A stretch of DNA of 64,000 nucleotides from Candidatus Gottesmanbacteria bacterium (GTDB lineage Bacteria > Patescibacteriota > Microgenomatia > UBA10105 > UBA927): the NCBI GenBank assembly GCA_023245355.1, contig JAHFKN010000002.1, forward strand, positions 72,460 to 136,459, written 5' to 3'. The translations under genes and the position numbers were made by a program. A model generated the notes under the pieces. That model had not been told where the DNA came from, did no database searches, and was given only the letters and a program-made list of their open reading frames with translations. Shown piece by piece: positions 1 through 64,000 of the stretch. Positions within the stretch are counted from its first letter, which is position 1; the number at the start of each line of letters is the position of its first letter.

Positions 1-609
1 CTTACGCTTACCGTACATAAAGGTGAAAAAATAGGAATAATCGGCAGGAACGGCAGCGGAAAAACCACACTGCTTAAAATTATGGCCGGCATCACAGCGC
101 CTACCAGCGGTAGGGTACAGACCTATGGCAGAGTGGTCTCGCTTATTGATCTCGAAGCGGGATTTCATGCGGACCTTACCGGATATCAGAATATATATTT
201 AAACGGCATGCTGCTTGGAATGAGCCGCCGGGAAATCGAAGCCAAAATCAAAGACATTATCGCATTTGCCGACCTTAAACAATTCATTGACGCTCCGCTG
301 TTTACCTATTCAAGCGGCATGGCGCTGCGCCTCGGATTTGCCGTTGCCGTCCATGCGGAGCCGGATATTTTACTTCTGGATGAAAACCTCTCTGCGGGAG
401 ATGCCAATTTCAGAATAAAAGCCCGGCGCAAACTCCAGGAATTTTTTCGGGAAGAAAAAACGATCATTGTGGTCACACACTATCTGGACTTTATCGCGGA
501 GACGTGTGACCGGATCATACACATCAAAAACGGGGCGGTTGTACGTGACGGCGGACTCGAAATATTGTCCCAATACGATCCCGACTGGAAGCGGCCGCAA
601 AAGAAATAA
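1..609 (+). CDS. ABC transporter ATP-binding protein, polysaccharide/teichoic-acid export type (Wzt/TagH-like); 5' end is outside the window
   Basis: The reading frame is open from base 1. Walker A GRNGSGKTT, ABC signature LSAGD and Walker B ILLLDE are present, and the gene lies in a glycan locus. Confidence 0.8.
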   Translation, partial: LTLTVHKGEKIGIIGRNGSGKTTLLKIMAGITAPTSGRVQTYGRVVSLIDLEAGFHADLTGYQNIYLNGMLLGMSRREIEAKIKDIIAFADLKQFIDAPLFTYSSGMALRLGFAVAVHAEPDILLLDENLSAGDANFRIKARRKLQEFFREEKTIIVVTHYLDFIAETCDRIIHIKNGAVVRDGGLEILSQYDPDWKRPQKK

Positions 610-630
610 GCAGGTACCGAAAAAAATTAG

Positions 631-2004
631 TTACTTCCGGAGAATATAATATGTAGCGTCCCCGGTATCCTCCAAAACCTCAAAACGCGATGTCACGTAC
701 GGCACGAGGTTCCGGTACACCGGTAATAACGGCTTCGGCGCGACGATGAAATCGACATGATTTATTTCGATGTCATACATCTCCCGCGCGATAAAATCGG
801 GGAAAAACGAATCAACCAACGGGTACCGGATCGGAAAATGATTCGGGGGAATTCTGTTTATCATCGCATAAAGTTCTGCCTGTTCGCCCATGACAAACAG
901 CCGGCGGTCCGTAAGTACTCCGCGTGAAAGATATGCTGCTATCCGCGCACTTTTTTCTTCTTCCCACCAGGGGATACGGGTTGCAGCACGCGTGACAAAT
1001 ATCTCGACACTGTATGTCACAAGCAGCAAATAGAGTATGAGCGCAGATGCAAACAGCCGTTTTCTGAACAAAGCCGGCAAGGCCCGCAATATCTCTCCTA
1101 TTGTTATGCAATAAAATGCCGCCATGGGAACCAGATGTTCTTTTCCGAATTCCACCCTGAGAAACACGAGCGACATAACGGCAAACGAAAGGGGGATAGC
1201 GATATTACGGGGGAACGGAATCCGCTCTATAAGAATGAGTCCGAACATCAAAAGTAACGAGGAAGAAATAAGCAGCGGATAATCGGACACGGGACTCCCG
1301 ACATAATGCTTGAGGATATACGCATTAAATTGCACGATATCAGTCCACAATTGCGTATGAGCGCCGAGTGCAGTTGCGGCACCGGCCACGAACACCCAAC
1401 TCAGCAAAAACATCCACAGGACGGACAGGTGCCGGTAATAATACAGTACCGGAACAAGTATGATTGCGGCGTTCGGCTTTATAAAAGAACTGACGGCGAC
1501 AAGTAATCCTACCAGTATGGATTTCCACCTCACTTCAGGTACACCTGTAATCAGAAGATAGATTCCCAAATAGACGGTCGTAACGGCCGTTTCATACCAC
1601 AGATGATTTATCGATACGGCGTTTGTTAACGACGTGTAGACGGTCAGAATCAACACAAAATCAAAAAGACGGGCGCGTCGGAATATAACGCTCACGAAGA
1701 GCAAATTCAGACTGAGCAGACCCCAGTACACATACCGTAACAGCCCGAAATTTCCGCTTTGTACGACGGGTGCGAGCAGATAATACAGAAAAAATCCGTG
1801 GTGGTCGAAAAAATCCCGGTAGGGCACCATGCCCCGGCTGACAAGCCAGGGGGAGAAAAATAATTCCGGCCAGGTGGTCAGTTTCGTAGACCAAATAAGT
1901 GCCGTTTGAGCGGCAAACAGCAGAAAAACTGCAGTGATATACGGCACAACGTGCCTATTTTTCTTCCAGATATTTTCCGTCTTCATTGATGCTCCAGAGA
2001 TCAT
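631..2004 (-). CDS. polytopic membrane protein with C-terminal soluble domain (possible GT-C-type glycosyltransferase/polymerase)
   Basis: There are more than 10 predicted TM helices followed by a roughly 110-aa soluble tail. The start was trimmed to the ATG at 2004 because the annotated 2058 start would overlap the upstream gene by 104 nt; the ATG at 1986 is an alternative. Confidence 0.4.
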   Translation of the reverse strand: MISGASMKTENIWKKNRHVVPYITAVFLLFAAQTALIWSTKLTTWPELFFSPWLVSRGMVPYRDFFDHHGFFLYYLLAPVVQSGNFGLLRYVYWGLLSLNLLFVSVIFRRARLFDFVLILTVYTSLTNAVSINHLWYETAVTTVYLGIYLLITGVPEVRWKSILVGLLVAVSSFIKPNAAIILVPVLYYYRHLSVLWMFLLSWVFVAGAATALGAHTQLWTDIVQFNAYILKHYVGSPVSDYPLLISSSLLLMFGLILIERIPFPRNIAIPLSFAVMSLVFLRVEFGKEHLVPMAAFYCITIGEILRALPALFRKRLFASALILYLLLVTYSVEIFVTRAATRIPWWEEEKSARIAAYLSRGVLTDRRLFVMGEQAELYAMINRIPPNHFPIRYPLVDSFFPDFIAREMYDIEINHVDFIVAPKPLLPVYRNLVPYVTSRFEVLEDTGDATYYILRK

Positions 2005-3370
2005 GTGCGTCCCGATGTTGATAATTTTCCGCCGCATGTATCCCGCTTTCCATTGCATGATCCATATTATTGTACTTATACATCCCGCCGCGCCCGATCA
2101 GAGTCACATTCGTAAACGTGCTTACGTATTCCTTTATTACGTCAAATGCCTTTTCGTACCCCAAGTAATATGCAGGATATGCATCTGCCTCACGGACTAC
2201 GAAACTTCCGACAAGCTTCTGGTCGGAAAGCAACCCTGCGGATGTAAGCTCGGAATATGCAAAGTGTTGAAGATAGGTATCGGTCTCATGCCACAATCGA
2301 TCTTCTTTAAAAACAAAATATTCGACGGAAAGCGCGTGAGTTTTCCGTAAAGACGCGTTCGGTTGGAAATTATTATAATTTGTTACCCTGGCCATTTGGA
2401 AATCAGGGGAATGGATATACAACCACTGATCGGGAAACGGACTCGCCCCGCGTACGAGCAGATTTACCGTAATATGGTCACGATACCGCAGGCGCCGTGC
2501 AGCAGCCAGAACCGTTTTAGGCGGGGCGGGGGAGAGGGCAGTGATAAATGCCGTAATCGGCATACTGGAAAACACATGTGCGGGGGTTTCCGTTACCCGT
2601 TTACCGTGCTTTATATAATCCACACGGATTATTTTTCTGTCTTTATGATGAATACCGGTGACATGGCTCTGATACCGGAACGTAACGCGCTCCTTTCCGA
2701 ATGTTTCTGCCATGCGGGTATACATCTGTCCGCTGCCCCGTACCGGATAATAAAACGATCGGACCAGACTTTTCGGATCGGCCGGCGGCCTGATATTGAA
2801 CGCTGCAAGAACAAGCGACACAACACTCAGATTTTGAATCCGTTGCACTGCCCATTTTGCGCTGATCCTGTCACAGGATACGCCCCATACTTTTTCTGTA
2901 TATGTCTTAAAAAAAATGGAGTAGAGCCTGTACCCGAAGCGTGCAGTAACCCACTGTGTAAACGTTTCGGCAGGCGGCCGGAACAAACGGAGTTTTGCCG
3001 CAAGATAACTGAAAACGCTCAATATCACATCTTTCGGTCCGAGTTTTTTCATCACATCCCACGCGTCGAGAGGGTACGAAAACAGCTTGCCGCCATACAG
3101 CACCCGGGTTAACCGATGTACCGGATGAAATCCCGCACCCAGGGTTTTTTTCCATAATGAATCTATGGCCGGATTTTTCGTATAAAACCTGTGCGGGCCG
3201 ACATCAAACCAATGACCCTGAAAAAAAACACTCCTCGCGAGACCGCCGGGATGGGTATTCCGGTCCAAAACGACAATATGCTGTTTCTCTTTTTCTTTTT
3301 GAAGGGTCAGGGCGCAGGAAAGGCCGGCAGGACCTGCTCCGATAATAACGATGCGACGCATGCTAGCCAT
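1955..3370 (-). CDS. FAD/NAD(P)-binding oxidoreductase (amine-oxidase/UDP-galactopyranose-mutase-like fold)
   Basis: The N-terminus has the dinucleotide-binding motif IVIIGAGPAGLSCA. The C-terminus has GRGGMYKYNNMDHAMESG, which resembles the UGM/amine-oxidase C-terminal motif. Confidence 0.6.
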   Translation of the reverse strand: MASMRRIVIIGAGPAGLSCALTLQKEKEKQHIVVLDRNTHPGGLARSVFFQGHWFDVGPHRFYTKNPAIDSLWKKTLGAGFHPVHRLTRVLYGGKLFSYPLDAWDVMKKLGPKDVILSVFSYLAAKLRLFRPPAETFTQWVTARFGYRLYSIFFKTYTEKVWGVSCDRISAKWAVQRIQNLSVVSLVLAAFNIRPPADPKSLVRSFYYPVRGSGQMYTRMAETFGKERVTFRYQSHVTGIHHKDRKIIRVDYIKHGKRVTETPAHVFSSMPITAFITALSPAPPKTVLAAARRLRYRDHITVNLLVRGASPFPDQWLYIHSPDFQMARVTNYNNFQPNASLRKTHALSVEYFVFKEDRLWHETDTYLQHFAYSELTSAGLLSDQKLVGSFVVREADAYPAYYLGYEKAFDVIKEYVSTFTNVTLIGRGGMYKYNNMDHAMESGIHAAENYQHRDAHDLWSINEDGKYLEEK

Positions 3371-3382
3371 TGTAGCATGCTA

Positions 3383-3388
3383 TAATCG
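3383..3388 (+). promoter_or_regulatory. TATAAT -10 hexamer in divergent intergenic region upstream of sulfotransferase gene
   Basis: A perfect TATAAT lies 28 nt upstream of the ATG at 3417. Confidence 0.3.
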
Positions 3389-3416
3389 ACTTCACAGCAG
3401 AAACTTTCCTATACTC

Positions 3417-4127
3417 ATGGGCACATCCGGGCGACTGATTGTCAGCTTCCATATCACAAAATGCGCCGGCCAATGGCTCGCCAAATCCATACGCGATAAT
3501 TACCCACCTAACGCCAGTACATTTCTTTATCAAACACGCCGCAACCCGTCGTACGAGTCTCTTCCGTTCCTCCGGGCATATTTTTTTTTCCTGCCGAAAG
3601 CCCTCCGGCAAACGCTCCGCATCATTCACGGACACGGCGCATTTTGGGGAATTCACGAATATTTTCCTGACCGGACAACAGAATACAGCGTCATGCTGCG
3701 CGAGCCGGTCGCACGGACTATTTCCCATTATTACTATTTCCGGAGGTCACCCGGAGCCCGCGATTCAAGAAAAAGCCTGTTTGATGAACACGGGAAGCTC
3801 AGAACGCTTTCTGACTGGGTGACCCATACGCCTTCGGCCCAGAATCACATGGTCCGGTTTCTGTATGCGCGCTTATTTCACCGGGAAATTGAAGGGAACG
3901 TCACCGAACGTGAATATCGTGAGACGCTGCGGCGTCTTAAATCTTTTGCATTCGTCGGCCACATTGACAGGCCGGGGGATAAAGAGAAATTATTAACGTT
4001 TCTTGATATAAAAAAACCGGCCCGGCCGGTTAACAAATCCGTTCGGCACTCCGTGCCGACCATAGCTGACCTAGAACGCATTCAAAAACTGAATGAATTC
4101 GACATAAAACTCTACGCGGAAACGTAA
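3417..4127 (+). CDS. sulfotransferase family protein
   Basis: A 5'-PSB-like motif FHITKCAGQ and a 3'-PB-like motif LREPVARTISHYYY (RDPxxRxxSxY) are present. The start is set at the MGTSG ATG after the divergent promoter. Confidence 0.55.
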   Translation: MGTSGRLIVSFHITKCAGQWLAKSIRDNYPPNASTFLYQTRRNPSYESLPFLRAYFFFLPKALRQTLRIIHGHGAFWGIHEYFPDRTTEYSVMLREPVARTISHYYYFRRSPGARDSRKSLFDEHGKLRTLSDWVTHTPSAQNHMVRFLYARLFHREIEGNVTEREYRETLRRLKSFAFVGHIDRPGDKEKLLTFLDIKKPARPVNKSVRHSVPTIADLERIQKLNEFDIKLYAET

Positions 4128-4154
4128 CGGTCGGCTTACAATAACGTAAAACCG

Positions 4155-4253
4155 TTATGAGGCTACGGTAGCAAACGCGGTGAGCTCAATCTTCTCTGAA
4201 GTCTTTGCCGGTTTCTTGTATGACTTCTTGACTGGCGCTGTTATCTGTTTCAT
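4155..4253 (-). CDS. unannotated 32-aa ORF (MKQITAPVKKSYKKPAKTSEKIELTAFATVAS), candidate RiPP precursor peptide
   Basis: AGGAGG sits 7 nt upstream of the ATG, the best SD in the region. The ORF lies 36 nt downstream of the PqqD-like gene on the same strand and ends in Ser. It is absent from the ORF track because it is under 60 aa. Confidence 0.35.
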   Translation of the reverse strand: MKQITAPVKKSYKKPAKTSEKIELTAFATVAS

Positions 4254-4288
4254 AGATTTTCCTCCTACTTTTTATAGTAAGCATGCTC

Positions 4289-4585
4289 TTACCGATTGTC
4301 AACAACAAAAAGCTTTCCGCTGCCCGATTCTGATTGTATGAATGCGATGACATCTTTTTGTGCCTGCTTTACGGAAACATCATACGAAGAGGCTACCGCC
4401 GCAATAATAGCTGACACCTTCCTGGGACTCTTAAGAAACTCCCATATAAAACTACCGACGTCATTATACGTATGAAGGATCATATGGGAATCGTCAAAAA
4501 CGTAGAGCGTTTCACCTACAACCCTAGTCGCGGCCTCCGGATTCCTGCGGATTTTGGTTTCTTCCCGTACTGAGTCTTTCTTCAT
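4289..4585 (-). CDS. PqqD-family protein (RiPP recognition element, lasso B1-like)
   Basis: The 98-aa protein has the core LYVFDDSHMILHTYNDVGSFIWEFL...AIIAAVASSYDVSVKQAQKDVIAFIQ, which is typical of PqqD/RRE proteins. Confidence 0.7.
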   Translation of the reverse strand: MKKDSVREETKIRRNPEAATRVVGETLYVFDDSHMILHTYNDVGSFIWEFLKSPRKVSAIIAAVASSYDVSVKQAQKDVIAFIQSESGSGKLFVVDNR

Positions 4586-5433
4586 AATTTGGTAATCAGG
4601 GCAAGAAATTTTTTACTTCTGCTGAATTCCAGATTGTAATGCCGGTAAAATCTGGATGTAAATAATTTTATCCCAAGTGACAGAAGAAATAAATAGCGGG
4701 GGGAATACTCAATGAACTTGAGATTCGGCCGGAGATGCCGCTGTAGCCTCGACAGTGTTATTGACCTCGGAACAGGCACGAGCACATCCTGTTGTTGATC
4801 TGTATGACGCAGCCACAGGCATTTATCAAGCGGATATCTGCCCGTTACGGAAACCTGTATGTTCGGATCAAAGGGGTTTGCAATAACCGAATACCCGTTG
4901 TTCTCGGGGATAACAACGGTAATATCATCGGAAAGCTGCGGTGCCTGTGATAACCTCGCGATCGTCGATTTTCCGACGCCCTGCCTGCCGATAAATACAT
5001 ACGCGTTTTTCCCTATAACGACGGAGGACGCGTGCAACATAAATCCTCCCTGTTCCAGGATATGAAAAAAATACAGCATGGAAAATATCGGGTTCAGCCC
5101 CCGCGCAGTCGGTGCAATGCGGAACGCCCCTTTCCAGCTTTTGATGTTAATTTCTCCTTTTGCCGGCCGTTCCAGCCGAAGACTCAACATGTCACCCGTT
5201 TGACGCACTGCATTCGGTTCTTTCGTCAATGTTGAGTCGACGGTAATATCCAGATACATATGGCTTGTAACAGTAGCGTTGCTCTTGGGAGGCTCGAAAC
5301 TCTTTACTACTGCATAGAACGCGTCGGACGACCCGCGGAGCATCACGTGGATACAAAGATTATCAGCAATAATCGAAAAACGGCGGATATCAGACATACC
5401 GGTGTAAATATGTAATAATCTTTTTTTCCGCAT
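4582..5433 (-). CDS. HPr kinase/phosphorylase C-terminal-domain-like protein (putative peptide Ser kinase)
   Basis: It has the P-loop GRQGVGKST in an HprK-like context. GAGGA precedes the ATG at 5433, and there is a 4-nt overlap with the PqqD gene. Confidence 0.55.
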   Translation of the reverse strand: MRKKRLLHIYTGMSDIRRFSIIADNLCIHVMLRGSSDAFYAVVKSFEPPKSNATVTSHMYLDITVDSTLTKEPNAVRQTGDMLSLRLERPAKGEINIKSWKGAFRIAPTARGLNPIFSMLYFFHILEQGGFMLHASSVVIGKNAYVFIGRQGVGKSTIARLSQAPQLSDDITVVIPENNGYSVIANPFDPNIQVSVTGRYPLDKCLWLRHTDQQQDVLVPVPRSITLSRLQRHLRPNLKFIEYSPRYLFLLSLGIKLFTSRFYRHYNLEFSRSKKFLALITKL

Positions 5434-6376
5434 CCGTCCTCAGCCGGCGCAACAATAATTCACCCGATGCATTCATGTTCCGATACGGTCTGACGGAAAT
5501 GCCGACCGCATCAAATAGTGTATTCATAGATTTTGTCCGGGATCCGTTCATAAGCTGATACGTAAGGAGACGCAAATGAAATGAAGTAAACGCGCGAATC
5601 ATCCGCTCCGTGAGGACTCCAACTGTAGGTTGTGAATGCCTGACACGAATTGTATCAAGGGACTCTCCCCAATACAATTCGCCGGTCATATAGGCATCAA
5701 AGTGTTCTTCCAGCCGGCGCGGGGATATAGTGACCGATATATCGGTTCTCCGTATCCTAAATCCCATATGGTTCAGCCTGACGCTGAATTCCATGTCGTC
5801 GTTATAGCGAAGCACGGTAGCCCCCAATTGTATGCCGCCGCTTTGCCTGTAGGCACGGCGCGTAACCGCATAAAACGGTCCCTGGAATATCTCCGGCCGC
5901 CATCCCCGGGTTGCCTGCGACAATCGTTTCCGCCGTCCGACCAGCGTCGTGTACATAGTGCGTTTTTTGGTACTCCACCCGGTATATATGTCCCAGGGGA
6001 ATACAAAGGATCCGTATATGCCGTCCGTTTTCGGCTTGTTGATCTCATTCCATACGTCATGGACAAACGCAGGGGACACCCGGGAATCCGCATCCAATTT
6101 AACAAGCACACGGCTATCAAGCGCTGCTTCAAAACCATGCTTTGTTGCCTCTGCAATCCCGCGTACAGGTTCATGCAGCAGGAGATAGGGAAGCGCTAAT
6201 TTCCGGCACCACTCCGTAACCGAACGAACTGTACGGTCACGGGATCCGTTATCGACAATCACCAAACGGAACGGGGGGTGCGGTTTATGCTGCACGACAA
6301 ACTGTCGTAACATTTCACCGATAATCGGTTCTTCATTCAGAACAGGCACGATAAGTGAAATCGGATATGGTGTCAT
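5390..6376 (-). CDS. glycosyltransferase family 2
   Basis: The N-terminus SLIVPVLNEEP...LVIVDNGSRDRT is characteristic of GT-A family 2. Confidence 0.7.
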   Translation of the reverse strand: MTPYPISLIVPVLNEEPIIGEMLRQFVVQHKPHPPFRLVIVDNGSRDRTVRSVTEWCRKLALPYLLLHEPVRGIAEATKHGFEAALDSRVLVKLDADSRVSPAFVHDVWNEINKPKTDGIYGSFVFPWDIYTGWSTKKRTMYTTLVGRRKRLSQATRGWRPEIFQGPFYAVTRRAYRQSGGIQLGATVLRYNDDMEFSVRLNHMGFRIRRTDISVTISPRRLEEHFDAYMTGELYWGESLDTIRVRHSQPTVGVLTERMIRAFTSFHLRLLTYQLMNGSRTKSMNTLFDAVGISVRPYRNMNASGELLLRRLRTDAEKKIITYLHRYV

Positions 6377-6379
6377 AAC

Positions 6380-7294
6380 CTATGAACTCTTCGGCTTATA
6401 CGGTGTGACGCGCCAGCGCATCGAAGTTATATCGGTATCCTGCAGATGGTGTTTTGTGCCATACGGTGCACGATACCAGTGACCGACATACGCATCCGTA
6501 AGATTATTCTTTTGTGTATCTTCAAGCCGGGAATTGTCGATAGCGCGGGAAACGGACCGTCTGCTTTGTAACACCGAATCCCTGCCTCCTGCCACGACGA
6601 CGATATTCTGCACACGCGCGGCATCTTCGGGATGCTGCGGAAATACCCGTACGAATGCAAAATAGGTTCTGAGAATCGCCGCAGTTGATCGCCAAAGCCA
6701 TGCCCCTTTTCCTGTTATGGGACCGATATGATTTATGACAAGATATCCGTCGGTACGAAGTATGGTCGCTATTTTTTGAAATGACTCCGTTGTATACGTG
6801 GAAAGCTCCTGAGATGAAAGCATCCCGGGAAATAGCACCGATCCGGAATCCGCATCCGGCCAGTACAGGTTCCCCATGGTGATATCTACAAATATCAAAT
6901 CGAAATGGCGCGTTGTACGGAGGCGGTTTACGTCATCACGTGCAAACCGGCATATGACCTCCATATTTTTGCGGAACCCATGCCTGTGTTTCCGTATAAC
7001 ATCAATAACCACATCATCCGCTTCCACTACCCGTACCAGGCACTCAGGGTATGTTGCCGCAAAATAGTCCGAGCAAACAAATGCGCCGCCTCCCAGATGA
7101 AGAATGCGGGACGGGGGAGCTCCCAATTCGGCTATCTTTGTATAAATTTTATAATCCCGCCGCTGCATGTCTCCGTCCGCACCCGCACCGGAAGAAATAA
7201 TCCCGCCGCTGTGTGTGTCCAGACGGAATTCCGAAAAAAATCTGGTATGCCCGAAAAACACTGTTGTTAATTTGTTATGTAATTTCATGATCAT
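6380..7294 (-). CDS. spermidine-synthase-like (PABS fold) class I methyltransferase-fold protein
   Basis: Motifs ILHLGGGAF, VVEADDVVIDVIRKH and FDLIFVDI are present. Confidence 0.45.
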   Translation of the reverse strand: MIMKLHNKLTTVFFGHTRFFSEFRLDTHSGGIISSGAGADGDMQRRDYKIYTKIAELGAPPSRILHLGGGAFVCSDYFAATYPECLVRVVEADDVVIDVIRKHRHGFRKNMEVICRFARDDVNRLRTTRHFDLIFVDITMGNLYWPDADSGSVLFPGMLSSQELSTYTTESFQKIATILRTDGYLVINHIGPITGKGAWLWRSTAAILRTYFAFVRVFPQHPEDAARVQNIVVVAGGRDSVLQSRRSVSRAIDNSRLEDTQKNNLTDAYVGHWYRAPYGTKHHLQDTDITSMRWRVTPYKPKSS

Positions 7295-7953
7295 GCCAAT
7301 CTGTGTATACGGCGGATTTCATCCGTATGCCGGTCAATAAGTTTCCGCACATACTCAGGCCCGAATTTCAAAAGATAATGTGCTGATGAAAACGGGGGGA
7401 CCGAAGGATCGTTCCAATCACTGAAAATAAGCCGGATTCCCGCTGCTTTAAACTCTCTCTCGTTAAGATAGGAGTGTGCCCCCATGCCGGAAATAAATAC
7501 GGTGGCTCCCACAAAATGACATATTTCAATAATACGGGCGACACGATCCTTACTTTTCACCGTAATGTCGCTGCTCCGCAAAAAATTCCTTCTGATGGAT
7601 AACGAATGCAAAATCCATTCCGACATGGCGATATTGAGAGCAGATAAATTCTGCCACGGCCTGCCGTAGATTTCGTCCGGAATTTTTCCGTACGCCATGC
7701 GCAGCGTACTTACGTGTTTTTTCCGCCAATGATCACCGCTTATGCTGACATCCTTTATTTTCTGTCCGTATTTGTAGCGCACCGGAACGGTAAGCCATTG
7801 CCAGGAGTCACCTGACTGTATACGGTTCCTGTTTTGGAACCCGTCCTTTTCGTATTGGACATCATCATAAAAAATATGCGTATCGGAAAGCGCAATTTTT
7901 GCGATATGGCCAAGATACGGCAGGTACTCCGGCTGATGCATGGAAAGTATCAT
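7291..7953 (-). CDS. WbqC-like family protein
   Basis: The N-terminus MHQPEYLPYLGHIAKIALSDTHIFYDDVQYEKDGFQNRNRI matches the WbqC family (PF08889). Confidence 0.6.
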   Translation of the reverse strand: MILSMHQPEYLPYLGHIAKIALSDTHIFYDDVQYEKDGFQNRNRIQSGDSWQWLTVPVRYKYGQKIKDVSISGDHWRKKHVSTLRMAYGKIPDEIYGRPWQNLSALNIAMSEWILHSLSIRRNFLRSSDITVKSKDRVARIIEICHFVGATVFISGMGAHSYLNEREFKAAGIRLIFSDWNDPSVPPFSSAHYLLKFGPEYVRKLIDRHTDEIRRIHRLA

Positions 7954-8975
7954 ACTGTTATATGTGCCGCCTCAGAAAACATTGACTCCCACTCCCGCGC
8001 AATAGTTACCCAGTCATAATAGGATACAGACTGTCTGTTATGCCGGTCGATCCGCATGCGCAGCACCGGATTATTCAGCAGATTCACGGCTGCGTTTACA
8101 AATTTCTTTCTGTAAACCGGAGAGCCGGGTGTTCCCGTAATCAACACGTTCCCCCGGGCAGTTTCCGGCAGTGCTCCCCGGGCAGATGTCACAATGGCGA
8201 CACCTGCCGCACGCGCTTCCAGCACCGTCATGCTGCTCGTCTCCAATTCCGTGTTCGGATACAACAGCACCCCCGCACGAAGCATTGCTTTTGCCAGCTC
8301 CTTCTTCGGAAGAAGAGGGGCGACGGTTACCCCGGGAAGCTGTTTCAGATCAGAAAGAATCCGCTCTGCTTTTTTCGAAACGGCTTCACCATAAAGCGCC
8401 CGGGAGGCAATAACCATGAATGTCGAGTCGGGTACCCTGGCATGAATCTGTTTCCAAATTCCGGACAGATATTCCAGACCATCCCCGTGACCGGACACAT
8501 ACAGACATGAACGCGGATTTTTCTTCGTTTTTCCCTGATACAACAGACTCCTGACTCCGTTTCTGGATATGAAAATTTTTCCTTTAGGAATACCTAGTTG
8601 CCCGTATAATCCCGCCTGAAATTCCGAAATGGCAATCACACGATAGACTGCACGGATAAACCGCCGGAGAGTGACAGGGTGTGTCAGCGGAATAAAAGAC
8701 GGCTCTGTTATTAAGTCGGGAGACCAAAAAAACGTGCAGGGCGCAATCGACGGGTACAGAAGTACGATTGCAGGATTTCGTTTCACCACAAGCATATCTG
8801 CACGGGGCGCTGATCTGAGCTCATCGGGGTGCGTATATAAACGGACGTCATGACCCAACAGACGAAGTGCGTACACCATCTCCAGAACAGCAGTCTCTGT
8901 ACCGGGAAGCGGTGAAGCATCCGGTTTCACATCCCTGTAGGTAATCGGGCTACGGTAGTAGATCGCTATTTTCAT
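7950..8975 (-). CDS. glycosyltransferase family 1 (GT4)
   Basis: The C-terminal motif ETSSMTVLEARAAGVAIVTS is GT-B retaining GT4-like. Confidence 0.7.
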   Translation of the reverse strand: MKIAIYYRSPITYRDVKPDASPLPGTETAVLEMVYALRLLGHDVRLYTHPDELRSAPRADMLVVKRNPAIVLLYPSIAPCTFFWSPDLITEPSFIPLTHPVTLRRFIRAVYRVIAISEFQAGLYGQLGIPKGKIFISRNGVRSLLYQGKTKKNPRSCLYVSGHGDGLEYLSGIWKQIHARVPDSTFMVIASRALYGEAVSKKAERILSDLKQLPGVTVAPLLPKKELAKAMLRAGVLLYPNTELETSSMTVLEARAAGVAIVTSARGALPETARGNVLITGTPGSPVYRKKFVNAAVNLLNNPVLRMRIDRHNRQSVSYYDWVTIAREWESMFSEAAHITV

Positions 8976-9633
8976 ATGCGGATGCAGTACGGCCGGGGAG
9001 CAGGCTGCCTATTTTGGAAAGCAGGGATTTGATTTTATATTTCCACGGATAAAAATCCACCAGGTGGGAAATGAATACGGGTTTCTCCGAACGTTTCATG
9101 ATAATGACCATGTTTGGCATATCTATCGGTACAAACACATAGTCGGTCCGGTTTTTCCGTATCCAGGATAAAACAAACTGGGTAGATTCATACGTGGCGT
9201 CATGAAATACTATATATCCGTTCGTTTCGAGCATCAGGTCAGAAAAATAAAAATCCAGGAAAATCTCATCAAACCTGTGCCCGCCGTCAATAAAAATAAA
9301 TTGAAATGTTTCACCCGCTTTTGAAAGGGCGGGGAGCACGAAGTGCGAATAATCCCCGTAAAACGTGAGGCGCGTACGGAATCCGAGCCGGTCAAGGTTA
9401 AATAATCCCAAATACCGGTACCGCTTTTGAAACGGGTCGATTACTCTGTGACGAGCTCCCGTCGCGTGCATGATATACGCTGCGGAATATCCGAACCCGA
9501 GTCCTATTTCCAGCGTTTTTTTGACAGCATGCTTTGTGATGAAGTCGTGCAGGAATTCCGCTTCATTTCCTGCGATAGAAGAAATACGGTATTGTTTCGG
9601 AATAACGATGGTTTGTTCAATGAATGGAATCAT
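8950..9633 (-). CDS. class I SAM-dependent methyltransferase (CmcI/TylF-like)
   Basis: Motifs LEIGLGFGYSAAY and FIFIDGGHRFDE are present. Confidence 0.55.
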   Translation of the reverse strand: MIPFIEQTIVIPKQYRISSIAGNEAEFLHDFITKHAVKKTLEIGLGFGYSAAYIMHATGARHRVIDPFQKRYRYLGLFNLDRLGFRTRLTFYGDYSHFVLPALSKAGETFQFIFIDGGHRFDEIFLDFYFSDLMLETNGYIVFHDATYESTQFVLSWIRKNRTDYVFVPIDMPNMVIIMKRSEKPVFISHLVDFYPWKYKIKSLLSKIGSLLPGRTASAYENSDLLP

Positions 9634-9636
9634 ACG

Positions 9637-10113
9637 CTACCTGCCTGACACTGCCTTGCCCAGTTTATCTATGAGCGCAAACATCCACCCCCGGCATAGA
9701 TAATACATCCGCATCCGGTCCGCATACCTTTTCCCGTATGCATCCTCAAGTGTTATCACGCTTCCGATGATAGCCGGTCTTGCAATCGGTGCATCGAGCT
9801 TTCGCGCATTGTCACCCATAAGATACCACCTATCCTGCCTTCTGGCGATGAGGCGGTGCATATAGAACAACCCGCTGCTGTAACAGAGCAACAAATCTCC
9901 CGGCTTGGGAACGGTTGTTACCGGTCGCACCACAACAAAATTGCCGGCGCGGGCTGTCGGATACATGCTCCCTGAAATAATTCTGATCCGTGCCGGGCCT
10001 TTCGACCGGATAAACCCGATCATTGCCTTCGCGGCTTTCCCTTTTATCGTTGCTGTTTCCATACGTACAAAGCCGCCCGTCACATTCCGAGAGCTGCCCT
10101 TCCCATGAACCAT
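9637..10113 (-). CDS. S26-family signal peptidase I-like serine peptidase (SipW/TraF-like)
   Basis: It has box B SGSMYPT, KPGDLLL and box E MGDNARKLD. Confidence 0.6.
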   Translation of the reverse strand: MVHGKGSSRNVTGGFVRMETATIKGKAAKAMIGFIRSKGPARIRIISGSMYPTARAGNFVVVRPVTTVPKPGDLLLCYSSGLFYMHRLIARRQDRWYLMGDNARKLDAPIARPAIIGSVITLEDAYGKRYADRMRMYYLCRGWMFALIDKLGKAVSGR

Positions 10114-11222
10114 ATGATTTTGGGCCGGAGGAGCCGCCCATGCGGAACCAAATCACGGAGTAGTGTATCCAAAATGCCGATATCAGTAAATACGCGCTGT
10201 GCCCATTTGTTACGTGCATGATGCCATGCCTCCATCGATACACGCACCACAATAAAATGACGCAGAAAAAAATTCAGGTACGTACGAAAAGCCGGCGACA
10301 GCCCGAACAGCGCACGGACGGAAGAGGGAAGGGAAATCTTATAAAATACTGACCCCGCTTCTGCGATAAAAGAAAACAGTGTATACCACTGATATTCATT
10401 CAATAGGGCATAAAGCCGTCTGCGGTCCGCCGGACTCAGGGCCAGCAGGGAATGTACAATCTGATAGAGCGTATGCATGCCGAATCCCAAATCGTTGTAC
10501 CAAAAGCTTACCGCCAAATAGAACACATAATACGGAGGATCGGATACGCGCTTGCTACTTTCTTCATGTGTATATACGAGCATGTCGTGCGTTAATCGCT
10601 TTATCATGGTCATACGTTCATAAGACATGTCGCCGAAATGGGGATGCGCTACAAGCGTATGAATATCTATCCGGATACCGGAATGCGGGTTAGAAACGGT
10701 GCACTCCTTTGGCGGATATCGTTTCAGTGTATACCCCCGCTTTACATACCGGCGTACCAGCCCGTCACAGGCGCTGCCGGAAACAAGAACGTCAATATCC
10801 GAACTCACGTTTTCCCGGGAAAGAAAACCAGGGTGAAACGGACTGGTTTTATAAAAAACGGCGGTATACCGTCCGCGTCCGATGACTGATACAAGCGTCC
10901 GCAGCTCTTTGAGCTTTTTCCGGCAGTCTGACATCGCCGTAAATTCCGCTCCCATAAGCTGCTTCATAAATGAGTCGGATATATGACGCCGGCAGAATAC
11001 ACAATGAATATAATGAAACACGTTTCCGTATGCTTTGTTATAACTTGCAAGCCACAACAGCTCATGTTCCTGCTGCAGGGAAAGCTGGGGGATGTGCGGG
11101 CAAGCGCGTGATTCCGTGCTTACGATAGTCTCCCTCAGAACTGAGACGGTATCATTTCCGTCAATTGTATATGACTGTTTCATGGAATGTGATCCGCCGG
11201 AGTATAATCGATTACGTTTCAA
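10080..11222 (-). CDS. nucleotidyltransferase-fold protein (PF14907-like)
   Basis: It contains G[FS]...(x12)...SDIDVLV, a minimal NTase signature. This family co-occurs with HprK, PqqD and sulfotransferase genes in RiPP loci. Confidence 0.45.
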   Translation of the reverse strand: MKRNRLYSGGSHSMKQSYTIDGNDTVSVLRETIVSTESRACPHIPQLSLQQEHELLWLASYNKAYGNVFHYIHCVFCRRHISDSFMKQLMGAEFTAMSDCRKKLKELRTLVSVIGRGRYTAVFYKTSPFHPGFLSRENVSSDIDVLVSGSACDGLVRRYVKRGYTLKRYPPKECTVSNPHSGIRIDIHTLVAHPHFGDMSYERMTMIKRLTHDMLVYTHEESSKRVSDPPYYVFYLAVSFWYNDLGFGMHTLYQIVHSLLALSPADRRRLYALLNEYQWYTLFSFIAEAGSVFYKISLPSSVRALFGLSPAFRTYLNFFLRHFIVVRVSMEAWHHARNKWAQRVFTDIGILDTLLRDLVPHGRLLRPKIIWFMGRAALGM

Positions 11223-11268
11223 TGTTTCACGATACTACAATAAAGTAATTTTTGTGTCTAATAAACAT

Positions 11269-12195
11269 ATGATAAGCGTCATTATTGCTACCAAAAACCG
11301 CCGCACACACCTGTTAGACTGTCTTTCATCGTTATCGGAAAACAGTGTATCAGATTTTGAAGTAATCGTTGCGGATCAGAAGCTGCCGCGTACCCCGCTT
11401 CCTGAATCCGTTTATAACAAACTCAAGCGCGTTACGCATGTTTTTGTCCCGCAGGGCGGAAAATCCGTAGCATTAAACCATGCAATCCGAAACGTTCATG
11501 GAACCATCGTTGCCTTTACCGATGACGATTGTATCGTTCCGAAAAATTGGGTGCAAAACATTCAAACCTATTTCCGTTTACACCCTGATGTTGCCGGTGT
11601 ATTGGGAAGCGCCAAGCCGTACAGAAAATATGCTCATCCCGGTTTATACTGTCCCGCCGTATACATACACCCGCGGCCGTATCTGCTCGTGAAGCCTCCG
11701 TATAAATCCTCAAAAATCGGCTTCGGGAATAACAATGCCGTGCGTCTTAACGCATTACGTCAGACAGAAGGGTTCCGTACGTGGCTCGGACACGGATATA
11801 CGCCGGGTCCTGCGGAAGACGCAGATATGGTTATCCAGCTGCTGCTTTCTGGACAAAAACTGGCGTATGAGCCGTCGATTGTTGTCATGCATAACCGTTG
11901 GCTGACTGCACAGGAATTCAGAAAACAGCATCTGCGCTACACATTCGGAGAATATGCCTGCATGGGATACTACGCCGCGCAAGGCAAACAATTTGCCGGT
12001 TCCGTTTTAAAACGGAAGTATGCTGCAGCGTTTTCCACGTTCATCGTTGCCATCCGCAACATATTATCGAAAGGCATCAACAGGAAAACGACCGGAACCG
12101 CATTCTGGAAAGCGGCCGAACCATGGATAGGAGCGGCCGGGATGATCTATGGGTGGTATCATGCTGTACATATCAATCCGCGCCCTTCCCTATGA
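11269..12195 (+). CDS. glycosyltransferase family 2
   Basis: MISVIIATKNR and FTDDDCIV are present. The 5' extension at 11092 was rejected because it would overlap the divergent gene. Confidence 0.7.
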   Translation: MISVIIATKNRRTHLLDCLSSLSENSVSDFEVIVADQKLPRTPLPESVYNKLKRVTHVFVPQGGKSVALNHAIRNVHGTIVAFTDDDCIVPKNWVQNIQTYFRLHPDVAGVLGSAKPYRKYAHPGLYCPAVYIHPRPYLLVKPPYKSSKIGFGNNNAVRLNALRQTEGFRTWLGHGYTPGPAEDADMVIQLLLSGQKLAYEPSIVVMHNRWLTAQEFRKQHLRYTFGEYACMGYYAAQGKQFAGSVLKRKYAAAFSTFIVAIRNILSKGINRKTTGTAFWKAAEPWIGAAGMIYGWYHAVHINPRPSL

Positions 12196-13115
12196 ACGTA
12201 AGCGTCATTATTTCGACAAAAAACAGACCGGATCAGCTGATTTGCTGCCTCCGCTCGCTCATACGAAACTCGTTGGCTCCGAAAGAAATTATCGTGATCG
12301 ATCAGAGTGACACCTCTGTTCCGTTACAGTCTTTCGTCCAAAAAGCCGGGCGTCAACATGTCCGCATCAGACACATCCGGTCTTCCGGAGGAAACTTAAG
12401 CCGCGCGAGAAACGAGGGGGTCCGCCTGGCGGCAGGGGACATCTGCGCCTTTACGGATGACGACTGTATCGTATCCGACAGCTGGATTTATGAAATTGCG
12501 GATTCATTCCGCCGTTATCCCTCTGTTTCGGGCGTCTTCGGTTCAACAAAACCGTATCAGCCGTCGCGCCGCAGAAATATGATCTCTCCCTGCATAATCG
12601 ATCATAAAACGCCCCGCGTAATTACTAAACCCACACAACACTGGGACATGCTGGGGTTCGGAAACAATATGGCGTTTCAAAAAAAAGTATGTACTGATAA
12701 TCAATTCCGGACATGGCTCGGCGCCGGTTCCGTTTCCAAAAGTGCGGAGGATGCCGAATTTGCGCTGCGTTTACTCATTCAGGGAAAAACGCTGCTGACA
12801 AGCCCGAAGCCGGTCGTATATCACGATAAATGGCTGACGAAAAAAGAGGCAGCGGAAGCGGACCTCTTTTACACCAGAGGTGAGGCTGCGTGCTACGGAT
12901 ATTATTCCTTTTTGGGATTCGCGTTTGCTGATCATGTTATCAGATCAGATATAGCCCGTTTCGGTATGCAGATCAGGCGGAAAGTTGCCGGCGCTGACAC
13001 AGCGGTCTCACTGATATATGAGGCGCGGCTGTTTAAAGAAACGGTGACCGGCGCCTGTATCGGATTTCTCAAATCCCGTACGCAGCCCCTGAACATGCCG
13101 CGCATTGTGTCATAA
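12192..13115 (+). CDS. glycosyltransferase family 2 (tandem paralog)
   Basis: MNVSVIISTKNR is present. There is an ATGA overlap with the upstream GT2, and the two share about 40% similarity (FTDDDCIV, FRTWLGxG, AEDA). Confidence 0.7.
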   Translation: MNVSVIISTKNRPDQLICCLRSLIRNSLAPKEIIVIDQSDTSVPLQSFVQKAGRQHVRIRHIRSSGGNLSRARNEGVRLAAGDICAFTDDDCIVSDSWIYEIADSFRRYPSVSGVFGSTKPYQPSRRRNMISPCIIDHKTPRVITKPTQHWDMLGFGNNMAFQKKVCTDNQFRTWLGAGSVSKSAEDAEFALRLLIQGKTLLTSPKPVVYHDKWLTKKEAAEADLFYTRGEAACYGYYSFLGFAFADHVIRSDIARFGMQIRRKVAGADTAVSLIYEARLFKETVTGACIGFLKSRTQPLNMPRIVS

Positions 13116-14258
13116 AACGGATATCCGCCTTAAAATCTCACGCACTTTTATCTCCCAGCTTTGACGGAATGCCTCACGGCCCTGCATGGTTTGCTTCGAA
13201 TAATTCCACCCGTTCCGCTTCAGGGTACGTATAGACATGACCGCCTGACGCGGGGTACTGACGATATATAGTAACCCGTTTTTCCGGTACGGCTTCAGCG
13301 CCTCTATCTCAGTTGAGATAACCGGCTTTCCTGCAGCAAAATATTCGAGTGTTTTCATCGGAAATGAAAACCGGTTAAACAATAAACTGCTCCGATAGGG
13401 AATGATCCCGACATCTATGCGCTTAAGCACTGAAGGGATCCGGCTCTTCGGAACTGCCGGTGTCCACATTACGTTGGCATAACGGCACAATGATTGCAGC
13501 TGATCCGCTGCAGTATCTGTCTTCCCGAATACATTCCGTTCCAGCGGCCCGATGAACATAAACTGCACGTACGGTAATTGTTTGACAATCTGATCAAGCA
13601 GCGGAAAATCAATTCTGTCGCTGATGCTGCCGACGTAGCCGACCGTAAACGGTTGCGTATTTACACCACGCGGTACTGCGCGGGAAGCTGAAAATAATTC
13701 AGGGGTAAACCCAAGCGGTACGGGCTGCGTATCGCGCCGCTGTTTCCTAAGTTGAGCAGCAAGCGGCACGGAGTTGGCAAAAATCAAATCTGCCTTTCCC
13801 ATGCAAACGTCATGTTCTTTTTTTGCCGCAGGGGAAAAACCCGGATAATAATCAACACAATCGTACAGCTTTGTATACCCCCGCAAAATCCCAAGCAGGG
13901 GGGGAATATGAAACGGTTCAAAAAACCAAACAACCTTTCTGGTATTCCGATACTGTAATGCAAGATATATGTGCACCAGCATCACAACAGATACATACGT
14001 CAGCATCCGAATAGACCGGAAGCGCACTCCCGGCAATAAACTTACCGGACGAAACACAAGGGCTCCGCCGATCGTGCGTACTATCCAACGGTCTTTACTC
14101 AGAAGGAATCGCGGGAAAAAAATTATATCTCCCAAGCTGATGCCGTGCACCGGATGCGCACCGGACACGATCCGCATCGTTTGTAATACATAATCACATC
14201 CGCTTGCCAGCGGAGAATTAAAAAGAAATAAAACGGGTTCCTGATTCATCATCGGCAT
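13110..14258 (-). CDS. glycosyltransferase family 1 (GT4)
   Basis: The C-terminus has GYVGSISDRIDF and LEYFAAGKPVIST. The N-terminal 89 codons of the tracked ORF were judged spurious. Confidence 0.6.
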   Translation of the reverse strand: MPMMNQEPVLFLFNSPLASGCDYVLQTMRIVSGAHPVHGISLGDIIFFPRFLLSKDRWIVRTIGGALVFRPVSLLPGVRFRSIRMLTYVSVVMLVHIYLALQYRNTRKVVWFFEPFHIPPLLGILRGYTKLYDCVDYYPGFSPAAKKEHDVCMGKADLIFANSVPLAAQLRKQRRDTQPVPLGFTPELFSASRAVPRGVNTQPFTVGYVGSISDRIDFPLLDQIVKQLPYVQFMFIGPLERNVFGKTDTAADQLQSLCRYANVMWTPAVPKSRIPSVLKRIDVGIIPYRSSLLFNRFSFPMKTLEYFAAGKPVISTEIEALKPYRKNGLLYIVSTPRQAVMSIRTLKRNGWNYSKQTMQGREAFRQSWEIKVREILRRISVL

Positions 14259-14307
14259 TATATCAAGCGCGTGAAAATAGCGCCCCACTCTGTTACAATC
14301 TCCGCGC

Positions 14308-15300
14308 ATGAAAAAAAAATTACTGCGCGTTGTGATTGTCGGTGCGGGCTCATTCGGCACCAAAAGACTCGCAGCATGTTTGGATCTACCGCAACATTTT
14401 AAAGTGATTGCGGTTATTGACCCTTCTTCGGAACAACGCGCCCGTGTTACCGCTACGTTCCATGTTCCTGCGGTACCGGATTTCCAGTCCCTCAAAGAAC
14501 AGGCGGATTTAGCTATTGTTGCCACCCCGAACCTCTACCATGCCCGCATGAGTGTAGAAGCAATGCGGCGCAACATGCATGTATTATGCGAGAAACCTCT
14601 TGCGACAAGCGTCTCCGATGCGAAAAAAATTGTTGCTGCGTCCAAAAAATATAGGCGGATCGTAAAGACAGGGTCCAATCACAGATTTTTTCACACGGTA
14701 CAGAAAGCCAAAGAACTTTTCAATCAGGGTGCAATCGGAAAACTCCTGCTGTTTAAAGGGAGCATCGGCATAAACGGCTCAAAAGTTTCGCGCAAATGGC
14801 TTCTGGATCCCCAAATGTCGGGAGGCGGCACATTTATCGACAACGGCTGTCATCTGCTGGACATTGCCCGCATGCTCATGGGAAATTTTGCCCGCTGTAC
14901 GGCGGTAATGACCAATAATTTATGGAAAGAGGCAAAAGTAGAAGATATCGGATCTGCAATCTATACGACCAGAGATCACCGGCAGGCAATTATTACCGCC
15001 AGCTGGCTGCAATGGGCCGGATACTTACATATCGAACTCTGGGGAGAAAAGGGATATATCATCATCGACTCAACGACGCACGACACGGTAACCATCGGCG
15101 GTAAAGACGGAATATTCACGACGTACGATTATTCCAATGAGCGGAAGGACTCATACCACAGGGAGCTTTTATATCTTGCCGAATGCATACAAAAAAATAA
15201 ACAGCCGAGTCCTGATGCTGCTGACGGTGCTGCCGTCATATCTATGGTGGAGGCCGCATACACGGCGTCCCGTAAACATATATGGGTGCCCGTAACATAA
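14308..15300 (+). CDS. Gfo/Idh/MocA family NAD-dependent sugar dehydrogenase
   Basis: It has the Rossmann motif VVIVGAGSFG and the motif EKPLA. Confidence 0.75.
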   Translation: MKKKLLRVVIVGAGSFGTKRLAACLDLPQHFKVIAVIDPSSEQRARVTATFHVPAVPDFQSLKEQADLAIVATPNLYHARMSVEAMRRNMHVLCEKPLATSVSDAKKIVAASKKYRRIVKTGSNHRFFHTVQKAKELFNQGAIGKLLLFKGSIGINGSKVSRKWLLDPQMSGGGTFIDNGCHLLDIARMLMGNFARCTAVMTNNLWKEAKVEDIGSAIYTTRDHRQAIITASWLQWAGYLHIELWGEKGYIIIDSTTHDTVTIGGKDGIFTTYDYSNERKDSYHRELLYLAECIQKNKQPSPDAADGAAVISMVEAAYTASRKHIWVPVT

Positions 15301-16394
15301 TTCCGGTTAACCGCCCGTCAGTACCTGCGCATGCAAAAAAATATCTCGATGAATGCGTCCGTTCTGGATGGTTTTCTTCTGAAGGTCCGTTCGTAAAACG
15401 GTTTGAGAATGAATTTGCGCGTTACCTCGGAGTGAAACATGCAGGTGCAACCAGCTCGGGAACTGCCGCGCTTCACCTGGCGCTACTTGCGCTCGGCGTA
15501 GGTCCGGGCGATGAGGTTATTCTTCCTGCAATGACAATCGCGTCGTGTTATTTTGCCATATGGTATACCGGAGCCAAAGCGGTGCCTGTTGACGTAGACC
15601 CGGAAACCTATTGCATAGATCCGGATGTAATCGACCGCGCCGTTACAAAACGCACGAAAGTTATCATGGTCGTTCATCTGTTCGGACACCCATGCGATAT
15701 GGACCCGATCATGATGCTTGCCAAAAAATATAAGCTCAAAGTCCTTGAGGATGCGGCAGAGGCACACGGAGCCGAGTACAAAGGCCGCAAGGTCGGATCA
15801 ATAGGGGATATTGCTATATTCAGCTTTTACGCGAACAAAATCGTGACAACCGGTGAAGGCGGCATGGTGGTATCCAATACCAAAACATATATTGAACGGG
15901 TCAACAAAATAAAAGCCCTCAATCATTCTAAAACCCGGTTCATCCACGACGGAATCGGGTATACGTATCTTATGAGCAACATGCAGGCGGCCGTCGGCCT
16001 TTCCAGTCTGGAGGAAATTGAACGGTCAATCGCAAGAAAACGTACTATGGCAACACTCTATCGCAACCAGCTTTCCGGCATATCCGGCCTTATCCTGCCG
16101 GTAGAAAAATCATGGGCGACAAATGTGTACTGGATGTACGCGGTGCGCATGGATCCGAAGGCTCATCTATCACGCAAAAAGCTCATTGATCTGCTCATGA
16201 CAAAATATGGCGTCCAAACAAGAACCTTTTTTTATTCTCCGCGTACCGCATTCAGAAAACTACAATTATTTAAAACGGATAGATTCCCTGTGGCAGAGGC
16301 GCTGGAACGGAGAGGGTTCTATTTACCGTCCGGACTTGGGAATACAAACATGGAATTTATCCGTACCTCGCATGCTCTTCAAAAATTACTTTAA
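15282..16394 (+). CDS. DegT/DnrJ/EryC1/StrS family PLP-dependent sugar aminotransferase
   Basis: FSFYANKIVTTGEGGMVVSN holds the PLP-lysine region, and the overall fold is DegT-like. Confidence 0.8.
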   Translation: MGARNIIPVNRPSVPAHAKKYLDECVRSGWFSSEGPFVKRFENEFARYLGVKHAGATSSGTAALHLALLALGVGPGDEVILPAMTIASCYFAIWYTGAKAVPVDVDPETYCIDPDVIDRAVTKRTKVIMVVHLFGHPCDMDPIMMLAKKYKLKVLEDAAEAHGAEYKGRKVGSIGDIAIFSFYANKIVTTGEGGMVVSNTKTYIERVNKIKALNHSKTRFIHDGIGYTYLMSNMQAAVGLSSLEEIERSIARKRTMATLYRNQLSGISGLILPVEKSWATNVYWMYAVRMDPKAHLSRKKLIDLLMTKYGVQTRTFFYSPRTAFRKLQLFKTDRFPVAEALERRGFYLPSGLGNTNMEFIRTSHALQKLL

Positions 16395-17682
16395 ATTACC
16401 GCGGTTTATAGCAGGTGCTCTTCTGACCGGCACGGTCCTGTTGGGAGCGCGGTTTTTTTGGTTCACCCGTTCGTTTGCCGGAACACTTCCTTACATGGAT
16501 CAGCTTGAATTGTACTGGCCGTTCATACACAACCCTTCACCTTTGTCATTATTCCTTTATCAATATGGACCGCATAGACAGGGTATGGGGTACATTCTTA
16601 CATACGCGGTTGCCGCCGTCAGTCAATGGAATATTCCTACAGAAATTACCCTGAACGCACTCGTTCAAATTGGTACATGCATCGCTCTTCTTGCGCTCAA
16701 ACGGGCGGTGTTTCACCGCTGGCATATTACGGATATATTTATACCTCTCGTTGTATTTTCATACAGATACACGGAGTCTTTTACTATTGTTCCCAATATT
16801 TCTCTGGCGGTTTTTCCGATATTCCTGACTTTCCTGGGAATATACGTTTGGTTTATCCTTACGACTCCCTGGAAATATGCGCTGACTGCAGCAATTGCGG
16901 TCATCGTATTATTCAGCGGCTTCGGCATGCTCACGTTACCCCTATTTGCGTTACTTATCTGTGTACCGCTGTTTAGATTTCCGAATTCCGATATCAAGTA
17001 TGCGCATATCATAACGCCTCTGCTTATTCTTATTTCGGGAACGTCGGCATTTTTTTATAACTATCAATTTGATCCAGCGGTGTCGTGTCAGGTAAACCCT
17101 CTAATTGACTGGCCGGTATATTCTTCATTTATCGGTACCGAGGTGACCAGCTATTTTATACGGCCGAATTCTCTTCTTCCCCTGCATGGAGAATATTTAG
17201 GATTAACCGTATGGATATCGCTTGGAATACTGCTTGGACTCTCAGTCAATAGCTATTGGCAAAATAATCACCGCTCCTATCATGGCATTCATATCGTGTT
17301 ACTCGGAATACCGGTGTTATTCGCGGCAGCAAGCGCATTTGCACGAACATGCCTGGGCGTCGAGGCCGCGCGTGCGGGAAGATACGCGATTTTTTTCATT
17401 CCCGGATTAATATCCCTCTATTTTTTGCTTCTACGTTTTAAGGGGATGCTAGCACGGGGGACGCTTATCGCGTTCGTGAGTTTGTTTATGCTAAACGAGG
17501 TGGTTGTCTCCCGGGGATACACCGAGGTTGCAAAAAATCATTACCAATCTATGGAGCGTTGGCATACGTGCTACACGCAGCATTCCTCCATACCATACTG
17601 CAACGACGTTACTCAATTCTCTCTTATACCGGCCAGAATGAATACGATGGCCGGGGAAATATTGCGTCATATAGTACGATAA
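16372..17682 (+). CDS. polytopic membrane protein (possible glycan polymerase/flippase-like)
   Basis: It has 10-12 predicted TM helices. The start was trimmed to the ATG at 16372. Confidence 0.4.
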   Translation: MLFKNYFKLPRFIAGALLTGTVLLGARFFWFTRSFAGTLPYMDQLELYWPFIHNPSPLSLFLYQYGPHRQGMGYILTYAVAAVSQWNIPTEITLNALVQIGTCIALLALKRAVFHRWHITDIFIPLVVFSYRYTESFTIVPNISLAVFPIFLTFLGIYVWFILTTPWKYALTAAIAVIVLFSGFGMLTLPLFALLICVPLFRFPNSDIKYAHIITPLLILISGTSAFFYNYQFDPAVSCQVNPLIDWPVYSSFIGTEVTSYFIRPNSLLPLHGEYLGLTVWISLGILLGLSVNSYWQNNHRSYHGIHIVLLGIPVLFAAASAFARTCLGVEAARAGRYAIFFIPGLISLYFLLLRFKGMLARGTLIAFVSLFMLNEVVVSRGYTEVAKNHYQSMERWHTCYTQHSSIPYCNDVTQFSLIPARMNTMAGEILRHIVR

Positions 17683-17712
17683 ATGGACCATCTGTCGGCA
17701 GCAATTCTATAT

Positions 17713-18489
17713 TCATGACTTCGCCGCAAGAACCTCTTTAGCGGCAAGATATAAAAAATATATATTTTGGACTGTATATCTATACCAAAGACGCCGGGGC
17801 TCCTGAAGCAACCGGAACAACCACTCAAACCCTGAGCGTTGTACCCATCGGGGGGCCTGGCGCCGGGTTCCGGCAACAAAATCAAACGCCGCGCCTACCC
17901 CAATATAGACATTGGCATGTGCCATATGTATATGGGCATGCATCCACATCTCCTGCTTCGGCGTGCTTAACCCCACAAATACGACGTGCGGCTTCGCAGT
18001 CCTGATACGTTCCGTAATATGCTTGTCTTCTTCAGGAGTCAATTGACGGAACGGGGGAGCGTACGCTCCGCAAATAATAAGGCGGGGAAACCGAAGGTGC
18101 AAATGCATCGTTAGCGCCGTTAATGTTTCCTGCGTCGTTCCGTATAGATAGATTCTCCATCTTTTTTTCTGAGCTTCATCGCATGACGCGATAAACAAAT
18201 CCGGACCATAAATCCGCTGCGTTTTCGGAAACCCAAGCCACCTGCTTATCCACACAAGCGGCATGCCATCAGGAACGACGAGTGCCGCTTCCGCATGTGC
18301 ACGGAACACCAAAGGATTACGGCGCGATTCCACTACGCCGTGCGCTCCGGTAACGCAGATATACGCGTGTTCTTTTCGTGATATCCACCCCGCTATTTGC
18401 TGTACAACCCCGGAAATAGATCCCGAAAAAAATTTAAGCCCGAACATGTTACATACGTTCATACCATGCATAATGATACTATGACGCAC
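17713..18489 (-). CDS. WecB/TagA/CpsF family glycosyltransferase (GT26)
   Basis: The C-terminus has LSTPKQEMWM and GVGAAFDFVAG, the GT26 signature. Confidence 0.7.
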   Translation of the reverse strand: MRHSIIMHGMNVCNMFGLKFFSGSISGVVQQIAGWISRKEHAYICVTGAHGVVESRRNPLVFRAHAEAALVVPDGMPLVWISRWLGFPKTQRIYGPDLFIASCDEAQKKRWRIYLYGTTQETLTALTMHLHLRFPRLIICGAYAPPFRQLTPEEDKHITERIRTAKPHVVFVGLSTPKQEMWMHAHIHMAHANVYIGVGAAFDFVAGTRRQAPRWVQRSGFEWLFRLLQEPRRLWYRYTVQNIYFLYLAAKEVLAAKS

Positions 18490-18556
18490 TTTTGACTGCT
18501 AAAGTCATTTCTCAAATCAAATTTCGGGTTGTCTGCTTCCGCTACGTACAGTCAGA

Positions 18557-19558
18557 TTAGTTCCCGCATTGCATCATCTTTAAATCCGAAAGATATCGAA
18601 ACGTGTATTCCGCAATCAGCTCATGACCTTTTGCATTCGGGTGTCCGTCAGGCAACCCTCCCTCTGACTCATAAATATTCGGCAAGCCGCCGTATATCCA
18701 TGTATTTTCACGGTTGCTGGTCCAGTATTTCAGCTTCGCCATGTCCCGGGAGGGGAGATACGAAAATGTCGTAATAAGAACAGGGACTTGTTCGCGTGTT
18801 TCAAAAAAATCCATCCATGACGCATATACCTGTTCAAAAACGGAGTCTTCACTATATTGTTTTTTCATCTGACGCACTGCTTTATCCAGAGCGGGATCTG
18901 TATTAGGCCGGGCGCTAACCATGGCTTTTTCCTCATCGGTTAACTGTTCGGTCGTTTGCGCCACCATGGGATCAAGAACTTCTTTAATCCTGTTAAATCC
19001 TGACCCTGATTCGTGCCATATGATGAGGTCCGGATTATATTTTTTCCCCCTGCTTTTATACCGATACGCAATGTACTGTGCATCATACCCCCGTTCTCCG
19101 AGATTGATTACCTCGTACCGCCGGCCATCCTGACAGGGCGGAGAAGCATTTAGCATATCCTCAAGTCTTTCCGTCCAGTTGTCTTTCGTGTTTACATAGT
19201 GCCCGAAGGTAAATGAATCGCCCAGTGCGATTATCCGGTAGGTATTTTGGGGCTTGTCCACCATGTATTCATATCGCTCATTTAACGTGTCACTGTTAAT
19301 CGTATAGACTGCCGTATAGTCCAGCCATTCCGGTCGTTCTTCCTCTGTTGTATTTGGCTTCGGTTCATAATAGTATTTCAGCGGAGAATCTACCGGGAAT
19401 ATAAGATACTCTCTCCGTAAAGGCGCTATTGTCGTCGCTCCCAAAACATTCAGCCGGAATTTTGCCGTATAAAGAGAGACTACCATCATTACAATGACGC
19501 AAATCTCCGCAAAAATACAGAAAAAAATAAGAGCACCCGGAATCATTGATCTCTTCAT
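18557..19558 (-). CDS. membrane-anchored SGNH/GDSL-like hydrolase
   Basis: There is an N-terminal TM helix followed by IIALGDSFTFGHYV. Confidence 0.5.
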   Translation of the reverse strand: MKRSMIPGALIFFCIFAEICVIVMMVVSLYTAKFRLNVLGATTIAPLRREYLIFPVDSPLKYYYEPKPNTTEEERPEWLDYTAVYTINSDTLNERYEYMVDKPQNTYRIIALGDSFTFGHYVNTKDNWTERLEDMLNASPPCQDGRRYEVINLGERGYDAQYIAYRYKSRGKKYNPDLIIWHESGSGFNRIKEVLDPMVAQTTEQLTDEEKAMVSARPNTDPALDKAVRQMKKQYSEDSVFEQVYASWMDFFETREQVPVLITTFSYLPSRDMAKLKYWTSNRENTWIYGGLPNIYESEGGLPDGHPNAKGHELIAEYTFRYLSDLKMMQCGN

Positions 19559-19650
19559 ACAAAAAACGATCATCGTACAATACCTCATCCATCGTCGTTT
19601 CAGACGTCCACTTGAACACGCAAAAGAAATACTAAAGAATACGTATCTAT

Positions 19651-20652
19651 ATGGCAACAGGGGGGCTGGCCTATTTAGCTAAACACAAAGCGGGAGCGAT
19701 TATTATTATCGAGGTGATCGTTATCGTGTTTATAGGCATTACTATTATAAACAAAAAATCACGTTCAGCCGTTTTGGACGCTGTCACGACATCGCCGATT
19801 CGCAAAGAATACCTTATCTTTCCCGAACAATCTGCACTCAAGTACTTTTATGAACTTAAGCCTGCTTCCGTGCAGACGGAGCACCCGGATTGGTTGCCGT
19901 ACGAGGCAACATACACATTTAACGCTGACGGCCTGAACGAACGGTATGACTATCCGATCACCAAACCCGCAGATACATTTCGAATTATTACCCTGGGTGA
20001 TTCATTTACCTTCGGGCACTATGTAAACACGAAAGACAACTGGACGGAAAAACTTGAAGATGACCTAAACGCTTCGTGCAAATCGTCTATGAAATATGAA
20101 GTAATTAATTTGGGTGTTTATGGATATGACATGCAATACTCTTTGGAGCGCTATCGGCTGCGGGGTGCAAAATATCAACCTGATTTCGTTATATGGCTTC
20201 TTCTCGGTGAGCGCATGAACGAACTCATGCGTCCGACCATAGACACGCTGGAGCGTACCATGACAGAGGTGGAAAAAAACCGTGCCCGAAAAAAAGGGGA
20301 CTACTCTCCCGAATGGACAGCTGCATTGCAGCAAATGATGCAACAATACACACCAAAACAAAGACTGGAACAGGAACGCGCCTTTATGCTCTCGTTTGAT
20401 GCTCTGTATAAAGGCCCGTTGCTATTTATGGTCCCGCCTGCGGTCGGTTTTGATTATAAAGCGCGGATAAAACTTCACTCGGCTGAGCGTCCCGACACAT
20501 ATTTCACCTCTCAACTCCCGGACCTCTCCCTCTCCGGAGGTCTGCTGCCTGACGGCCACCCAAACACATCGGGGCATGCGTCATACGCACATTTCCTGCG
20601 CACATACCTGAGCCGCATGAAACTGATACCGTGTACCCCGAACGTGAACTAA
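19651..20652 (+). CDS. membrane-anchored SGNH/GDSL-like hydrolase (divergent paralog)
   Basis: There is an N-terminal TM helix followed by IITLGDSFTFGHYVNTKDNWTEKLED, which is about 45% identical to the minus-strand neighbour. Confidence 0.5.
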   Translation: MATGGLAYLAKHKAGAIIIIEVIVIVFIGITIINKKSRSAVLDAVTTSPIRKEYLIFPEQSALKYFYELKPASVQTEHPDWLPYEATYTFNADGLNERYDYPITKPADTFRIITLGDSFTFGHYVNTKDNWTEKLEDDLNASCKSSMKYEVINLGVYGYDMQYSLERYRLRGAKYQPDFVIWLLLGERMNELMRPTIDTLERTMTEVEKNRARKKGDYSPEWTAALQQMMQQYTPKQRLEQERAFMLSFDALYKGPLLFMVPPAVGFDYKARIKLHSAERPDTYFTSQLPDLSLSGGLLPDGHPNTSGHASYAHFLRTYLSRMKLIPCTPNVN

Positions 20653-22340
20653 CGTTTCGTTACCACAAGATTATTGAGAACTAATATGTCCATCCGTGAA
20701 TGCACGAAATCCTCAATGGCCTGTCGTGGGTGTTCGACAATCGGCTCTCCCATAACGTTAAAACTCGTATTGAGAATACAGGGGACACCGGTAAGGCGGT
20801 AATATTCTTTGATGAGCCGGTAATATCTGCCGTTATCTATGTTTACGGTCTGAATTCTGCAGGTATTATCTGCATGCACGATAGCAGCCAACTCATTCCG
20901 CTTTTTTTCCCGGACAACCAGACAGACATTCATGAACGGAGAGTAGTATTTCTTTTCCGGTGTATAAAAATACTCATGCACATGTTCCTGCAAGATGGAT
21001 CCTGCAAACGGCCGGAACTCTTCCCTGCGTTTTATTTTATTCATGTTGTCCTTCATAATCCGCGGGCTTGGCTTCGACAGAATCGAGCGCGCACCGAGCG
21101 CTCTCGGACCGAATTCCGTTTTTCCCCAAAACCACCCCACGATCTTTCCCTTTGAAAGTAGTGCCGCCACCTCCTGAATAAGGTCCTGCTCGGCGTCATA
21201 TATCCTGTACCGCAATCCCGGATATGTTTTCAGAACTGATTCCGCGCTTTCGTTACTGTACGACGAACCCGTATACAGTGAAGTTATCGGGGCGTTAACT
21301 TCCTTTTTTTGACCGTGCCGCATACCATAGAGTGCGGCACCCAGCGCCGCTCCGCTGTCGCCTGCAGCCCCTAAAATATGAACGTGTTTAAACGGTGTTC
21401 GCGTGTAAATTTTCCCGTTAGCCAGCGCATTGAGTGCCACACCTCCGCTCATACAAAGATTTGTCGTGTGCGTCAGGGAAAAAAGATGATGCAGCATCGC
21501 AAACAACAATTCTTCAACAACCTTCTGAATGCTGGCGGCAATATCTTTATGGCGTTGCTCAATTTTCCCGCCCGGTATTCGGGGCTGACCTAAAAGAGAA
21601 ATAAATTTGTCATTGAACATGCGGAATCCTTCGCGGAACGAAAAATACTCCATGTTAAGCCGGAAACTACCGTCGGGCTTCACCCGTATAAGGTGGTAGA
21701 TATCTTCAACATATTCCGGTGATCCGTATGCTGACAGTCCCATCACTTTATATTCGTCTTCATTCACTTTAAATCCCAAATACGCGGTAAAGGTAGAGTA
21801 GAGAAGACCGATGGAATGGGGAAAGTCTATGCGTGCAAGCGGTGACAGCGTCCCCCCGTCACCCTTCCATAACCCTGTGGTCTGATATTCACCGACGCCG
21901 TCGATCGTAAGAATTGCGGCGGTCTTAAAAAGAGAAGAATAATATGCCGCCGATGCATGACTCAGATGATGGGAAACAAAATATATGCGCTTCGTAAACC
22001 CGACATTTTTGCGGATAATATCCTCCACGTTTATTTTTTGCCCGAGCCAATCGGGAATTGCCTGCAAAAACGGCTTGAGTGCGAACGGATATGTTTCGAC
22101 GAATGTTTCCAGTAGCCGTTCAAATTTTCTGAGAGGCTTTTCATAATACGCCACGGCATCTATGTCATCGATAGTCAACCCCACGGAATCCAGACAATAT
22201 TGTATCGCCTTAAACGGGAACTGGTTGTCGTGTTTTACCCTGGAGAACCGTTCCTCTTCTATGGCGGATATCAGTTTCCCGTCAATAAAAAGTGCGGCTG
22301 CGCTGTCATGATAAAAAGAGGAAACGCCGAGAATTTTCAT
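20649..22340 (-). CDS. carbamoyltransferase (NodU/CmcH family)
   Basis: The N-terminus MKILGVSSFYHDSAAALFIDGKLISAIEEERFSR is diagnostic for this family. Confidence 0.8.
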   Translation of the reverse strand: MKILGVSSFYHDSAAALFIDGKLISAIEEERFSRVKHDNQFPFKAIQYCLDSVGLTIDDIDAVAYYEKPLRKFERLLETFVETYPFALKPFLQAIPDWLGQKINVEDIIRKNVGFTKRIYFVSHHLSHASAAYYSSLFKTAAILTIDGVGEYQTTGLWKGDGGTLSPLARIDFPHSIGLLYSTFTAYLGFKVNEDEYKVMGLSAYGSPEYVEDIYHLIRVKPDGSFRLNMEYFSFREGFRMFNDKFISLLGQPRIPGGKIEQRHKDIAASIQKVVEELLFAMLHHLFSLTHTTNLCMSGGVALNALANGKIYTRTPFKHVHILGAAGDSGAALGAALYGMRHGQKKEVNAPITSLYTGSSYSNESAESVLKTYPGLRYRIYDAEQDLIQEVAALLSKGKIVGWFWGKTEFGPRALGARSILSKPSPRIMKDNMNKIKRREEFRPFAGSILQEHVHEYFYTPEKKYYSPFMNVCLVVREKKRNELAAIVHADNTCRIQTVNIDNGRYYRLIKEYYRLTGVPCILNTSFNVMGEPIVEHPRQAIEDFVHSRMDILVLNNLVVTKR

Positions 22341-22342
22341 GA

Positions 22343-22531
22343 TTAATATGCGGAAAATACATCATCCGGAATCCGTCGTTTCGTCTCATATACCCAATAT
22401 GAATCCTTCTTTGTCTCTTTCGGTGCGCTGAACATGTATATAAGCCGGGCCAAACCGACACCAATACCGTAGACACCTATCAGTACAAAAGAGATGAACC
22501 ATGCGTTTAGCCGCTTGAAAAGCGCGATCAT
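22343..22531 (-). CDS. small single-TM membrane protein
   Basis: The 62-aa product has one TM helix. It is the ATG-initiated C-terminal part of the implausible 135-aa tracked ORF and has an ATGA overlap with the next small ORF. Confidence 0.3.
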   Translation of the reverse strand: MIALFKRLNAWFISFVLIGVYGIGVGLARLIYMFSAPKETKKDSYWVYETKRRIPDDVFSAY

Positions 22532-22680
22532 AATATGGGGTACAAAAATACCGGCAGGGGAGAAATCTGCGCACTTATAATGAGGAGTGCAACAATAACA
22601 ATAAACAGTATGATAGGGATCATCCACATTTTTTTGGATTTGCCTGCAAGTGATATGAGCTGTTTTAACGATGAAAACAT
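22528..22680 (-). CDS. small membrane protein (50 aa)
   Basis: MFSSLKQLISLAGKSKKMWMIPIILFIVIVALLIISAQISPLPVFLYPIL is hydrophobic. It lies between a GT2 gene and the next small membrane ORF. Confidence 0.25.
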   Translation of the reverse strand: MFSSLKQLISLAGKSKKMWMIPIILFIVIVALLIISAQISPLPVFLYPIL

Positions 22681-22706
22681 AATGAAAGTATAGTATCCAA
22701 TTCTGT

Positions 22707-23717
22707 TTAGGCGCGCAATAGACGCCGGATAAATACGCGCATCCGGTCAAAAAATTTCACCGGCTGCTTTGATACCTCCTTCGCCGACTGCAAAAACCAC
22801 GTGTGCATCTCCTGTTTGGAAATATACGGCGAAGAACGGGCGCGTAACGCAGAATAGGATGATCTGATCATCTTCCGCAAAATTCCAAGTCCCACGGCAG
22901 GTGTTATGACAATACGCAAAATAATGTGGAGCCATATACGCGGCAGGTTATAAACAATCAAATCGGAAATATACGCATTTTTCAGTATGCAGAGAAAACG
23001 GTTTGCCAACACCTCTGCCTCAAGAGAACGGGGGAACATGCCTCCCGGGTGACTGATCACGGCAGCCGGTTCATACCAACAACGCAGACCATGAAGCTGC
23101 CCTCTCCAATCGATATCAACATCTTCATAATACATGAATAGCTCCGGATCAAAAAAATTTCCGTTCACGGAAAGCGTGCGGACCATCGAACCGCGGTATA
23201 GTGCGGCCGCGCCTGGGGCTCCGAATACTTCTCTTGGTGCAGAAAACTGCCCGCGGTCAACAATTCCATATCCGATATTAAACGCGTATCCATCCCGCTG
23301 CAGTGCATGTCCCACGCTATAAAGAACCCGTGTGCCCGTATTCTTATACAATTTTCCGGTGACCCAGGAGGCTGAATGTTTTTTACTGGCACGGACAAGG
23401 TGCGCAAAACAATCCGGCTCCGGCAACGCATCAGGATTTAACGCGACGTAATAATCATTATCACGAAGGCGCAGGGAACGGAGGATGGCGTTATGTCCTC
23501 CTCCGAAACCCAGATTTACCCGGCTTCGTATAAATACCGCCCTTTTGGGGTATCGTTTCATAACACTGACGATGGAATCGGAAGAATTATTGTCCAGCAC
23601 GACTACATGGATATCCACGCTGCGCTGATGAAAAATGGCAGACAAACAGCGCGCGATAAGCACTGCGCTGTTATACGTCACGATACCCACATATACCCGG
23701 GGGAAGCGGCGATTCAT
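22707..23717 (-). CDS. glycosyltransferase family 2
   Basis: VGIVTYNSAV...VVVLDNNSSD is present. The start at 23717 makes an ATGA overlap and is preceded by GGAGGAG. Confidence 0.7.
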   Translation of the reverse strand: MNRRFPRVYVGIVTYNSAVLIARCLSAIFHQRSVDIHVVVLDNNSSDSIVSVMKRYPKRAVFIRSRVNLGFGGGHNAILRSLRLRDNDYYVALNPDALPEPDCFAHLVRASKKHSASWVTGKLYKNTGTRVLYSVGHALQRDGYAFNIGYGIVDRGQFSAPREVFGAPGAAALYRGSMVRTLSVNGNFFDPELFMYYEDVDIDWRGQLHGLRCWYEPAAVISHPGGMFPRSLEAEVLANRFLCILKNAYISDLIVYNLPRIWLHIILRIVITPAVGLGILRKMIRSSYSALRARSSPYISKQEMHTWFLQSAKEVSKQPVKFFDRMRVFIRRLLRA

Positions 23718-24694
23718 ATCCTCCTCCACGGAAACCATTGTGCCATATACCCCACATCCGCCTTCCGTGAGCGCTGGATTACTGCCCGTTTGACTAGCAA
23801 CTTCGGAATGTTTATCATAACGAGCCAATACGACAGAAGAGACTCGCGCTCCCGGAGCAGAACATACAAAAATATTCCCAGATCATAAAAAACAATCCAC
23901 GGTAAATCCCGAATCCAGAGAAGAGCCGTATCGTTTTTTACGATCAGGTAATATCTGTTCCGCAGCGCCGCTATTCGGAGCCCGGATGCAACAATGGTCC
24001 GCCGCCCCGGGCGGAATGTCCTGATATGATAACCGACCGCACTTGGCACAAATACGGATTTCCATCCCCGCAACTGAGCCCGCCAGCATACATCAACATC
24101 CTCTTTGTGCATAAAAAAGTCCTCATCAAATACACCGTTGCCCAATGAAATATCTTGTAGCATGGTCCGTCGGTAAAACGCGGCTGATCCGTCAGGCCCG
24201 AATATATGCTCTGGTGCCATCGCGGCATGTTGTATACGGACACCTGCCCGCCGAAGATTTTGACGCCGGGCCGCATTCATATACACCCCCATGCTGTCGA
24301 CGGTGTTCGACTTCTCTCCTAAATGCTCAACCCGGTATAGCAGCCCCTGAGCAGATCCGGTATCCCGGGGCTCTTTATCCATTGCTTCCACCAAATTGCC
24401 GACAAAATCCCGATCAAGTGTTATATCAGGATTGAGTGTTAACACATAGTCGCTTTTGAAACGCAGGATTCCGGTATTATGGGCGGCGGCATATCCGATA
24501 TTTTCAGGAAGTGACACCAGTCTGACCCCGAGACGCTTCACGATCGCTTGAGTATTGTCTGACGATGCGTTATCGATAACGACAAAGAAAATTCCCGGGT
24601 ACCGCTGCTTCAGCACCGAAGATATGCAGGCTTTAATTGTATGCGCACTGTTATATGTGACCGTTTGAATGACAACACGCGCTGCATGTTTCAT
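23714..24694 (-). CDS. glycosyltransferase family 2
   Basis: VVIQTVTYNSAHTIKACI...VVIDNASSDNT is present. Confidence 0.7.
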   Translation of the reverse strand: MKHAARVVIQTVTYNSAHTIKACISSVLKQRYPGIFFVVIDNASSDNTQAIVKRLGVRLVSLPENIGYAAAHNTGILRFKSDYVLTLNPDITLDRDFVGNLVEAMDKEPRDTGSAQGLLYRVEHLGEKSNTVDSMGVYMNAARRQNLRRAGVRIQHAAMAPEHIFGPDGSAAFYRRTMLQDISLGNGVFDEDFFMHKEDVDVCWRAQLRGWKSVFVPSAVGYHIRTFRPGRRTIVASGLRIAALRNRYYLIVKNDTALLWIRDLPWIVFYDLGIFLYVLLRERESLLSYWLVMINIPKLLVKRAVIQRSRKADVGYMAQWFPWRRI

Positions 24695-25986
24695 GATGTA
24701 TTACGCATCGGAGCAATCCACCTATACGAAGTTATTCCGATAAATAACAGATACGCGATATTCTGCGGATACATATTTTCAAACTGTATAAACAGAACGA
24801 TCGCAACGTACGCTGCTCCCAGCGTTATTGCAAAAATATGATCCACAAGCCCCAGCGTTGATCGGAAAACCAGATGATACAGACGCTTACCGATAAAATA
24901 CACAAGAAACAAATAGCTCAACAGCCCGACTATTCCGGTTTCCGCTAACACGGTAAAAAATTCGTTATGTGCGGCAATCGGCACGGGGAAAGGCTCAAAC
25001 TGATCAAAACCGGAGTAATACTGCATATGCGGAAACGGCCACACCACAGAATAATAATTTCCAAACCCGGCGCCGAACAGGGGGTATGCCTGAAATACCG
25101 TCAGGGCCTGATTGTACAGAGTAACCCTCCCGAGGGATTCCGTGATATCACGGTGGGCATCTTTGAGGAGAAAACGGTCTAACAGATTGTACCCAAACAC
25201 AAAGTGCGCAACGGTTATCCCCACAAAAAATGTAAGAACGACGCTCAGCGCGACATAGTATGTTTTTTTTGCGGACAGCAGCTTGTTCCGATAAATATAT
25301 AAAAAATAACCGGCAGAAACCGCCAAAAACACCACGAATAACCACCTGAAATTAGAAACTGCCATCACCGCAAATATCGCAACATACCCGTATGCAATAT
25401 AAAAAGTCGTCCAAAATCTGCTCTTCCACGGGAGCAGCAGCGTGGAAGCGTAAAAAAACGGAAATATAAATATCAGGGCACCCCAATGAAGCAACCTCCC
25501 GCGGTTAAACTCTATTGCGATTCCGTAGGCAGACCGGCCGCGCAAAAATTCTTTCGCTATCATATTCATGACATCAGGAAACATTGTCTGCATCCATCCA
25601 AGCGTTGCGATGCACACCGCCAACACTCCCAGGATATGGATACCTATCCGCTTTTGCCCCGCGGTAGGCCGGAGATCTCCTGCCATCAGAAACAGCGCAA
25701 CCCCGGACAACAACAATTTAAGAGGAGTAGTGTCCTGAATTGTTTTTGTAAAAGCCAACGACAACAAAACGGCCGTTACATATCCTAATACCGCATAATG
25801 GACTGGCTCCCATGACTCCCGCGACAACCATGATTGTTTTCTGCCGCGGAAAATCATCATCAGGATGATGCCGCCGGTTCCGATTGCAGTCATGAGCCCG
25901 ATGCTGGTCCGCGGACGAAGCGGGGCTGGAAGGGTAAACACAAACAGGACGGACAACATTGTCAACGCAAGCGTTGCTCCGTACAT
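24691..25986 (-). CDS. O-antigen ligase/polymerase (Wzy-like) family membrane protein
   Basis: It has about 10-12 TM helices and a large periplasmic loop. The start was trimmed so as not to collide with the divergent ABC gene. Confidence 0.55.
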   Translation of the reverse strand: MYGATLALTMLSVLFVFTLPAPLRPRTSIGLMTAIGTGGIILMMIFRGRKQSWLSRESWEPVHYAVLGYVTAVLLSLAFTKTIQDTTPLKLLLSGVALFLMAGDLRPTAGQKRIGIHILGVLAVCIATLGWMQTMFPDVMNMIAKEFLRGRSAYGIAIEFNRGRLLHWGALIFIFPFFYASTLLLPWKSRFWTTFYIAYGYVAIFAVMAVSNFRWLFVVFLAVSAGYFLYIYRNKLLSAKKTYYVALSVVLTFFVGITVAHFVFGYNLLDRFLLKDAHRDITESLGRVTLYNQALTVFQAYPLFGAGFGNYYSVVWPFPHMQYYSGFDQFEPFPVPIAAHNEFFTVLAETGIVGLLSYLFLVYFIGKRLYHLVFRSTLGLVDHIFAITLGAAYVAIVLFIQFENMYPQNIAYLLFIGITSYRWIAPMRNTS

Positions 25987-26068
25987 TATTGTCGGATAAT
26001 ACCCGCTCAGATATAATCTATCGGTAACACGGCGGGCGCCGTTATATATGCCGATACATATCCGCTGC

Positions 26069-26749
26069 ATGATAGATCTTAAAGCCATAAATAAAACTCT
26101 GGGCAGAAAACTCATTTTATCAAATGTATCACTTTCCGTACGCCCCGGCGAGATTGTCGGCATAGCCGGACCGGTAGGAGCAGGTAAATCAACACTGCTT
26201 AACATATGCAACGGGCTTATCAGTCCGGACAGTGGATTCGTCACGATTATAAATCTGCCTATGCAGACAAACCAACAACAGATTCTGCAGCATATAAATT
26301 ATGCCTCCTCCAGTCAGCGGCTCAGCGGATACGCTACCGTTATGGAAAATCTTGCGACGTACGCGCTGCTCTACGAGGTGCCCGATGCAAAAATCCGTCT
26401 TGCTTCTTTCTTCGAGCATTTCGGTGTTCCGGCAGGACTTCTTCACAAAAAAATTTACCGTCTGTCCTCAGGGGAAAACTCGCTCGTGAATCTGGCAAAG
26501 GCGCTCCTCAACAATCCAAACGTCTTATTGTTAGATGAAATCACTGCTCACATGGACCCCATTCTCACGGCGCGTGTTCACAAATTTCTGAAAAAAAGAA
26601 ACACTGCGGAATTTGTTACTATGCTCGTATCACAAAACACAAAGGAGCTGCAGAGCTTCTGCTCACGTTTGATTGTGTTGTCACATGGCAGAATTGTTTA
26701 TAACGGAAAACCTCTTTCCCCGGCCCGGATCAAAACGTATTATGCATAA
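26069..26749 (+). CDS. ABC transporter ATP-binding protein (polysaccharide export, Wzt-like, no C-terminal extension)
   Basis: It has the canonical N-terminus MIDLKAINKTLG, Walker A GPVGAGKST, LSSGE and LLLDE. Confidence 0.75.
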   Translation: MIDLKAINKTLGRKLILSNVSLSVRPGEIVGIAGPVGAGKSTLLNICNGLISPDSGFVTIINLPMQTNQQQILQHINYASSSQRLSGYATVMENLATYALLYEVPDAKIRLASFFEHFGVPAGLLHKKIYRLSSGENSLVNLAKALLNNPNVLLLDEITAHMDPILTARVHKFLKKRNTAEFVTMLVSQNTKELQSFCSRLIVLSHGRIVYNGKPLSPARIKTYYA

Positions 26750-27536
26750 ATTCTCTCTAACAAGAATTGCCGGGCTATATGTTCATTATCTCAACTCAAT
26801 GAGGCGCAATCCTGCGCGCATCATAGAAATTCTTGTTTGGCCGGGAATAGAAGTTGTCCTGTTCGCGGTACTGGCCTCTTCACAACACGGAAAGGCACCT
26901 GACTCGGCGAGTATAACCCTCAGCATCCTTACCGGCATAGTATTCTGGAACTGTACCGCGCGGGTAATTCAGGAAACAACCGCGCAGTTTACGGACGATT
27001 TCACCTCAAAAAATATCCAGAGCCTGCTTATCACACCCATCAGACTGAGCGAGCTGCTTATCGGTATCACCGCCGCATCAATATCAAAAATAATTCTGTC
27101 GTTAAGCGCGCTTTCGGTACTATTAAGTCTCATCTATCCGTCTTTCTTTGACACGTTCGGGCCGCACGTCTTCCTTTGGGTGCTCCAGTTGGAGCTTGTC
27201 GGCGTGGCACTTTCGTATGTGAGTATTGCCGCTGTCAGCATTTTCGGTGAGCGCGTCGGGTTTATGGGGTGGATGATAAGCACGGTATTACAAATATTTT
27301 CGCTGGTGTTTTATGAACGGGCTGCGCTGCCCCCGGCTTTACGCGCGATTTCCTACGCAGTTCCTTCGTCATATATTTTTGAGGCAATCCGGTCGTACGC
27401 GCCGGGAACACCGGTGTTTTCGCAGCCGCAGGCGGTGACGCTTTTCTTGAGCATCGGCTATGCGGCAGCCGGCATATTTTTCGTCGCGATGGCATTCCGC
27501 TTGGCAAAACATCTTGGTACGTTTGCAAAAATATGA
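26742..27536 (+). CDS. ABC-2 type transporter permease (Wzm-like)
   Basis: It has 6 TM helices and an 8-nt overlap with the ATPase gene. Confidence 0.7.
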   Translation: MHKFSLTRIAGLYVHYLNSMRRNPARIIEILVWPGIEVVLFAVLASSQHGKAPDSASITLSILTGIVFWNCTARVIQETTAQFTDDFTSKNIQSLLITPIRLSELLIGITAASISKIILSLSALSVLLSLIYPSFFDTFGPHVFLWVLQLELVGVALSYVSIAAVSIFGERVGFMGWMISTVLQIFSLVFYERAALPPALRAISYAVPSSYIFEAIRSYAPGTPVFSQPQAVTLFLSIGYAAAGIFFVAMAFRLAKHLGTFAKI

Positions 27537-28714
27537 ATCACCCGGCACGCCCCCTTCATGTGCTTCACACGGAAAGTATCTACTCCAGAGGGGGAGAGAA
27601 ATACCTGTTTGAACTACTCAAAAGGGTAAAGCAAACGCACAGCGTGCATTTATATCTGCACCGTATAAGTCCTCATTGGCGTAATCAGTACAAAAATAAT
27701 AATATTTCCGTCACCATGCTTTGGACGCCGCAGAGGCTATTCTGGCTCCTGCTTCCGATAACACTGTTTATTAACTTTTTACAGCTCAAAAAAACAATTA
27801 AAAAAACGGACGTGCTTTTCGCCACAAACTTTCCCATGAATTTCCTTTCCGTTCTTATTTCCGCCAGGGCGATCTGTCACTGCTTTGAACCGCTGGCAAT
27901 CTTCTACGACCCTGTCAGGATAGCCTCTCTTTCACCTTTTTCCCGTTTTTGTGTGGCAGTCGCTAAACTGCTGTACGCACCGCTGGACAGGTGGGCGTAC
28001 GCCAAATCCGCCGTACTGACGGCGCTCGGCCCCTCAGTTGAACCGTATATTATTGAAACGTACCGAAGAAAGCCGGACCTGTATCTTCCGAACGGCGTTG
28101 ACTGCAGGTTTTTTTCATACGCAGCGCATGCCCCCGTCCGTACCCATCGCCCCTTTGTGCTCGGACACAGCACGGACTATACGATTTTTAAAGGGACACA
28201 GGATTTTTTGTCCATTATCGCGTACCTCAAAAAAACCGGACTCCCTGTCATCGCGCGTATCTCTGAAAGCATCCCTGACGAGGAGACAAAGAAAAAGTAC
28301 GTAACGTACATAAAACGTCACACAATAGAACATATGGTTGAGTTTGCCGGCGCTGTCGCTGAGCGTCGTTTGCCTGACTTTTACCGCTCGCTCGATTTTT
28401 TTATATATACCGGCTCTCCGGAATGCGCAGGGGGATCAACGGCAAGCCTGTCTGTATTGGAAGCACAGTCCTGCGGCACACCCGTTATCAGAAGCAGGGG
28501 AGATGACCATGAAATTATCGATGGTGTGACAGGATATTACATCGATCCTCATAATCATGAAGAAAGCGGTAAAATACTTACTAAAGCACTTCGCCTGTCA
28601 AAAAGCGGCAAATACAAAATGAGGGCGGCATCCCGAAAATATATTTACTCGCGTTTTGACTGGGACACGACAGGAAACATACTGACCCGGGCAATCCGGC
28701 ATCTTGAGATATGA
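27533..28714 (+). CDS. glycosyltransferase family 1 (GT4)
   Basis: GSTASLSVLEAQSCGTPVI is present. Confidence 0.7.
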   Translation: MNHPARPLHVLHTESIYSRGGEKYLFELLKRVKQTHSVHLYLHRISPHWRNQYKNNNISVTMLWTPQRLFWLLLPITLFINFLQLKKTIKKTDVLFATNFPMNFLSVLISARAICHCFEPLAIFYDPVRIASLSPFSRFCVAVAKLLYAPLDRWAYAKSAVLTALGPSVEPYIIETYRRKPDLYLPNGVDCRFFSYAAHAPVRTHRPFVLGHSTDYTIFKGTQDFLSIIAYLKKTGLPVIARISESIPDEETKKKYVTYIKRHTIEHMVEFAGAVAERRLPDFYRSLDFFIYTGSPECAGGSTASLSVLEAQSCGTPVIRSRGDDHEIIDGVTGYYIDPHNHEESGKILTKALRLSKSGKYKMRAASRKYIYSRFDWDTTGNILTRAIRHLEI

Positions 28715-29496
28715 AGCAACAATATTCCGGCGCCACATTTTCTAAAACCGCTCCGTATTACGACGTAATTTACGGCGGGAGAAACACAGAACATGACGCG
28801 CGGATTATTATCCGCCACCTGTCTTATGCTCTTTCACACATAAAACACCCGCGCCTGCTGGATTTAGGGTGCGGCACCGGCGCACACGATGTTGAATTTT
28901 GGCGGGGGGGATACGACGTAACAGGGGTTGATAAGTCAGATGCCATGATCAGAGAGGCGGAAAAAAAGGCGGCGGCGGCACACGCAAACATCTCTTACGT
29001 TACACGTGATTTTCTGTCGTATGCTCCGGCTGTCCGCTATGACGCTGCGGTTTCGCTTTTTGACGTGTTAAGCTATATGACGACAAATGAGCAGGTGACG
29101 GCATATTTCTCCGCAGTATCAACACTCCTCAAGCCGAACGGTGTGTTTATGTTTGATTGTTGGTATGGTCCGGGCGTTTTACTTTCGCAACCGAAAATTA
29201 TAAAACGGTCATATCAATCCGCGGACTTCACCGTCATACGAACGAAGACTCCCTCTGTCTCATACGAAAACAATACGGTTACGGTCCGTCATGCATTAAC
29301 CATAGAAAAAGAGGGGAAAGCGGTGAGCCGTTTTCGTGAAGATCACATACTCCGGTATTTCTTCTACCCGGAAATTAAACAGTTTGCCGAAAAAGCAGGG
29401 CTTCGCATAACATCCTGGGGTTTATTGGATTTCCCATTACGGAAAGCCCCTCCCGCCTCGTGGAGCGTGTATTTTGCAGCGCGGAAAATGCCTTAA
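28711..29496 (+). CDS. class I SAM-dependent methyltransferase
   Basis: It has motif I LDLGCGTGAH. Confidence 0.7.
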   Translation: MKQQYSGATFSKTAPYYDVIYGGRNTEHDARIIIRHLSYALSHIKHPRLLDLGCGTGAHDVEFWRGGYDVTGVDKSDAMIREAEKKAAAAHANISYVTRDFLSYAPAVRYDAAVSLFDVLSYMTTNEQVTAYFSAVSTLLKPNGVFMFDCWYGPGVLLSQPKIIKRSYQSADFTVIRTKTPSVSYENNTVTVRHALTIEKEGKAVSRFREDHILRYFFYPEIKQFAEKAGLRITSWGLLDFPLRKAPPASWSVYFAARKMP

Positions 29497-30338
29497 GGAG
29501 CTGGCTGCGCACTCATGATATTCACCTCAATTGCGGTAGACGGAAACTGAATACGCATCTTGGTCCCTATGGAAACCGGCTGATAATAATTAAAGTAGCG
29601 CATATCGCCGTCTTTCATGACGCGCAACTTCATGGTTACCGTTACATCCCTGTAGTTCGGATCTTTCCGAAGCAGCGTCTCACCGGTCCACGTTGTTGTC
29701 GTCATATCTGCAAACTCCGAGTTCTTCTCCAGCACTTCAGCAACCAAATCACCCTTATTATCGACGACCTTGTCCCCGACGTGTATCGCGTCGGACTCCC
29801 AACTTTTTATCCTCTGTGCCCGACCGGTCAATACTATATATTCAGTATCCCAAAGCTTACCCACCCCTTCAATTCCGACAACATTCCCGACAAGAGCTAT
29901 GCTGTTCGGTGCCAAATGAATCGTTTTACCGATCTGCAATGATTCCTGACGGAACATGTACTCCTTCGTAAGATAGTTGTACTTTGCGCTCAACCTCACT
30001 TTCATCCACATAAACTTCCGGTTATCCTCGCTGTACTTTACAAGGTCCAATATTTCTGCCGTCGGTTTTTTAAAGGTGTCATACTCTTTGGCGCCGATAA
30101 CTATGCCTTTTGCGTTCCAATAGAACGGAGGGGGAACGCCCCACCACCATTCGCCCCCGGCTGCAAGTAGCTCAACCGTCACGTATGTGTCTTTTTGCAA
30201 TACAATTTTTACGACCACTCCGACGGCAGCCAACACTGCGATAATACAAACAAGGATAACAACATCAATTTTGGTGATAAACGTTTTGCGCTGGTTCGGT
30301 GCAATTTTCATACGGTAAAGTGTAACACACCTGTGCAA
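29493..30338 (-). CDS. hypothetical membrane-anchored protein
   Basis: It has an N-terminal TM helix and no recognisable domain. Confidence 0.35.
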   Translation of the reverse strand: MHRCVTLYRMKIAPNQRKTFITKIDVVILVCIIAVLAAVGVVVKIVLQKDTYVTVELLAAGGEWWWGVPPPFYWNAKGIVIGAKEYDTFKKPTAEILDLVKYSEDNRKFMWMKVRLSAKYNYLTKEYMFRQESLQIGKTIHLAPNSIALVGNVVGIEGVGKLWDTEYIVLTGRAQRIKSWESDAIHVGDKVVDNKGDLVAEVLEKNSEFADMTTTTWTGETLLRKDPNYRDVTVTMKLRVMKDGDMRYFNYYQPVSIGTKMRIQFPSTAIEVNIMSAQPAP

Positions 30339-30378
30339 TAAGCGGGGTCAGTCAAATCCGGAGCAGTTTCCTGCTATT

Positions 30379-32409
30379 TCATTGCAGCACATCAAAATAA
30401 TCTCCCGGGGGAAGCAGCTCTTTATTCATGGCGTTCTCACATTGCTCTTTGGGCGACTCATGCTTTATACACTCACGCAGAACCTGCTGCGCTTTGCTGT
30501 CGTTGTGTCTTATGTGCTGATAATACATCGCGAGCTCTATGTAAAGGGGCGCATAGTCAGGATTTACGTCCACAGCAAGACGCCACAATCTTTCCGTTTC
30601 CCACATGTTTGTGGGTATCTGCCTGAGTCCTAAAAGGTACAAAAACGACACATACCCCTCACGTAATCGGGGAGGGTTCGTTCTGTATATATCTGTCAGC
30701 AGTGCCCCCAAGTTGCTTGTCTGAGGCAAAAGAGCGTCAATTCGGGAATGAAGCCGCGCGGGCGTAGCCCTGCCGAGCAAAAAAAGAAAATCTTTTCCCA
30801 TTGTGTCCGTGTTTCCGTTTCCCGGAGCGAGCAGTGAAAAGTGTCTCCCTGCGCGCTCTGTGTTTTGTGGGTCGGCAAACGCCGCATCACGGGAAAACAT
30901 AATGGCATCTTCCGTGTTTCCTTCGTTTTGCATGTTTTCACTTATCTCTTCAAGAATCTGCGGGTTTTTCCGGTGAAACAGCCGGGCCGTCCACACGGCG
31001 TCTGCCCGCGTACTTTTGCTTTGTTCCAGATATAGCAATGTTTGCACGCTGTCAAACGGCGCCAGGTAAAACGCAAGATCATGCCTTTTTGTGAACAATC
31101 CGACTCCGTTGCTGCCGATCCAAAGCAGATAATATACGCTGACAACAATCAGCGCCGTTTGTATGCCCGCGGCAGAACCCCCCCTTTTTTCGGTATCTGT
31201 TATGCCGGTGACAAATCCCGAAACGGCAAGAAGCAACAACCACACGATAAAGTAGTCAAGAACAAACTCGAACAGGCTGTAGATAACAATGAGGGCACAC
31301 CCCATAAGAAGTGCGGCAGCGGTTTTGTCTGTCTCAAGCTTCTTTCTGTTTACGTATACATGACGGGCGTGTGCAAACAGCAGCATTCCAAACGCCGCAA
31401 AACCCACAACACCCGTCTCGGCGAGGATTTGAAGCGGTTGACTGTGAGCAAACCATGAAGCGGAAAAGGGGACCCTCTGATACCGCCAGGAAACAAGCGA
31501 AAACGTGCCGGGCCCGCTTCCTGTGATCGGCCGTTCAATAAACCCCTCCATTGCCTGACGCCAATACTCAAGCCTGACTGTTGCAGATCTGGGCCGCATA
31601 TAGGATTCTAAAACATTCTTTTTTACCGGCGCTCCCATATATACCACCGTAAAATAGCCACCGATCAAAACAGTAAACAGGCACACAGAGAGAACAATCG
31701 CTTTTACCGCACGTTTTTTCCCGGCTGCGTGTGCGGCGGCGGCAAAAAACACTGTAACGAGTGCCCACGCCGCCCTGGCCAGAGTCGAAAAAAGAAGCAG
31801 GGTATACACAATTACCGTAATAGCGGCCGGTCTGGCGGGAAACACGCGCAGGTTGTTCCACACGAGGGGGGAAACAAAAACCAAGAGATCCGCCAGATGA
31901 TTATGTCCGAAGCTTCTGCTTACCAAATTCATAGAAGGTATAAAGCGTTGCCCGGCCGGAAACGCCATGAAGATTAATGAAACTATGCTTGCTGCCCCCA
32001 CAAACGCAAGCAGCCCTCCTGAAAATATCGCTTCTTTTTTCTCTGATGCAACCTCATAAAATAACCGGTACACCAAATATCCGCAAAGCAGCCGGATGAG
32101 CCAGGACAAAGAAAAGCCGACGCTGTCAGAGGTTATGGCAGAAAGTATTGTTGCGGCAAATACTCCTGCCCAGGCGAAAGAAACAAAGCGCGGAGGGCCC
32201 GATGAAATTTGCCCGCGCCACGACAACCGGAGCGTCCAAAGAATCAAAACAACCGCGGCCACATACACCTCTACCACTGCCTGTTTTCCATCTCCGAAAA
32301 AAAGTCCCAAAAAAGACAGCCCAAAAAAAATAACAATAAGCCACGTTGTGTTACTTTCCTTTTTTGCGGCGTTTATGATGGCAGCAAGGCGCAATCCCAT
32401 ACATTTCAC
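30379..32409 (-). CDS. O-antigen ligase-like membrane domain fused to C-terminal TPR repeats
   Basis: A polytopic N-terminal half is followed by a roughly 230-aa TPR-like helical C-terminus. Confidence 0.5.
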   Translation of the reverse strand: MKCMGLRLAAIINAAKKESNTTWLIVIFFGLSFLGLFFGDGKQAVVEVYVAAVVLILWTLRLSWRGQISSGPPRFVSFAWAGVFAATILSAITSDSVGFSLSWLIRLLCGYLVYRLFYEVASEKKEAIFSGGLLAFVGAASIVSLIFMAFPAGQRFIPSMNLVSRSFGHNHLADLLVFVSPLVWNNLRVFPARPAAITVIVYTLLLFSTLARAAWALVTVFFAAAAHAAGKKRAVKAIVLSVCLFTVLIGGYFTVVYMGAPVKKNVLESYMRPRSATVRLEYWRQAMEGFIERPITGSGPGTFSLVSWRYQRVPFSASWFAHSQPLQILAETGVVGFAAFGMLLFAHARHVYVNRKKLETDKTAAALLMGCALIVIYSLFEFVLDYFIVWLLLLAVSGFVTGITDTEKRGGSAAGIQTALIVVSVYYLLWIGSNGVGLFTKRHDLAFYLAPFDSVQTLLYLEQSKSTRADAVWTARLFHRKNPQILEEISENMQNEGNTEDAIMFSRDAAFADPQNTERAGRHFSLLAPGNGNTDTMGKDFLFLLGRATPARLHSRIDALLPQTSNLGALLTDIYRTNPPRLREGYVSFLYLLGLRQIPTNMWETERLWRLAVDVNPDYAPLYIELAMYYQHIRHNDSKAQQVLRECIKHESPKEQCENAMNKELLPPGDYFDVLQ

Positions 32410-32440
32410 TATATCACAGCAAGGGTGTTCCTACGGGCTC

Positions 32441-32487
32441 TTGACAATAAATCTTCCAATGCGTACTATGTGGACAAGTTATCCACA
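32441..32487 (+). promoter_or_regulatory. dnaA promoter (TTGACA-17-TACTAT) with two adjacent opposed DnaA boxes (TGTGGACAA / TTATCCACA)
   Basis: The hexamers and the 9-mers were read directly from the sequence. The boxes lie 20 nt upstream of the dnaA ATG. Confidence 0.45.
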
Positions 32488-32507
32488 ACCTGCTCCCTGC
32501 TTCATGT

Positions 32508-33872
32508 ATGGATCTAATCAGACTTTGGAAATCAGTGCTTGCTGAAATTGAGCTGTCCGTCTCAAAGGCCACATATCATACTCACTTTGCCCACTCGGAA
32601 CTCATAAGCTTGGATGGCGAGGTCGCGTCCGTCGGCTTCCCGAGTCCGATCATGAGAACGCTCGCGGAAACAAGATACTACAGCCTTATCAAGAGTATTA
32701 TCGACCACAAAACGGGAGGAAATGTCAGTTTGGTGTTTTTGGTGTTACCCAAAAAGGAGACGGGTGAAAAAAATCCCGGCCCGTTATTTACCCAAGTGTT
32801 CGAATCAGAACCGAACACTGTTATGAGGGCCCGCAGACTTCACATAAATCCGGATCTGACCTTTGATAATTATGCCGTTTCTACAACAAACCAGCTGGCG
32901 TATGCCGCCGCGACGGCGGTCTCTAAAACAATCGGGCTCGCATATAACCCGTTGTTCCTCTACGGGGGAGTGGGGGTCGGAAAAACACACCTTATGTATG
33001 CAATCGCTAACTCTCTTCTCATTGCGAAACCGTCGCTTCGCGTCGTGTATTGCATGGGAGAAGAATTTTTAAACGATATTATTGAGGCTATCCAGACAAA
33101 AACCGCCCGCCAGTTTAAACAAAAATACAGGGGAGCCGAGCTTCTTATGGTTGATGACGTACAGTTCATCGCGGGAAAACAAACCGCGCAGGAAGAATTT
33201 TTTCATACATTCAATGCGGTGTTAAGAGAGGGTGGCCAGGTGCTTCTGACGAGTGATCGGCCGCCGCATGAAATCGCAAGGCTGGAGGACCGTCTACGGA
33301 GCCGGTTTGAGGGAGGGCTTATTGTAGACATATCCCCCCCGGACTTTGAGCTCCGCGCCGCAATCGTAAACATTAAGGCCAAAGCGCTTGGACTCACTGT
33401 TCCGAATGACTCGGCTCAGATCATCGCGGCAAACGTTGTCGATGCCAGAGCCATAGAGGGGTTTTTGCGGCGTCTCACAACTGAAATGGCCACAAAGCCT
33501 CAACCCATAACGCCGGAGCTTGTTTCGTCACTTCTCAATACGAAGTCGGCCGTCATGGGACAAACCAAAACAACAAAGAGGGTCACGCCGCAGGAACTAC
33601 TGGAGGCGGTCTCAACGTACTTCGATATTAAGCCTACGCTTTTAAAAGGTCCGAAGCGGGACCGCCCGATCGCGCGGCCCCGGCAGGTGTACATGTACTT
33701 ATCGAAAATTGAGCTTGGCTTAACGTATGAGGACATCGGCGGGTCTCTCGGGGGAAGAGATCATACGACAGTTATGCACGGTGTCGAGACAATTACCCAA
33801 GAATTGTCCACGAACGAGTCTTTGCGTTCGGCCGTAACGGGGATAAAACAAAAGTTATGGGCTCAGCAATAA
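32508..33872 (+). CDS. dnaA: chromosomal replication initiator protein DnaA
   Basis: It has the AAA+ Walker A GGVGVGKTHL, the sensor/box VII region and a C-terminal DNA-binding domain with the DHTTV motif. Confidence 0.9.
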   Translation: MDLIRLWKSVLAEIELSVSKATYHTHFAHSELISLDGEVASVGFPSPIMRTLAETRYYSLIKSIIDHKTGGNVSLVFLVLPKKETGEKNPGPLFTQVFESEPNTVMRARRLHINPDLTFDNYAVSTTNQLAYAAATAVSKTIGLAYNPLFLYGGVGVGKTHLMYAIANSLLIAKPSLRVVYCMGEEFLNDIIEAIQTKTARQFKQKYRGAELLMVDDVQFIAGKQTAQEEFFHTFNAVLREGGQVLLTSDRPPHEIARLEDRLRSRFEGGLIVDISPPDFELRAAIVNIKAKALGLTVPNDSAQIIAANVVDARAIEGFLRRLTTEMATKPQPITPELVSSLLNTKSAVMGQTKTTKRVTPQELLEAVSTYFDIKPTLLKGPKRDRPIARPRQVYMYLSKIELGLTYEDIGGSLGGRDHTTVMHGVETITQELSTNESLRSAVTGIKQKLWAQQ

Positions 33873-34056
33873 TAAGGTTTTCCACTTATGCACCGCGCAC
33901 ACAAAGTTATCCACATGCTTTTCCACTTTCTTCTTTTGATTTTGCCGGTACTTATCCACAACTCAAACAGACTATTTGTCTTGTCATTGACACACAAATC
34001 AAAAAACCATACACTTTTCCACGCCTAATTCTTATTACTACTGCTGGTATACCTAT
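33873..34056 (+). promoter_or_regulatory. oriC-like region between dnaA and dnaN: 2 perfect TTATCCACA boxes plus 3 TTTTCCAC(T/G) variants, AT-rich tracts
   Basis: The boxes are at 33907-33915 and 33952-33960, with variants near 33878, 33919 and 34016, all in the same orientation. Confidence 0.55.
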
Positions 34057-35163
34057 ATGAATATAAAACTTCTACAGGAGAATTTACAAAAAGCTCTTAC
34101 ACATATTACCAGGGTTGTACCGAGCAAGCCCCAGATTCCCATTCTTCAGAATATTAAGCTTACTGCGACGAAAGAAGGGCTGGAAATTACCGCGACAAAC
34201 ATGGAAACCACCGAAACGATCTGGATAGGCGGAAAGGTTGAGAAGGAAGGGTCTGTCTGTGTCTCAGCGAGAGTTCTTTTTGAGTTCGTTGCAACGCTAC
34301 CGCCTGAAACAGTTCACATTCTGCAAAAAGAAGAACAGCTGATTGTTTCCAGCGCCGGATTTGAAGCACAACTGCCGACCGTGTCCGCTTCGGAGTTCCC
34401 CCCGTCCCCCTCGTTGTCGTTAAAAGACGCAGGAAGCATCGATAAGGAGAAATTTGTTGGTGCGCTTTCTAACGTGTTGTTTGCCGCAGCAACGGACGAA
34501 GGAAGACCGATGTTGACGGGCATTAAGGTCGTTGAAGACGGGGACCAAACCATGTTTGTGGCGACCGACGGATACAGACTTTCTCTCTGCCGCATGGCAA
34601 TGTCAGTAAAATCTCTTTCGCAGGCGATTATTCCCGCCAGGGCCCTCTCTGAAGTGGTGAAGCTGTCTGGTGAAGAAAAGGCGGAAGAGGGGATTAAAAT
34701 AGGGCTCGCTGGGGAGCATCAGGTGGGGTTCGTCGTCGGGGAGACGACGCTGTTAACGCGGCTCCTTGACGGGGAATATCCTAACTTCGAGCGGATTATT
34801 CCGAAAACGTTTACCACCCGGGCGCTGATAGAAAAAGAGGGGTTGCTGCGCGCGGTCAGGTCAGCGGCTATTTTCGCCAGAGACAACGCAAACATAGTCA
34901 GGTTGAGTCTCGACAAGCAAAAAATAGTCGTATCTGCCAACGCCGCCCAGGTCGGAAAAAATTCAATAGAGCTCTCGGCGAAAATCGACGGAGACGGCGG
35001 GGAAATTGCGTTTAACAGCAGATTTCTGTTGGATTTCCTTTCAAATTATCAGGAAGACGAGTTTTTGTTTGAAATGACGGGCTCATTAAACTCGGGGGTT
35101 TTTAAACCGGTAAAGGACGACTCCTACCTTCATATTATAATGCCGGTGCGGGTGACATCATAA
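34057..35163 (+). CDS. dnaN: DNA polymerase III beta subunit (sliding clamp)
   Basis: It has the three-domain beta-clamp architecture and lies immediately downstream of dnaA. Confidence 0.9.
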   Translation: MNIKLLQENLQKALTHITRVVPSKPQIPILQNIKLTATKEGLEITATNMETTETIWIGGKVEKEGSVCVSARVLFEFVATLPPETVHILQKEEQLIVSSAGFEAQLPTVSASEFPPSPSLSLKDAGSIDKEKFVGALSNVLFAAATDEGRPMLTGIKVVEDGDQTMFVATDGYRLSLCRMAMSVKSLSQAIIPARALSEVVKLSGEEKAEEGIKIGLAGEHQVGFVVGETTLLTRLLDGEYPNFERIIPKTFTTRALIEKEGLLRAVRSAAIFARDNANIVRLSLDKQKIVVSANAAQVGKNSIELSAKIDGDGGEIAFNSRFLLDFLSNYQEDEFLFEMTGSLNSGVFKPVKDDSYLHIIMPVRVTS

Positions 35164-35165
35164 CG

Positions 35166-36167
35166 TTATAGCGCGGACACGACCGTTGTTGTTTTGAGTA
35201 CCGCTTTTTCTCCTGGCTCTTCAGCGGTCCCCGTAAACACAAAAATCGGCACGAGAAATTCCTGAACAGGAGAATAGAAATATCCTAAGGTTACCCTTTG
35301 GATGTTTATGGCAGACGGCAATGCGCCGGTCATAAACTCCTTTTCTCCCGTGCTCGTGAGAGAAACGCTTGAAAAAATACCGACATTGGCCTTTAGCCGC
35401 CGCAGCGCCTCACTATAGGAGATAATGGAAACGCTCTGCGCCTCTTTCGTTACATCGGGAAGTATTGTCGCCCGAAGCTCCGTGAGCACATCGTCCCCGT
35501 TAAAACTCGCGGAAAAAACCGGGGTGTCCGCATCGTTTATGAACACCGGCAAGCCCCCGATGACGGCCGAAAAATCCAGCTGAGTAATTACGGCCCCCTG
35601 CGGAGTGGTGAGTTCAGTAGGATGCGGATCGTTAAAAGATAGAAATCGTTGGGCAGATATGGTCGCGGAAAACGGCTGAGGAACGACCGATAAATCCGCA
35701 AGGCCGGATGTGAAGACATCAATATATTTACCGATGTTATTTGTGACAAACCTGTTTGAGCTTACGGTGGTATGGAGGGTGAACGTCAGGGGATTTTCTG
35801 ACAGCGTGCCGGACATATTGTTTGAGGAAAAGTTTGCATAGCGCCCTTTGGACCCGATAATTGTAGAAGGGGGAGTCGTGCTGGTATATAAAGAAAAAAT
35901 ACGGCTCCGTTCAGTTTCGAAATCCCGGACACGCGAAATCTTGTAATACGGAACGCTTGCCGGGAACGACGCGACCGGCGCCCCTGAATACGTAATCGGG
36001 CCACCGGAAAGCGGTTGTGGTAATGAAGACGGGCGGATAGGCGGAGGAGTGATAAATACCCGCTCCTGTATCGGCGGTTGTACGGATGTTTTTGTGCGGG
36101 TGGCCACAAAAAACAAAGCGAGGCTCAAAAAAACAAAGGCTCCGATGATTAACCATGATTTTTTCAT
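35166..36167 (-). CDS. hypothetical exported/membrane-anchored protein (last gene of T4SS operon A)
   Basis: It has an N-terminal TM or signal sequence and a Pro/Ser-rich region. Confidence 0.35.
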   Translation of the reverse strand: MKKSWLIIGAFVFLSLALFFVATRTKTSVQPPIQERVFITPPPIRPSSLPQPLSGGPITYSGAPVASFPASVPYYKISRVRDFETERSRIFSLYTSTTPPSTIIGSKGRYANFSSNNMSGTLSENPLTFTLHTTVSSNRFVTNNIGKYIDVFTSGLADLSVVPQPFSATISAQRFLSFNDPHPTELTTPQGAVITQLDFSAVIGGLPVFINDADTPVFSASFNGDDVLTELRATILPDVTKEAQSVSIISYSEALRRLKANVGIFSSVSLTSTGEKEFMTGALPSAINIQRVTLGYFYSPVQEFLVPIFVFTGTAEEPGEKAVLKTTTVVSAL

Positions 36168-36170
36168 ATA

Positions 36171-38357
36171 TTACGGGCACCCCGCAGGGAGCGGAAACGG
36201 CGTTGTCTGATTCGGTCCTTTGTATCCCCAGTGCAAATGTGTGCCGTATCCCTCTCCGCACTTATTGCCGATGCACCCATAAGTATATCCCGTCGTGTCG
36301 ACGTATCCTATGACGGTGCCGGCGGGAATGAGTACCGGCTTTCCTGAATTAGCCGTAACAAGCGGGGAGACGTCCAGTAAATGCGCGTAGTTAGTACAAT
36401 ATTGTTGATTATTTGACGGGTCTGTGGCCACCAATACAACATTGTTGCCGTAACTACCGTATTTGTACTGATACGGCGCGTAGGTGTTAACGTACGACGC
36501 TACATAGGCATCGTGGGCGGCTACGACCGGCGTACCCTGACTTGCACCGAAGTCATACGCGTTAAGGTTTTTGTGGGATCCGCTCGGGCTAAACGGTCCC
36601 TGAGTGATCGGCGCATGGACGGGGCACGTGCTTATGGATGCCACAGGCGAGGCTCCTGACCATGTACATACAAATGTTGTTGCCTGAATATTCCCGCTTG
36701 TGATGTTTGTAATTGTTTCTTTGTACCGGCGTAACGACGCAAATATCGCGCTGACTTTTGCGCTGTGGGAAAGCTGCGAAACATTAAGCGGGGTAGGGAG
36801 AATAAACAAAAGCAAAAGCGAACCCACAACGATGAGAGCGGTGAGAAGCGGCATGTCTTCTCCGATGGGAATGGGGATGGCCGCCGCCCTGCGGGACCGG
36901 CTCATTTGCTGCGGAATAAACGGGCTTGTCAAAAAGAACGACGTGGTCCTGTCAACGAGTGAGCCGAACGCCCCGCCGATTGCGTTACTCAGCCATCCGA
37001 CTCCAAGCAGAGGGAATCCGACAGCATACGGACGCAAAGAACTACCCTTGCTGTAAACATTTTGTTGTAAACTAAACGTCCTGAATACGTCCCACGGCAT
37101 TATCCCGGAGGGAAGAAACGATCTTCCGGGAGGTGCCGCGGCGTTTGCGCGGGCAAGTTCAAAAAAATCCAACAACCGGTCCTGTGTTCCGTGCGCAAGC
37201 GCCGGGCTTAGCGGACCGCGGAACACAGAAGAAAATACATCATCGAAGATGGTCCGGACTTGTCCTCCCTGAGGCCTTTCTGAAAGCTGGCGGGTTAAAT
37301 CCTGGGCTACGCGGGTAAATAATGAACTATGAACGAAGTTTTCTCCCAACCTGTCAACAAAACGCTGTGTTCCCGATAGCATTGACCGCAAGGTTCCGTT
37401 GACCTTTTCATGAATAATCATTTCGCGCACAGGTTCCCCGACGAGAGACAAAATACCGTCGGCACCCTGTTGCAGGCCTTTAGCCACACCTTTCGCGCCG
37501 GAGGCAGAAAAGAACTGAAGGCTTCCTCCTTTGTGCGACGGATTGCTTTCCAGCGAAGCGGCGACTCCCGCCAGTTTATCTGCCCGGAGGAACGTGTCGG
37601 CAATAGATTCAGATGTGGGCGCGTTTAAAACAACGTCAACAAAAACATCCGGGCGCCTCATGTCCGGTTTTTCGTACAGCGTAGTGGTGAGCGCCTGTGA
37701 CCGTTTTGTTTGGGACACTACCTCCGAAACATACGCATCATTTTCCGTAAGTGAGAGTGCGATATCCTTTTTGAGGATGTTTACCTGATCCGCAGATAAT
37801 CCCGCAGAAGCGATTTCGTTGGACGCGACAAGCATTTCCGCAAATCGCTCCTTGGTCTGTTTTTGCGTTGCTTCTCCCGCGGCGGCAACGAGCGCGCGGT
37901 CGACGGCAGCGCCGAGCGCCTCTTCTGACACCGTCGGTGTGGTAGAGCTGAATTTGTTTACAAGCGTATGAATAAACGTACGCCGCTGGGTTTTTTGGCT
38001 GTTTAATTTGGCCTGCGTGGCCTCTCTGATGCGGACAGCGGCGTGTTTTCTCACCTCTCCTAAATCATGCACTTCCTTTTCCTGTAACACCTGGTCAGGG
38101 AGCTGACTTTGAAAATTAGGCAGCTCGCCTAATTTTTCCGAGGCACGGGATATGATTGACTCAAAAGCAGCAACGAGCTCATTTTCTCCTACGGTTTCCG
38201 CTTGTCCCAGCAATTCCCTCTCAGAAGATATAAGCTCCCGAAGATATGCATACTGGCCTGCGGCGGAAATCGCCTCATAGACGGAGATGCTGCCGGAGGA
38301 AACATCTGACAGCAGGTTGTCGATGAATTCTTTCAGTGGTTGCGTGTCGCTTGCCAT
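36171..38357 (-). CDS. T4SS-associated cell-wall hydrolase with C-terminal M23 (LytM) peptidase domain
   Basis: The C-terminus has GNNVVLVATD...YAHL...GTVIGYVDTTGYTYG...GTHLHWGY, the M23 pattern. There is an internal TM helix. Confidence 0.6.
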   Translation of the reverse strand: MASDTQPLKEFIDNLLSDVSSGSISVYEAISAAGQYAYLRELISSERELLGQAETVGENELVAAFESIISRASEKLGELPNFQSQLPDQVLQEKEVHDLGEVRKHAAVRIREATQAKLNSQKTQRRTFIHTLVNKFSSTTPTVSEEALGAAVDRALVAAAGEATQKQTKERFAEMLVASNEIASAGLSADQVNILKKDIALSLTENDAYVSEVVSQTKRSQALTTTLYEKPDMRRPDVFVDVVLNAPTSESIADTFLRADKLAGVAASLESNPSHKGGSLQFFSASGAKGVAKGLQQGADGILSLVGEPVREMIIHEKVNGTLRSMLSGTQRFVDRLGENFVHSSLFTRVAQDLTRQLSERPQGGQVRTIFDDVFSSVFRGPLSPALAHGTQDRLLDFFELARANAAAPPGRSFLPSGIMPWDVFRTFSLQQNVYSKGSSLRPYAVGFPLLGVGWLSNAIGGAFGSLVDRTTSFFLTSPFIPQQMSRSRRAAAIPIPIGEDMPLLTALIVVGSLLLLFILPTPLNVSQLSHSAKVSAIFASLRRYKETITNITSGNIQATTFVCTWSGASPVASISTCPVHAPITQGPFSPSGSHKNLNAYDFGASQGTPVVAAHDAYVASYVNTYAPYQYKYGSYGNNVVLVATDPSNNQQYCTNYAHLLDVSPLVTANSGKPVLIPAGTVIGYVDTTGYTYGCIGNKCGEGYGTHLHWGYKGPNQTTPFPLPAGCP

Positions 38358-38363
38358 AGTGCG

Positions 38364-40286
38364 TTAGTCGGGTTTATTGCTGTGAACGGTTTCTACGGTA
38401 AATATCGGACGGTTCGGCTTGGGGAGAGGCGGCGCGCTTTGCGGCACAACCGACGCCGCGGGAGCAGGAGTTGTGTTGATAAGTTCCTCCGTGGTTTCCT
38501 GGTGTTCTTTCATCGTCTCCTGTGGCCGTGTTGTTGCCACCTCATGTTCTTCGGGGCTTGCAATAACACGCATTGCCGCGTGAGCTGGTCCTGCGAAAAA
38601 CAACCCTTGTCCGACATCGGCAGCAAGGAGAAGATGCTTTTCTCCTTCAGAGAGGTAAAACACCTGCGCGATGGTGTCTATCGCGGCAGAAGATTGTTTA
38701 AGCAGTATTTGCATACTGCTGTTTTGAATAATCGCTTTTCCCATCTCCGTTGCCATAAAATCTTCCACATCCTGAGTGATGGTGGTAAGTCCGAGGTAAT
38801 ATTTTCTCGCCCGCTTTGCTATTCCGTATAAAAACTGCGCTGAGTCGGGGTATTTCATCATGTACCACGCCTCATCAACAATAAGAAGCCTTCTTCTCTT
38901 GTCGTGTCTGATTTTGTTCCAGATAAAATCCAGAATAAGATACATGGCAATCGGCCGCAGTTCGTCTTCCAAATCCCGGATGGAAAAAACGGTCAGTTGG
39001 TTTCTGATAGACACGTTTGTCTGCTGATCAAAAATACCAACCAGGCTTCCCCTGACAAATTTTTCTATCCGGTCAGCAAGACCCTTTGCTAACACTTCCT
39101 CCATGCCTACAAGCGTTTTATACAAATCTTCCATAAGCGGAGGCTCTTTTTTATGCGTTGTGGGGTCAGGGGTGATTCCTTTTTGTTTGTACGTAAGAAT
39201 AAGCGCGCGGTCCAACAGTGCGTCCTCCGTCGGTGTGAGGCGCCCCATAACAACGCGGAAAAACCCGTGAAGCGACAGTATTTTTTGACTTAACTCACTC
39301 TGACCGTCGCTGGTGGAGCCTAGCAGCGCAAGGTCAAACGGATTAAGTTTTGTTTGGGAGCCGAAGCGGAAGCGGATATATTCTCCTCCGAGCGTATGCG
39401 TCAGGTTTTCATACTCATTTTCCGGATCGATAACGATCACCTCAGTGTCAAACATGAGACTGCGCATGATTTCGAGTTTCACCATGTAGCTTTTTCCGCC
39501 TCCCGATTTTCCGAATACTACGGAATTAGCATTTTCCAGCGTGAATCTGTCAAAGATAATAAGCGAGTCGTTGTGTTCATTGAGTCCGTAAAGAATTCCT
39601 TCGTTTGCAGTAAGCTCGCTGGTTGTAAACGGAAACGTGGTTGCAAGAGACGTCGTGTCCATGTTCCGGGTAACAAGAACCCTGTCCTTGCCCATGGGAA
39701 GGGTTGTCTTTACACCCTCTTCCATTTGGAGAATGGATTTTTTGGTAACGATAAGAAGCGAGCCGAGTGTTGCCTCCACCTGTTTGGTTGTTTTATCAAG
39801 ATCTTCTCTGGTTTTTGCCGGGATTGTGACATAAAGTCCGAATTGGAAAAACCGCTCGGATCCCTTTGCCAGTTCCTGCTGCAACGCAAGCGCGTCTTCA
39901 AGGGCCACTTGTACCGATGGTTCTATAACGCGGCCACGTTTGAGGTCTGATTGTATGGTAGCCTCCATTTCACCGACTTTGCGCTTAAGATTTTCAAGTA
40001 TTTCTTCGCTTCTCGTCGGATATATATACATGGCAATATCCAGCGTGTGATTAAACGAAACGAGAGGTTCTAGCCAGTTTGCCGCAACGAAGCGGGGATA
40101 CCCGGCAACAAAAAGTGAGCGGTAATACCAGTCACCGACTTTTAAAAGGTCAAAATCCACCTCGATTGCGGGAGGTGCGATAATGTCGGTTGCTGTCAGG
40201 GACTGCTGAGACACGGACGAATTTTCCTTGGGAGGCGCAGATGCTCCCATGAATGTGTTAAGTAGCGCGTCGAGTTTCGAGGCCAT
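38364..40286 (-). CDS. VirB4/TrbE/PrgJ-family T4SS ATPase
   Basis: It has Walker A VVFGKSGGGKSY and Walker B LLIVDEAWYMM. Confidence 0.8.
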   Translation of the reverse strand: MASKLDALLNTFMGASAPPKENSSVSQQSLTATDIIAPPAIEVDFDLLKVGDWYYRSLFVAGYPRFVAANWLEPLVSFNHTLDIAMYIYPTRSEEILENLKRKVGEMEATIQSDLKRGRVIEPSVQVALEDALALQQELAKGSERFFQFGLYVTIPAKTREDLDKTTKQVEATLGSLLIVTKKSILQMEEGVKTTLPMGKDRVLVTRNMDTTSLATTFPFTTSELTANEGILYGLNEHNDSLIIFDRFTLENANSVVFGKSGGGKSYMVKLEIMRSLMFDTEVIVIDPENEYENLTHTLGGEYIRFRFGSQTKLNPFDLALLGSTSDGQSELSQKILSLHGFFRVVMGRLTPTEDALLDRALILTYKQKGITPDPTTHKKEPPLMEDLYKTLVGMEEVLAKGLADRIEKFVRGSLVGIFDQQTNVSIRNQLTVFSIRDLEDELRPIAMYLILDFIWNKIRHDKRRRLLIVDEAWYMMKYPDSAQFLYGIAKRARKYYLGLTTITQDVEDFMATEMGKAIIQNSSMQILLKQSSAAIDTIAQVFYLSEGEKHLLLAADVGQGLFFAGPAHAAMRVIASPEEHEVATTRPQETMKEHQETTEELINTTPAPAASVVPQSAPPLPKPNRPIFTVETVHSNKPD

Positions 40287-40945
40287 TATGGTTGTTCCTT
40301 TCCGAAATTGAGCATGGTCACATCCGGCGGCGGGTTTCCCGGGTTATACATGCTGAAAAACAGTTTCACGAGCGAGTCGGAATTTAACTGGGTAGCGTGG
40401 AGACCCACCCTGGCAAGTAAACGCACGAGATGATCGCGTTTCGGGAGCAACACTGTCTGCGCGCGGTCATATATGTATGATTTTTCATACGGCAACCCGG
40501 CTTTTTTGGGTCCGAATAAGAGGGTTGATGATACGCCAAGCTCAACATTGGAAAAGGGGAGAACTATGTAAAATTTCTTGTCCAGTACGTCCTTTTCTTT
40601 TACCATAGACGCGACAAACAGACGGTACCCGTGGATACTGCGCGTCAGCTTCGGATTCTTTTGGCGTTTCTCCTGGTCCTCAAGAAGCTTTAAATATGCG
40701 GATATGTCTTTATGTTTGGTCTGAATGAGAATTTGGATCGGAAACGAAAGCGAGTTGAGAAGTCCCGCATACGCATAAATAATAGCGTCCTGCTCTTTTT
40801 CCGACAGCAAGCCGAAGTTGACCGCTGTCGTTGCTATAACCAGAGCGACGGAGCCGTCCGCGAACATGATAAGATCGCGGTCAACGTCGACTATTTCCGT
40901 AAACACCTGTGTTGATGCGCGTATTGGTACGATAGGTTCTGCCAT
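40286..40945 (-). CDS. hypothetical T4SS-associated protein
   Basis: It is co-operonic, with a TAATG overlap with the virB4-like gene. Confidence 0.35.
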   Translation of the reverse strand: MAEPIVPIRASTQVFTEIVDVDRDLIMFADGSVALVIATTAVNFGLLSEKEQDAIIYAYAGLLNSLSFPIQILIQTKHKDISAYLKLLEDQEKRQKNPKLTRSIHGYRLFVASMVKEKDVLDKKFYIVLPFSNVELGVSSTLLFGPKKAGLPYEKSYIYDRAQTVLLPKRDHLVRLLARVGLHATQLNSDSLVKLFFSMYNPGNPPPDVTMLNFGKEQP

Positions 40946-40950
40946 AATGA

Positions 40951-42222
40951 TTACATTGATGTTTTTCCGAATATTTCCTGCGCGAGTTTTTCCCGTGTCA
41001 ACGCTTTTTCGCTTCGGGCCAGTATTTCCAATACGGGAACAACCGCTCCGTTTAGCGTTATTTGCACCCGCGTAAACGTAAATCTTCCTCTCGGGTCTTC
41101 AATTTCGACAAAATACACACCGCTCATGAGTTGTGTTGATGCAGCGAACTGTCCTAACTTGTTAGTTTTGAGAGCGCGCACAGGTACACCTTCGTGGTTT
41201 GTGACTGTTACCAGTATGCCGGGAAGCAAATTTCCGGCATCGTCTTTGACGAGTCCCGTTATGACGTTCGGCACGTTCGTTAAGCGGGGGAGTCCTACTT
41301 TCACCGCCCCCTCCTGTGTCGTGATGACGTTTACTGTTCCGCGTGTCATTGTCGCATCTTTGGCCGTCTGCGGCGGAGTTTTGGGTGCGACGGTGCGTTT
41401 AAGAGAAATCAGCTCATCTTCTGTTTTGTTTTTTGCTGCCAACACGTCGGTCAGCTGTTTTTGAAGCTCCAGTACGCGGTCTTCTGTAACGGATTTTGTG
41501 GCAAGGCGGGCCTCAAGAGTCATAAGCGTGTCTTCAAGTTGTTTCATTTTTTGCTGCATGGCAATTTCCTGTGCGGTTGTAGTTTGGACAACTGCGGGAG
41601 CTGGTGCTGTCGCCGCCGGGCGGTATCCGGCTACAGCAAGAGAAGGATCCGGAATGACAGGTTTATCAGTTGACTTGGGTGATTTCGGTTGGAAAAAGGC
41701 AAAAAGGTCGTCCATAAACGAGTGATGTGGTTTTGCAACAGTAACGGTTCCCTGTGGTATTGCCTGTTGGGTATTTGATTGGAATAATCCCGAGAGAGCG
41801 CTTTTCGGGGTTACGGACGGAGTAACAGGGGCCGCCTGCGGTGAGGTGGGCGCTACAGCTGCCGGCACAACCGGTTGTGGTGCGGGCTTTGCGGGAGCTG
41901 GTGCCGCCGGAGGAGCTTTAACTGTTTGTGTTTGGGCAGTGTGAGACCAGATATATTGTGTCGGGTTATAAATGCTTTTAAAAAAAGAAAACACCCAAAC
42001 GTCCATCGGTCGTTCCTCAATGGGTATAAAAGCAAATCCGACTCCCAAGAATGCAAACGCACCTGTTAATGGCCATGTGATGATAAACGGGAGCGGCAGT
42101 TTATACGCGATAAACGCGAGGATGGCGCCGCCGCACAGATACCCGAACTGTTTAATCGTCATGTCACCGATTAACCGGAATTGAAATGTGGTGACGTTTT
42201 GAGGTACCGGATGTTGCTCCAT
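40951..42222 (-). CDS. PrgI-like (VirB3-like) membrane protein with long Pro/Ala-rich and coiled-coil extension
   Basis: The N-terminus FQFRLIGDMTIKQFGYLCGGAILAFIAYKLP plus two TM helices resembles the PrgI family. Confidence 0.5.
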   Translation of the reverse strand: MEQHPVPQNVTTFQFRLIGDMTIKQFGYLCGGAILAFIAYKLPLPFIITWPLTGAFAFLGVGFAFIPIEERPMDVWVFSFFKSIYNPTQYIWSHTAQTQTVKAPPAAPAPAKPAPQPVVPAAVAPTSPQAAPVTPSVTPKSALSGLFQSNTQQAIPQGTVTVAKPHHSFMDDLFAFFQPKSPKSTDKPVIPDPSLAVAGYRPAATAPAPAVVQTTTAQEIAMQQKMKQLEDTLMTLEARLATKSVTEDRVLELQKQLTDVLAAKNKTEDELISLKRTVAPKTPPQTAKDATMTRGTVNVITTQEGAVKVGLPRLTNVPNVITGLVKDDAGNLLPGILVTVTNHEGVPVRALKTNKLGQFAASTQLMSGVYFVEIEDPRGRFTFTRVQITLNGAVVPVLEILARSEKALTREKLAQEIFGKTSM

Positions 42223-42281
42223 ACAATAATCATTGTAGAGGTAAAAATTATAGTGTTCAATAGCACAAAGCGCATCAGGAC

Positions 42282-42311
42282 CGTGAAAACTCCACTTTTT
42301 AAGTTTTCACG
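42282..42311. promoter_or_regulatory. perfect 10-bp inverted repeat CGTGAAAACT-N10-AGTTTTCACG in divergent T4SS promoter region
   Basis: It was read directly from the sequence. It lies between the divergently transcribed PrgI-like operon and the virD4-like gene. Confidence 0.4.
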
Positions 42312-42446
42312 AAAGGAATAAATATGTTCGGGAAACTTAGGTCTGTGTATCTTGTGTTGTAAACAAAACAACATGGAGCCCGTACAAGGCGCATTAAAAA
42401 TTACACGCATAAACCTGATGGGTTTTATCTATGATAAGATAGCCTC

Positions 42447-44630
42447 ATGGTCGCATCAGATCTCGTGGTATTAGAAATTCAAAACGCCAGAGAGAGCGAA
42501 GAGTCGCCCCTTGCGATGGAGCAGGTGTTTGCCGCTCTTGGAAGCGGCGGGGGTCATCAGAGTATTCTTTCCCGTTTGTTCAACCCCGGGCACACGCCGC
42601 CTTTTTTCAGTCTTGAGATGGTTTCGGTAAACAGCAGAATACATTTTTTTGTGGCAGTGCCGGAGTCTCTCCGGGGATACCTTGAGAGCCAGCTGACTGC
42701 GCAGTACCCGAGGTTGCTGATTGCAAAGGCACATGATTATGCGGAACACTTTCTTTCGCTTCCTCATGCGGCCGGGCAGCTTGTATACGGGAACAGCTAC
42801 TACCTGCCGATCAAAACATACAAAGACATCAAAGATCTTGATATTCTCTCCGGAGTGGCAGGACAGTTTGCCAAACTGGCGCCGCAGGAGGCGATTGCGC
42901 TGCAGATACGCGTGTCCCCTGCGGGTGGTGCCTGGCAACGGTCGCTTGCGTCTATTATCGCCCGGGGAGTGCCTGACCCGAATTCTACGGTCGGGCGCAC
43001 AAAGCCGCATCCGCATGCGCGGATTATGGAGGTAAAAATGAACCAGGTGGGCTTTTTTGCTTCATTGCGGCTTTTGGCTGTCGCCCCTACAGTCGAGCGT
43101 GCGCAACACATACTGCAGACGACGGCGGGATCCTTCGGGGTATACACCTTGGGAGAAGGGAATAATCTGGCGTTATCCGTTCCTCAGTTTTGGCAGAAGA
43201 AAAAATTTGAACATACGCTTCTTGTCCGTGGAGATTACGCCAGGCCGCAATTCCAGGTGATGGGGGCGTCGGAATTATCATCGCTATGGCATCCTCCGGG
43301 CATCGGGCTTTCCATGATCAAAAATATTCATTGGGGAGCGCATTTATTGGGTGAGGCACCGGCAAATTTGCCCATTTCGGTAGAAGACGCGGAAGAGAAG
43401 CGCCGTATCAACTTTTTTGCCCGGACGGAGTACAAAAATACGCCCACGATTTTCGGTATCAAAAAAGATGACCGTAGGAAACATGTCTACATCATCGGAA
43501 AAACCGGCACGGGAAAATCAACGCTGATTGCCAACATGGCGATAAATGATATGAAAAACGGGGAGGGTATGGCGGTCATTGATCCGCACGGGGATTTAAG
43601 TGAAATCATGCTGGATTACGTACCGTCACACCGGACAAATGATGTGGCATATCTGGATCCTGCGGACATGGATCACCCGTTTCACTTAAACCCTCTGGAG
43701 GTAAAAAATCCGGCCTACCGCGAGCTGGTCGCTTCCGGCATCGTGTCAATATTTTATAAACTGTATCACATGAGCTGGGGGCCCAGACTGGAGTATATTT
43801 TGCGGAATACGATCCTTACGCTTACACACGTTCCGCAGTCGACGTTTCTGGATATTCCTGAAATTCTTACAAACGATAAATACCGCGAAAAGATTGTCGA
43901 CAAGCTGGATGATCGGGTACTTAAAAATTTCTGGCTGAATGAATTTAATCGGTTGAGTCCGCAAATGCGGAGCGAATCCATTTCCCCGATTCTGAATAAG
44001 GTGGGTCAGTTTCTTTCGTCCAAGACAATCAGGAATATCGTAGGTCACCCTGTGTCTACCGTTGATTTGGAGAACATGATGAACGAGGGAAAAATCGTAA
44101 TCGTGAATCTTTCGCAGGGGAAGCTGGGAGAAGACAGCAGTGCGCTTTTGGGCGCCATGATTATTACGAAAATGCAGCTGGCCGCGATGAACCGGGTATA
44201 CACGGCAGAGGAGAGCCGCCGGGATTTTTACCTCTATGTTGATGAATTTCAAAATTTTGCAACCCAGTCGTTTATCAAAATACTTTCGGAAGCGCGTAAA
44301 TATAGGCTTAATTTAACGCTCGCAAATCAATATATCGGCCAGATCGATGAAGACGTGCAAAAAGCGATTTTCGGGAACGCGGGATCAATCGTTTCATTTG
44401 CGGTCGGCGCGGCTGACGCCCGCTTGCTTACCCGCGAATTCGGGGAGAAATACGAGGAATCGGAGCTTGTTGCACTCGGGAATTTCCAGATCGTTCTGAA
44501 GCTTTCCATTGATAATCAGACATCCACGCCGTTTTCTGCCATGACATTGCCGCTCCCCAGAAGTAAAAATGAGCACAGGGAAACGGTCATCCGCGTGTCT
44601 CGCGAACGGTATACAAAAAAGGTACAATAA
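42447..44630 (+). CDS. VirD4/TraG/TraD-family type IV coupling protein ATPase
   Basis: It has Walker A IIGKTGTGKST and Walker B YLYVDEFQNF. There is an unusual roughly 330-aa N-terminal domain with no obvious TM anchor. Confidence 0.7.
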   Translation: MVASDLVVLEIQNARESEESPLAMEQVFAALGSGGGHQSILSRLFNPGHTPPFFSLEMVSVNSRIHFFVAVPESLRGYLESQLTAQYPRLLIAKAHDYAEHFLSLPHAAGQLVYGNSYYLPIKTYKDIKDLDILSGVAGQFAKLAPQEAIALQIRVSPAGGAWQRSLASIIARGVPDPNSTVGRTKPHPHARIMEVKMNQVGFFASLRLLAVAPTVERAQHILQTTAGSFGVYTLGEGNNLALSVPQFWQKKKFEHTLLVRGDYARPQFQVMGASELSSLWHPPGIGLSMIKNIHWGAHLLGEAPANLPISVEDAEEKRRINFFARTEYKNTPTIFGIKKDDRRKHVYIIGKTGTGKSTLIANMAINDMKNGEGMAVIDPHGDLSEIMLDYVPSHRTNDVAYLDPADMDHPFHLNPLEVKNPAYRELVASGIVSIFYKLYHMSWGPRLEYILRNTILTLTHVPQSTFLDIPEILTNDKYREKIVDKLDDRVLKNFWLNEFNRLSPQMRSESISPILNKVGQFLSSKTIRNIVGHPVSTVDLENMMNEGKIVIVNLSQGKLGEDSSALLGAMIITKMQLAAMNRVYTAEESRRDFYLYVDEFQNFATQSFIKILSEARKYRLNLTLANQYIGQIDEDVQKAIFGNAGSIVSFAVGAADARLLTREFGEKYEESELVALGNFQIVLKLSIDNQTSTPFSAMTLPLPRSKNEHRETVIRVSRERYTKKVQ

Positions 44631-44637
44631 CTCCCGT

Positions 44638-45192
44638 ATGAATATCGGGCTGTTAGGCGGCGCATTCAATCCGCCCCACTTGGGACATCTCATGATTGCC
44701 CAGCAGGTGCTGGATTTTACCGACACGGACGAAGTGTGGTTTTTGCCCAATTACGGACAGATCCCCCCGAAGCCGGTGGCTGACGTTTCCCATCGCCTGG
44801 CCATGACAAATCTACTCACGCTTCCTCATACCCGGGTTTCTACGCTGGAAATAGACAATAAACTGGACGGGGACACGATTCATTTGCTCCCGCTTCTTCC
44901 AAAGGAGCATGTGTTCCGGTTTATTATCGGCTCGGATCAGTTGCCGACGCTTCATCTGTGGGGCTCCTGGCAGAAGTTGCTTTCTGAGCTTCCGTTTCTT
45001 GTGTTTCCGCGGTACGGATACCCGAATGAACCGCTGTATCCTAATATGACAGTCATCGGTCACGAACTTCTTGTCGGAACGAATATTTCGTCTACCAAGA
45101 TCCGGAAACGGGTGAAAAACGGTCTGCCGGTCGAGCAATTTGTTCCTCCTCTGGTTGCTTCCTATATCCGAAAGAACGGTTTATACCGATAA
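44638..45192 (+). CDS. nadD: nicotinate-nucleotide adenylyltransferase
   Basis: MNIGLLGGAFNPPHLGHL carries the (H/T)xGH nucleotidyltransferase motif. Confidence 0.8.
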   Translation: MNIGLLGGAFNPPHLGHLMIAQQVLDFTDTDEVWFLPNYGQIPPKPVADVSHRLAMTNLLTLPHTRVSTLEIDNKLDGDTIHLLPLLPKEHVFRFIIGSDQLPTLHLWGSWQKLLSELPFLVFPRYGYPNEPLYPNMTVIGHELLVGTNISSTKIRKRVKNGLPVEQFVPPLVASYIRKNGLYR

Positions 45193-45268
45193 ACTCCCTT
45201 GTTCTTATGATGGGGACACGTTAGAATTAAGTTGAGCGCTGTTTATAGCGCGTCATTTCAATGCGTTT

Positions 45269-48200
45269 ATGGCAAACGAAGAATTATTCAAGCGGTTAAG
45301 TGAAGCGGCAAAAAAAGCTGCAGAAAGCGGCGGACAACCGCAGCCTCCGGAAGTGCCTCTACCCCCCGAAGTGCCGCTTCCCCCGGAGAAGCCGGAAGTG
45401 AAGGATACCGGAAAGCAGAAAGAGGTCAAGGAAGTAAGCCGCGAGCGCATAGCAAATCTTGCAGCAAAACTCGCAGAGTCTCAGTCAGAGGTGACCAAAA
45501 GGATTGTCGGCGAGAGTGGGGAGTTTCCCAAGGACGAGCGCGTGTTCGGCGTTATCGAAGCGCTTATCACGGCTGATGAAGCACAGTTGTCCGATTCCGC
45601 ATTTGTACGGGGTATAGGTGAGCAGTTGGTTGCACTCGCCAGGGAATCAGGACCCACAAGCGCTACGGCATTAGAGGCGCGGTCATATCTTGGAAAAATT
45701 GTTGCGGAACATCCTGAATTGGCACAGCTGCAGTTAGAAGCAATGCCGGCGATTTCCGGCGGCAGCGGGGCTCCTGAAGATGTGCCGGCTGATGATTCCG
45801 GCGATATAAACGGAGTCAAAGATCCTGAGTTGACCGGTGAGGTACAACATTTGTTTGATGAAGCGGCAGATGCGGATTTGAAAGACACGCCGCTGGCCGG
45901 TGACTTGCAGGAGCTTCAGTATCGTTTCCGTGTGGATCCGGGGGCCGCGTATGACAACCGGCTTACCGACGATGCCGTGCGGCGCATGGTAGAAAAGGGC
46001 CGGCGTGAAGGAGTTGATGAAAAGTTGGTGCAAAAAGCAGTTGAACGCGTCCGGTATTTTGAGCGATTTACGGATCTTCGGATGCAAAAACATCAGGAAA
46101 AACTCCGCGGCGGCAGAGTTGTGACATGGGGAGAAATCAGGGGGTCATCGCCGAATCCTGATTTGCATGCTGCTGACGAAGTGTTTTCCGATTTTAGAAA
46201 TATGCCTCCGGCAGATGTTGAATTGCTTATTCAGGGAGATGAGGGAGAGGCAAAATGGTATTTCGACTTTATCGATCAGATATATTCCATGGGACGGGAA
46301 GAAACGCGCCCGACGCTTACCCAGGATCAGCGCTTCCAGGAATTTAAGGATTATCTTGTATGGAAATACGGCGGGGAATATCATCTTGCCGTTCAGCTAT
46401 ATCAAAAACACTGGGACAGCAGAGGTCAGTACGAGTATGCCGTAAAAGGGCTCATGTACAACCCGGGAGACGTGAAAGACAGGCTGAAGGCGATGTCACT
46501 TCTTCAGGGAGCCGACTTGGATCACCTGTATAAAAATTTTGACCATTCAAACGAAGCGTACAGCTTATATGAACACGTGCTGTTTGAGCTTATGGCGACC
46601 AAGCGCGCAAAGTACGGCGAGGCCATAAAGTACATGCAGGAAGAAATTTCCTGGAACGGCAAGCACATGAAACGGGAAGACGTGTTAAAGGAACTCCGGG
46701 TGAAGCAGCGGCAGGAAGGGTTCGATCCTGCAACCGGCAAGAAAACCGAGAGTCCGCTTTCCATAGAGGATCAGCGGCTCATGCACGAGATTCAACAGCA
46801 GAATGATTTGGCGGCCGAAGGCGTTATGTTGTGGGACGATGACGTTCAAAGTTACACGGAGCTCCACATTACTCTTTCAAAGCTGCGTAATAATCGCGAA
46901 GAGTTGTTGAAGAAAAAAAGCCAGGGAACGGCGCTTACCGAAAAAGAAAATGAGCAGCTTGCTGAAGTTGACAGGTTATACCAGATTTATTCTCACAGAG
47001 AAGAGATGCTCAATGAAAATTTTACGCAGGAATTGTTGGAAACCCGCGGACTTTCCCCTGTGGATATAGAAGTACGCAAGCGGCTTGTCGAATACCTGCA
47101 GGCTCAGCATCCGGAGGATCCCAATTATAAGCCCGCAGAGTATGAAGTCCGTATGGCACTGTGGGCATCGCGTACCGCAATGATAGGGAGCGGGCGTATG
47201 GCAATGATCGGTGCTATGATGTCTATTCCTCCGGCGGTCGAATACGGGACAGCATCAGGGAAACATGTTATGCGCGCACCCGCATTTGAGGATATCCAGC
47301 GGATATTTAATCCGGAAACGTTTGCTACCCGGTTTAATATCGGAGGCGATATGGGTATCACCGCGCGGAGCATATTCCGTAAGAATCTGCTTAACACCAA
47401 AGGGATCAATCCTAAAGAGCCGGGGTGGTTTAAGAAAATCGGCGGAGCCGTCGAAAAGCTCGGAGACAAGTTCAAGATTACTCATTCCAAAGAATGGCAT
47501 GATGCGAAGCATCACGAGCACGATAAGCAGCGTCAGGCTTCTATGGAAGCGTGGGAGTTTGCGGAAGATGCCACCGGTATTTCATTCAGCGAGCTGCTGG
47601 GGCCCGGATTTATGGCGAGCGGAGGATTTTATGACGGCACCGCATGGCGGCTGGAAAAAGGTATTGCGGACGAGCTGCGCGGAAAACTGCTAAGCATGAA
47701 GAAGTTGCCGGAAAATGCTGCGCTGTTGGATAACCAGGCACTTTCAATCCAGCTGCTTACAGCAGGAAACGCCGCCGAGCGTAAACCCATTCTCGACCGG
47801 ATGCTTAGGCGCAATCCGTCAAAATTCCTTGAACTCTTAGAGGAAGATACCGAGCGGATATTAACCAAAAATAACATCACGCATGAAGAGTGGAAGAAAT
47901 TTAAAGAAGCGCTGTCGCTTGCTGAATTGAAGATGGCACACGAGAAGGAATGGCAATTTGCCCGTGTGGATCTGGCAGAAAAGAAAGATTTCGATGCACT
48001 CATTGCTCCGTATCTTGCGATATTAAAGCTTGACCCCGCGCGGTCAGAGAATTTGCGGCAGGTTCTGGTTGATATGCAGGCTGAGATATACCGCGGCCGC
48101 ACGGTAGAAGCCTCAGGTGGCACATTCCGTAACAAAATGGACGCCATTGCAGCATTGAAGTTGCCGTTAACCATGAGCATGACTGATTTTGACTGGAAAG

Positions 48201-48904
48201 AGTCGAATTTCTATCAGCTCGGAACCGTCGCAATGCACCGAAGAATCCGTGATGTAGGTGCGCAAATGCGCGCGCGCGACGGTATGCTCGGATTTTTCTC
48301 GAACGAAGAAATGGTGTTATCGCCGAATGACTATACCAAATCGCTTCAGAAAATGATGGAGGTCAGGACTGCGATAGTGGATTACTCGGGACCGGATGCG
48401 GCTGAAGCTACCGTAAAAGAAATGATGCGGGTGTTTTTCGAAATGAACCGGCACCGGAATTTGAATACGATCGGCTGGATACCGGGATTGACCCGCGGGC
48501 TTATGTATTTGGCCGAAGTAGATCTTAGGCCGCTTAAAAACAATAAGCTGCTTCAATTAGTGTTCGGAAAGGAACGCTGGCAGGAACTCGCGAAAGAAAA
48601 AATCAGCCACTGGCCGCATTCGGTGGGAGAGGCGATATCCTACTCTTCACGCTACACAGGAGCGCATGCAAATGCATGGGACGAAGCAAAAATGGAGGAA
48701 ATCCTCGTGTCCGCTCAGGACATGGGATTATTCATAAACCACCCGGAATTTATTCTGGATCTTCGGAATGAGTTTAAAACCGGGCTTCCGTATCGTCTGA
48801 CGGCGTTATACCGGAAGTATTGGTGGGTAGTGCTGGCAGCGACGCTGGCCATCGCAATTGAAAAGTCTACCAAGGAACAGGAAGGTGGAGGAGCGCACCA
48901 CTAG
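45269..48904 (+). CDS. large (1211 aa) mostly alpha-helical hypothetical protein with N-terminal PPEVPLP repeats and C-terminal TM anchor
   Basis: It is one long ORF, with a repeat at 45344-45400 and a hydrophobic tail WWVVLAATLAIAI. It is flanked by T4SS genes. Confidence 0.5.
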   Translation: MANEELFKRLSEAAKKAAESGGQPQPPEVPLPPEVPLPPEKPEVKDTGKQKEVKEVSRERIANLAAKLAESQSEVTKRIVGESGEFPKDERVFGVIEALITADEAQLSDSAFVRGIGEQLVALARESGPTSATALEARSYLGKIVAEHPELAQLQLEAMPAISGGSGAPEDVPADDSGDINGVKDPELTGEVQHLFDEAADADLKDTPLAGDLQELQYRFRVDPGAAYDNRLTDDAVRRMVEKGRREGVDEKLVQKAVERVRYFERFTDLRMQKHQEKLRGGRVVTWGEIRGSSPNPDLHAADEVFSDFRNMPPADVELLIQGDEGEAKWYFDFIDQIYSMGREETRPTLTQDQRFQEFKDYLVWKYGGEYHLAVQLYQKHWDSRGQYEYAVKGLMYNPGDVKDRLKAMSLLQGADLDHLYKNFDHSNEAYSLYEHVLFELMATKRAKYGEAIKYMQEEISWNGKHMKREDVLKELRVKQRQEGFDPATGKKTESPLSIEDQRLMHEIQQQNDLAAEGVMLWDDDVQSYTELHITLSKLRNNREELLKKKSQGTALTEKENEQLAEVDRLYQIYSHREEMLNENFTQELLETRGLSPVDIEVRKRLVEYLQAQHPEDPNYKPAEYEVRMALWASRTAMIGSGRMAMIGAMMSIPPAVEYGTASGKHVMRAPAFEDIQRIFNPETFATRFNIGGDMGITARSIFRKNLLNTKGINPKEPGWFKKIGGAVEKLGDKFKITHSKEWHDAKHHEHDKQRQASMEAWEFAEDATGISFSELLGPGFMASGGFYDGTAWRLEKGIADELRGKLLSMKKLPENAALLDNQALSIQLLTAGNAAERKPILDRMLRRNPSKFLELLEEDTERILTKNNITHEEWKKFKEALSLAELKMAHEKEWQFARVDLAEKKDFDALIAPYLAILKLDPARSENLRQVLVDMQAEIYRGRTVEASGGTFRNKMDAIAALKLPLTMSMTDFDWKESNFYQLGTVAMHRRIRDVGAQMRARDGMLGFFSNEEMVLSPNDYTKSLQKMMEVRTAIVDYSGPDAAEATVKEMMRVFFEMNRHRNLNTIGWIPGLTRGLMYLAEVDLRPLKNNKLLQLVFGKERWQELAKEKISHWPHSVGEAISYSSRYTGAHANAWDEAKMEEILVSAQDMGLFINHPEFILDLRNEFKTGLPYRLTALYRKYWWVVLAATLAIAIEKSTKEQEGGGAHH
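45344..45400 (+). repeat. imperfect 18-nt tandem repeat encoding PPEVPL PPEVPL PPEKPEV
   Basis: It was read directly from the sequence. Confidence 0.5.
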
Positions 48905-48947
48905 AGACTAAGGATAAGGAAAAGACAGAGGAAAAAGAAAGACGTCT

Positions 48948-50543
48948 TTAGTGTCCGCCGCCGCCGGTAATTGATCCGAGGCCCTTTTCAGCTCCCTCAC
49001 GCGCAACCTGCATAGATGATTTTGCCTCAGGTTTATGGCGGAACGCGCTGGCTATAAAGCTCGCCTGATATCCTAAGTTAAACAGCGTTCCGACTCCGGA
49101 TCCTAATGGCCCGACAATCGGGCCGACGCCTCCCGGAACTAACGGCTCAGCTTTGAGGGATTTTTGCAGTCCCTGGATGATCGTCGGGATAACCATGAGC
49201 ATGCCGAGTCCGATCAGTCCGGCCATGCCATACGTTCCTTCTCCGGTAGAAAGCAGCGGCGGTGCCCATATTTTGGTTGAAACATCCTGCGAGGTGAGAA
49301 CGGCCGTCACAAGCAGCAGAAGCACGGTGATAGGGAATACAAGGATTTTGGATAATAAATTTTTAAACCACGAGCTGAATGCGTTCGTTCCCGGAATGGC
49401 CTCCATCATCAGTTGAAACGGAGCGGTAAGGAGCGAAATGATAATGTTTATATACGCATCCAGAAGCATGAAGATGAGCCGGATCACGCCAAACAGCAGG
49501 ATAATCAGAAATATGACGGCCAGCAGCACCGGCCCCGTGGTTAATCCGAGCAGGGCTCCCCGCAGACCGAACATATAGCCGATGACGCCCGGGACGACTG
49601 TCCATCCGGCAATTTTCCAGGGATCATTCTGTGTAATCATGGCTCCGATATCATCGTACGCCTGGAATCCGCTGGCAAAGAAGAACCGCAGGAGTCCGCT
49701 GACGCCTCCGTTTAAGAGCAGTTTCGTCGCGTTTTCTACGGGAGCTGTCGTAGACGGGGGAGTAAAGCTTGGCGGCAAGGCGTCGATATTGAGTGTGGTC
49801 GCAAGACTTAATAATTTACCTAAGTTCCCTCCCGACGCACTGTCCACTGCTGATGCCGAAAGGACAATCGCAAGATACATAAGATCAATCATGGCGCCGA
49901 CGATGGCATAGGAAAATGTTACCAGCACCAATGCAATGACAATCCGCGGGATGGCGTTCTGAACGGTGACTACTGTTTTGGGATCGATTTTTTTCCGGAA
50001 CATCACCATAAATCCGACAACGATGATAATGATGGCCAGCAGGGCGTAGGCGATGTTACGGAAGACTTTCCATAGCGGCAGCATACTGGCCAGTCCGGAA
50101 AATCCTATTCCCTGTGCTTCTGCTTTTTTGGGCATAAATCCCAAGGTTCTGCCTACATCCGCGATGTACTCAGTACTCCGCGCAGGCGGATTCCGGTACA
50201 TGGCAAGCGTGCTTCTGGCAAGACCTGCCATGGCGCTTTTTTGATAGCTTAGTCCGATCGGGCATCCCGGTGAGGCGGCATCGCACAACCCGCGGAAACC
50301 GATAATGAGCTGACCCTGGCTCATGGTTGCGGTTCCGACGTCTCCTGCCTGCTTGTTGAGCGCACCTTCCGATGCCTTCATAAGTCCCGCCACAACACAG
50401 TTCATGTCCAGATACCACGTCGCATCATCACACTCTGCTCCCGGCACTGCCGGAGGATCAGCGGCCATAACACGGGAAGGGACCGCTAAGGCTGCAGTCA
50501 AAAGTAAGAGAAATGCGCTGATAAACAAAACTACGCGACGCAT
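48948..50543 (-). CDS. VirB6/TrbL-like polytopic T4SS membrane protein
   Basis: A signal peptide is followed by a Cys-containing extracytoplasmic domain and 6 or more TM helices. It lies directly downstream of the pilin genes. Confidence 0.5.
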   Translation of the reverse strand: MRRVVLFISAFLLLLTAALAVPSRVMAADPPAVPGAECDDATWYLDMNCVVAGLMKASEGALNKQAGDVGTATMSQGQLIIGFRGLCDAASPGCPIGLSYQKSAMAGLARSTLAMYRNPPARSTEYIADVGRTLGFMPKKAEAQGIGFSGLASMLPLWKVFRNIAYALLAIIIIVVGFMVMFRKKIDPKTVVTVQNAIPRIVIALVLVTFSYAIVGAMIDLMYLAIVLSASAVDSASGGNLGKLLSLATTLNIDALPPSFTPPSTTAPVENATKLLLNGGVSGLLRFFFASGFQAYDDIGAMITQNDPWKIAGWTVVPGVIGYMFGLRGALLGLTTGPVLLAVIFLIILLFGVIRLIFMLLDAYINIIISLLTAPFQLMMEAIPGTNAFSSWFKNLLSKILVFPITVLLLLVTAVLTSQDVSTKIWAPPLLSTGEGTYGMAGLIGLGMLMVIPTIIQGLQKSLKAEPLVPGGVGPIVGPLGSGVGTLFNLGYQASFIASAFRHKPEAKSSMQVAREGAEKGLGSITGGGGH

Positions 50544-50579
50544 ACGTTCATTATCCCGATGAAATCAATCAAAGTCAAT

Positions 50580-50900
50580 CTACTGTGTGATCGTAAAATC
50601 GGTGACTTTGACACCTGTAAAGGTTTCGATTGTGAGAATGATAAGGTAAGCAAGCGACATGATAACGATGCCGATAATCGCCTGTGTGACTGTGCCTTTG
50701 GCGGCCTCCAGTTTTTTCTGATCGCCGCCGGAAAAAAGGAAGTTAAACCCGCCGACAAGCAGCATGATAAAGAGTGCTACCGCACCCAGTGATACAACTG
50801 CCCTGATGACATTGGTAACAAGCGGAACCAGACACTGAATTGAAGCGACTCCCTGAGCCTCTGTAATGCCATAGCCCTGAGAACAAGCATCAGTGTTCAT
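50580..50900 (-). CDS. VirB2/TrbC-like T4SS pilin (paralog 1)
   Basis: It has a two-TM hairpin with the GGFNFLFSGGDQKKLEAAK loop motif shared by the family. Its own promoter is TTGTCA-17-TAATAA at 50910-50938. Confidence 0.6.
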   Translation of the reverse strand: MNTDACSQGYGITEAQGVASIQCLVPLVTNVIRAVVSLGAVALFIMLLVGGFNFLFSGGDQKKLEAAKGTVTQAIIGIVIMSLAYLIILTIETFTGVKVTDFTITQ

Positions 50901-50971
50901 ATACGGATATTATTACGTACTCCGGTAGGCTGTGACAAGAGCCCCCTTATGCTGCACGAAAGTTTTTCGGG

Positions 50972-51301
50972 TTAATACGGCTTCGGGAAGTTAATGGAGC
51001 CGCCGATAATCTGCACGCCCAGAAAGTTCTGGACAAGCGTCATTACCGCCCATGCGGAACCCACAATGATGAGTCCGACGATTGCGTGGGTAATTTTATT
51101 GCGGGCTTCCTCCATGCCGGCTTTGTCGCCGCCTGAGGTAATCCATTTAATGCCTCCCAGGATGAGGTAAAGAAAGGCGAGTAAGGCTGCGATGATAAGA
51201 ACGGTGCCGACGAGGGCACTGATCAATTTACCGATGTCGGTAATTTTGATCGTATCCGGCTGTTTGACATCAAGAGCTGCTTGGGCAAATACTTTCTGCA
51301 T
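50972..51301 (-). CDS. VirB2/TrbC-like T4SS pilin (paralog 2)
   Basis: It has LGGIKWITSGGDKAGMEEARNKITHAIVGLIIVG. The ATG at 51301 is used because the tracked start at 51319 is TTG. Confidence 0.6.
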   Translation of the reverse strand: MQKVFAQAALDVKQPDTIKITDIGKLISALVGTVLIIAALLAFLYLILGGIKWITSGGDKAGMEEARNKITHAIVGLIIVGSAWAVMTLVQNFLGVQIIGGSINFPKPY

Positions 51302-51334
51302 AATCAATCCTTTCGTCAAATCAATACAACCTTT

Positions 51335-51363
51335 ATTATACCTTACTTACCATTCTTGCGCAA
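51335..51363 (-). promoter_or_regulatory. sigma70-like promoter TTGCGC-17-TATAAT upstream of pilin paralog 2
   Basis: The hexamers were read on the minus strand. They lie about 30 nt upstream of the ATG at 51301. Confidence 0.4.
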
Positions 51364-51384
51364 GAAAACGGGATTTGTCAACAC

Positions 51385-51726
51385 TTAGTTGCCGATTGTC
51401 GGAATCGGAAGATTGGGGAAATCCAACCCCAGGAAATTACTGACAATCATCATGACTGCCCAGGATGCGCCCACTACAACCAGCCCGATTAACGCATTGG
51501 TGATTTTGTCCCGTGCAGACTGAAGTTTGGCTTTGTCGCCCGCGCTTGTGACCCAGTCAAGACCACCCAGGAACATATAGAGGAGTGCCGATATAAACGC
51601 CAGAATCAGAAATACGCCGACGATTGAGCTGATAAGCGACCCGATGATCGGAGGACCGGCCTCTTTTCCGCCCGAACCGAGTGCGCCGGGAAGTACGGGA
51701 TTGATAATTTGTGCAAGTTGGTGCAT
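51385..51726 (-). CDS. VirB2/TrbC-like T4SS pilin (paralog 3)
   Basis: It has LGGLDWVTSAGDKAKLQSARDKITNALIGLVVVG. Confidence 0.6.
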   Translation of the reverse strand: MHQLAQIINPVLPGALGSGGKEAGPPIIGSLISSIVGVFLILAFISALLYMFLGGLDWVTSAGDKAKLQSARDKITNALIGLVVVGASWAVMMIVSNFLGLDFPNLPIPTIGN

Positions 51727-51732
51727 AACAGA

Positions 51733-52101
51733 TTATTGATTCGGACTGAGTTGTTCGAGCAATCCTCCGGGATTTGCCAGCGTGAAGTCAAATCCGAAAA
51801 ATACGCTTACGAGCGCTAAAATTGCCCAGCTGGCTACGACGATAATGAGTCCGATAAGCGAATTTGTGAGTCTGTCCCGTGCAGACTGAAGTTTGGCTTT
51901 GTCGCCGCCTGCATTAATCCAGTTAAAGCCACCGATAATAAACTGAAACAGGAACCATATTCCTGCGGCAACAGTCATGATGCCGATGACAGAGGAAACC
52001 AGTTTTGTAATACCGGTGATTCCGTCTCCTGCTGATTCGCCGAACGGACCCAGTCCCGCGCCTCCTATTTGTCCCAACGATACCTGAGCTAGCTGTTTCA
52101 T
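51733..52101 (-). CDS. VirB2/TrbC-like T4SS pilin (paralog 4)
   Basis: It has IGGFNWINAGGDKAKLQSARDRLTNSLIGLIIVV. It is 6 nt upstream of paralog 3. Confidence 0.6.
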   Translation of the reverse strand: MKQLAQVSLGQIGGAGLGPFGESAGDGITGITKLVSSVIGIMTVAAGIWFLFQFIIGGFNWINAGGDKAKLQSARDRLTNSLIGLIIVVASWAILALVSVFFGFDFTLANPGGLLEQLSPNQ

Positions 52102-52105
52102 ACAA

Positions 52106-52441
52106 TTATTGTCCCGGTCCGTATATCACCGGGTTCAGGATATAGTCTGCCCGGCCGAAAATAAGATATCCGAACAGTGATGCGAGGGCAAATGATCCGA
52201 CGATGATGATAAGTCCCAAAAGTGACTGCCAAATTCTGCTCCACGCTTCAGAAAGTTTTTTGGAATCGCCGGCCGCGTTCATATAGCTATAGCCGGCAAT
52301 GATAAAGTTCATGAGGGCATAGACACCTGCCGCCACGAAAAAGAGGCGGAGAATATTGGTAATAAATAATCCGATTCCTCCCACTCCAGCATAGCTGGTT
52401 CCTTCAAGCGGATTTTGTACCTGTCCGACGATTTGTTCCAT
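52106..52441 (-). CDS. VirB2/TrbC-like T4SS pilin (paralog 5)
   Basis: It has IAGYSYMNAAGDSKKLSEAWSRIWQSLLGLIIIVG. Confidence 0.55.
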   Translation of the reverse strand: MEQIVGQVQNPLEGTSYAGVGGIGLFITNILRLFFVAAGVYALMNFIIAGYSYMNAAGDSKKLSEAWSRIWQSLLGLIIIVGSFALASLFGYLIFGRADYILNPVIYGPGQ

Positions 52442-52454
52442 AATGATGCCGGCT

Positions 52455-52766
52455 TTAAAAGCCCACAGGACTCAATATTTGTTTTCCGGTAACGACTTCG
52501 ATGATTTGTATGATCCAAAATGATCCTAATACCAGAAGCAGCCCCGTAATAGCGCCGGTGATGGCTGTTTTGCCCTGCTGTGCTTTTTTTGCGTCTCCCG
52601 CCGCTACTATAACGTTAAATCCGCCGAAAATCAATAAAATAAAGCTGATAATACCCGCTAAAACGAATGCATTTTTGACGATTGCCGTGACCACCATTCC
52701 GTAGGTTGTCAGCTCGGGGTTGGGGGCAAGATCCTGTAATGACTCTGCAAATACGCGCTCAATCAT
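52455..52766 (-). CDS. VirB2/TrbC-like T4SS pilin (paralog 6)
   Basis: It has FGGFNVIVAAGDAKKAQQGKTAITGAITGLLLVLG. The ATG at 52766 is used because the tracked start at 52808 is TTG. Confidence 0.55.
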   Translation of the reverse strand: MIERVFAESLQDLAPNPELTTYGMVVTAIVKNAFVLAGIISFILLIFGGFNVIVAAGDAKKAQQGKTAITGAITGLLLVLGSFWIIQIIEVVTGKQILSPVGF

Positions 52767-52833
52767 ATCTATACTAGTAAGTGTAGGGAATTTGCCCGAG
52801 CACGTCAATTATGCTAAAGTAACCCTCATCCCC

Positions 52834-53373
52834 ATGAATGACGCAGCTCTTATTGCCCGTTTGTTTGCTCATGACCGGCGCACGGCAGCCTCTTTTTACC
52901 AGCAATACGCACCGCAACTGCGGCGCCACATCCTTTCAAAAGTAAAAACGGCCGAAGATGCGGAAGAAATACTTCAGGATACGCTGTTTTCGTTTTTGGA
53001 AGGACTCCGGGATTTTCGCGAACATTGCAGTGTCAGGACATACCTTTTTTCTATCTGCCACCATAAGATCATTGATTATTACCGGAGGAAAAAAATCAGC
53101 CATTTCGTGTTTTCACAGCTCCCTCAGCTGGAAACACTCGTCTCTCCGCTGTTAGGACCGGAGGCAGAACTGGATTCCGTGCTTATAAAAGAAAAAATCC
53201 GTACGGTATTTGCCCGGCTGATTCCGGTGCACCGGCAGGTATTGATACTCAAGTATCTGGAACGTGCTTCGGTAGAGGAAATTGCTGACAAGCTCTCTAT
53301 TACGTTTAAAAGCGCGGAATCGAGGCTGTTTCGGGCCCGCAGAGCGTTTGTGGAGCTTTTTCTTTCCATATAA
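52834..53373 (+). CDS. ECF-type RNA polymerase sigma-70 family factor
   Basis: It has region 2 (ILQDTLFSFLEG...) and region 4 (LILKYLERASVEEIADKLSITFKSAESRLFRARRAF). Confidence 0.7.
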   Translation: MNDAALIARLFAHDRRTAASFYQQYAPQLRRHILSKVKTAEDAEEILQDTLFSFLEGLRDFREHCSVRTYLFSICHHKIIDYYRRKKISHFVFSQLPQLETLVSPLLGPEAELDSVLIKEKIRTVFARLIPVHRQVLILKYLERASVEEIADKLSITFKSAESRLFRARRAFVELFLSI

Positions 53374-53375
53374 CT

Positions 53376-53606
53376 ATGAGTGATGTAACGTACCAAAAGT
53401 TTGTCAAACGATGGGAGGAGGTAACCGATATTCCTCCGCAGACGTTCGGTCCGCTGACAGGCGTATATAAACAGCTTACGAAGCGGCTCAAAGTTATGCC
53501 GTGGCCGTGGTTTGTGATCGCCGGTATCGGATTCGTGCTTATGCTGTATGTGCTTATCGGCTCGGCAATTACGATGCTCACAACCATTCTTCAAAACAGC
53601 TTCTGA
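53376..53606 (+). CDS. small single-TM protein, putative anti-sigma factor
   Basis: The 76-aa product has one TM helix and lies 3 nt downstream of the ECF sigma gene. Confidence 0.4.
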   Translation: MSDVTYQKFVKRWEEVTDIPPQTFGPLTGVYKQLTKRLKVMPWPWFVIAGIGFVLMLYVLIGSAITMLTTILQNSF

Positions 53607-53659
53607 TATATGGCACTCCGGTTTTTTAAACAGCGGATTTAGGCTGGCAGCGCGGGTTT

Positions 53660-54310
53660 TTGTCCGATGTTGCGACTACCATATTAATGGACATATTGAG
53701 CGTACTTATTGTGGATGCCGTCGCGTTTGGCCGTACCGTCATAGGGATTATGACGCGGCCGTATGAAACGTACCGGAGGATCAGCAGCAAAGGAAAATCC
53801 GGGGAACTTCTGTATATTTTTGTAGTATTGGGTGTATATTTTGCGCTGGCAAGTATTGTAAAGGTGGCTGCATTCCGGCCGTTTTTGCTGACGCAGCAAT
53901 TTGTCGTCCTGTTTGCCGGGGCGCTAAGCGGAGCGCTTGTATCAACAGGGATCATTTTTATCGCGGGCCGGCTGTTTGGGGCCCGCGCGGCATTTATTCC
54001 GCTTCTGGTTGCCTGGTCATACACGCTCATTCCGACCGTCGTATGGTTTTTTGCCACGTCGCTCCTCTACGTATTATTGCCTCCGCCCCGAACTACCAGC
54101 GTTCCGGGGATTCTGTTCAGTCTGCTGTTTTTGGCGTTTTCCGCAACACTTTTGGGATGGAAAGTCACGCTTTCCTACCTTACGCTCCGGTTCAGCCTGA
54201 GGCTAAATTTCGGAAAAAGCATGCTGGTTGCGGCGGTATGTGCGCCGGTCGTTGCCGCATGGGCGTATGCCATGTATAAAACAGGAATATTTAAGGTGCC
54301 ATTTTTATGA
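53660..54310 (+). CDS. Yip1-domain-like polytopic membrane protein
   Basis: It has 5 TM helices and an N-terminal RPYETY region. Confidence 0.4.
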   Translation: MSDVATTILMDILSVLIVDAVAFGRTVIGIMTRPYETYRRISSKGKSGELLYIFVVLGVYFALASIVKVAAFRPFLLTQQFVVLFAGALSGALVSTGIIFIAGRLFGARAAFIPLLVAWSYTLIPTVVWFFATSLLYVLLPPPRTTSVPGILFSLLFLAFSATLLGWKVTLSYLTLRFSLRLNFGKSMLVAAVCAPVVAAWAYAMYKTGIFKVPFL

Positions 54311-55473
54311 ACGTACGGGATTTTTCATCAGCTGATGAGCGCAGGAAGGCCGTGGAAAAGGAGTTGTCCGTCGAGCTTACGCATATCGGCTCGTATAGCC
54401 TTGATGCTGGTGTTGCCGGGACACGCAACTGCGAGAATATGATCGGAGCGGCCCAGATACCCATGGGCGTAGCCGGCCCGCTCACTCTAACGACTGTTAA
54501 CGGGAAGAGCAATACCTACTATCTTCCGCTTGCCACGACAGAAGGGGCGCTTGTCGCGTCGGTTAACCGCGGGTGCAAAGCGATAACTGTAAGCGGGGGC
54601 GCAACAGTTGATAGCCATAGGGTAGGCGCGACCCGGGGCCCGGTATTTAAAGTTGCTAATCTTTCGGAAAACCGGAGATTGCATGAGTATTTAGAAGGGC
54701 ACTTTTCCGAACTCAAGGAGATAACAGAGAAAACTTCGCGCCATCTTACGCTCAAAAAGATCACATCCCGGGGGGTGGGCCTGTATCGGTTTGTCAGGTT
54801 TGTATATGACACCCAGGATGCCATGGGTCTTAATATGGTGACCATCGCAACAGATGCTGCATGCCGGTATATAGAAGAACAAACAGGGAACACCTGCGTT
54901 GCCCTTTCCGGAAATTTTTGTGTCGACAAAAAAGCTTCGTGGCAAAACTTCGTAAGCGGCAGGGGAACCAAAGTGTGGGCAGAGGTAGTGCTGCCGGCGG
55001 AGGTTTTGCGGGGAGTGTTAAAGACTGATGCCCACAAGGCATACGGAACGTGGCTGGCAAAATGTATGCTGGGAAGTGCTGTGAGCGGTTCGATCGGATT
55101 TAACGGGCAGTTTGCCAATGTGGTAGCAGCTCTTTTTATCGCGACAGGGCAGGATCCGGCGCACGTGGTGGAAGGCAGCCTCGGAGTAACCACGGCTGAA
55201 GTGGTTAATGGGAGTGATTTGTATGTAAGCGTATACCTGCCGGACCTTATGGTCGGAACGGTGGGAGGAGGGACGACGCTCGCAACCCAGCACGAAGCAC
55301 TTAGTATGCTTGGTGTGGCAGGGGCTTCCCCGGAGGGGAAACACGGAAAAAATGCGCAAACACTTGCAGAGATTGTCGGCGGTGCCGCACTGGCAGGAGA
55401 AATTTCCCTTTTGTCATCCCTTGAGCAGGGAACGCTCGCGCAGGCACACAATAAGCTTGGGAGAGGCAAATAA
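54307..55473 (+). CDS. hmgA: hydroxymethylglutaryl-CoA reductase (NADPH), class I, short archaeal-type
   Basis: Motifs ENMIG, TTEGALVAS, DAMGLNM and GTVGGGT are present. Confidence 0.85.
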   Translation: MNVRDFSSADERRKAVEKELSVELTHIGSYSLDAGVAGTRNCENMIGAAQIPMGVAGPLTLTTVNGKSNTYYLPLATTEGALVASVNRGCKAITVSGGATVDSHRVGATRGPVFKVANLSENRRLHEYLEGHFSELKEITEKTSRHLTLKKITSRGVGLYRFVRFVYDTQDAMGLNMVTIATDAACRYIEEQTGNTCVALSGNFCVDKKASWQNFVSGRGTKVWAEVVLPAEVLRGVLKTDAHKAYGTWLAKCMLGSAVSGSIGFNGQFANVVAALFIATGQDPAHVVEGSLGVTTAEVVNGSDLYVSVYLPDLMVGTVGGGTTLATQHEALSMLGVAGASPEGKHGKNAQTLAEIVGGAALAGEISLLSSLEQGTLAQAHNKLGRGK

Positions 55474-55474
55474 T

Positions 55475-56518
55475 ATGGTCGGTATCATTTCCTACGGCAC
55501 GTATATTCCGAAATACCGCATCCGTATCGCGGATATTGCGGCAGCATGGAAAAAAGACGTTGAAGAAGTAGTCCGTTCGTTAGGACTCACGGACAAGTCC
55601 GTTCCGGGATTTGATGAAGACGCCGCAACGATTGCCATTGAAGCCGCTTTGGAAAGTCTGTCCGTATTTTCCGGCACGGCAAGCGACATCGACGTGTTGT
55701 TTGTCGGAAGCGAAAGCCATCCGTACGCGGTAAATCCGACGTCAACAACCGTCGGAGAATTATTGGGAGTCGGACACGAATATCTGGCGGCTGATATGGA
55801 ATTTGCCTGTAAAGCCGGAACAGCCGCCATACAGGCGATCGCGGGCCTTGTTGCCGCCGGACATGCCGGGCTTGGTATGGCAATAGGAACGGATACGGCG
55901 CAAGGCAAGCCGCATGATTTTTTGGAATATACGGCTGCAGCCGGAGGAGCTGCTTTTTTGATCGGGAGTGAACACATCGCCGCAAAATTGTTGGCAGATA
56001 CGTCCTATTCGTCTGACACACCGGATTTTTGGCGCCGTGACGGCATGCGGTACCCTTCACATGCGGGCAGATTTACGGGGGAGCCTGCATATTACAGCCA
56101 CGTGATGGGCGCGGCTACGAGGTTGTTGGAGATGACTAATACAAAACCCACTGATTATGCGTATTGTATTTTCCACAGTCCGAACGGCAAATTTCCCCGG
56201 GAAGTAGCACGGAGATTGGGATTTACATCCGCGCAGCTGGCGCCGTCATTGCTGGTGGATCATATCGGGAATGCGTATTCGGCGACTACCATGCTGGGGC
56301 TTGCCGCAGTACTCGATATCGCAAAACCGAATCAAAAAATATTTATGGTTTCCTACGGATCAGGGGCAGGAAGTGATGCGTTCGTCTGGGAAACGACCCC
56401 AGACCTTGTGCGTTTACAGAAAGCAAAAACAAAAACCAAACAACGCGTGATGGATCAGGTAAGCCGGAAAATATACGTGGATTACGTCCAGTTTTTGAAA
56501 TTAACCCATAAACTATGA
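55475..56518 (+). CDS. hydroxymethylglutaryl-CoA synthase (archaeal-type)
   Basis: It has a thiolase-like fold with the Cys in MEFACKAGT. GGAGAGG lies 9 nt upstream of the ATG at 55475. Confidence 0.85.
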   Translation: MVGIISYGTYIPKYRIRIADIAAAWKKDVEEVVRSLGLTDKSVPGFDEDAATIAIEAALESLSVFSGTASDIDVLFVGSESHPYAVNPTSTTVGELLGVGHEYLAADMEFACKAGTAAIQAIAGLVAAGHAGLGMAIGTDTAQGKPHDFLEYTAAAGGAAFLIGSEHIAAKLLADTSYSSDTPDFWRRDGMRYPSHAGRFTGEPAYYSHVMGAATRLLEMTNTKPTDYAYCIFHSPNGKFPREVARRLGFTSAQLAPSLLVDHIGNAYSATTMLGLAAVLDIAKPNQKIFMVSYGSGAGSDAFVWETTPDLVRLQKAKTKTKQRVMDQVSRKIYVDYVQFLKLTHKL

Positions 56519-57654
56519 AACTGTTTGTAACAGGGGCAGCAACAACCAAATTCGGTGAACTATGGAATGCGTCTCCGCGCGGGCTTGCGCGCCACGCGGT
56601 GTTTGAGGCACTCAAAGATGCAGAAACTCTTCCATCTTCCGTGGAGGCATTGTTTGTGGGAAACATGCTTTCCGGAATGTTAGGGGGCCAAGAGCATCTC
56701 GGTGCGTTTTTTGCGGAAGAATTGGGGTTAACTGTTCCGGCATTTAAAGTGGAGGGAGCCTGCGCGTCTGGAGGCTTGGCGCTTCACAATGCCGTAAACA
56801 GTTTGTTAAGCGGACAGTATACGACGGTTGCGGTATTGGGGATAGAAAAAATGACTGATCATAAACCGGAAGATGTTGCGACGGCTCTTATGGGGGCAGG
56901 AAGTGAGGAAGAGAGAAGCGCCGGGGCAACATTTCCGGGGCTGTACGCAATACTTGCACGCGTACATATGCGCGAGTTCGGCACGACCGAAGAAGATCTC
57001 GCCGCCGTGGCCGTCAAAAATCACCTGCATGCCAGTCTCAATCCGAACGCTCAGTTTCATAACACGCTGACGGTCGAGCAGGTGATGAAAAGCAGCAGGA
57101 TAGCCGACCCGCTGAAGCTGCTGGATTGTTCACCGATTTCCGATGGTGCCGCAGCGGTTATCCTGAGTATCCATAAAACGCAAAGAGGAGTGGAATTGTC
57201 CGCCTCTGCGGTAGCAACGGACACGCTGGGGTTAGCACAGAGGAAAGATCTTACCCAGCTTGCTGCTACACGTGATGCATCCCAAAAAGCATATGCGATT
57301 GCAGGGGTAACCGAAGCCGATATTGATGTTGCCGAAGTGCATGACTGTTTCACGATTGCCGAGGTGCTTGCTATGGAGGATTTGGGATTTTTCCCCAAGG
57401 GAAAAGCGGCAGCGGCTATTGCCCAGGGAAAAACGACGGTAGGGAATGGCAAACATGTGGTTGTGAATCCGTCGGGCGGCCTGAAGGGGTGCGGACACCC
57501 GGTCGGAGCTACCGGAGTAAAGCAAATTGTCGAGTTGGTAGATCAGCTCCGGGGAATTGCCGGGAAGCGGCAAGTGTCCGGTGCGCGCGTCGGGCTTGCC
57601 CATAATGTCGGAGGGAGCGGGGCTACCGCAGTCATTCATATATTGAAAAAATAA
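56515..57654 (+). CDS. acetyl-CoA C-acetyltransferase (thiolase, archaeal-type)
   Basis: It has the active-site Cys in GACASGGLAL and the C-terminal motifs NPSGGL and GHPVGATG. Confidence 0.85.
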   Translation: MKLFVTGAATTKFGELWNASPRGLARHAVFEALKDAETLPSSVEALFVGNMLSGMLGGQEHLGAFFAEELGLTVPAFKVEGACASGGLALHNAVNSLLSGQYTTVAVLGIEKMTDHKPEDVATALMGAGSEEERSAGATFPGLYAILARVHMREFGTTEEDLAAVAVKNHLHASLNPNAQFHNTLTVEQVMKSSRIADPLKLLDCSPISDGAAAVILSIHKTQRGVELSASAVATDTLGLAQRKDLTQLAATRDASQKAYAIAGVTEADIDVAEVHDCFTIAEVLAMEDLGFFPKGKAAAAIAQGKTTVGNGKHVVVNPSGGLKGCGHPVGATGVKQIVELVDQLRGIAGKRQVSGARVGLAHNVGGSGATAVIHILKK

Positions 57655-57656
57655 AT

Positions 57657-57959
57657 ATGCAAAGTCCGGTAAAAATTTGGAGAAATCAGAAAAATATTGC
57701 CGCATTGGTCGGTAAAACAGGCACGATTATTTCGTGGACCATCGTGCGTGTGCCGCCGGGGGATTTTACGGATCAGGCGCCGTATCCGGTGGTGCTCATT
57801 GAGATGGAAGACGGAAAACACGTGACATGTCAGATGGTTGATTATGACGTCAGTGATCTTTCCGTAGGGCAACGCGTTATAACGATTGTCCGCCGGGTAA
57901 CCCACCCGGATGCAGACGGGGTGATTCCGTACGGCATCAAAGCAAAACCACTCGTATGA
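57657..57959 (+). CDS. DUF35 OB-fold/Zn-ribbon scaffold protein of thiolase/HMGCS complex
   Basis: It is 100 aa with an OB-fold signature, immediately after the thiolase gene as in archaeal mevalonate operons. Confidence 0.7.
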   Translation: MQSPVKIWRNQKNIAALVGKTGTIISWTIVRVPPGDFTDQAPYPVVLIEMEDGKHVTCQMVDYDVSDLSVGQRVITIVRRVTHPDADGVIPYGIKAKPLV

Positions 57960-58897
57960 AAAAAATTATTGTTTCTGTACCTGGAAAAGTTCATCTCATG
58001 GGAGAGCATGCCGTGGTGTATGGAAAACCAGCATTACTTGCTGCAATCAATTTGCGACTGTCTGTTTCCATCGAACCGGCTAAGAAATTTGAAATTATTT
58101 CTACTGAGCCTACGGATCACGCGCAATGCGCGGTAGATTATTTACTTGGTCAATTCAAAGTTAAAAAATATCCTTTGATAAAAATTACCATTGATTCACA
58201 GATTCCGGCAGGATTTCATTTAGGTTCATCTGCGGCTGTGGCAGTTGGATTATCGGGTGCCATGATGTATTTTTTCAAAAAACTCTGGAATCCAATTCGG
58301 ATAAATGAATTAGCGTATGAAATTGAAAAGAAACAACACGGTAATCCTTCAGGCGGTGATAACACGACAGTAACAGTTGGAGGATTTGTGTGGTTTCGGA
58401 AAGAATTGGAGTTTTTGAAAAGCATCTGGCAGCTTACGTTTAAACCTCATGCTTCACTTAACCATTTTTTTCTTATTAAGACGAAGCGTCCATCAGAGAC
58501 TACCGGAGAAATGGTTGCACTCGTACGCGATCAGTACACAAAGAATCAAAAGAAAATCGAAGAATTGTTGAATCTCAATGAGCAGCAAGCGAAGCGTGTG
58601 ACAGTCGCGCTTAAGGAAGGGAACGAAGCAGCGCTTCTTGACGCTATTTGTATTGGCGAGTCAACGCTTGAGGGAATGGGAGTGGTGAGCGCAAAGGTTA
58701 CACCGCTTATACGTTCGATAGAAAAGAATGGGGGAGCGGCAAAAATATTAGGTGGTGGTGGAAAAGAAGATGGTGTAGGTTTTTTGCTTTGTTATCATCA
58801 TGAGCCAAAGCGCATTGACAAGATGTGCAAAAAGTATGGTTATGAGATTCGCTCCGTTGCACTTGGTGAAGACGGGGTGCGTTTAGAAAAACGATAA
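57956..58897 (+). CDS. mvk: mevalonate kinase (GHMP kinase)
   Basis: VPGKVHLMGEHAVVYGKPALLAAI and the GHMP motif PAGFHLGSSAA are present. Confidence 0.8.
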   Translation: MKKIIVSVPGKVHLMGEHAVVYGKPALLAAINLRLSVSIEPAKKFEIISTEPTDHAQCAVDYLLGQFKVKKYPLIKITIDSQIPAGFHLGSSAAVAVGLSGAMMYFFKKLWNPIRINELAYEIEKKQHGNPSGGDNTTVTVGGFVWFRKELEFLKSIWQLTFKPHASLNHFFLIKTKRPSETTGEMVALVRDQYTKNQKKIEELLNLNEQQAKRVTVALKEGNEAALLDAICIGESTLEGMGVVSAKVTPLIRSIEKNGGAAKILGGGGKEDGVGFLLCYHHEPKRIDKMCKKYGYEIRSVALGEDGVRLEKR

Positions 58898-58899
58898 CT

Positions 58900-59712
58900 A
58901 TGTCTCTTCAAGAACGACAACCCAAAATATCTCACGGGCTTATTCATTCATATGAACAAAGAGATTTTGCTACTGGACCAAAGACATATTCAGACGAACG
59001 CTTGTTTGATGTAATTGATACGGCCTCTGGGTTGAAAGGAAATAGAGAGCGTCAAGTAGTTGCTGATATGATGTCTGGGCCCGGCAATGTTGGATTAGCC
59101 TTATATGCACGACACCCTGAGCACACATATTATTTTATCGATTTAGCAAATAAACAGCTGCAAAAAATTTCAGCCGATAAACTTAATTGCATAAAGATAC
59201 AGGGAGATATTCGGAAATTGCCAATTTCAGATAATACATTTGATGTAGCTGTTGCGCGGTACGCGATAAAAGATTTGCCACAAGATGAACAATCAATTGC
59301 ACTGGCGGAAATATTCCGTACGTTAAAACCCGGTGGAGTATTTGTGTTAACTGACATGGTATCGCCAAGCGATGAAACGAAATCATGGCTCAATGCTCAG
59401 CATGCGAAAAAGCAGGAATTATCTGGCCGGCAGAAAAGCGAAGGGGTCTGTCATATCCCAACAGAGAAAGAATGGTTACATGTTTTGTCTCAAGCAGGAT
59501 TTAAGCCCGTAGTCGAAGGATATTCGACAAGTTATGTATCGACTGATGACTGGGTGAAGGGGAAGCAAATAACATCAGAGCAAGCGTCTGTATTAAACGA
59601 AATGATAATTCATGCACCATTATATATTCAAAAAGCGTTTACTATTCGAAATGACAAAGGTGCTGTTACGATTGAATATCCAGTGGTAATCATTAAAGCA
59701 ATAAAATTATGA
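58900..59712 (+). CDS. class I SAM-dependent methyltransferase embedded in mevalonate operon
   Basis: Methyltransf_11-like motifs DMMSGPGNVGL and LKPGGVFVLTD are present. Confidence 0.65.
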   Translation: MSLQERQPKISHGLIHSYEQRDFATGPKTYSDERLFDVIDTASGLKGNRERQVVADMMSGPGNVGLALYARHPEHTYYFIDLANKQLQKISADKLNCIKIQGDIRKLPISDNTFDVAVARYAIKDLPQDEQSIALAEIFRTLKPGGVFVLTDMVSPSDETKSWLNAQHAKKQELSGRQKSEGVCHIPTEKEWLHVLSQAGFKPVVEGYSTSYVSTDDWVKGKQITSEQASVLNEMIIHAPLYIQKAFTIRNDKGAVTIEYPVVIIKAIKL

Positions 59713-59719
59713 TGCGGTT

Positions 59720-60694
59720 ATGAATATGAACGTCACTGTATCAGCTCCAGGAAAACTCATGGTATTTGGAGAACATGCCGTCGTGTATAATCGCCCGTGT
59801 TTGGTGACGGCGGTTGATCAGCGTATGCGTGCAAGGGTTGAGCTTACGGATGATAAGGTATTTTTCCTCGATGCTCCAGAGGTCAAGATATCTGGGTATG
59901 CACGACCAATAAGAGAAGTAGGAATGGGTGAAATACCCAAAGGCGCGAAGTTTGTGGAGATCGCGGTTAAGAATTTTATAGAAAACTATCCATCCTCCTC
60001 GGGTATAAAAGTAACCACTGCATCAGATTTTTCTTCTCAATTCGGGTTTGGCTCATCGTCTGCCTCTACCGTTTGTGTGCTTAGAGCGTTGTCGGAATTA
60101 ACGGGTAAAAAGTTAGATAATAAACAGCTGTTTGATTTGGCATATAAAACCGTTCTTGATGTGCAGGGAAAAGGATCGGGATTCGATGTGGCTGCAGCAC
60201 TTTATGGCGGGACGTTGTATTTTGTCGCTGGTGGAAAAACGATTACGCCTGTAAAACTTCGTGATATTCCTCTTGTCGTTGGATACACAGGTGTCAAAGC
60301 AGATACTGTTACGCTTATGCGTGAAGTTGGAGAAAAGATGAAGGCACAGCCGGAGCGTATCGATAGAATTTATGATGCGATCGTAAAGCTTGTCGAAGAC
60401 GCCCGAATAAAGATGATTGAAGGTGATTGGGAGAGGGTGGGAAAGCTTATGGATTTTAATCAGGAATACCTTCGTGATTTGGGGGTAAGTTCAGAAAAAC
60501 TAGAATCACTTATTTCATCTGCAAAAGGAGCAGGCGCGTGGGGGGCAAAGCTGTCGGGTGCCGGAGGAGGGGATTGTATGATTGCATTAGCGCCAGAAGA
60601 CAAGAAAAAAGCAATAGAGTCTGCCATAGAAATCGCAGGTGGACAAGTTATTCACATTTTACCCCACGCACAGGGAGCGAGGTTGGAACTATGA
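59720..60694 (+). CDS. second MVK-like GHMP kinase (putative phosphomevalonate kinase)
   Basis: It has APGKLMVFGEHAVVYNRP and the GHMP motif GFGSSSAS. Confidence 0.6.
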   Translation: MNMNVTVSAPGKLMVFGEHAVVYNRPCLVTAVDQRMRARVELTDDKVFFLDAPEVKISGYARPIREVGMGEIPKGAKFVEIAVKNFIENYPSSSGIKVTTASDFSSQFGFGSSSASTVCVLRALSELTGKKLDNKQLFDLAYKTVLDVQGKGSGFDVAAALYGGTLYFVAGGKTITPVKLRDIPLVVGYTGVKADTVTLMREVGEKMKAQPERIDRIYDAIVKLVEDARIKMIEGDWERVGKLMDFNQEYLRDLGVSSEKLESLISSAKGAGAWGAKLSGAGGGDCMIALAPEDKKKAIESAIEIAGGQVIHILPHAQGARLEL

Positions 60695-61668
60695 AAGCTA
60701 CCGCAAAAGCGCCGGCAAATATCGCATTTATCAAATATTGGGGCAAAGCCGATGACACGCTCCGGTTGCCGCTTAACGATTCGATTTCCATGAATATGTC
60801 GGGAGCCTACACCATTACGACTGTCGAGTTTTCGAAGCAGTTCAAAAAAGATTCCGTAACGCTTGTAGGAGGCGAATTTTCCGAGGAGGAAACAGCACGT
60901 GTTATCAAGGGATTAGACCTGATCCGGAAACGGGCGGGAAGCACACAAAAAGCAACTGTCGTCACGAAAAATACATTTCCCAAAGGGGCGGGGTCGGCAG
61001 CGTCTGCCTCCGGATTTGCCGCACTTACCGTGGCGGGATTTGCTGCACTTGGGGTGACCTTGTCGGAAAAGGAGCTGACTATTTTTGCCCGCATGGGGAG
61101 CGGGTCTGCATGCCGGAGTATTCCCGACGGATTTGTGGTTTGGGAAAAAGGGGATAGCAGTAAAACGTCGTTTGCCTGGTCTTTATACCCGCCTACTCAT
61201 TGGGATATCCGGGATATTCTGGTTATTGTGGACAGCCGTATGAAAAAAGTTTCAACGACCGAGGGCATGGAAACGGTTGCGACCAGTCCGCGCCTTGCGG
61301 TGCGTCTGAGAGCAATTCCCCGGCGCATGAAAGAAATACAGCAGGCGATAGCTACGAAAAATTTTTCCCGGTTCGGTGAAATTACTGAGGAGGATTGTCT
61401 TGGCATGCATATGGTGATGCAGACGCAAACCCCGCCGTTATTTTATTGGAACAGTACGACACAAACTATTATGGAAGCAGTCAGGGATTGGAGAAAGCAC
61501 GGGTTACCGGTATACTTTACGATTGACGCGGGTCCCAACGTGCATCTTTTGTGTGAAGGAATAGATGAGGAACGGGTTCTTGCGGCGGTAAAAACAATCG
61601 GAGGCGTAGAAGCAACTATCGTGAATAAGCCGGCCATAGGAACAAGGATAATTTCGGAGCATTTATGA
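60691..61668 (+). CDS. diphospho-/phosphomevalonate decarboxylase family (MVD/PMD)
   Basis: It has APANIAFIKYWGK and GAGSAASASG. There is an ATGA overlap with the upstream kinase gene. Confidence 0.8.
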   Translation: MKATAKAPANIAFIKYWGKADDTLRLPLNDSISMNMSGAYTITTVEFSKQFKKDSVTLVGGEFSEEETARVIKGLDLIRKRAGSTQKATVVTKNTFPKGAGSAASASGFAALTVAGFAALGVTLSEKELTIFARMGSGSACRSIPDGFVVWEKGDSSKTSFAWSLYPPTHWDIRDILVIVDSRMKKVSTTEGMETVATSPRLAVRLRAIPRRMKEIQQAIATKNFSRFGEITEEDCLGMHMVMQTQTPPLFYWNSTTQTIMEAVRDWRKHGLPVYFTIDAGPNVHLLCEGIDEERVLAAVKTIGGVEATIVNKPAIGTRIISEHL

Positions 61669-62342
61669 AACATATTCCGCAGCATATAGCCATCATTATG
61701 GACGGGAACCGCAGATGGGCACGCAAACTCGGGTTACCGGTCCTTTCCGGGCACCAGAAGGTCGCAGATGAGGTGCTGGAACCGTTAGTGGAACATGCGG
61801 CCAAACGCGGCGTCCGGTTCATTACATTTTGGGCATTTTCTACCGAAAACTGGCAGCGTGAGAAAAGCGAGGTGGAGGGAATCATGCGTATTTTCCGTCA
61901 TGTTATCGGTAAACGTTGGCAGCGGCTGCACGAGAAGGGGGTGCGGGTGCGCGTGATCGGTGATATTTCCAAATTTGCACCGGACATCCGTGATTCTTTA
62001 AAAAAAGTGATCGAGCAGACGAAAGACAACCGGAAAATTACGGCGATTTTTGCCTTGAATTACGGCGGGCGCGACGAGATAGTGCGTGCGGTACGTAAGC
62101 TGGACAGAACAAAGACAGTAGAGGAACCGGATCTTTCCGCGGTGTTGGATACGGCCGGTATACCCGATCCGGAATTGATTATCCGTACGGGGGGCGAGCA
62201 GCGGTTAAGCGGTTTTCTGTTGTGGCAAAGCGAGTACAGCGAACTGTATTTTCCGTCTTTTTATATGCCGGAATTTACCCCTGAAAAACTGGATGAAGCG
62301 ATAGAAGAATACGCGTCCCGACAGCGGAGATTCGGGAAGTAA
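61665..62342 (+). CDS. uppS: undecaprenyl-diphosphate synthase (isoprenyl transferase)
   Basis: IAIIMDGNRRWA and RTGGEQRLSGFLLWQ are present. Confidence 0.85.
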   Translation: MKHIPQHIAIIMDGNRRWARKLGLPVLSGHQKVADEVLEPLVEHAAKRGVRFITFWAFSTENWQREKSEVEGIMRIFRHVIGKRWQRLHEKGVRVRVIGDISKFAPDIRDSLKKVIEQTKDNRKITAIFALNYGGRDEIVRAVRKLDRTKTVEEPDLSAVLDTAGIPDPELIIRTGGEQRLSGFLLWQSEYSELYFPSFYMPEFTPEKLDEAIEEYASRQRRFGK

Positions 62343-62354
62343 CGGATACGAGGC

Positions 62355-62705
62355 TTACTGGCCGAAAATCTGGAAGATGCTTTGCCAGCCCAAAATTGTT
62401 CCTATAATCTGAACAATCCAGAATGCGCCGAATACCAGCATAAATCCGATAATGGCGTTGGTAAGCGCTCCTTTTCCCGCGGCAAGTTTTTTGGCGTCTC
62501 CGGCTGAGAGCATGACCGTAAATCCGCTGCTGATGATCATCAGAAGCAGTCCGATTCCTGCAGCGGCAAAAATATATGAAAGGGATTGCCCCACAATGGT
62601 GCCGATGGAGTCGCTGCCGAATTTGAAGTCTGTCGGACCCTCGATTTTGATTCCCGATCCGCCGTTTCCCTCGATATTGATGATTTGGGCAAGGAGTTTA
62701 TGCAT
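62355..62705 (-). CDS. VirB2/TrbC-like T4SS pilin (paralog 7)
   Basis: It has ISSGFTVMLSAGDAKKLAAGKGALTNAIIGFMLVFG and the N-terminus MHKLLAQIIN, like paralogs 3 and 4. Confidence 0.55.
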   Translation of the reverse strand: MHKLLAQIINIEGNGGSGIKIEGPTDFKFGSDSIGTIVGQSLSYIFAAAGIGLLLMIISSGFTVMLSAGDAKKLAAGKGALTNAIIGFMLVFGAFWIVQIIGTILGWQSIFQIFGQ

Positions 62706-62707
62706 AA

Positions 62708-63172
62708 CTAGCCACTGGAAAATCCCGGTAACTGTAATATATCCACTCCGACGAGGCGAAGCAAGAATATGGAGAAAATAATCAGCAATAGCCCTGAGAT
62801 TGCAGCCGTCATGAGATCCTTGGCTTCATGGAGTTTTTCCGGGTTTCCGGCGCTTGTAATGCGTTGAAATCCGGAAACAAGGATAAGCAGGAACGCGACC
62901 CCTCCGCCTAATCCGGTTCCGAGCCTGATAAATGATGCGATAAAGTCGCTTGGTGTTTCTCCTCCGAAACAGCCGAGCGCCGTCCACGCGCCGCCTCCGT
63001 CAAAACAGGATTTGCATGCGCCGTTTTGCGTCGTAACCGATTTGCACGCTGCTTCTCCTACGGATTGATCGACGACCGCGTCGGCGTATACCACGCTTCC
63101 CGCAAGCGGAAATGCCGGGATGGCAAGGAGGGTTGCGAAAAACAAAGATAGCGACAGAACAGCCCGTTTCAT
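62708..63172 (-). CDS. pilin-like protein with signal peptide and Cys-rich insert (paralog 8)
   Basis: It has VSGFQRITSAGNPEKLHEAKDLMTAAISGLLLII. A signal peptide is followed by an extra Cys-rich 60-aa segment. Confidence 0.45.
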   Translation of the reverse strand: MKRAVLSLSLFFATLLAIPAFPLAGSVVYADAVVDQSVGEAACKSVTTQNGACKSCFDGGGAWTALGCFGGETPSDFIASFIRLGTGLGGGVAFLLILVSGFQRITSAGNPEKLHEAKDLMTAAISGLLLIIFSIFLLRLVGVDILQLPGFSSG

Positions 63173-63252
63173 GCCTTTACAGTGTAGCAAATCCGGCAAA
63201 ATAAGAAAAGCAGGCTGGTTGTCTCTGCCGGTCTGGTACAATGGTAGAACTC

Positions 63253-64000
63253 ATGAAGTTTTCCCGATTTTTTATTATTTTTTTGCTGGTTGTTGTGGGG
63301 ATATCCTCTCCTGTACGGATATATGCGGAATCTTGCGATTCAAATTGTGCAAATACGGATGATCAATGCTTCGCCCGTAAACTTATAGAGTGCAATAAGG
63401 ATCTTAAAATGATTCAGGATGCGAAACAGCCGCATGTTGCGACGTTGAAAAAATTGGAAGCAAATATAGCCGCATTTACCGCCCAGCTTGAAATGATAGC
63501 CGTAGATCTTCTAAAAAAGTCAAAAGCGATTAAAGAAGAAGAAAAGCAGATGCAGGACATAACCATTCTTGCTGACAGAAAAATTGTCATGCTCTATAAA
63601 AGATCATTAACGTACAATCCTTTGTTGCCGTTTTTGACTTCGGTAAATGTCGGGAGTGTTATACGGTCATTTGCATACCAACAGCAACTTATTGATAGGG
63701 ACAAACAATCGATCGTGCAGGCAGCGATTTTTATCCAGGATTTACAAAAAAGGAAGAAGGAGCTTGAATCAAAACAAGCAAATATCGCCTCTCTCAATTC
63801 AGAATTGGATATCCGGGCAGCGTCGGTAAGAAAATTAGTTGAGGAAGCAACGGCATACGAGAACAAATTGACTAACGTCATCGCAACCCTTTCCGCCGCG
63901 CAACAGGCATTTTTGGCAAATAAACTTTCGGGATTGGGAATTCCGCTTTACGCATTAAGCGGCGGGGGTTGTTCGAGCGATCTTACCAACGGTAAGAATC
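63253..64000 (+). CDS. secreted coiled-coil protein (EnvC/murein-hydrolase-activator-like N-terminus), 3' end is outside the window
   Basis: The frame is open from the ATG at 63253 to the window edge. A signal peptide is followed by heptad-rich sequence. It is absent from the ORF track because no stop lies in the window. Confidence 0.4.
   Translation, partial: MKFSRFFIIFLLVVVGISSPVRIYAESCDSNCANTDDQCFARKLIECNKDLKMIQDAKQPHVATLKKLEANIAAFTAQLEMIAVDLLKKSKAIKEEEKQMQDITILADRKIVMLYKRSLTYNPLLPFLTSVNVGSVIRSFAYQQQLIDRDKQSIVQAAIFIQDLQKRKKELESKQANIASLNSELDIRAASVRKLVEEATAYENKLTNVIATLSAAQQAFLANKLSGLGIPLYALSGGGCSSDLTNGKN

Follow-up and report, generated by a model that had tools for sequence, protein, structure and literature searches.

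The replication origin of a Candidatus Gottesmanbacteria genome (Microgenomatia, Patescibacteria/CPR) is flanked by a cluster of type IV secretion system (T4SS) genes, and the question is whether these genes belong to a conjugative element that landed there or to a resident apparatus of the chromosome, and what such an apparatus would be used for. The analysis covered the window, that is the whole stretch of 64 kb, and all positions are counted within it. The best explanation, given a probability of about 0.8, is a chromosomal and vertically inherited Patescibacteria T4SS beside oriC, derived from the MPF-FATA systems and likely acting in contact-dependent protein export to a host cell.

Layout of the locus

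The locus is listed in Table 1 and extends from 1 to 20 kb to the right of oriC and dnaA/dnaN. The origin was placed by the GC-skew minimum and the DnaA boxes, which lie together with dnaA and dnaN at 32-34 kb of the window, bearing out the predicted proximity to both genes. Operon A is a tight group on the minus strand formed by the PrgI/VirB3-like, TrsD-like, VirB4, M23 hydrolase and anchored exported protein genes. Operon B is divergent from operon A and contains the soluble T4CP-like ATPase, nadD and a giant orphan of 1211 aa. The third unit comprises six VirB2-like pilin genes followed by the gene of a VirB6-like polytopic protein, the latter being convergent with the giant gene. The outer-membrane core genes VirB7/9/10 were not detected at the locus.

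The open reading frames were found where the original prediction had placed them and most of its domain calls stood, the exceptions being a VirD4 N-domain called novel and a gene called hypothetical. The locus reaches 52808, past the predicted end at 50543, which left out the pilin array. The description of a system wrapped around housekeeping genes did not hold either, nadD being the only housekeeping gene and the 1211-aa protein behaving as a locus-specific component.

Table 1. Features of the T4SS locus: position in the window, strand and basis of the assignment
Feature	Position	Strand	Basis
Exported 333-aa protein, signal-anchor	35166..36167	-	TM scan; last gene of operon A
M23 cell-wall hydrolase, 728 aa	36171..38357	-	Pfam, PDB profile, TM scan
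VirB4 ATPase, 640 aa	38364..40286	-	NCBIfam NF045971, Pfam
TrsD-like, 219 aa	40286..40945	-	NCBIfam, family scan
PrgI/VirB3-like membrane protein, 423 aa	40951..42222	-	Pfam, family scan
Conserved control region, operon A	42232..42311	-	Cross-locus comparison, promoter scan
Soluble T4CP(VirD4)-superfamily ATPase, 727 aa	42447..44630	+	Pfam, NCBIfam, AF2, Foldseek
nadD	44638..45192	+	TIGR00482
Giant orphan protein, 1211 aa	45269..48904	+	Synteny, tail motif
VirB6-like polytopic protein, 531 aa	48948..50543	-	TM scan, AF2, Foldseek
Six VirB2-like pilin genes	50580..52808	-	Pfam PF18895
Individual pilin genes	50580-50900, 50972-51319, 51385-51726, 51733-52101, 52106-52441, 52455-52808	-	PF18895
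Orphan seventh T4SS-pilin-like gene, 177 aa	62708..63241	-	Pfam PF18895

Operon A and the pilin unit

The PrgI-like protein matches Pfam PrgI at E 1.3e-5, just under the Pfam cut-off. The predicted identity is upheld by its family, where 45 of 45 members match PrgI and 42 of 45 carry a C-terminal CarboxypepD_reg domain. In the window's own protein two TM segments are located within residues 27-68, accompanied by a Pro/Ala-rich linker and a coiled-coil-like stretch, and the C-terminus is the CarboxypepD_reg beta-sandwich.

The adjoining gene is the one that had been called hypothetical and is TrsD-like instead, with matches to NCBIfam TrsD (2.6e-4) and to positions 128-234 of the mycoplasma-ICE VirB4 model (7e-6). 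In the family scan the VirB4 N-part was matched by 37 of 37 members and TrsD by 34 of 37 (best 6.5e-12), and the TrsD-like stop codon overlaps the virB4 start. By these matches the gene is homologous to the N-terminal part of VirB4, of which it would be a split-off portion; the source of this link is the NCBIfam models only, and no similarity between the TrsD-like family and the window's VirB4 family was found with hhalign. VirB4 itself, as predicted, passes the cut-off of the CD1110 family (NCBIfam NF045971, E 1e-117, 394 bits against 325) over model positions 173-730, without the first ~170 positions of the model, and matches Pfam P-loop_TraG at 6e-25. The family assignment makes it a VirB4 of the MPF-FATA/CTn2 (CD1110) type.

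The 728-aa membrane protein had been predicted to end in an M23 domain and was found to do so: it comprises a cytoplasmic N-region of ~500 aa without known domain, a single TM segment (502-520) and an external M23 domain (599-713). The Pfam M23 match scores 34.2 bits against a cut-off of 28.7, and the family profile matches M23 enzymes of the PDB at E 2e-20. This hydrolase occupies the position of a VirB1/PrgK-type hydrolase. The last protein of the operon was correctly called exported: an N-terminal signal-anchor (residues 5-23) is joined through a Pro-rich linker to an extracytoplasmic domain of ~270 aa. No match was identified in Pfam, NCBIfam or PDB, profile search included, and the protein is fast-evolving, being detected in 9 loci at ~28% identity. 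By its position it is a candidate for a VirB8/TcpC-like role, which is only a guess.

The six pilins match Pfam PF18895 (from 1.9e-10 to 1.8e-4) and, at 3.5e-7, the NCBIfam mycoplasma-ICE pilin-like family. Each one presents an N-terminal leader and two hydrophobic helices, and the pairwise identity among them is 34% on average with a maximum of 57%. Pilin genes 1 and 2 and the VirB6-like gene are preceded by promoter-like sites. The orphan seventh pilin-like gene lies 10 kb from the array; its product matches PF18895 at 3.2e-6 (27.5 bits against a cut-off of 26.6), has a longer Cys-containing N-region and shares 29-34% identity with the array pilins.

The VirB6-like protein comprises a signal peptide, an external N-region of ~140 aa, 5-6 TM segments and a loop of ~120 aa. 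Neither the protein nor 43 homologues matched any Pfam or NCBIfam family, including TrbL/VirB6 and PrgH, and no PDB profile match was found. Its AF2 model is of medium confidence (pLDDT 68.5) and has TrwI/VirB6 of R388 as top Foldseek matches (E 0.02-0.2, probability up to 1.0, TM-score 0.2-0.4), VirB6 chains being at ranks 1-3, 5-8 and 15 among the 50 matches listed from a library of 350,542 PDB chains. The gene sits directly downstream of the pilin array, as predicted, and the VirB6 identity is suggested by weak but top-ranked fold matches and a compatible topology, with no sequence-family support. Like VirB6/TrwI (PDB 7O3V, 8RT9, 8RTD) the protein is polytopic, with at least 5 TM segments, a large external loop and a pilin-adjacent gene. 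It differs in being twice as long and in having a cleavable-looking signal peptide, the external N-region and a Gly-His tail.

Operon B, the shared tail and the control region

The first protein of operon B had been described as a VirD4-like ATPase without the usual N-terminal TM anchor, and no hydrophobic segment was found by the TM scan (Kyte-Doolittle, threshold 1.6 over 19 residues). A ~330-aa N-domain is followed by a T4CP-type ATPase domain (~322-670) where Walker A GKTGTGKS (351-358) and Walker B DE (599-600) are both invariant and where the AF2 model (pLDDT 73) contains an all-helical insertion at ~422-546. The matches above the Pfam cut-offs are TrwB_AAD_bind, the "DNA-binding" all-alpha domain (32.7 bits against 20.5), and TraG-D_C (25.2 against 22); DUF87 was also identified. 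Among the NCBIfam models, the VirD4-like conju_CD1115 (9e-11, 41 bits) and SXT_TraD (41 bits) do not reach their cut-offs of 250 and 366, and CedD (6.6e-9) is far under its own. The N-domain is not novel, since the homologues carry precomputed matches to a described Pfam family (PF26449.1). We take PF26449 to be DUF8128, and a literature search for DUF8128 gave no paper.

The order of the Foldseek matches is TrwK/VirB4 (6e-12), then DotL, HerA, TrwB and Cag-beta, with TrwB, DotL and Cag-beta at 1e-8 to 1e-6. The best alignment of the full-length model is to full-length VirB4/TrwK, over ~850 columns. By hhalign the N-domain has no profile similarity to the VirB4 N-domain or to TrsD, so the VirB4-like two-domain resemblance rests on one Foldseek alignment. 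The Walker A/B core and the all-alpha insertion are common to the T4CPs (TrwB of R388, VirD4, DotL, Cag-beta) and VirB4 (TrwK), whereas the T4CPs differ from this protein in their N-terminal TM domain, its place being taken here by 330 soluble residues.

The second gene encodes, as predicted, a true NadD equivalog (TIGR00482, 126.5 bits against a cut-off of 112). Its likely start is the one given in Table 1, 7 nt past the virD4-like stop, because most homologues have 184 aa.

The giant protein follows nadD as predicted and has no signal peptide. Where the tail anchor was proposed, the C-terminal hydrophobic segment (RKYWWV) is conserved but short (~14 aa); beyond it the protein continues with an acidic/basic patch and ends in oligo-Gly-His (...EGGGAHH). 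No match was found in Pfam, NCBIfam or PDB with the sequence or its profile, a Pfam scan of 38 homologues gave no consistent family, and only 101 cluster representatives exist among 1.84 billion proteins. Large proteins occupy the same slot in the distant Microgenomatia loci L040, L058 and L079, with no detectable homology to the giant protein. The VirB6-like protein ends in GGGGH, and these two are the only ones of 362 window ORFs with an oligo-Gly-His C-terminal tail. Among 4,497 ORFs of related loci there are 16 matches, 15 of them in the VirB6-like or giant families. The two genes being convergent, the shared tail could have come from an inverted repeat in the DNA or from a bidirectional terminator lying between them; this was discarded, as the codons differ and no inverted repeat is present. 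Where an M23 hydrolase was detected, the VirB6-like protein has the tail in 7 of 15 loci, against 1 of 15 where none was, a difference confounded by phylogeny.

That the giant protein is an undescribed component or substrate of the T4SS, tied functionally to the VirB6-like channel via the shared tail, is a speculative and distinctly improbable reading. The tail may be a tag that lets both proteins dock at the soluble T4CP-like ATPase. On another reading the tails might serve to dock the M23 hydrolase of the system where secretion takes place, or to regulate it there, given that lysostaphin-type M23 enzymes classically cleave oligo-glycine and that zinc could be ligated by a terminal His. A translocated effector that inserts into membranes would likewise be compatible with the acidic patch preceding the tail of the giant protein and with its short hydrophobic segment.

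The control region upstream of the prgI-like gene contains a perfect palindrome, CGTGAAAACT-N10-AGTTTTCACG (42282-42311), followed by an invariant block and by a promoter-like TTGAAC-17-TACAAT (42260-42232) that ends 9 nt before the prgI-like ATG. About 60 nt of the region are invariant across 8 loci. The palindrome occurs once in the window against 0 expected and once per locus, with an exact match in 17 loci, and precedes the prgI-like gene wherever coordinates were compared.

Origin and probable use of the system

The synteny sample comprises the 80 genomic loci closest to VirB4 (56-91% identity). Nearly all of them carry the label Patescibacteria or unclassified MAG, and the specifically named taxa are almost all Patescibacteria MAGs. 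Of these 80 related Microgenomatia loci, which come from several candidate phyla, 79-80 have the prgI-trsD-virB4 core in synteny: the prgI-like gene is present in 79 and the trsD-like gene in all, directly upstream of virB4. As dnaN-dnaA accompany the core in 57-58 loci, gene order indicates that it is vertically conserved across Microgenomatia beside these genes. In 32 loci the virD4-like gene diverges from the prgI-like gene, with nadD syntenic in 30, and it is only within the Gottesmanbacteria-like clade that the virD4-like gene neighbours virB4. Regarding mobility, Pfam domains of relaxases, integrases and transposases are lacking in window ORFs of at least 150 aa, in agreement with the original prediction; no tRNA genes or Rfam matches were found in the window, and the search for att-like flanking direct repeats gave only short intragenic repeats and pilin paralogy. 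The proposed check of composition against the rest of the window gave host-like values (GC 0.50 against 0.48; RSCU correlation 0.87 against 0.95 for the control).

These observations bear on the possibility that an ICE or its remnant landed beside oriC, with relaxase and integrase outside the window. A VirB4 whose family was defined on CTn2, a conjugative transposon, and the presence of a T4CP-like ATPase would agree with it. However, the same gene order in 57-58 loci of several candidate phyla, the lack of mobility genes, tRNA gene and att-like repeats in 64 kb, the host-like composition and the rarity of relaxases in Patescibacteria (109 in 3,035 genomes; PMC12102498) argue against it; synteny appears to have largely refuted the ICE, which is highly improbable, and a chromosomal, possibly non-conjugative T4SS, as first proposed, is supported on the same grounds. 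Unlikely, to a lesser degree, is an inward machine importing DNA or nucleotides in the manner of H. pylori ComB or archaeal Ced, as a source of nucleotides beyond the synthetic capacity of the reduced genome. This idea was raised in the literature because in Southlakia competence is dispensable but the T4SS essential (PMC11665869), and VirB4 and the T4CP-like ATPase weakly match the archaeal DNA-import proteins CedB (1.3e-13) and CedD, the T4CP domain match being moreover to a "DNA-binding" domain. Against this, both Ced matches score far below the family cut-offs and come from the ATPase fold that the proteins have in common, the locus has no gene for DNA processing or of ComEC-like type, and a diversified array of six pilins fits surface or host recognition better.

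It could also be that the T4SS consists of the prgI-trsD-virB4-M23 operon and the pilin/VirB6 unit only, a pilus or adhesion organelle without coupling protein, operon B being an unrelated neighbour with an exapted ATPase. The confinement of the virD4-like neighbour to the Gottesmanbacteria-like clade, the missing TM anchor and the housekeeping nadD in the same operon speak for this, as does the survey where only 148 of 5,713 Patescibacteria T4CP homologues are near virB4 and that of Southlakia lies elsewhere and is not essential (PMC12102498). However, 30-32 loci retain the divergence of the two operons and the strongly conserved control region that they share, and the giant protein has its rare tail in common with the VirB6-like protein, making an unrelated operon B somewhat unlikely.

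The preferred reading is protein export. In the single membrane, PrgI/VirB3 and the VirB6-like channel would form the docking site of VirB4 and TrsD; VirB4 would provide the energy to extract the VirB2-like pilins and polymerise them, the peptidoglycan would be opened for the apparatus by the M23 domain and the soluble T4CP-like ATPase would feed substrates into the channel. The weak point of this last role is an ATPase with no membrane anchor and far below the curated VirD4 cut-offs. The most likely use would be contact-dependent protein export onto or into the host cell via a pilus-bearing channel, and conjugation is not likely, since no relaxase was found in the window; the reading is modelled on the homologous Southlakia system, essential for epibiotic growth (PMC10633639). 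No VirB8 homologue and no substrate or effector were identified at the locus.

The locus is ordinary for Patescibacteria, with a few lineage-specific extras, and its kind is already published (Wang 2023; Quinonero-Coronel 2025; 2025 T4SS review), as are, for the group in general, a position near dnaA and the absence of relaxases (PMC12102498; PMC10633639). Most Patescibacteria VirB4s form a clade nested in MPF-FATA, with TrsD, PrgI and VirB2 arrays near virB4, dnaA/dnaN nearby and arrays of 2-11 pilins at ~25% mean and 54% maximum identity (PMC12102498). The closest known system is SEML1_0006-0019 of Southlakia epibionticum, where the T4SS genes and pilins are essential (PMC10633639; PMC12857230); reviews call the role of the Patescibacteria T4SS unknown (PMC11665869). 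Both loci are chromosomal, near dnaA/dnaN and relaxase-free (here within the window), with TrsD-like and PrgI/VirB3-like proteins beside VirB4, a peptidase-type wall hydrolase downstream of virB4, a VirB6-like protein and six divergent VirB2-like pilins. Unlike in Southlakia, a T4CP-like ATPase, rare near virB4 according to the survey, is in the locus and divergent from prgI-like. Embedded nadD and the 1211-aa orphan, and a PrgI-like protein with C-terminal CarboxypepD_reg, further set the locus apart from Southlakia and other Patescibacteria systems. In Microgenomatia, VirB3 homologues near virB4 are few (22.6%) and VirB6 "scarce" (Quinonero-Coronel et al. 2025); here PrgI/VirB3-like adjoins virB4 in 79 of 80 loci, and the VirB6-like protein is invisible to sequence profiles, in agreement with that scarcity.

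With the MPF-FATA systems (CTn2 of C. difficile, pGO1, pCF10, pIP501 and the mycoplasma ICEs) the locus shares a VirB4 above the CD1110 (CTn2) cut-off, TrsD (pGO1 type), PrgI (pCF10 type), a dedicated wall hydrolase, the lack of detected VirB7/9/10 and, for mycoplasma ICEs, weakly matching pilins. Unlike the conjugative ones it is chromosomal and vertically inherited, with no relaxase, oriT or integrase in the window, and unlike typical Gram-positive systems it has a VirB2-like pilin array. Its hydrolase is M23 only, not SLT plus CHAP, and its T4CP-like protein is soluble with a PF26449 N-domain.

Possibly new details are the virD4-like/nadD/giant-protein operon conserved in Gottesmanbacteria, the oligo-Gly-His tail shared by the VirB6-like and giant proteins, the palindrome upstream of the prgI-like gene and, from its modelled fold, a candidate VirB6 in Microgenomatia, where VirB6 has been reported to be scarce. 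To our knowledge, the Patescibacteria T4SS is the first T4SS shown essential for its bearer and the only monoderm type with VirB2-like pilins. The Gottesmanbacteria version adds no new principle, but its inventory of parts is more complete than that of the Saccharibacteria model, with a T4CP-like ATPase encoded in the locus, a candidate VirB6, a fusion of PrgI-like protein and beta-sandwich, a lineage-specific giant protein with a VirB6-like tail and a conserved operator-like palindrome. These parts are handles for predicting the structure of the complex and for finding its regulator and substrates.

Setting beside the replication origin and composition of the T4SS units

The window comes from the chromosome of a Candidatus Gottesmanbacteria-like organism (Microgenomatia, Patescibacteria/CPR). 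The cumulative GC skew has its minimum at 32-34 kb and, of four exact DnaA boxes in the window, three flank dnaA; these features, with dnaA and dnaN, confirm that the T4SS locus abuts oriC. The comparison set comprises the 80 closest VirB4-encoding loci (56-91% identity) among 185,579 species genomes, and nearly every entry with a specific taxon name belongs to Gottesman-, Woese-, Curtiss-, Beckwith-, Davies-, Levy- or Shapirobacteria or to the "Patescibacteria group" MAGs. Both minus-strand T4SS operons are head-on to replication, since the right replichore has a positive GC skew, and of the 58 related loci that show dnaN, 57 have it convergent with the virB4 operon.

Features of the T4SS locus and its flanks (window coordinates)
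Feature	Position	Strand	Remark
Surface-glycan gene cluster	631-32409		left flank
dnaA	32508-33872		at GC-skew minimum
dnaN	34057-35163		at GC-skew minimum
Operon A	35166-42222	-	prgI-like, trsD-like, virB4, M23 hydrolase, exported protein
Region holding the palindrome	42232-42311		between operons A and B
Window-specific insertion	about 42320-42420		about 100 nt
virD4-like gene	42447-44630	+	operon B
Giant-protein gene	45269-48904	+	operon B; tail at 48862-48904
VirB6-like gene	48948-50543	-	tail at 48948-48990
Pilin/VirB6 unit	48948-52808	-	six pilin genes and the VirB6-like gene
ECF-type sigma factor gene	52720-53373	+	Sigma70_r2 and r4_2
Mevalonate-pathway cluster	54307-62342		right flank
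Low-GC patch	57956-60694		within the mevalonate-pathway cluster
Orphan pilin-like gene	62708-63241	-	PF18895

The genes of operon A are separated by gaps or overlaps of 1-6 nt. The first product (423 aa) has a PrgI domain at E 1.3e-5, slightly below the Pfam cut-off, and the match was found in 45 of 45 scanned homologues, 42 of them with a C-terminal CarboxypepD_reg domain. The 219-aa product, previously described as hypothetical, is TrsD-like: it matches NCBIfam TrsD and positions 128-234 of the mycoplasma-ICE VirB4 model, and within its family 34/37 members match TrsD and 37/37 the N-terminal part of VirB4. TrsD is the most abundant component reported for Patescibacteria (PMC12102498). VirB4 (640 aa) belongs to the CD1110/CTn2 VirB4 family (394 bits against a curated cut-off of 325) and covers positions 173-730 only of the CD1110 model; as it matches positions 272-875 of the mycoplasma-ICE model and the TrsD-like protein 128-234, the two genes together look like a split VirB4. 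The 728-aa protein contains a single TM segment (502-520) and an M23 domain, its family profile matching solved M23 enzymes (E 2e-20), and no known domain was identified in the N-terminal 500 residues or so. The last product (333 aa) is signal-anchored and otherwise without family assignment in Pfam, NCBIfam and PDB profile searches.

The second minus-strand unit contains six PF18895 pilin genes, whose products have two hydrophobic helices each and are 22-57% identical, followed by the gene for a 531-aa protein with a signal peptide and 5-6 TM segments. This protein and 43 homologues were recognised by no sequence profile (Pfam, NCBIfam, PDB). An AF2 model of this protein reached medium confidence (pLDDT 68.5, above 80 in the TM core), and in a Foldseek search of the PDB the best matches were VirB6/TrwI chains of the R388 T4SS, at ranks 1-3, 5-8 and 15, with E values of 0.02-0.2 and low TM-scores. 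"VirB6-like" is the best reading, weakly supported by this model. Few VirB6 homologues are reported for Microgenomatia, "suggesting extreme sequence divergence" (PMC12102498), and the 531-aa family is a reasonable candidate for the missing VirB6. A seventh, orphan pilin-like gene, 10 kb off the array and beyond the mevalonate genes, encodes a longer N-terminal region containing Cys. The ECF-type sigma factor gene is divergent from the first pilin gene, with overlapping ORFs, and its product is a possible regulator of the array.

Operon B, the control region between the operons and the Gly-His tail

Operon B lies on the plus strand, divergent from operon A. Its 727-aa ATPase has no TM segment and matches Pfam TrwB_AAD_bind, TraG-D_C and DUF87 at residues 322-670 approximately, with NCBIfam matches to VirD4-like CD1115, TraD and CedD all far below their cut-offs. 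The N-domain was originally taken as novel; this does not hold, every close homologue carrying the precomputed Pfam domain PF26449.1, a family of more than 4,000 members. In the AF2 model (pLDDT 73) the N-domain is of alpha/beta type and the ATPase core bears an all-helical insertion; the top Foldseek match is full-length TrwK/VirB4 (6e-12, about 850 columns), followed by DotL, HerA, TrwB and Cag-beta (1e-8 to 1e-6). Profile comparison of the N-domain with the VirB4 N-domain or TrsD gave no sequence link. The nadD product is a true NadD equivalog (NCBIfam) and, because most of its homologues are 184 aa, the gene likely starts at 44638, 7 nt past the ATPase stop.

Between the divergent operons a perfect 10+10 palindrome, CGTGAAAACT-N10-AGTTTTCACG, was identified together with an invariant block of about 60 nt, upstream of the TTGAAC-17-TACAAT promoter-like site of the prgI-like operon. 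The block is kept across loci whose PrgI proteins are 50-76% identical, and the palindrome and promoter region are conserved above the adjoining coding sequences; such strong conservation suggests a regulator common to both operons. The -10 element ends 9 nt 5' of the prgI-like ATG, so the mRNA of this operon may be nearly leaderless. Relatives lack the window-specific insertion.

The third product of operon B is a 1211-aa protein in which no known domain was found (Pfam, NCBIfam and PDB profiles, homologues also scanned), and its family is tiny, with 101 cluster representatives among 1.84 billion proteins. It ends in EGGGAHH, and its convergent neighbour, the VirB6-like protein, in ITGGGGH. 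This pattern of oligo-Gly and a terminal His is present in 2 of the 362 window ORFs, exclusively these two, and in 16 out of 4,497 ORFs at the related loci, 15 belonging to the same two families; database homologues have it in 61 of 120 VirB6-like and 28 of 40 giant proteins. More distant homologues of the giant protein seldom carry the strict motif, though most have a His within the last three residues. In the window and the 80 related loci essentially exclusive to the VirB6-like and giant families, the common tail ties the giant protein to the T4SS. An origin of the tail as a DNA palindrome or inverted repeat between the convergent genes was ruled out, as the codons differ and no such repeat is there. 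The slot convergent with the VirB6-like gene also encodes a very large protein (943-1474 aa) in other Microgenomatia (loci L040, L052, L053, L058, L079 and L007/L022/L032), with no detectable homology to the 1211-aa protein; those of L007/L022/L032 retain a hydrophobic tail and, at the end, a Gly-rich stretch that contains His.

Inheritance of the locus and its flanks

The order of the prgI-like, trsD-like and virB4 homologues is kept in 79-80 of the 80 loci, with dnaN-dnaA on the far side of virB4 in 57-58; nadD and the virD4-like gene occur in 30-32 loci, those of the Gottesmanbacteria-like clade. This synteny is the decisive evidence that the locus is a vertically inherited chromosomal system and not an ICE. 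No relaxase, integrase or transposase domains were identified in window ORFs of at least 150 aa, no tRNA genes or Rfam matches in the window, and no boundary repeats around the locus in a direct-repeat search. The original observation is confirmed, and its prediction of a chromosomal, possibly non-conjugative T4SS is supported by the synteny and by the lack of mobility domains and boundary repeats in the window. In the composition comparison proposed with it, the T4SS genes are close to the other window genes: GC is 0.502 against 0.484, GC3 0.539 against 0.508, and codon usage is similar (RSCU correlation 0.87; split-half control 0.95).

The 32 kb left of oriC are almost wholly a surface-glycan gene cluster, comprising many GT2/GT4 glycosyltransferases, two Wzy_C/O-antigen-ligase-like proteins, an ABC-2 exporter, a DegT aminotransferase, WecG/TagA, a carbamoyltransferase and methyltransferases. 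Besides the ECF sigma factor, the right flank encodes an almost complete mevalonate pathway, here in a CPR genome: HMG-CoA reductase, an HMG-CoA-synthase-like protein, thiolase, two GHMP kinases, diphosphomevalonate decarboxylase and undecaprenyl-diphosphate synthase. The low-GC patch (a GHMP kinase, a methyltransferase and the second GHMP kinase; GC 0.40-0.45 and GC3 0.31-0.38, against about 0.51 elsewhere) may have been replaced recently via horizontal transfer.

Proposed function and comparison with published systems

In the proposed mechanism the PrgI/VirB3-like and VirB6-like proteins would form the membrane platform, VirB4 and the TrsD-like protein would power the extraction and polymerisation of pilins into a VirB2-type pilus, the wall would be opened by the M23 domain, which the single predicted TM segment puts on the outside, and the soluble T4CP-like ATPase would deliver the substrates. 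The favoured use is contact-dependent delivery of proteins to a host cell, or manipulation of that cell, because no relaxase is found in the window and the pilins of the array are diversified. The rivals are an import of DNA or nucleotides and a pilus serving adhesion only, and sequence data cannot separate the three. For the Patescibacteria T4SS the field hypotheses are effector delivery and the import of DNA or nucleotides (PMC11665869).

The Southlakia T4SS (SEML1_0006-0019) resembles Gram-positive conjugative systems but lacks a recognisable coupling protein or relaxase; its pilins are essential, and the system is required for epibiotic growth (Wang et al. 2023, PMC10633639). In a survey of 3,035 genomes (Quinonero-Coronel et al. 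2025, PMC12102498) most VirB4 group into a Patescibacteria clade that nests within MPF-FATA; near virB4 lie TrsD, PrgI and VirB2 arrays, the arrays having 2-11 genes, especially in Microgenomatia and Saccharimonadia. Relaxases are rare, and in Microgenomatia and Paceibacteria the most frequent neighbouring genes include dnaA and dnaN. A 2025 T4SS review restates the same points (PMC12857230). Everything in the original prediction is already in print, the system being known for the phylum.

The T4CP-like gene is within the locus in the Gottesmanbacteria-like clade, whereas only 148 of 5,713 such genes were near virB4 in the survey (PMC12102498). The same survey found few virB4-associated VirB3 homologues in Microgenomatia (22.6%), but here a PrgI-like gene adjoins in 79 of 80 loci; its divergence and its fusion to a CarboxypepD_reg domain probably explain why it was overlooked. 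The in-locus T4CP-like gene, the adjacent PrgI-like gene, the common C-terminal tail and the conserved control region go slightly beyond what is published, and the point of this locus is its lineage-specific accessories, not the system itself.

Follow-up and report, generated by a model that had tools for sequence, protein, structure and literature searches.

A conserved series of six VirB2-like pilin genes in an origin-proximal type IV secretion locus of a Candidatus Gottesmanbacteria genome

The window, i.e. the entire stretch of 64,000 nucleotides of a Candidatus Gottesmanbacteria contig analyzed here, contains on its minus strand between positions 50580 and 52766 six head-to-tail ORFs coding for two-helix proteins of 103-122 residues, which we number P1 to P6 in the 5' to 3' direction of that strand (Table 1). 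The earlier note on this DNA counted by ascending coordinate, its paralogs 1, 2, 3 and 4 being P6, P5, P4 and P3 respectively; its description of six tandem pilin paralogs with two trans-membrane segments was borne out both for the hydrophobic segments, of which each protein has two, and for the spacing, with gaps from P1 to P6 of 13, 4, 6, 65 (83 if counted from the ATG of P5) and 71 nt. The start of P1 was set by an ATG conserved in the alignment of relatives, and positional orthologs of this gene were found in the related loci. The reading frame of P5 can be extended to a TTG at 51319. Together with two paralogs outside the array, P7 and P8, the window encodes eight members of this family.

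Table 1. Coordinates of the pilin-like genes, their promoters, the shared tract and neighboring genes in the window
Feature	Position	Strand	Basis or remarks
M23 peptidase	36171-38357	-	Pfam
VirB4-like ATPase	38364-40286	-	Pfam
TrsD-like protein, 219 aa	40286-40945	-	NCBIfam: matches TrsD and Mycoplasma ICE VirB4 N-terminus
PrgI/VirB3-like protein	40951-42222	-	Pfam
Coupling-protein-like ATPase	42447-44630	+	Pfam
Polytopic membrane protein of 531 aa, first gene downstream of P6	48948-50543	-	ORF; VirB6/PrgH position
Promoter of the 531-aa protein gene, TTGACT-17-GATAAT, leaderless-type, conserved	50550-50578	-	Consensus scan and relatives
P6, pilin-like, two conserved Cys in N-tail, own promoter	50580-50900	-	106 aa; PF18895 32.8 bits
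P6 promoter, TTGTCA-18-AATAAT	50909-50938	-	Consensus scan; ATG 8 nt past -10
P5, pilin-like, most conserved of the six, own promoter and Shine-Dalgarno sequence	50972-51301	-	109 aa; PF18895 41.1 bits
P5 promoter region	51335-51381	-	TTGACA (51381-51376), palindrome TTGCGCAA (51363-51356; its TTGCGC is the -35), 17-nt spacer, TATAAT (51340-51335)
P4, pilin-like, last gene of packed P1-P4 unit	51385-51726	-	113 aa; PF18895 25.7 bits
Conversion tract, P4 copy, encodes GDKAKLQSARD	51507-51540	-	Identical to 51873-51906
P3, pilin-like, Gly-rich N-tail LG.IGG.GLGPFG (orthogroup consensus)	51733-52101	-	122 aa; PF18895 28.0 bits
Conversion tract, P3 copy	51873-51906	-	Identical to 51507-51540
P2, pilin-like	52106-52441	-	111 aa; PF18895 E 1.5e-4, 22.2 bits
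P1, pilin-like, first gene of packed P1-P4 unit	52455-52766	-	103 aa from ATG 52766; PF18895 E 1.8e-4, 21.9 bits
P1-P4 unit promoter, TTGACG-17-TACACT	52780-52808	-	Consensus scan; distance to the ATG 13 nt, in many relatives 6 nt
ECF-type sigma factor, divergent from array	52834-53373	+	Sigma70_r2/r4 domains
76-aa membrane protein, possible anti-sigma	53376-53606	+	Beside ECF sigma gene
P8, paralog outside array	62355-62705	-	PF18895 35.6 bits; HMM match
P7, paralog outside array, signal-peptide-like hydrophobic N-terminus and four Cys	62708-63172	-	PF18895 27.5 bits; HMM match

The array lies in a chromosomal, origin-proximal type IV secretion system (T4SS) locus: the genes for the VirB4-like, PrgI-like and coupling-protein-like components are found 6-14 kb from it, P6 being the seventh gene from that of the VirB4-like ATPase, and dnaA and dnaN are located about 15-20 kb away, near the GC-skew minimum. 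The synteny of the T4SS genes between 36171 and 44630 is kept in relatives; a VirB5-like partner was not found. The genes for the ECF sigma factor and the small membrane protein, which might constitute a regulator pair, adjoin the array on the opposite strand in essentially all related loci, and in every one of these loci the array is adjoined downstream by the gene for the 531-aa protein. A homolog of the latter in Saccharibacteria is encoded directly upstream of genes for PrgI, TrsD-like and VirB4 proteins. An identification of the 531-aa protein as VirB6 was considered and rejected, there being no match in Pfam (E up to 10), in NCBIfam or in a comparison of a 16-sequence profile with the PDB; the Saccharibacteria homolog likewise produced no match, and the protein is best named a VirB6-position polytopic protein.

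All six proteins of the array match the PF18895 (T4SS_pilin) family with E-values of 7e-8 to 2e-4. Three of the six, P3, P5 and P6, score above its gathering score of 26.6 bits; P1, P2 and P4 fall just below it (E 1e-5 to 2e-4) and are linked to the family via their paralogs. These matches, in conjunction with the T4SS gene neighborhood, support the earlier assignment of the array to a VirB2-like pilin family. None of P1-P6 matched PF04956 (TrbC/VirB2) at E <= 0.01, and a profile of P5 orthologs and window paralogs recovered no sequence match to the solved VirB2, TraA and TrbC structures, giving two chance hits only. Hydropathy and charge reveal in every paralog two hydrophobic segments joined by a loop bearing K/R and accompanied by short tails, and the AF2 model of P5 (pLDDT 75.5, core 84-95) is a helical hairpin with helices spanning residues 22-55 and 60-94. 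Hence, each protein is predicted to form a two-helix hairpin, the architecture expected of a PF18895 protein, with the N- and C-tails likely to project outside the cell and the K/R-bearing GDK loop likely to face the cytoplasm. The divergent N-termini pointed out in the earlier note are present, but they are short hydrophilic tails rather than leaders: the N-terminal 19-28 residues of P1-P6 are hydrophilic with no hydrophobic h-region ahead of helix 1, a cleavable signal peptide is absent from all six array proteins, and where the gaps are 4-13 nt there is no space for longer ORFs. The unlinked paralog P7 alone has a signal-peptide-like N-terminus. P3, P4 and P5 fit the loop signature GG(F/L/I)xW(I/V)(T/N)(S/A)(A/G)GDK exactly, and P1, P2 and P6 fit it more loosely. 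The G..G..G..G columns alone are invariant across the paralogs, which within the array share 21-49% amino acid identity.

Consensus scans recovered the promoters that had been proposed for P5 and P6, and their position and sequence proved to be conserved in relatives. Upstream of P5 the scan gives TTGACA-18-AAGAAT, and, of 21 loci that were aligned, most retain the elements TTGACAA, TTGCGCAA and TATAAT. At P6 the alignment of relatives shows a conserved CTTG(T/C)C ... ATAATA ... ATG arrangement, and the P6 mRNA is probably leaderless or nearly so. The TACACT and the -35 element upstream of P1 are conserved over about 20 loci. The gap pattern is also conserved in the related loci, with P1-P4 packed, followed by a gap of 50-150 nt and then one of about 50-110 nt. 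A scan found no intrinsic terminators in the intergenic gaps of the window, and a clear one is present after P5 in some distant loci; a search for Rfam RNA elements between 48800 and 53700 yielded two sub-threshold chance matches only. The conserved sigma-70-type promoters suggest that P1-P4 would be expressed together, P5 and P6 each alone, and the 531-aa protein from a promoter of its own.

The related loci used for comparison all come from metagenome-assembled sequences, the closest of them from Candidatus Gottesmanbacteria MAGs. In 30 of 30 related loci with full coverage there are exactly six pilin genes, in the same order and upstream of the same membrane protein, and in every locus the i-th gene finds its best match, by a wide margin, in Pi of the window. 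Over these loci the identity of the neighboring membrane protein drops from 90% to 35%. P5 (orthogroup mean identity 0.76) is 99-100% identical in three loci (L005, L006 and L012), where the membrane protein is only 62-65% identical. Comparisons with four close relatives gave dN/dS values of 0.01-0.17 for the six genes, with P5 lowest (0.01-0.03); these values are approximate because dS is saturated. Each orthogroup has its own conserved N- and C-tail motifs, such as the C-tail ILNP.IYGP of P2 (mean identity 0.61) or the tails LAQi.NPVLP and GidfpnLpIP in the consensus of P4. The exposed tails are also the most variable parts, with an identity of 0.35-0.54 in several orthogroups, and therefore leave room for some host-related adaptation. 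The stretch compared from Saccharibacteria (L035) contains no pilin genes. The six genes are ancient one-to-one positional orthologs under strong purifying selection.

The identical stretch shared by P3 and P4 had been given as 33 nt; it is real and one base longer (34 nt), whereas the identity of the two genes elsewhere, put at about 60%, is in fact 46% in protein and 52-54% in DNA. Such a tract goes far beyond what chance would give (codon-column permutation, p about 5e-5). Identical residues use the same codon in 11 of 11 cases inside the tract and in 7 of 36 outside it (Fisher p = 1.8e-6), and its length exceeds that found in all 930 between-genome comparisons of P3 with P4 (maximum 21 nt). 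Neither L001 nor L007, the nearest relatives, has the tract. A constraint at the nucleotide level was rejected as its cause, synonymous sites in the segment varying freely among orthologs of both genes. Hence, the tract is a real case of recent, short (micro) gene conversion between P3 and P4, of a kind that occurs sporadically across lineages: further tracts of 73 nt and 23 nt were found in L034 and L011, and four loci have tracts of 20-28 nt common to P4 and P5. Among the 31 genomes, tracts above the between-genome 99th percentile occur in only four for P3-P4 and in four for P4-P5, and none were found for the 10 pairs involving neither two of P3-P5 nor P5-P6. As to the direction of the conversion in the window, the codons of the tract point both ways, with GCC (Ala) looking P3-like and TCT (Ser) P4-like. 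As the tract sits in a loop segment already nearly alike in both proteins and altered no more than about one residue in each gene, the conversion homogenizes and creates no new diversity. Of the two processes that had been suggested to underlie it, recombination is thus upheld by the permutation, codon and between-genome tests, and concerted evolution is not: mean P3-P4 identity is about the same within genomes (0.499) as between genomes (0.477), and the paralogs are therefore not being homogenized.

These observations bear directly on the earlier suggestion that the array is a repertoire for antigenic or host-range variation, i.e. a set of interchangeable paralogs, with diversity refreshed by recombination, that serves in evading recognition or attaching to different hosts, a view also raised in PMC12102498. 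The high divergence of the paralogs, the exposed tails as their least conserved parts and the short conversion tracts in several lineages are in keeping with it, and for Anaplasma and Bartonella, too, such a reading of their arrays of virB2 paralogs exists (cited in PMC12102498). However, in all covered relatives copy number and order are fixed with one-to-one orthology, all six genes are under purifying selection, the tail motifs are conserved and paralog-specific, and we found no silent or truncated pilin cassettes. Moreover, paralogs are about as similar within as between genomes, the conversion affected an already common loop with next to no change in residues, and the few genomes with tracts above the 99th percentile do not bear out frequent variant-creating recombination. 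The suggestion is thus already largely contradicted, and we regard it as very improbable. Instead, the region is likely to be the pilin module of a chromosomal T4SS, comprising six old, non-redundant VirB2-like proteins in separate sigma-70-type promoter units. The six products would act together in one apparatus, with P5 as the abundant main subunit and P1-P4 and P6 as specialized minor or adaptor subunits set apart by their conserved exposed tails. P5 is the likely candidate for the main subunit because its sequence hardly varies and its promoter is the best of the set, with a Shine-Dalgarno sequence in addition. Patescibacteria T4SSs are not known to form filaments; the structure built here would function in contact with the host cell or in transfer during epibiotic growth, as suggested for the essential pilin series of Southlakia epibionticum. 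A stronger version of this proposal, which we put forward only tentatively, holds that a single heteromeric T4SS filament or channel requires all six as subunits that cannot replace one another, with P5 as the main subunit and the others each at a distinct structural position, and that the set is old enough to match the six essential Saccharibacteria pilins. If so, Patescibacteria would have had from their ancestor a multi-pilin conjugative-type apparatus unlike that of any T4SS studied.

The hairpins might also remain in the cytoplasmic membrane as T4SS components that, together with the 531-aa protein, make up or line the translocation channel or its assembly platform, without forming a filament. 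Monoderm T4SSs are generally without pili (PMC12102498, PMC12857230), the six proteins differ from classical VirB2/TrbC in having no cleavable signal peptide, P5 has a weak resemblance to NF045849, a "pilin-like" family from ICEs of the wall-less Mycoplasma (E 3e-7, below cut-off), in which, to our knowledge, no pilus has been described, and the array always adjoins the gene for the polytopic membrane protein. Yet PF18895 carries the name of a pilin family and is modelled as one, and six distinct conserved extracytoplasmic tails, including the Cys pair of P6, suggest exposed interacting surfaces; we consider a purely membrane-embedded role unlikely. An arrangement in which the neighboring ECF sigma/anti-sigma pair switches between P1-P4, P5 and P6 as alternative modules or calls them up in stages, e.g. 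on host contact, instead of all being made together for one complex, would account for their separate conserved promoters and for the presence of this divergent gene pair beside P1 in nearly all loci. However, the promoters resemble housekeeping sigma-70 sites (TTGACG/TACACT, TTGCGC/TATAAT) and not ECF-type sites, which makes such condition-specific sets quite improbable.

Patescibacteria account for much of the diversity of bacteria, and they grow attached to the cells of a host. With its six individually conserved genes and its conserved expression layout, the array replaces the published notion of spare variants, each for another host, by a testable alternative, namely a multi-subunit structure needing each gene, and it singles out P5 as the protein to begin with in raising antibodies, in tagging or in purifying filaments. 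The gain is one of refinement rather than discovery because such arrays have already been described: Quinonero-Coronel et al. (2025, PMC12102498) reported 441 arrays, each with 2-11 VirB2-like genes, from 383 assemblies of Patescibacteria; they are most abundant in Microgenomatia, and the T4SS lies near dnaA. They define an array as at least two pilin-HMM-positive genes, in tandem or one gene apart, within 20 CDS of virB4, and the present one, with six tandem genes in a Patescibacteria genome and P6 the seventh gene from that of the VirB4-like ATPase, falls within this definition. It resembles the published arrays in the PF18895 matches, the tandem arrangement near virB4, the chromosomal, dnaA-proximal monoderm-type T4SS and its occurrence in the class Microgenomatia, and its paralog identities of 21-49% compare with a published mean of 25% and maximum of 54% (PMC12102498). 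There is no difference in kind; what is added for the present clade is the fixed number and order, the one-to-one orthology, the purifying selection on all six genes, the conserved promoter units and the near-invariant fifth gene. The fixed, individually conserved set argues against the suggestion that such arrays give versatility for different hosts (PMC12102498). In the only patescibacterial species tested so far, the T4SS with its series of pilins proved essential; this is Southlakia epibionticum ML1 (Wang et al. 2023, PMC10633639), whose series has been described as six VirB2-like pilins (PMC12857230), the same number as in our array.

Like VirB2 of Agrobacterium, TrbC of RP4 and TraA of F, the P1-P6 proteins are small, have two hydrophobic helices with a short charged loop and are encoded in a T4SS locus; in contrast to these, they match neither PF04956 nor a solved pilin, lack a long cleavable leader, belong to a monoderm host and are encoded by six co-conserved paralogs rather than by one pilin gene. 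Mycoplasma ICEs typically carry a single copy of a pilin-like gene. To this family (Mbov_0395/MMCAP2_0565, NCBIfam NF045849) P5, P7 and P8 show weak matches over about 70 residues (E 3e-7 to 9e-4), all of them under the family cut-off (30 vs 40 bits). With the arrays of Anaplasma, Bartonella and others of the Rickettsiales type the present one shares tandem, divergent virB2-like duplicates in a host-interaction T4SS; whereas those are read as devices of antigenic or host-range variation (cited in PMC12102498), the present array has kept its copy number, order and sequence throughout a deep clade and under purifying selection. Finally, type IV pili and type II secretion pseudopili, although their proteins and assembly machinery are unrelated to those discussed here, offer an analogy, not a homology, suggested by layout and conservation: in them, as would hold for the array, a highly expressed main subunit gene with its own promoter is accompanied by an operon of several specialized, low-abundance subunits, all of which are retained.

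Six pilin-like ORFs, P1 to P6 in 5' to 3' order (the earlier note counts them the other way round), lie head to tail on the minus strand at 50580-52766 and encode proteins of 103-122 aa, with intervening gaps of 13, 4, 6, 65 and 71 nt (83 nt between P4 and P5 when counted from the ATG that has a Shine-Dalgarno sequence 5' of it). In each protein a short charged loop bearing a GD(K) motif lies between two long hydrophobic segments, and the N-terminus is a hydrophilic tail of about 20-28 residues. The ORF map and alignments thus bear out the earlier note on the six ORFs, their gaps and their two hydrophobic segments; its N-terminal "leaders", however, are these hydrophilic tails, with no hydrophobic signal sequence, and the gaps 5' of the ORFs are too short to hold one. 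All six match the Pfam family PF18895 (T4SS_pilin), three above the gathering score and three just under it (E 1e-5 to 2e-4), and none matched the classical TrbC/VirB2 model in the Pfam search. A short N-terminal motif, M-x-(Q/E/K)-(V/L/I)-(F/A/V)-(A/G)-Q, is common to P1-P5, the outlying paralog P8 and their orthologs (e.g. 52752-52766, 51281-51301); it may serve in processing, in recognition or as a context for translation initiation.

Features of the pilin array and its surroundings (window coordinates)
Feature	Position	Strand	Remarks
P1	52455-52766	-	ORF
P2	52106-52441	-	ORF
P3	51733-52101	-	ORF
P4	51385-51726	-	ORF
P5	50972-51301	-	ORF
P6	50580-50900	-	ORF
P1 promoter	52808-52780	-	TTGACG-17-TACACT, sigma-70-like, conserved; ATG 13 nt downstream
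P5 promoter region	51381-51335	-	TTGACAA, then palindrome TTGCGCAA; its TTGCGC 17 nt from consensus TATAAT; Shine-Dalgarno after
P6 promoter	50938-50909	-	TTGTCA-18-AATAAT, conserved; ATG 8 nt past -10
Membrane-protein promoter	50578-50550	-	TTGACT-17-GATAAT, conserved; ATG 6 nt past -10
531-aa polytopic membrane protein	48948-50543	-	Directly downstream of P6; always after pilin array
1211-aa protein	45269-48904	+	Between coupling-protein gene and 531-aa gene, convergent to latter
ECF-type sigma factor and 76-aa membrane protein (possible anti-sigma)	52834-53606	+	Divergent from P1
Mevalonate-pathway operon and undecaprenyl-diphosphate synthase	54307-62342	+	Upstream of P1, beside T4SS locus
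Paralog pair P7 and P8	62355-63172	-	Adjoins undecaprenyl-diphosphate synthase gene; pair also in L034 (526-1218)

We retrieved 36 related loci (L001-L036) with the 531-aa membrane protein encoded next to P6 and screened every ORF in them with an HMM derived from the window's paralogs. Exactly six pilin genes stand immediately upstream of the membrane protein in all 30 loci with contig coverage; of the others, L004 contains broken ORFs, contig ends truncate L008 and L019, where the expected distal genes are present, L021 and L036 are too short, and the available stretch of the Saccharibacteria locus L035 lacks an array. By BLASTP, the best match of each window gene in any array is the gene at the same position, with the second-best paralog far behind, even where the neighboring membrane protein is only 35-40% identical. 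The orthogroups of P1-P4 and P6 have mean identities of 0.51-0.61, and that of P5 one of 0.76; in L005, L006 and L012, P5 reaches 99-100% identity versus 62-65% for the membrane protein. In comparison with the four closest relatives, P1-P4 and P6 have dN/dS values of 0.04-0.17 and P5 values of 0.01-0.03, all of them approximate as dS is saturated. The exposed tails retain features of their own in each orthogroup: ILNP.IYGP in P2, LG.IGG.GLGPFG in P3, NPVLP and LpIP in P4, KVFAQ...QP..iKItD and infPkPy in P5, and a Cys pair in P6. Such fixed orthology, purifying selection and individual tail motifs mark the six genes as old and needed one by one, and speak against a fluid repertoire and thus against the antigenic or host-range variation envisaged in the earlier note. 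In L004 (7550-9963) P1, P2 and P5 look disrupted, P5 being split into two ORFs, which reflects either an assembly error or array decay in one lineage.

The 33-nt stretch common to P3 and P4 (51508-51540, 51874-51906), which had been read as concerted evolution or recombination, is real and runs to 34 nt (51507-51540, 51873-51906). Outside it the identity of the two genes is 46% at the protein level and 52-54% at the DNA level, lower than the 60% first estimated. The tract is beyond chance: shuffling of codon columns gave p of about 5e-5 (about 7e-4 corrected for 15 pairs), codons for identical residues are the same in 11 of 11 cases within it versus 7 of 36 outside (Fisher p = 1.8e-6), and 930 between-genome P3-P4 pairs share at most 21 nt, with a 99th percentile of 15 nt. 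We also considered constraint at the nucleotide level and rejected it, as synonymous sites vary freely there in orthologs of both genes. The tract is recent, since it is absent from the closest relatives, L001 and L007. Private P3-P4 tracts occur in L034 (73 nt) and L011 (23 nt), while L014, L020, L025 and L032 have P4-P5 tracts that are 20-28 nt long; hence, short gene conversion recurs among the three most similar paralogs. Nevertheless, such tracts are rare: those longer than the between-genome 99th percentile occur in only 4 of 31 genomes for P3-P4 and in 4 of 31 for P4-P5, and most other paralog pairs in these genomes have none. Conversion affects only the loop, in which the proteins are already alike, the window's tract altered at most about one residue per gene, and mean P3-P4 identity is 0.499 within versus 0.477 between genomes. 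Thus, conversion is real yet marginal, an occasional, near-neutral homogenization, neither amounting to concerted evolution nor serving to generate variants.

The spacing of the genes is conserved in the related loci, with P1-P4 packed, 50-150 nt before P5 and about 50-110 nt before P6. In alignments of the intergenic DNA, the promoters previously assigned to P5 and P6 are conserved sigma-70-like sites, and two more precede P1 and the membrane-protein gene. The P5 -35 element is part of an 8-bp palindrome (51356-51363), and a second conserved TTGACAA (51376-51381) lies some 12 nt before it; most of 21 aligned loci have kept both elements, which could represent a regulator site or tandem promoters. 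In the window and in the related loci L001-L033, no Shine-Dalgarno sequence lies between promoter and ATG in P1, P6 or the membrane-protein gene, and the short distances suggest leaderless mRNAs for the latter two and a nearly leaderless mRNA for P1. The ECF sigma gene on the opposite strand shows the same picture, and leaderless mRNAs appear common in this lineage. An obvious intrinsic terminator follows P5 in three distant loci; a scan detected none in the window's array gaps, and Rfam gave no family matching the array region.

The window is chromosomal, with dnaA and dnaN at 32.5-35.2 kb, where the cumulative GC skew reaches its minimum, followed by genes for an M23 peptidase, a VirB4-like ATPase, TrsD-like and PrgI/VirB3-like proteins and a coupling-protein-like ATPase; the public genomes closest to it are MAGs of Candidatus Gottesmanbacteria (Microgenomatia, Patescibacteria). 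T4SS genes are reported to lie close to dnaA in Patescibacteria (PMC12102498). The 531-aa membrane protein had no match in Pfam, NCBIfam or PDB searches, VirB6 homologs are scarce in Microgenomatia according to the literature, and its Saccharibacteria homolog (L035 3952-5403) has PrgI, TrsD-like and VirB4 genes directly downstream; we consider it a candidate for a highly divergent VirB6. The 1211-aa protein, likewise devoid of family matches, is 61-93% identical in close relatives but diverges fast, to 21-33% or beyond detection in distant ones, and may be an effector or surface protein associated with the T4SS. P5 matches NCBIfam NF045849 (Mycoplasma ICE "pilin-like conjugal transfer protein") with E 3e-7, under the cut-off, P7 and P8 more weakly, and a 219-aa gene beside VirB4 (40286-40945) matches TrsD and the N-terminus of Mycoplasma ICE VirB4; these matches hint that monoderm FATA-type systems have a VirB2-like gene of their own and did not borrow it from diderm ones. 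P7 carries a signal peptide, its longer N-terminal part contains four Cys, and the N-terminus of P8 (MHKLLAQIIN) resembles that of P4. The mevalonate operon covers most steps (HMG-CoA reductase, synthase, thiolase, GHMP kinases, diphosphomevalonate decarboxylase), the first three genes keeping their position in most relatives.

We propose that P1-P6 insert in the membrane so that both short tails, N- and C-terminal, are extracellular and the loop with its K/R residues is on the inner side, and that they would act together in the T4SS. P5 is probably the abundant main subunit because it is nearly invariant and has the best promoter and a ribosome-binding site, whereas P1-P4 and P6 may be specialized partners. 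The product may be an extracellular filament or a membrane-embedded channel; that it is a channel only seems rather unlikely to us. It is also possible that the units are used in stages or as alternatives under the neighboring ECF sigma factor, whose gene and that of the 76-aa protein keep their place next to P1 in nearly all related loci; however, the array promoters look housekeeping.

Quinonero-Coronel et al. (2025; PMC12102498) applied PF18895 and PF04956 to 3,035 Patescibacteria genomes, Gottesmanbacteria among them, and found 441 VirB2-like arrays of 2-11 genes in 383 assemblies, most abundant in Microgenomatia and Saccharimonadia, with a mean identity of 25% and a maximum of 54% inside arrays; they suggest that array versatility may aid adaptation to different host strains. 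In Southlakia epibionticum the pilin series is essential (Wang et al. 2023; PMC10633639), and it comprises six VirB2-like pilins according to a 2025 review (PMC12857230). The window array therefore belongs to an already described kind, to which our results add strict six-gene orthology, purifying selection, a conserved promoter layout and marginal conversion. The observation in the earlier note is confirmed and its interpretation supported in part; taken together, the additions argue against the variation hypothesis, which the note put forward and the literature raised tentatively. In its layout the array is comparable to the major and minor pilin sets of other filament machines.

Follow-up and report, generated by a model that had tools for sequence, protein, structure and literature searches.

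A mevalonate pathway operon of Candidatus Gottesmanbacteria with a rare methyltransferase gene between its two kinase genes

Results

Genes at the locus

The window (the whole 64,000-nucleotide stretch of DNA that we analysed) contains a mevalonate (MVA) operon of nine genes, in the order HMGR, HMGCS, thiolase, DUF35, K1, MT, K2, DC and UppS, at 54307-62342 (Table 1). All nine lie on the plus strand and overlap or are separated by gaps of at most 8 nt. The order from HMGR to uppS and the limits given in the initial annotation were thus reproduced in full, nine genes out of nine. For HMGCS, the upstream ORF start at 55310 was rejected in favour of 55475, and the true start of DC is the one in Table 1. 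The Gottesmanbacteria cluster opens, as a conserved feature, with the gene for a Yip1-domain membrane protein; nearly all related loci have it upstream of HMGR, and here its 3' end and the start of HMGR share 4 nt. An ECF-type sigma-70 factor is also a conserved upstream neighbour, at the equivalent position in the related loci L003, L004 and L092, and the 76-aa ORF between the sigma factor and Yip1 is conserved in these three and in L001.

Table 1. Features of the mevalonate operon and its upstream neighbours, in window coordinates
Feature	Position	Strand	Evidence
ECF-type sigma-70 factor	52834..53373	+	Sigma70_r2/r4_2 domains; gene call on identical contig L001
76-aa ORF, no Pfam hit on record	53376..53606	+	Gene calls in L001, L003, L004, L092
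Yip1-domain membrane protein	53687..54310	+	PF04893 at 1e-9
HMGR, class I (NADPH) HMG-CoA reductase	54307..55473	+	PF00368 at 7e-118; TIGR00533 408 bits
HMGCS, archaeal-type HMG-CoA synthase	55475..56518	+	NF003274 473 bits; TIGR00748 425 bits
Thiolase, archaeal-type acetoacetyl-CoA thiolase (SCP-x-like)	56515..57654	+	NF004720 460 bits, above cutoff
DUF35 scaffold protein, OB fold only	57657..57959	+	PF01796 at 2.6e-14
K1, divergent MVK-like GHMP kinase	57956..58897	+	TIGR00549 166.6 bits (cutoff 163)
MT, class I SAM-dependent methyltransferase	58900..59712	+	Methyltransf_25/11/31 domains
Recombinant K1-MT-K2 segment	58034..60130		blastn gap vs L092; low GC3
K2, mevalonate kinase orthologue	59720..60694	+	TIGR00549 201.8 bits (cutoff 163)
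DC, mevalonate (di)phosphate decarboxylase homologue	60691..61668	+	TIGR01240 273 bits (cutoff 171)
UppS, undecaprenyl-diphosphate synthase (cis-prenyltransferase)	61665..62342	+	PF01255 at 4e-73; TIGR00055 232 bits (cutoff 110)

The upper pathway

The HMGR belongs to the NADPH-dependent class I, since its score against TIGR00533 compares with 50 bits against the class II model TIGR00532. HMGCS exceeds the cutoffs of both archaeal models, and it scores 104 bits against the bacterial mvaS model TIGR01835 (cutoff 360). The E-C-H-N catalytic tetrad of HMGCS, as defined in PMC12960953, is intact (E80, C112, H234 and N267), as are the CxS (C83-A-S), HDxF (H276-D-C-F) and GHP (327) motifs of the thiolase. 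In the PDB, HMGCS, thiolase and DUF35 each have their best match in a separate chain of the three-chain Methanothermococcus complex 6ESQ (6esq_I at 2e-108, 6esq_A at 1e-90 and 6esq_E at 3e-13, respectively). The DUF35 protein is only 100 aa long, contains a single Cys and lacks the N-terminal zinc ribbon: the alignment with the 130-aa chain 6esq_E pairs its residues 19-99 with 50-128 of that chain. Its orthologues are equally short (74-107 aa in the gene calls inspected in relatives). Homology and motifs show the thiolase, HMGCS and OB-only DUF35 protein to be counterparts of the archaeal channeling complex, which would lead from acetyl-CoA to HMG-CoA, and the class I HMGR as the enzyme expected to convert HMG-CoA to mevalonate. 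The archaeal character of this triad, as first annotated, is therefore retained; we found neither Firmicutes-type mvaS/mvaA nor a failure of the DUF35 call. The description of the whole pathway as archaeal-type holds for its upper half and not for its lower half, which is an MVK/PMVK/DPMD set.

The methyltransferase and the segment that carries it

The methyltransferase noticed earlier in mid-operon is a real gene, located between K1 and K2. Its AF2 model (pLDDT 91) has as nearest folds BH2331 and YcgJ, and these structural neighbours are uncharacterised proteins. The family is rare, with 17 clusters in a word-indexed search and 71 representative clusters at E<=1e-30 among 1.84 billion. Of 24 bacterial loci with its gene, 23 have it within an MVA operon, and in this MVA-operon set (23 distinct loci) K1 adjoins MT in all 20 that are resolvable. 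These loci come from several Microgenomates lineages and span 36-73% identity, and both the K1-MT and the MT-K1 order occur. A distant archaeal homologue, 35% identical, has IPK, M3K-like, MBD-like and M3P5K-like genes, which represent a Thermoplasma-type lower pathway, at a distance of about 600 bp. The MT is no chance insert: its family, a rare one of small-molecule SAM methyltransferases, is almost confined to MVA operons. We infer that its substrate is most likely a lower-pathway metabolite: mevalonate, a phosphorylated derivative of it, or IP, IPP or DMAPP.

It is rather unlikely that the MT is a passenger without a role in isoprenoid metabolism, such as a methyltransferase for RNA, proteins or detoxification that recombination spreads from one MVA operon to another. 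Such a passenger would fit the fold neighbours, which are generic small-molecule methyltransferases without assigned function, and the fusion of distant family members to Ser/Thr protein kinases. About 55 related operons also lack MT and presumably function all the same, and the kinase-decarboxylase interval of relatives accepts other inserts, namely a HAD hydrolase and a sigma-like protein. However, the constant company of K1 in two gene orders and over a wide range of sequence identity, together with the recurrence of the archaeal homologue beside lower-MVA genes of another pathway type, argues against it: the persistence of MT across rearrangements makes hitch-hiking hard to accept as the explanation.

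The segment containing MT is foreign and of lower GC in composition. It spans K1 from about codon 27, the whole of MT, and K2 to about codon 137. GC3 is 0.35 in K1, 0.31 in MT and 0.38 in K2, against 0.51-0.58 in the flanking operon genes. In blastn against the close relative L092, identity is 92.5% over 51868-58033 and 88.2% over 60131-63272, and between 58033 and 60131 nothing aligns except one 99-nt patch at 73%. Among the loci compared, the best nucleotide match of the segment is an MT-bearing Gottesmanbacteria locus, L085, at 72% over 2 kb. We propose that MT arrived with a K1-MT-K2' cassette by homologous recombination from a lower-GC Microgenomates donor, one crossover falling in the conserved 5' end of K1 and the other in the middle of K2.

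The kinases, the decarboxylase and the lower pathway

K1 and K2 are both GHMP kinases, 23% identical to each other; both carry GEHAVVY and both score above the mevalonate kinase cutoff. PMK models give K1 only 38-45 bits, and neither K1 nor K2 reaches the cutoff of a PMK model. By model scores, then, neither resembles a canonical PMK, as the early description of two MVK-like kinases without a clearly distinct PMK had it. The AF2 model of K1 is MVK-like, a fold that cannot tell MVK from PMK, and the K1 family is largely confined to Gottesmanbacteria and Microgenomates. K2 has strong full-length matches to characterised archaeal MVKs, and it matches the M. mazei MVK 6mde at 8e-43. In addition, the kinases of the retrieved Chloroflexi loci are closer to K2 than to K1, and Chloroflexi have been reported to possess MVK but not PMK. 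From these matches, K2 is probably the mevalonate kinase. By pathway logic and residues, K1, a fast-evolving MVK paralogue, may supply the phosphomevalonate kinase step. In about half of the relatives, such as L003 and L004, an IDI-like NUDIX domain is fused to the C-terminus of K2; this fusion is absent here.

The decarboxylase is a mosaic. Its key residues are Y16, K19, R25, S137, S139, R142, T189, T190, M193 and D279, the last being the catalytic Asp. According to Table 4 of Dellas 2013, the Lys19-type residue is typical of MDDs, and Arg25 and Thr189 are PMD-type; a Thr occupies the equivalent of Arg193 of the S. epidermidis MDD. In the PDB, DC comes closest to the Anaerolinea PMD, entries 6n0z and 6n0x (1e-85). 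6n0z departs from the wild-type 6n0x at two positions; DC carries Lys and Met at precisely these, and it scores higher against 6n0z. Judging from these two sequence differences, 6n0z may be a specificity-switched mutant of the Anaerolinea PMD; Aoki 2022 states that Thomas et al. turned PMD specificity into DMD specificity by mutagenesis. The Met position is variable across DC orthologues (M 23, H 24, Q 9).

The lower pathway that we favour is the classical one: K2 would act as MVK and K1 as PMK, and DC, by the same pathway logic and residues, would be a diphosphomevalonate decarboxylase converting mevalonate 5-diphosphate to IPP. The less likely reading, to which we give little credence, is a variant pathway in which DC acts, like its Chloroflexi counterparts, as a phosphomevalonate decarboxylase: K2 would form mevalonate 5-phosphate, DC would form isopentenyl phosphate, and the second phosphorylation would depend on an IPK gene at another site, or else on K1 working as a GHMP-type isopentenyl phosphate kinase. 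Among solved structures, the one closest to DC is indeed a PMD (the best MDD reaches 3e-63), and the PMD-type Arg25 and Thr189, the shortfall of both kinases against PMK models and the Microgenomates IPK homologues without known role, which are noted by Hoshino and Gaucher (PMC6107057), point the same way. Yet DC scores 162 bits against the PMD model NF040704 (cutoff 475) and passes the cutoff of the MDD model, and its family is always basic at the Lys21-equivalent position (K 46, R 11), where Chloroflexi PMDs have Asn or Leu. Moreover, no AA_kinase gene occurs among the scanned ORFs of the window or in any related operon inspected, and the pair of GHMP kinases, which fits MVK plus PMK, is conserved in nearly all of these operons.

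UppS and the steps outside the window

The linkage of UppS to the operon is conserved in relatives, and synteny of the CPR MVA cluster with a cis-prenyltransferase is described in PMC6107057, in agreement with the link first annotated. UppS, translationally coupled to DC, would build undecaprenyl diphosphate, the presumed lipid carrier for cell-wall and glycan assembly. The genes of the window are predicted to cover the full route to this product only in part. Pfam scans of about 50 window ORFs with a minimum length of 150 aa, among them the operon genes but not the 1211-aa and 531-aa ORFs at 45269-50543, revealed no AA_kinase, NUDIX, FMN-IDI or polyprenyl_synt domain; for these two ORFs, the counterparts in relatives lack any recorded Pfam hit. 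A tblastn search of the 64-kb window with five NUDIX/IDI-like proteins and the FPP synthase of relatives was also negative. The scans uphold the statement that the window holds no IDI or IPK, and the tblastn result with the NUDIX/IDI-like queries agrees with it. IDI and the primer-supplying FPP synthase would thus have to be encoded outside the window. A large glycan locus lies at about 4.5-32 kb, and dnaA/dnaN and a T4SS-like cluster are situated between it and the operon; a link between the two is weak and generic.

Discussion

Based on our findings, we propose, with a probability of roughly three in four, that the locus as a whole is best explained as a resident, vertically inherited MVA operon of Candidatus Gottesmanbacteria, with a classical lower pathway and a methyltransferase tied to MVA genes. 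The host taxon is supported by K1 homologues at 60-80% identity, which are named Gottesmanbacteria or Microgenomates. The order Yip1-HMGR-HMGCS-thiolase-DUF35-K1-K2(-NUDIX)-DC-UppS is common to about 55 Gottesmanbacteria species loci, and the sigma factor, Yip1, T4SS-pilin, SpoIID and SmpB genes flanking it are also syntenic in relatives. With matching order and flanks in so many species genomes, the operon appears to be inherited and not recently transferred. Hoshino and Gaucher (2018; Mol Biol Evol 35:2185) describe a CPR MVA cluster with archaeal AACT, HMGR-I, MVK, PMVK, DPMD, IDI-I and cis-IPPS in synteny, and infer its presence in the CPR ancestor. The horizontal acquisition put forward in the initial annotation, that is, a recent gain of an archaeal mevalonate pathway, is very improbable: the upper-pathway proteins do find their best matches in archaeal models and in 6ESQ, an archaeal complex, but this conserved synteny, the ancestral CPR cluster, the agreement of the upper-pathway genes with the composition of their own genome, and published phylogenies, in which the MVA enzymes of CPR form clades of their own that agree with the CPR species tree, all speak against it, and the sole compositional anomaly, the K1-MT-K2 segment, has its best match, among the loci compared, in Gottesmanbacteria and not in archaea.

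The MVA cluster itself is therefore already known from CPR, and MT is the one new element. The Microgenomates cluster of Hoshino and Gaucher shares with ours the archaeal-type AACT, HMGS, class I HMGR and MVK, the second MVK-like kinase, called PMVK there, the DPMD homologue and the cis-prenyltransferase synteny. The present locus differs in that IDI-I is absent from both cluster and window and in that MT lies between the two kinases; the available part of PMC6107057 makes no mention of the DUF35 gene, the missing zinc ribbon or the methyltransferase.

The thiolase/HMG-CoA synthase/DUF35 complex of Methanothermococcus thermolithotrophicus (PDB 6ESQ/6ET9; Vögeli et al. 2018) is matched chain by chain by three adjacent genes, with the HMGS tetrad and the thiolase CxS, HDxF and GHx motifs likewise intact. 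In the putative complex encoded here, however, DUF35 has an OB domain only, without the rubredoxin-like zinc ribbon.

The lower half resembles the classical (eukaryote-type) MVK, PMK and MDD pathway in its two GHMP kinases and an MDD homologue above the curated cutoff, and DC shares with classical MDDs the catalytic Asp and the Lys21-equivalent residue. In contrast to that pathway, the presumed PMK is an MVK paralogue without affinity to known PMK families, and DC, with a Chloroflexi PMD as its closest match, carries the PMD-like residues Arg25 and Thr189. With the Chloroflexi/haloarchaeal route of MVK, phosphomevalonate decarboxylase and IPK (Dellas et al. 2013; Anaerolinea PMD, PDB 6N0X) it shares a DC backbone most similar to that of the Anaerolinea PMD and some phosphate-site residues. 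It departs from that route in having a second GHMP kinase and no IPK found, Lys and Met where the Anaerolinea enzyme has Asn and His, and a score far below the cutoff of the PMD model.

Finally, MT shares a Rossmann core and a C-terminal beta-sheet domain with the BH2331/YcgJ-like class I SAM methyltransferases (PDB 1VL5 and 1XXL; function unassigned), with TM-scores of 0.70-0.74, a profile E of 6e-17 to 1VL5 and about 20% identity. Unlike these proteins, the MVA-linked family has an invariant N-terminal motif, Y..R....GP.TY, the motifs W.N..H..KQ, EG.C.I.T and T.DW, and a genomic context of its own in MVA operons.

Gene content and inheritance of the mevalonate operon

Our Pfam and NCBIfam scans bear out the gene list and order that the initial annotation had read from the sequence: nine contiguous plus-strand genes form a mevalonate (MVA) operon. 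As had been claimed, both of its kinases, K1 and K2, are of the mevalonate kinase (MVK) type and neither looks like a distinct phosphomevalonate kinase (PMK); each exceeds the TIGR00549 cutoff, and the PMK models are far off. The alternative of Firmicutes-type mvaS and mvaA genes fails on the scores of the bacterial HMGCS and class II HMGR models. A promoter and terminator scan of 52400-62800 gave nothing beyond shuffle expectation, and a tRNA scan of the window found none.

Genes of the MVA operon and neighboring features, with their positions in the window
Feature	Position	Strand	Basis
MVA operon, nine genes	54307-62342	+	stop/start overlaps or gaps ≤8 nt
HMGR, class I NADPH	54307-55473	+	TIGR00533 408 bits; TIGR00532 (class II) 50 bits, cutoff 260
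HMGCS, archaeal-type	55475-56518	+	both archaeal equivalogs above cutoff, TIGR00748 425 bits; bacterial mvaS TIGR01835 104 bits, cutoff 360
Thiolase, archaeal/SCP-x-type	56515-57654	+	NF004720 460 bits
DUF35, OB-fold, 100 aa	57657-57959	+	Pfam/NCBIfam scan
K1, GHMP kinase	57956-58897	+	TIGR00549 166.6 bits, cutoff 163; GEHAVVY
MT, class I SAM methyltransferase	58900-59712	+	Pfam/NCBIfam scan
K2, GHMP kinase	59720-60694	+	TIGR00549 201.8 bits, cutoff 163; GEHAVVY
DC, mevalonate-diphosphate-decarboxylase homologue	60691-61668	+	TIGR01240 above cutoff
UppS	61665-62342	+	Pfam/NCBIfam scan
Glycan-assembly locus	4582-32409		
dnaA	32508-33872		
dnaN	34057-35163		
T4SS-like cluster, first part	36171-53000		
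T4SS-like cluster, second part	62355-63241		

We compared the operon with 80 related loci, which came from a scan in which each GTDB species was represented by a single genome, with the window proteins mapped by tblastn, and which are titled mostly Candidatus Gottesmanbacteria, Microgenomates or Patescibacteria. Genomes of these same three designations carry the closest (60-82% identity) of more than 2,700 K1 homologues. The order Yip1-HMGR-HMGCS-thiolase-DUF35-K1-K2-DC-UppS is common to about 55 Gottesmanbacteria-type species loci in the set, and its flanks are conserved in relatives, with T4SS-pilin paralogues, an ECF sigma factor and a 76-aa ORF upstream and pilins, SpoIID and SmpB downstream; the T4SS-pilin genes on the operon flanks are typical of the Candidate Phyla Radiation (CPR). 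The upper-pathway genes have a GC3 equal to that of the remainder of the window. Hoshino & Gaucher 2018 (PMC6107057) already describe this CPR MVA cluster, place its enzymes in CPR-specific clades and infer that the CPR ancestor had them. Therefore, the earlier suggestion of a horizontally acquired archaeal pathway is unsupported, being contradicted by the shared synteny, by the native composition and by the CPR-specific clades; we reject a recent archaeal transfer of the operon on the first two. What stands of the "archaeal-type pathway" is its upper half, which is of archaeal kind and native to the Gottesmanbacteria lineage; the lower half is not of archaeal kind. A literature search pairing Gottesmanbacteria with mevalonate returned no papers. 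Of additional note, many contigs with a clear Gottesmanbacteria operon (L006-L008, L010, L012, L015 and others) bear the public title "uncultured Gammaproteobacteria bacterium," an apparent mislabelling.

Upper pathway

The best PDB matches of HMGCS, thiolase and DUF35 are chains I, A and E of 6ESQ, the thiolase/HMGCS/DUF35 complex of Methanothermococcus (E = 2e-108, 1e-90 and 3e-13, respectively). The E-C-H-N tetrad is present in HMGCS, and the CxS, HDxF and GHx (GHP) motifs are present in the thiolase; a 2026 study found these motifs essential in the archaeal complex (PMC12960953). With these matches and the motifs intact, the HMGCS-thiolase-DUF35 triad of archaeal kind recognized in the initial annotation holds. 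Residues 19-99 of the DUF35 protein align to 6ESQ residues 50-128 of 130, which is the OB domain only, and the protein has one Cys in its 100 aa; the zinc ribbon is therefore absent. Orthologous DUF35 gene calls inspected in relatives range from 74 to 107 aa.

Lower pathway

For the lower half, we favor the classical route, which leads from MVK through PMK to diphosphomevalonate decarboxylase (MDD), at a probability of roughly 0.7. K2 aligns along its full length with characterized archaeal MVKs, such as that of M. mazei (6mde, 8e-43), and the kinases in the Chloroflexi loci that we retrieved are closer to K2 than to K1. Chloroflexi are reported to have MVK and to be without PMK (Hoshino & Gaucher 2018, PMC6107057; Dellas et al. 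2013). Because of the full-length archaeal match and this resemblance, we take K2 to be the probable MVK. K1 is only 23% identical to K2 and is fast-evolving, and its fold is MVK-like (AF2 model, Foldseek). It scores 45 bits on the PMK model TIGR01220 (cutoff 166) and 38 bits on NF040957 (cutoff 500), and its matches in NCBIfam, the PDB sequence search, the AF2 model and Foldseek are MVK-like throughout, with PMK not favored. By pathway logic, K1 would supply the PMK step, and the label "PMVK" of Hoshino & Gaucher is concordant. Within the K1 family, invariance is highest at residues 130-157, GNPSGGDNT..GG..WFRKELEFLKSIWQ; in the AlphaFold model this stretch has a pLDDT below 50 despite the confident remainder of the protein.

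The decarboxylase step can be read in two ways. DC, besides exceeding the curated MDD cutoff, reaches 161.7 bits on the phosphomevalonate decarboxylase (PMD) equivalog NF040704, whose cutoff is 475. Its nearest solved structure is identified as the PMD of Anaerolinea thermophila (PMC9254496), with an E-value of 1e-85, whereas the best MDD reaches 3e-63. When the diagnostic residues were mapped according to Table 4 of Dellas et al. 2013, Tyr16, Lys19, Ser137 and Ser139 were MDD-like and Arg25 and Thr189 PMD-like; among further residues, M193 and D279 are MDD-like and T190 is PMD-like. By these positions DC reads as a mosaic of the two types, with the catalytic Asp279 present. Only two substitutions, N to K in YWGx and H to M in xGx, separate the two Anaerolinea PDB sequences; DC has K and M at these sites and scores higher against the variant that carries them (6n0z). 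According to Aoki et al. (PMC9254496), mutagenesis by Thomas et al. turned PMD specificity into MDD (DMD) specificity, and we infer that 6n0z is probably this mutant. A variant lower pathway based on PMD thus has the nearest structure and the PMD-like residues on its side and the equivalog score against it, and we consider it quite unlikely.

Loss of the catalytic Asp is reported to convert MDD homologues into 3-kinases. The motif around this residue, DAGPN, is retained in DC. Ten of the 57 decarboxylase orthologues from Microgenomates (L028, L035, L042, L045, L053, L086, L087, L088, L090 and L091) have NTGQD in its place (Asp to Asn), and half of these ten lie in MT-bearing operons.

The initial annotation had also stated that no isopentenyl-diphosphate isomerase (IDI) or isopentenyl-phosphate kinase (IPK) is present in the window, and our searches agree. 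Pfam scans covered about 50 window ORFs with a length of 150 aa or more, among them the operon genes but not two large ORFs at 45269-50543, for whose counterparts in relatives no Pfam hit is recorded. Among the ORFs scanned there was no AA_kinase (IPK), NUDIX or FMN-type IDI, polyprenyl synthase, aconitase-like dehydratase or UbiD-type decarboxylase; tblastn of the window with the NUDIX proteins and FPP synthase of relatives found nothing, and AA_kinase/IPK is absent also from the related operons inspected. In about half of the Gottesmanbacteria operons, K2 is extended C-terminally by an IDI-like NUDIX domain (L003:10954-12420, L004:10938-12362 and about 25 other loci), for which the best model is PRK03759 (IDI) at 90 bits, below its cutoff of 127. 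Such a protein would amount to a mevalonate kinase-isomerase fusion. K2 is without this domain in the window and in the closest relative, and IDI and FPP synthase are presumably encoded elsewhere in the genome.

The methyltransferase family

The methyltransferase in the middle of the operon, MT, is real, as had been noted. The possibility that it is a random insertion or pseudogene is ruled out by its intact ORF, conserved SAM motif, confident fold and conserved context. A word-indexed search gave a family of only 17 clusters; when 1.84 billion representatives were searched exhaustively with a profile, 71 clusters emerged at E≤1e-30, about 31 of them apparently orthologous. Our sample of MT contexts consisted of seven inspected directly and seventeen further loci of the family recovered in a metagenome scan. 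In 23 distinct bacterial loci MT is part of an MVA operon, and in all 20 that could be resolved it directly adjoins K1, in the order K1-MT or MT-K1; this association persists over an identity range of 36-73% and in several Microgenomates lineages, Levybacteria among them. A homologue at L110 (37% identity) has no MVA neighbors and instead lies with an HTH-TPR protein and an unknown protein. An archaeal contig has a Thermoplasma-type lower pathway (IPK, M3K-like, MBD-like and M3P5K-like genes) and, about 600 bp away, a homologue of 35% identity. The archaeal contig (L093:1218-6512 and L094) also carries AlaXM, and an IS200-type Y1 transposase adjoins this compact cluster.

The AF2 model of MT (pLDDT 91) has the uncharacterized proteins BH2331 and YcgJ as nearest folds (TM 0.70-0.74), and kinship with the GPP/IPP methyltransferases is unsupported: no GPP-methyltransferase chain appeared with the family profile at E≤1e-3 or among the top 50 Foldseek hits. 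A role as a replacement for IDI is ruled out, since MT coexists with a K2-NUDIX fusion in L096 and a NUDIX gene lies near MT in several MT operons. The invariant residues include the basic R21, R120, K124, H168, K171 and R177, which would suit a phosphorylated or carboxylated substrate. Our best inference is that MT acts on a metabolite common to the pathway variants, namely mevalonate, its phosphate, or IP/IPP/DMAPP. The stronger claim, that it is a dedicated lower-MVA enzyme in CPR and some DPANN-like archaea that methylates mevalonate, phosphomevalonate or IP/IPP/DMAPP, we regard as speculative and, on the present evidence, unlikely. If it were true, primary lipid-carrier synthesis in these organisms with reduced genomes would include methylated (C6) isoprenoid units or an intermediate masked by a methyl group, and K1 could be a kinase adapted to a modified substrate. 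Separately, distant homologues of MT form the C-terminal domains of Ser/Thr protein kinases (P0208, P0223, P0235, P0246, P0252, P0257 and P0264; family profile E = 1e-19 to 1e-31).

An imported K1-MT-K2' segment

The close relative L092 is 92.5% identical in nucleotide sequence to the window over 51868-58033 and 88.2% over 60131-63272, and across 58034-60130 it has no similarity save one 99-nt patch of 73%. There, K2 directly follows K1, and this K1 (6086-7036) is 42% identical to that of the window, as against 95-99% for the flanking proteins. GC3 in the window is 0.35 for K1, 0.31 for MT and 0.38 for K2, whereas the flanking genes have 0.51-0.58; the operon genes of L092 stay near 0.50-0.60 throughout. 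The locus that matches the segment best at the nucleotide level, with 72% over 2 kb, is L085, a Gottesmanbacteria locus that bears MT. From the identity gap, the divergent K1, the low GC3 and the L085 match, we conclude that homologous recombination brought in a K1-MT-K2' cassette. The crossovers lie within about the first 26 codons of K1, which are conserved, and near codon 137 of K2. A tblastn search (E≤1) found no MT or MT remnant in about 55 related MT-less operons.

K1 occurs in two deeply divergent forms; that of L092 has native GC3 and is at most 44% identical to any other K1 in the set. In relatives, the kinase/decarboxylase/UppS interval also hosts other insertions: a HAD hydrolase, a 314-aa sigma70_r4-like protein, and a TrmB-like protein with an unknown ORF (L087:9782-10600, L091:6068-7012 and L085:5483-6870).

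Surroundings of the operon

Because dnaA and dnaN lie at a sign change in GC skew (~34 kb), the window probably spans the replication origin. The glycan-assembly locus, about 22 kb from the operon with the origin and the T4SS-like cluster between, contains several GT2/GT4 glycosyltransferases, WecG/TagA, a DegT aminotransferase, a GFO/IDH oxidoreductase, WbqC, a carbamoyltransferase, two Wzy_C proteins, an ABC-2 exporter pair and two methyltransferases. The T4SS-like cluster comprises a TraG/VirB4-type P-loop ATPase, a VirD4/TrwB-like coupling protein, a PrgI-like protein, an M23 peptidase and large proteins that have no Pfam hit. It also includes small single-pass paralogues of the T4SS pilin, at least seven in number, which lie on both sides of the operon; the arrangement recurs in relatives.

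Significance and comparison with known systems

The operon offers a compact, well-delimited example of the CPR MVA pathway, whose biochemical characterization Hoshino & Gaucher (PMC6107057) regard as key to reconstructing early isoprenoid evolution. The rare MT family, found with lower-MVA genes in Microgenomates and on at least one archaeal contig, points to a step of modification or a point of control in the synthesis of isoprenoid precursors that has gone unrecognized. The K1-MT-K2' swap is a clean case of kinase-methyltransferase cassette exchange between CPR lineages, and DC, with its natural Lys/Met pair separating the two Anaerolinea PMD crystal forms, is a natural test of what determines PMD versus MDD specificity. 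The parts of the literature covered mention neither an MVA-linked MT family with cassette-like mobility nor a ribbonless DUF35 nor a mosaic decarboxylase.

Among known systems, the archaeal thiolase/HMGCS/DUF35 channeling complex is matched in its three adjacent genes and intact catalytic motifs. Whereas its DUF35 has a zinc ribbon, the CPR version of the complex, predicted here from genes, would use one without. The MVK-PMD-IPK pathway of Chloroflexi and haloarchaea differs in having an AA_kinase-family IPK, found neither in the window nor in the related operons inspected, and DC falls far under the cutoff of the PMD equivalog. The Aeropyrum-type trans-anhydromevalonate phosphate pathway uses a phosphomevalonate dehydratase and a UbiD-type decarboxylase, neither of which is among the scanned window ORFs. 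The operon core is already known from the literature (Hoshino & Gaucher 2018, PMC6107057). Their CPR MVA cluster has an IDI-I, unlike the 64 kb of the window, and otherwise agrees in its CPR/Microgenomates host, in its archaeal-type AACT, HMGS and class I HMGR in place of thiolase II, mvaS and class II HMGR, and in its MVK, PMVK and DPMD (MDD) homologues with synteny to cis-IPPS, the corresponding genes of the window being contiguous.
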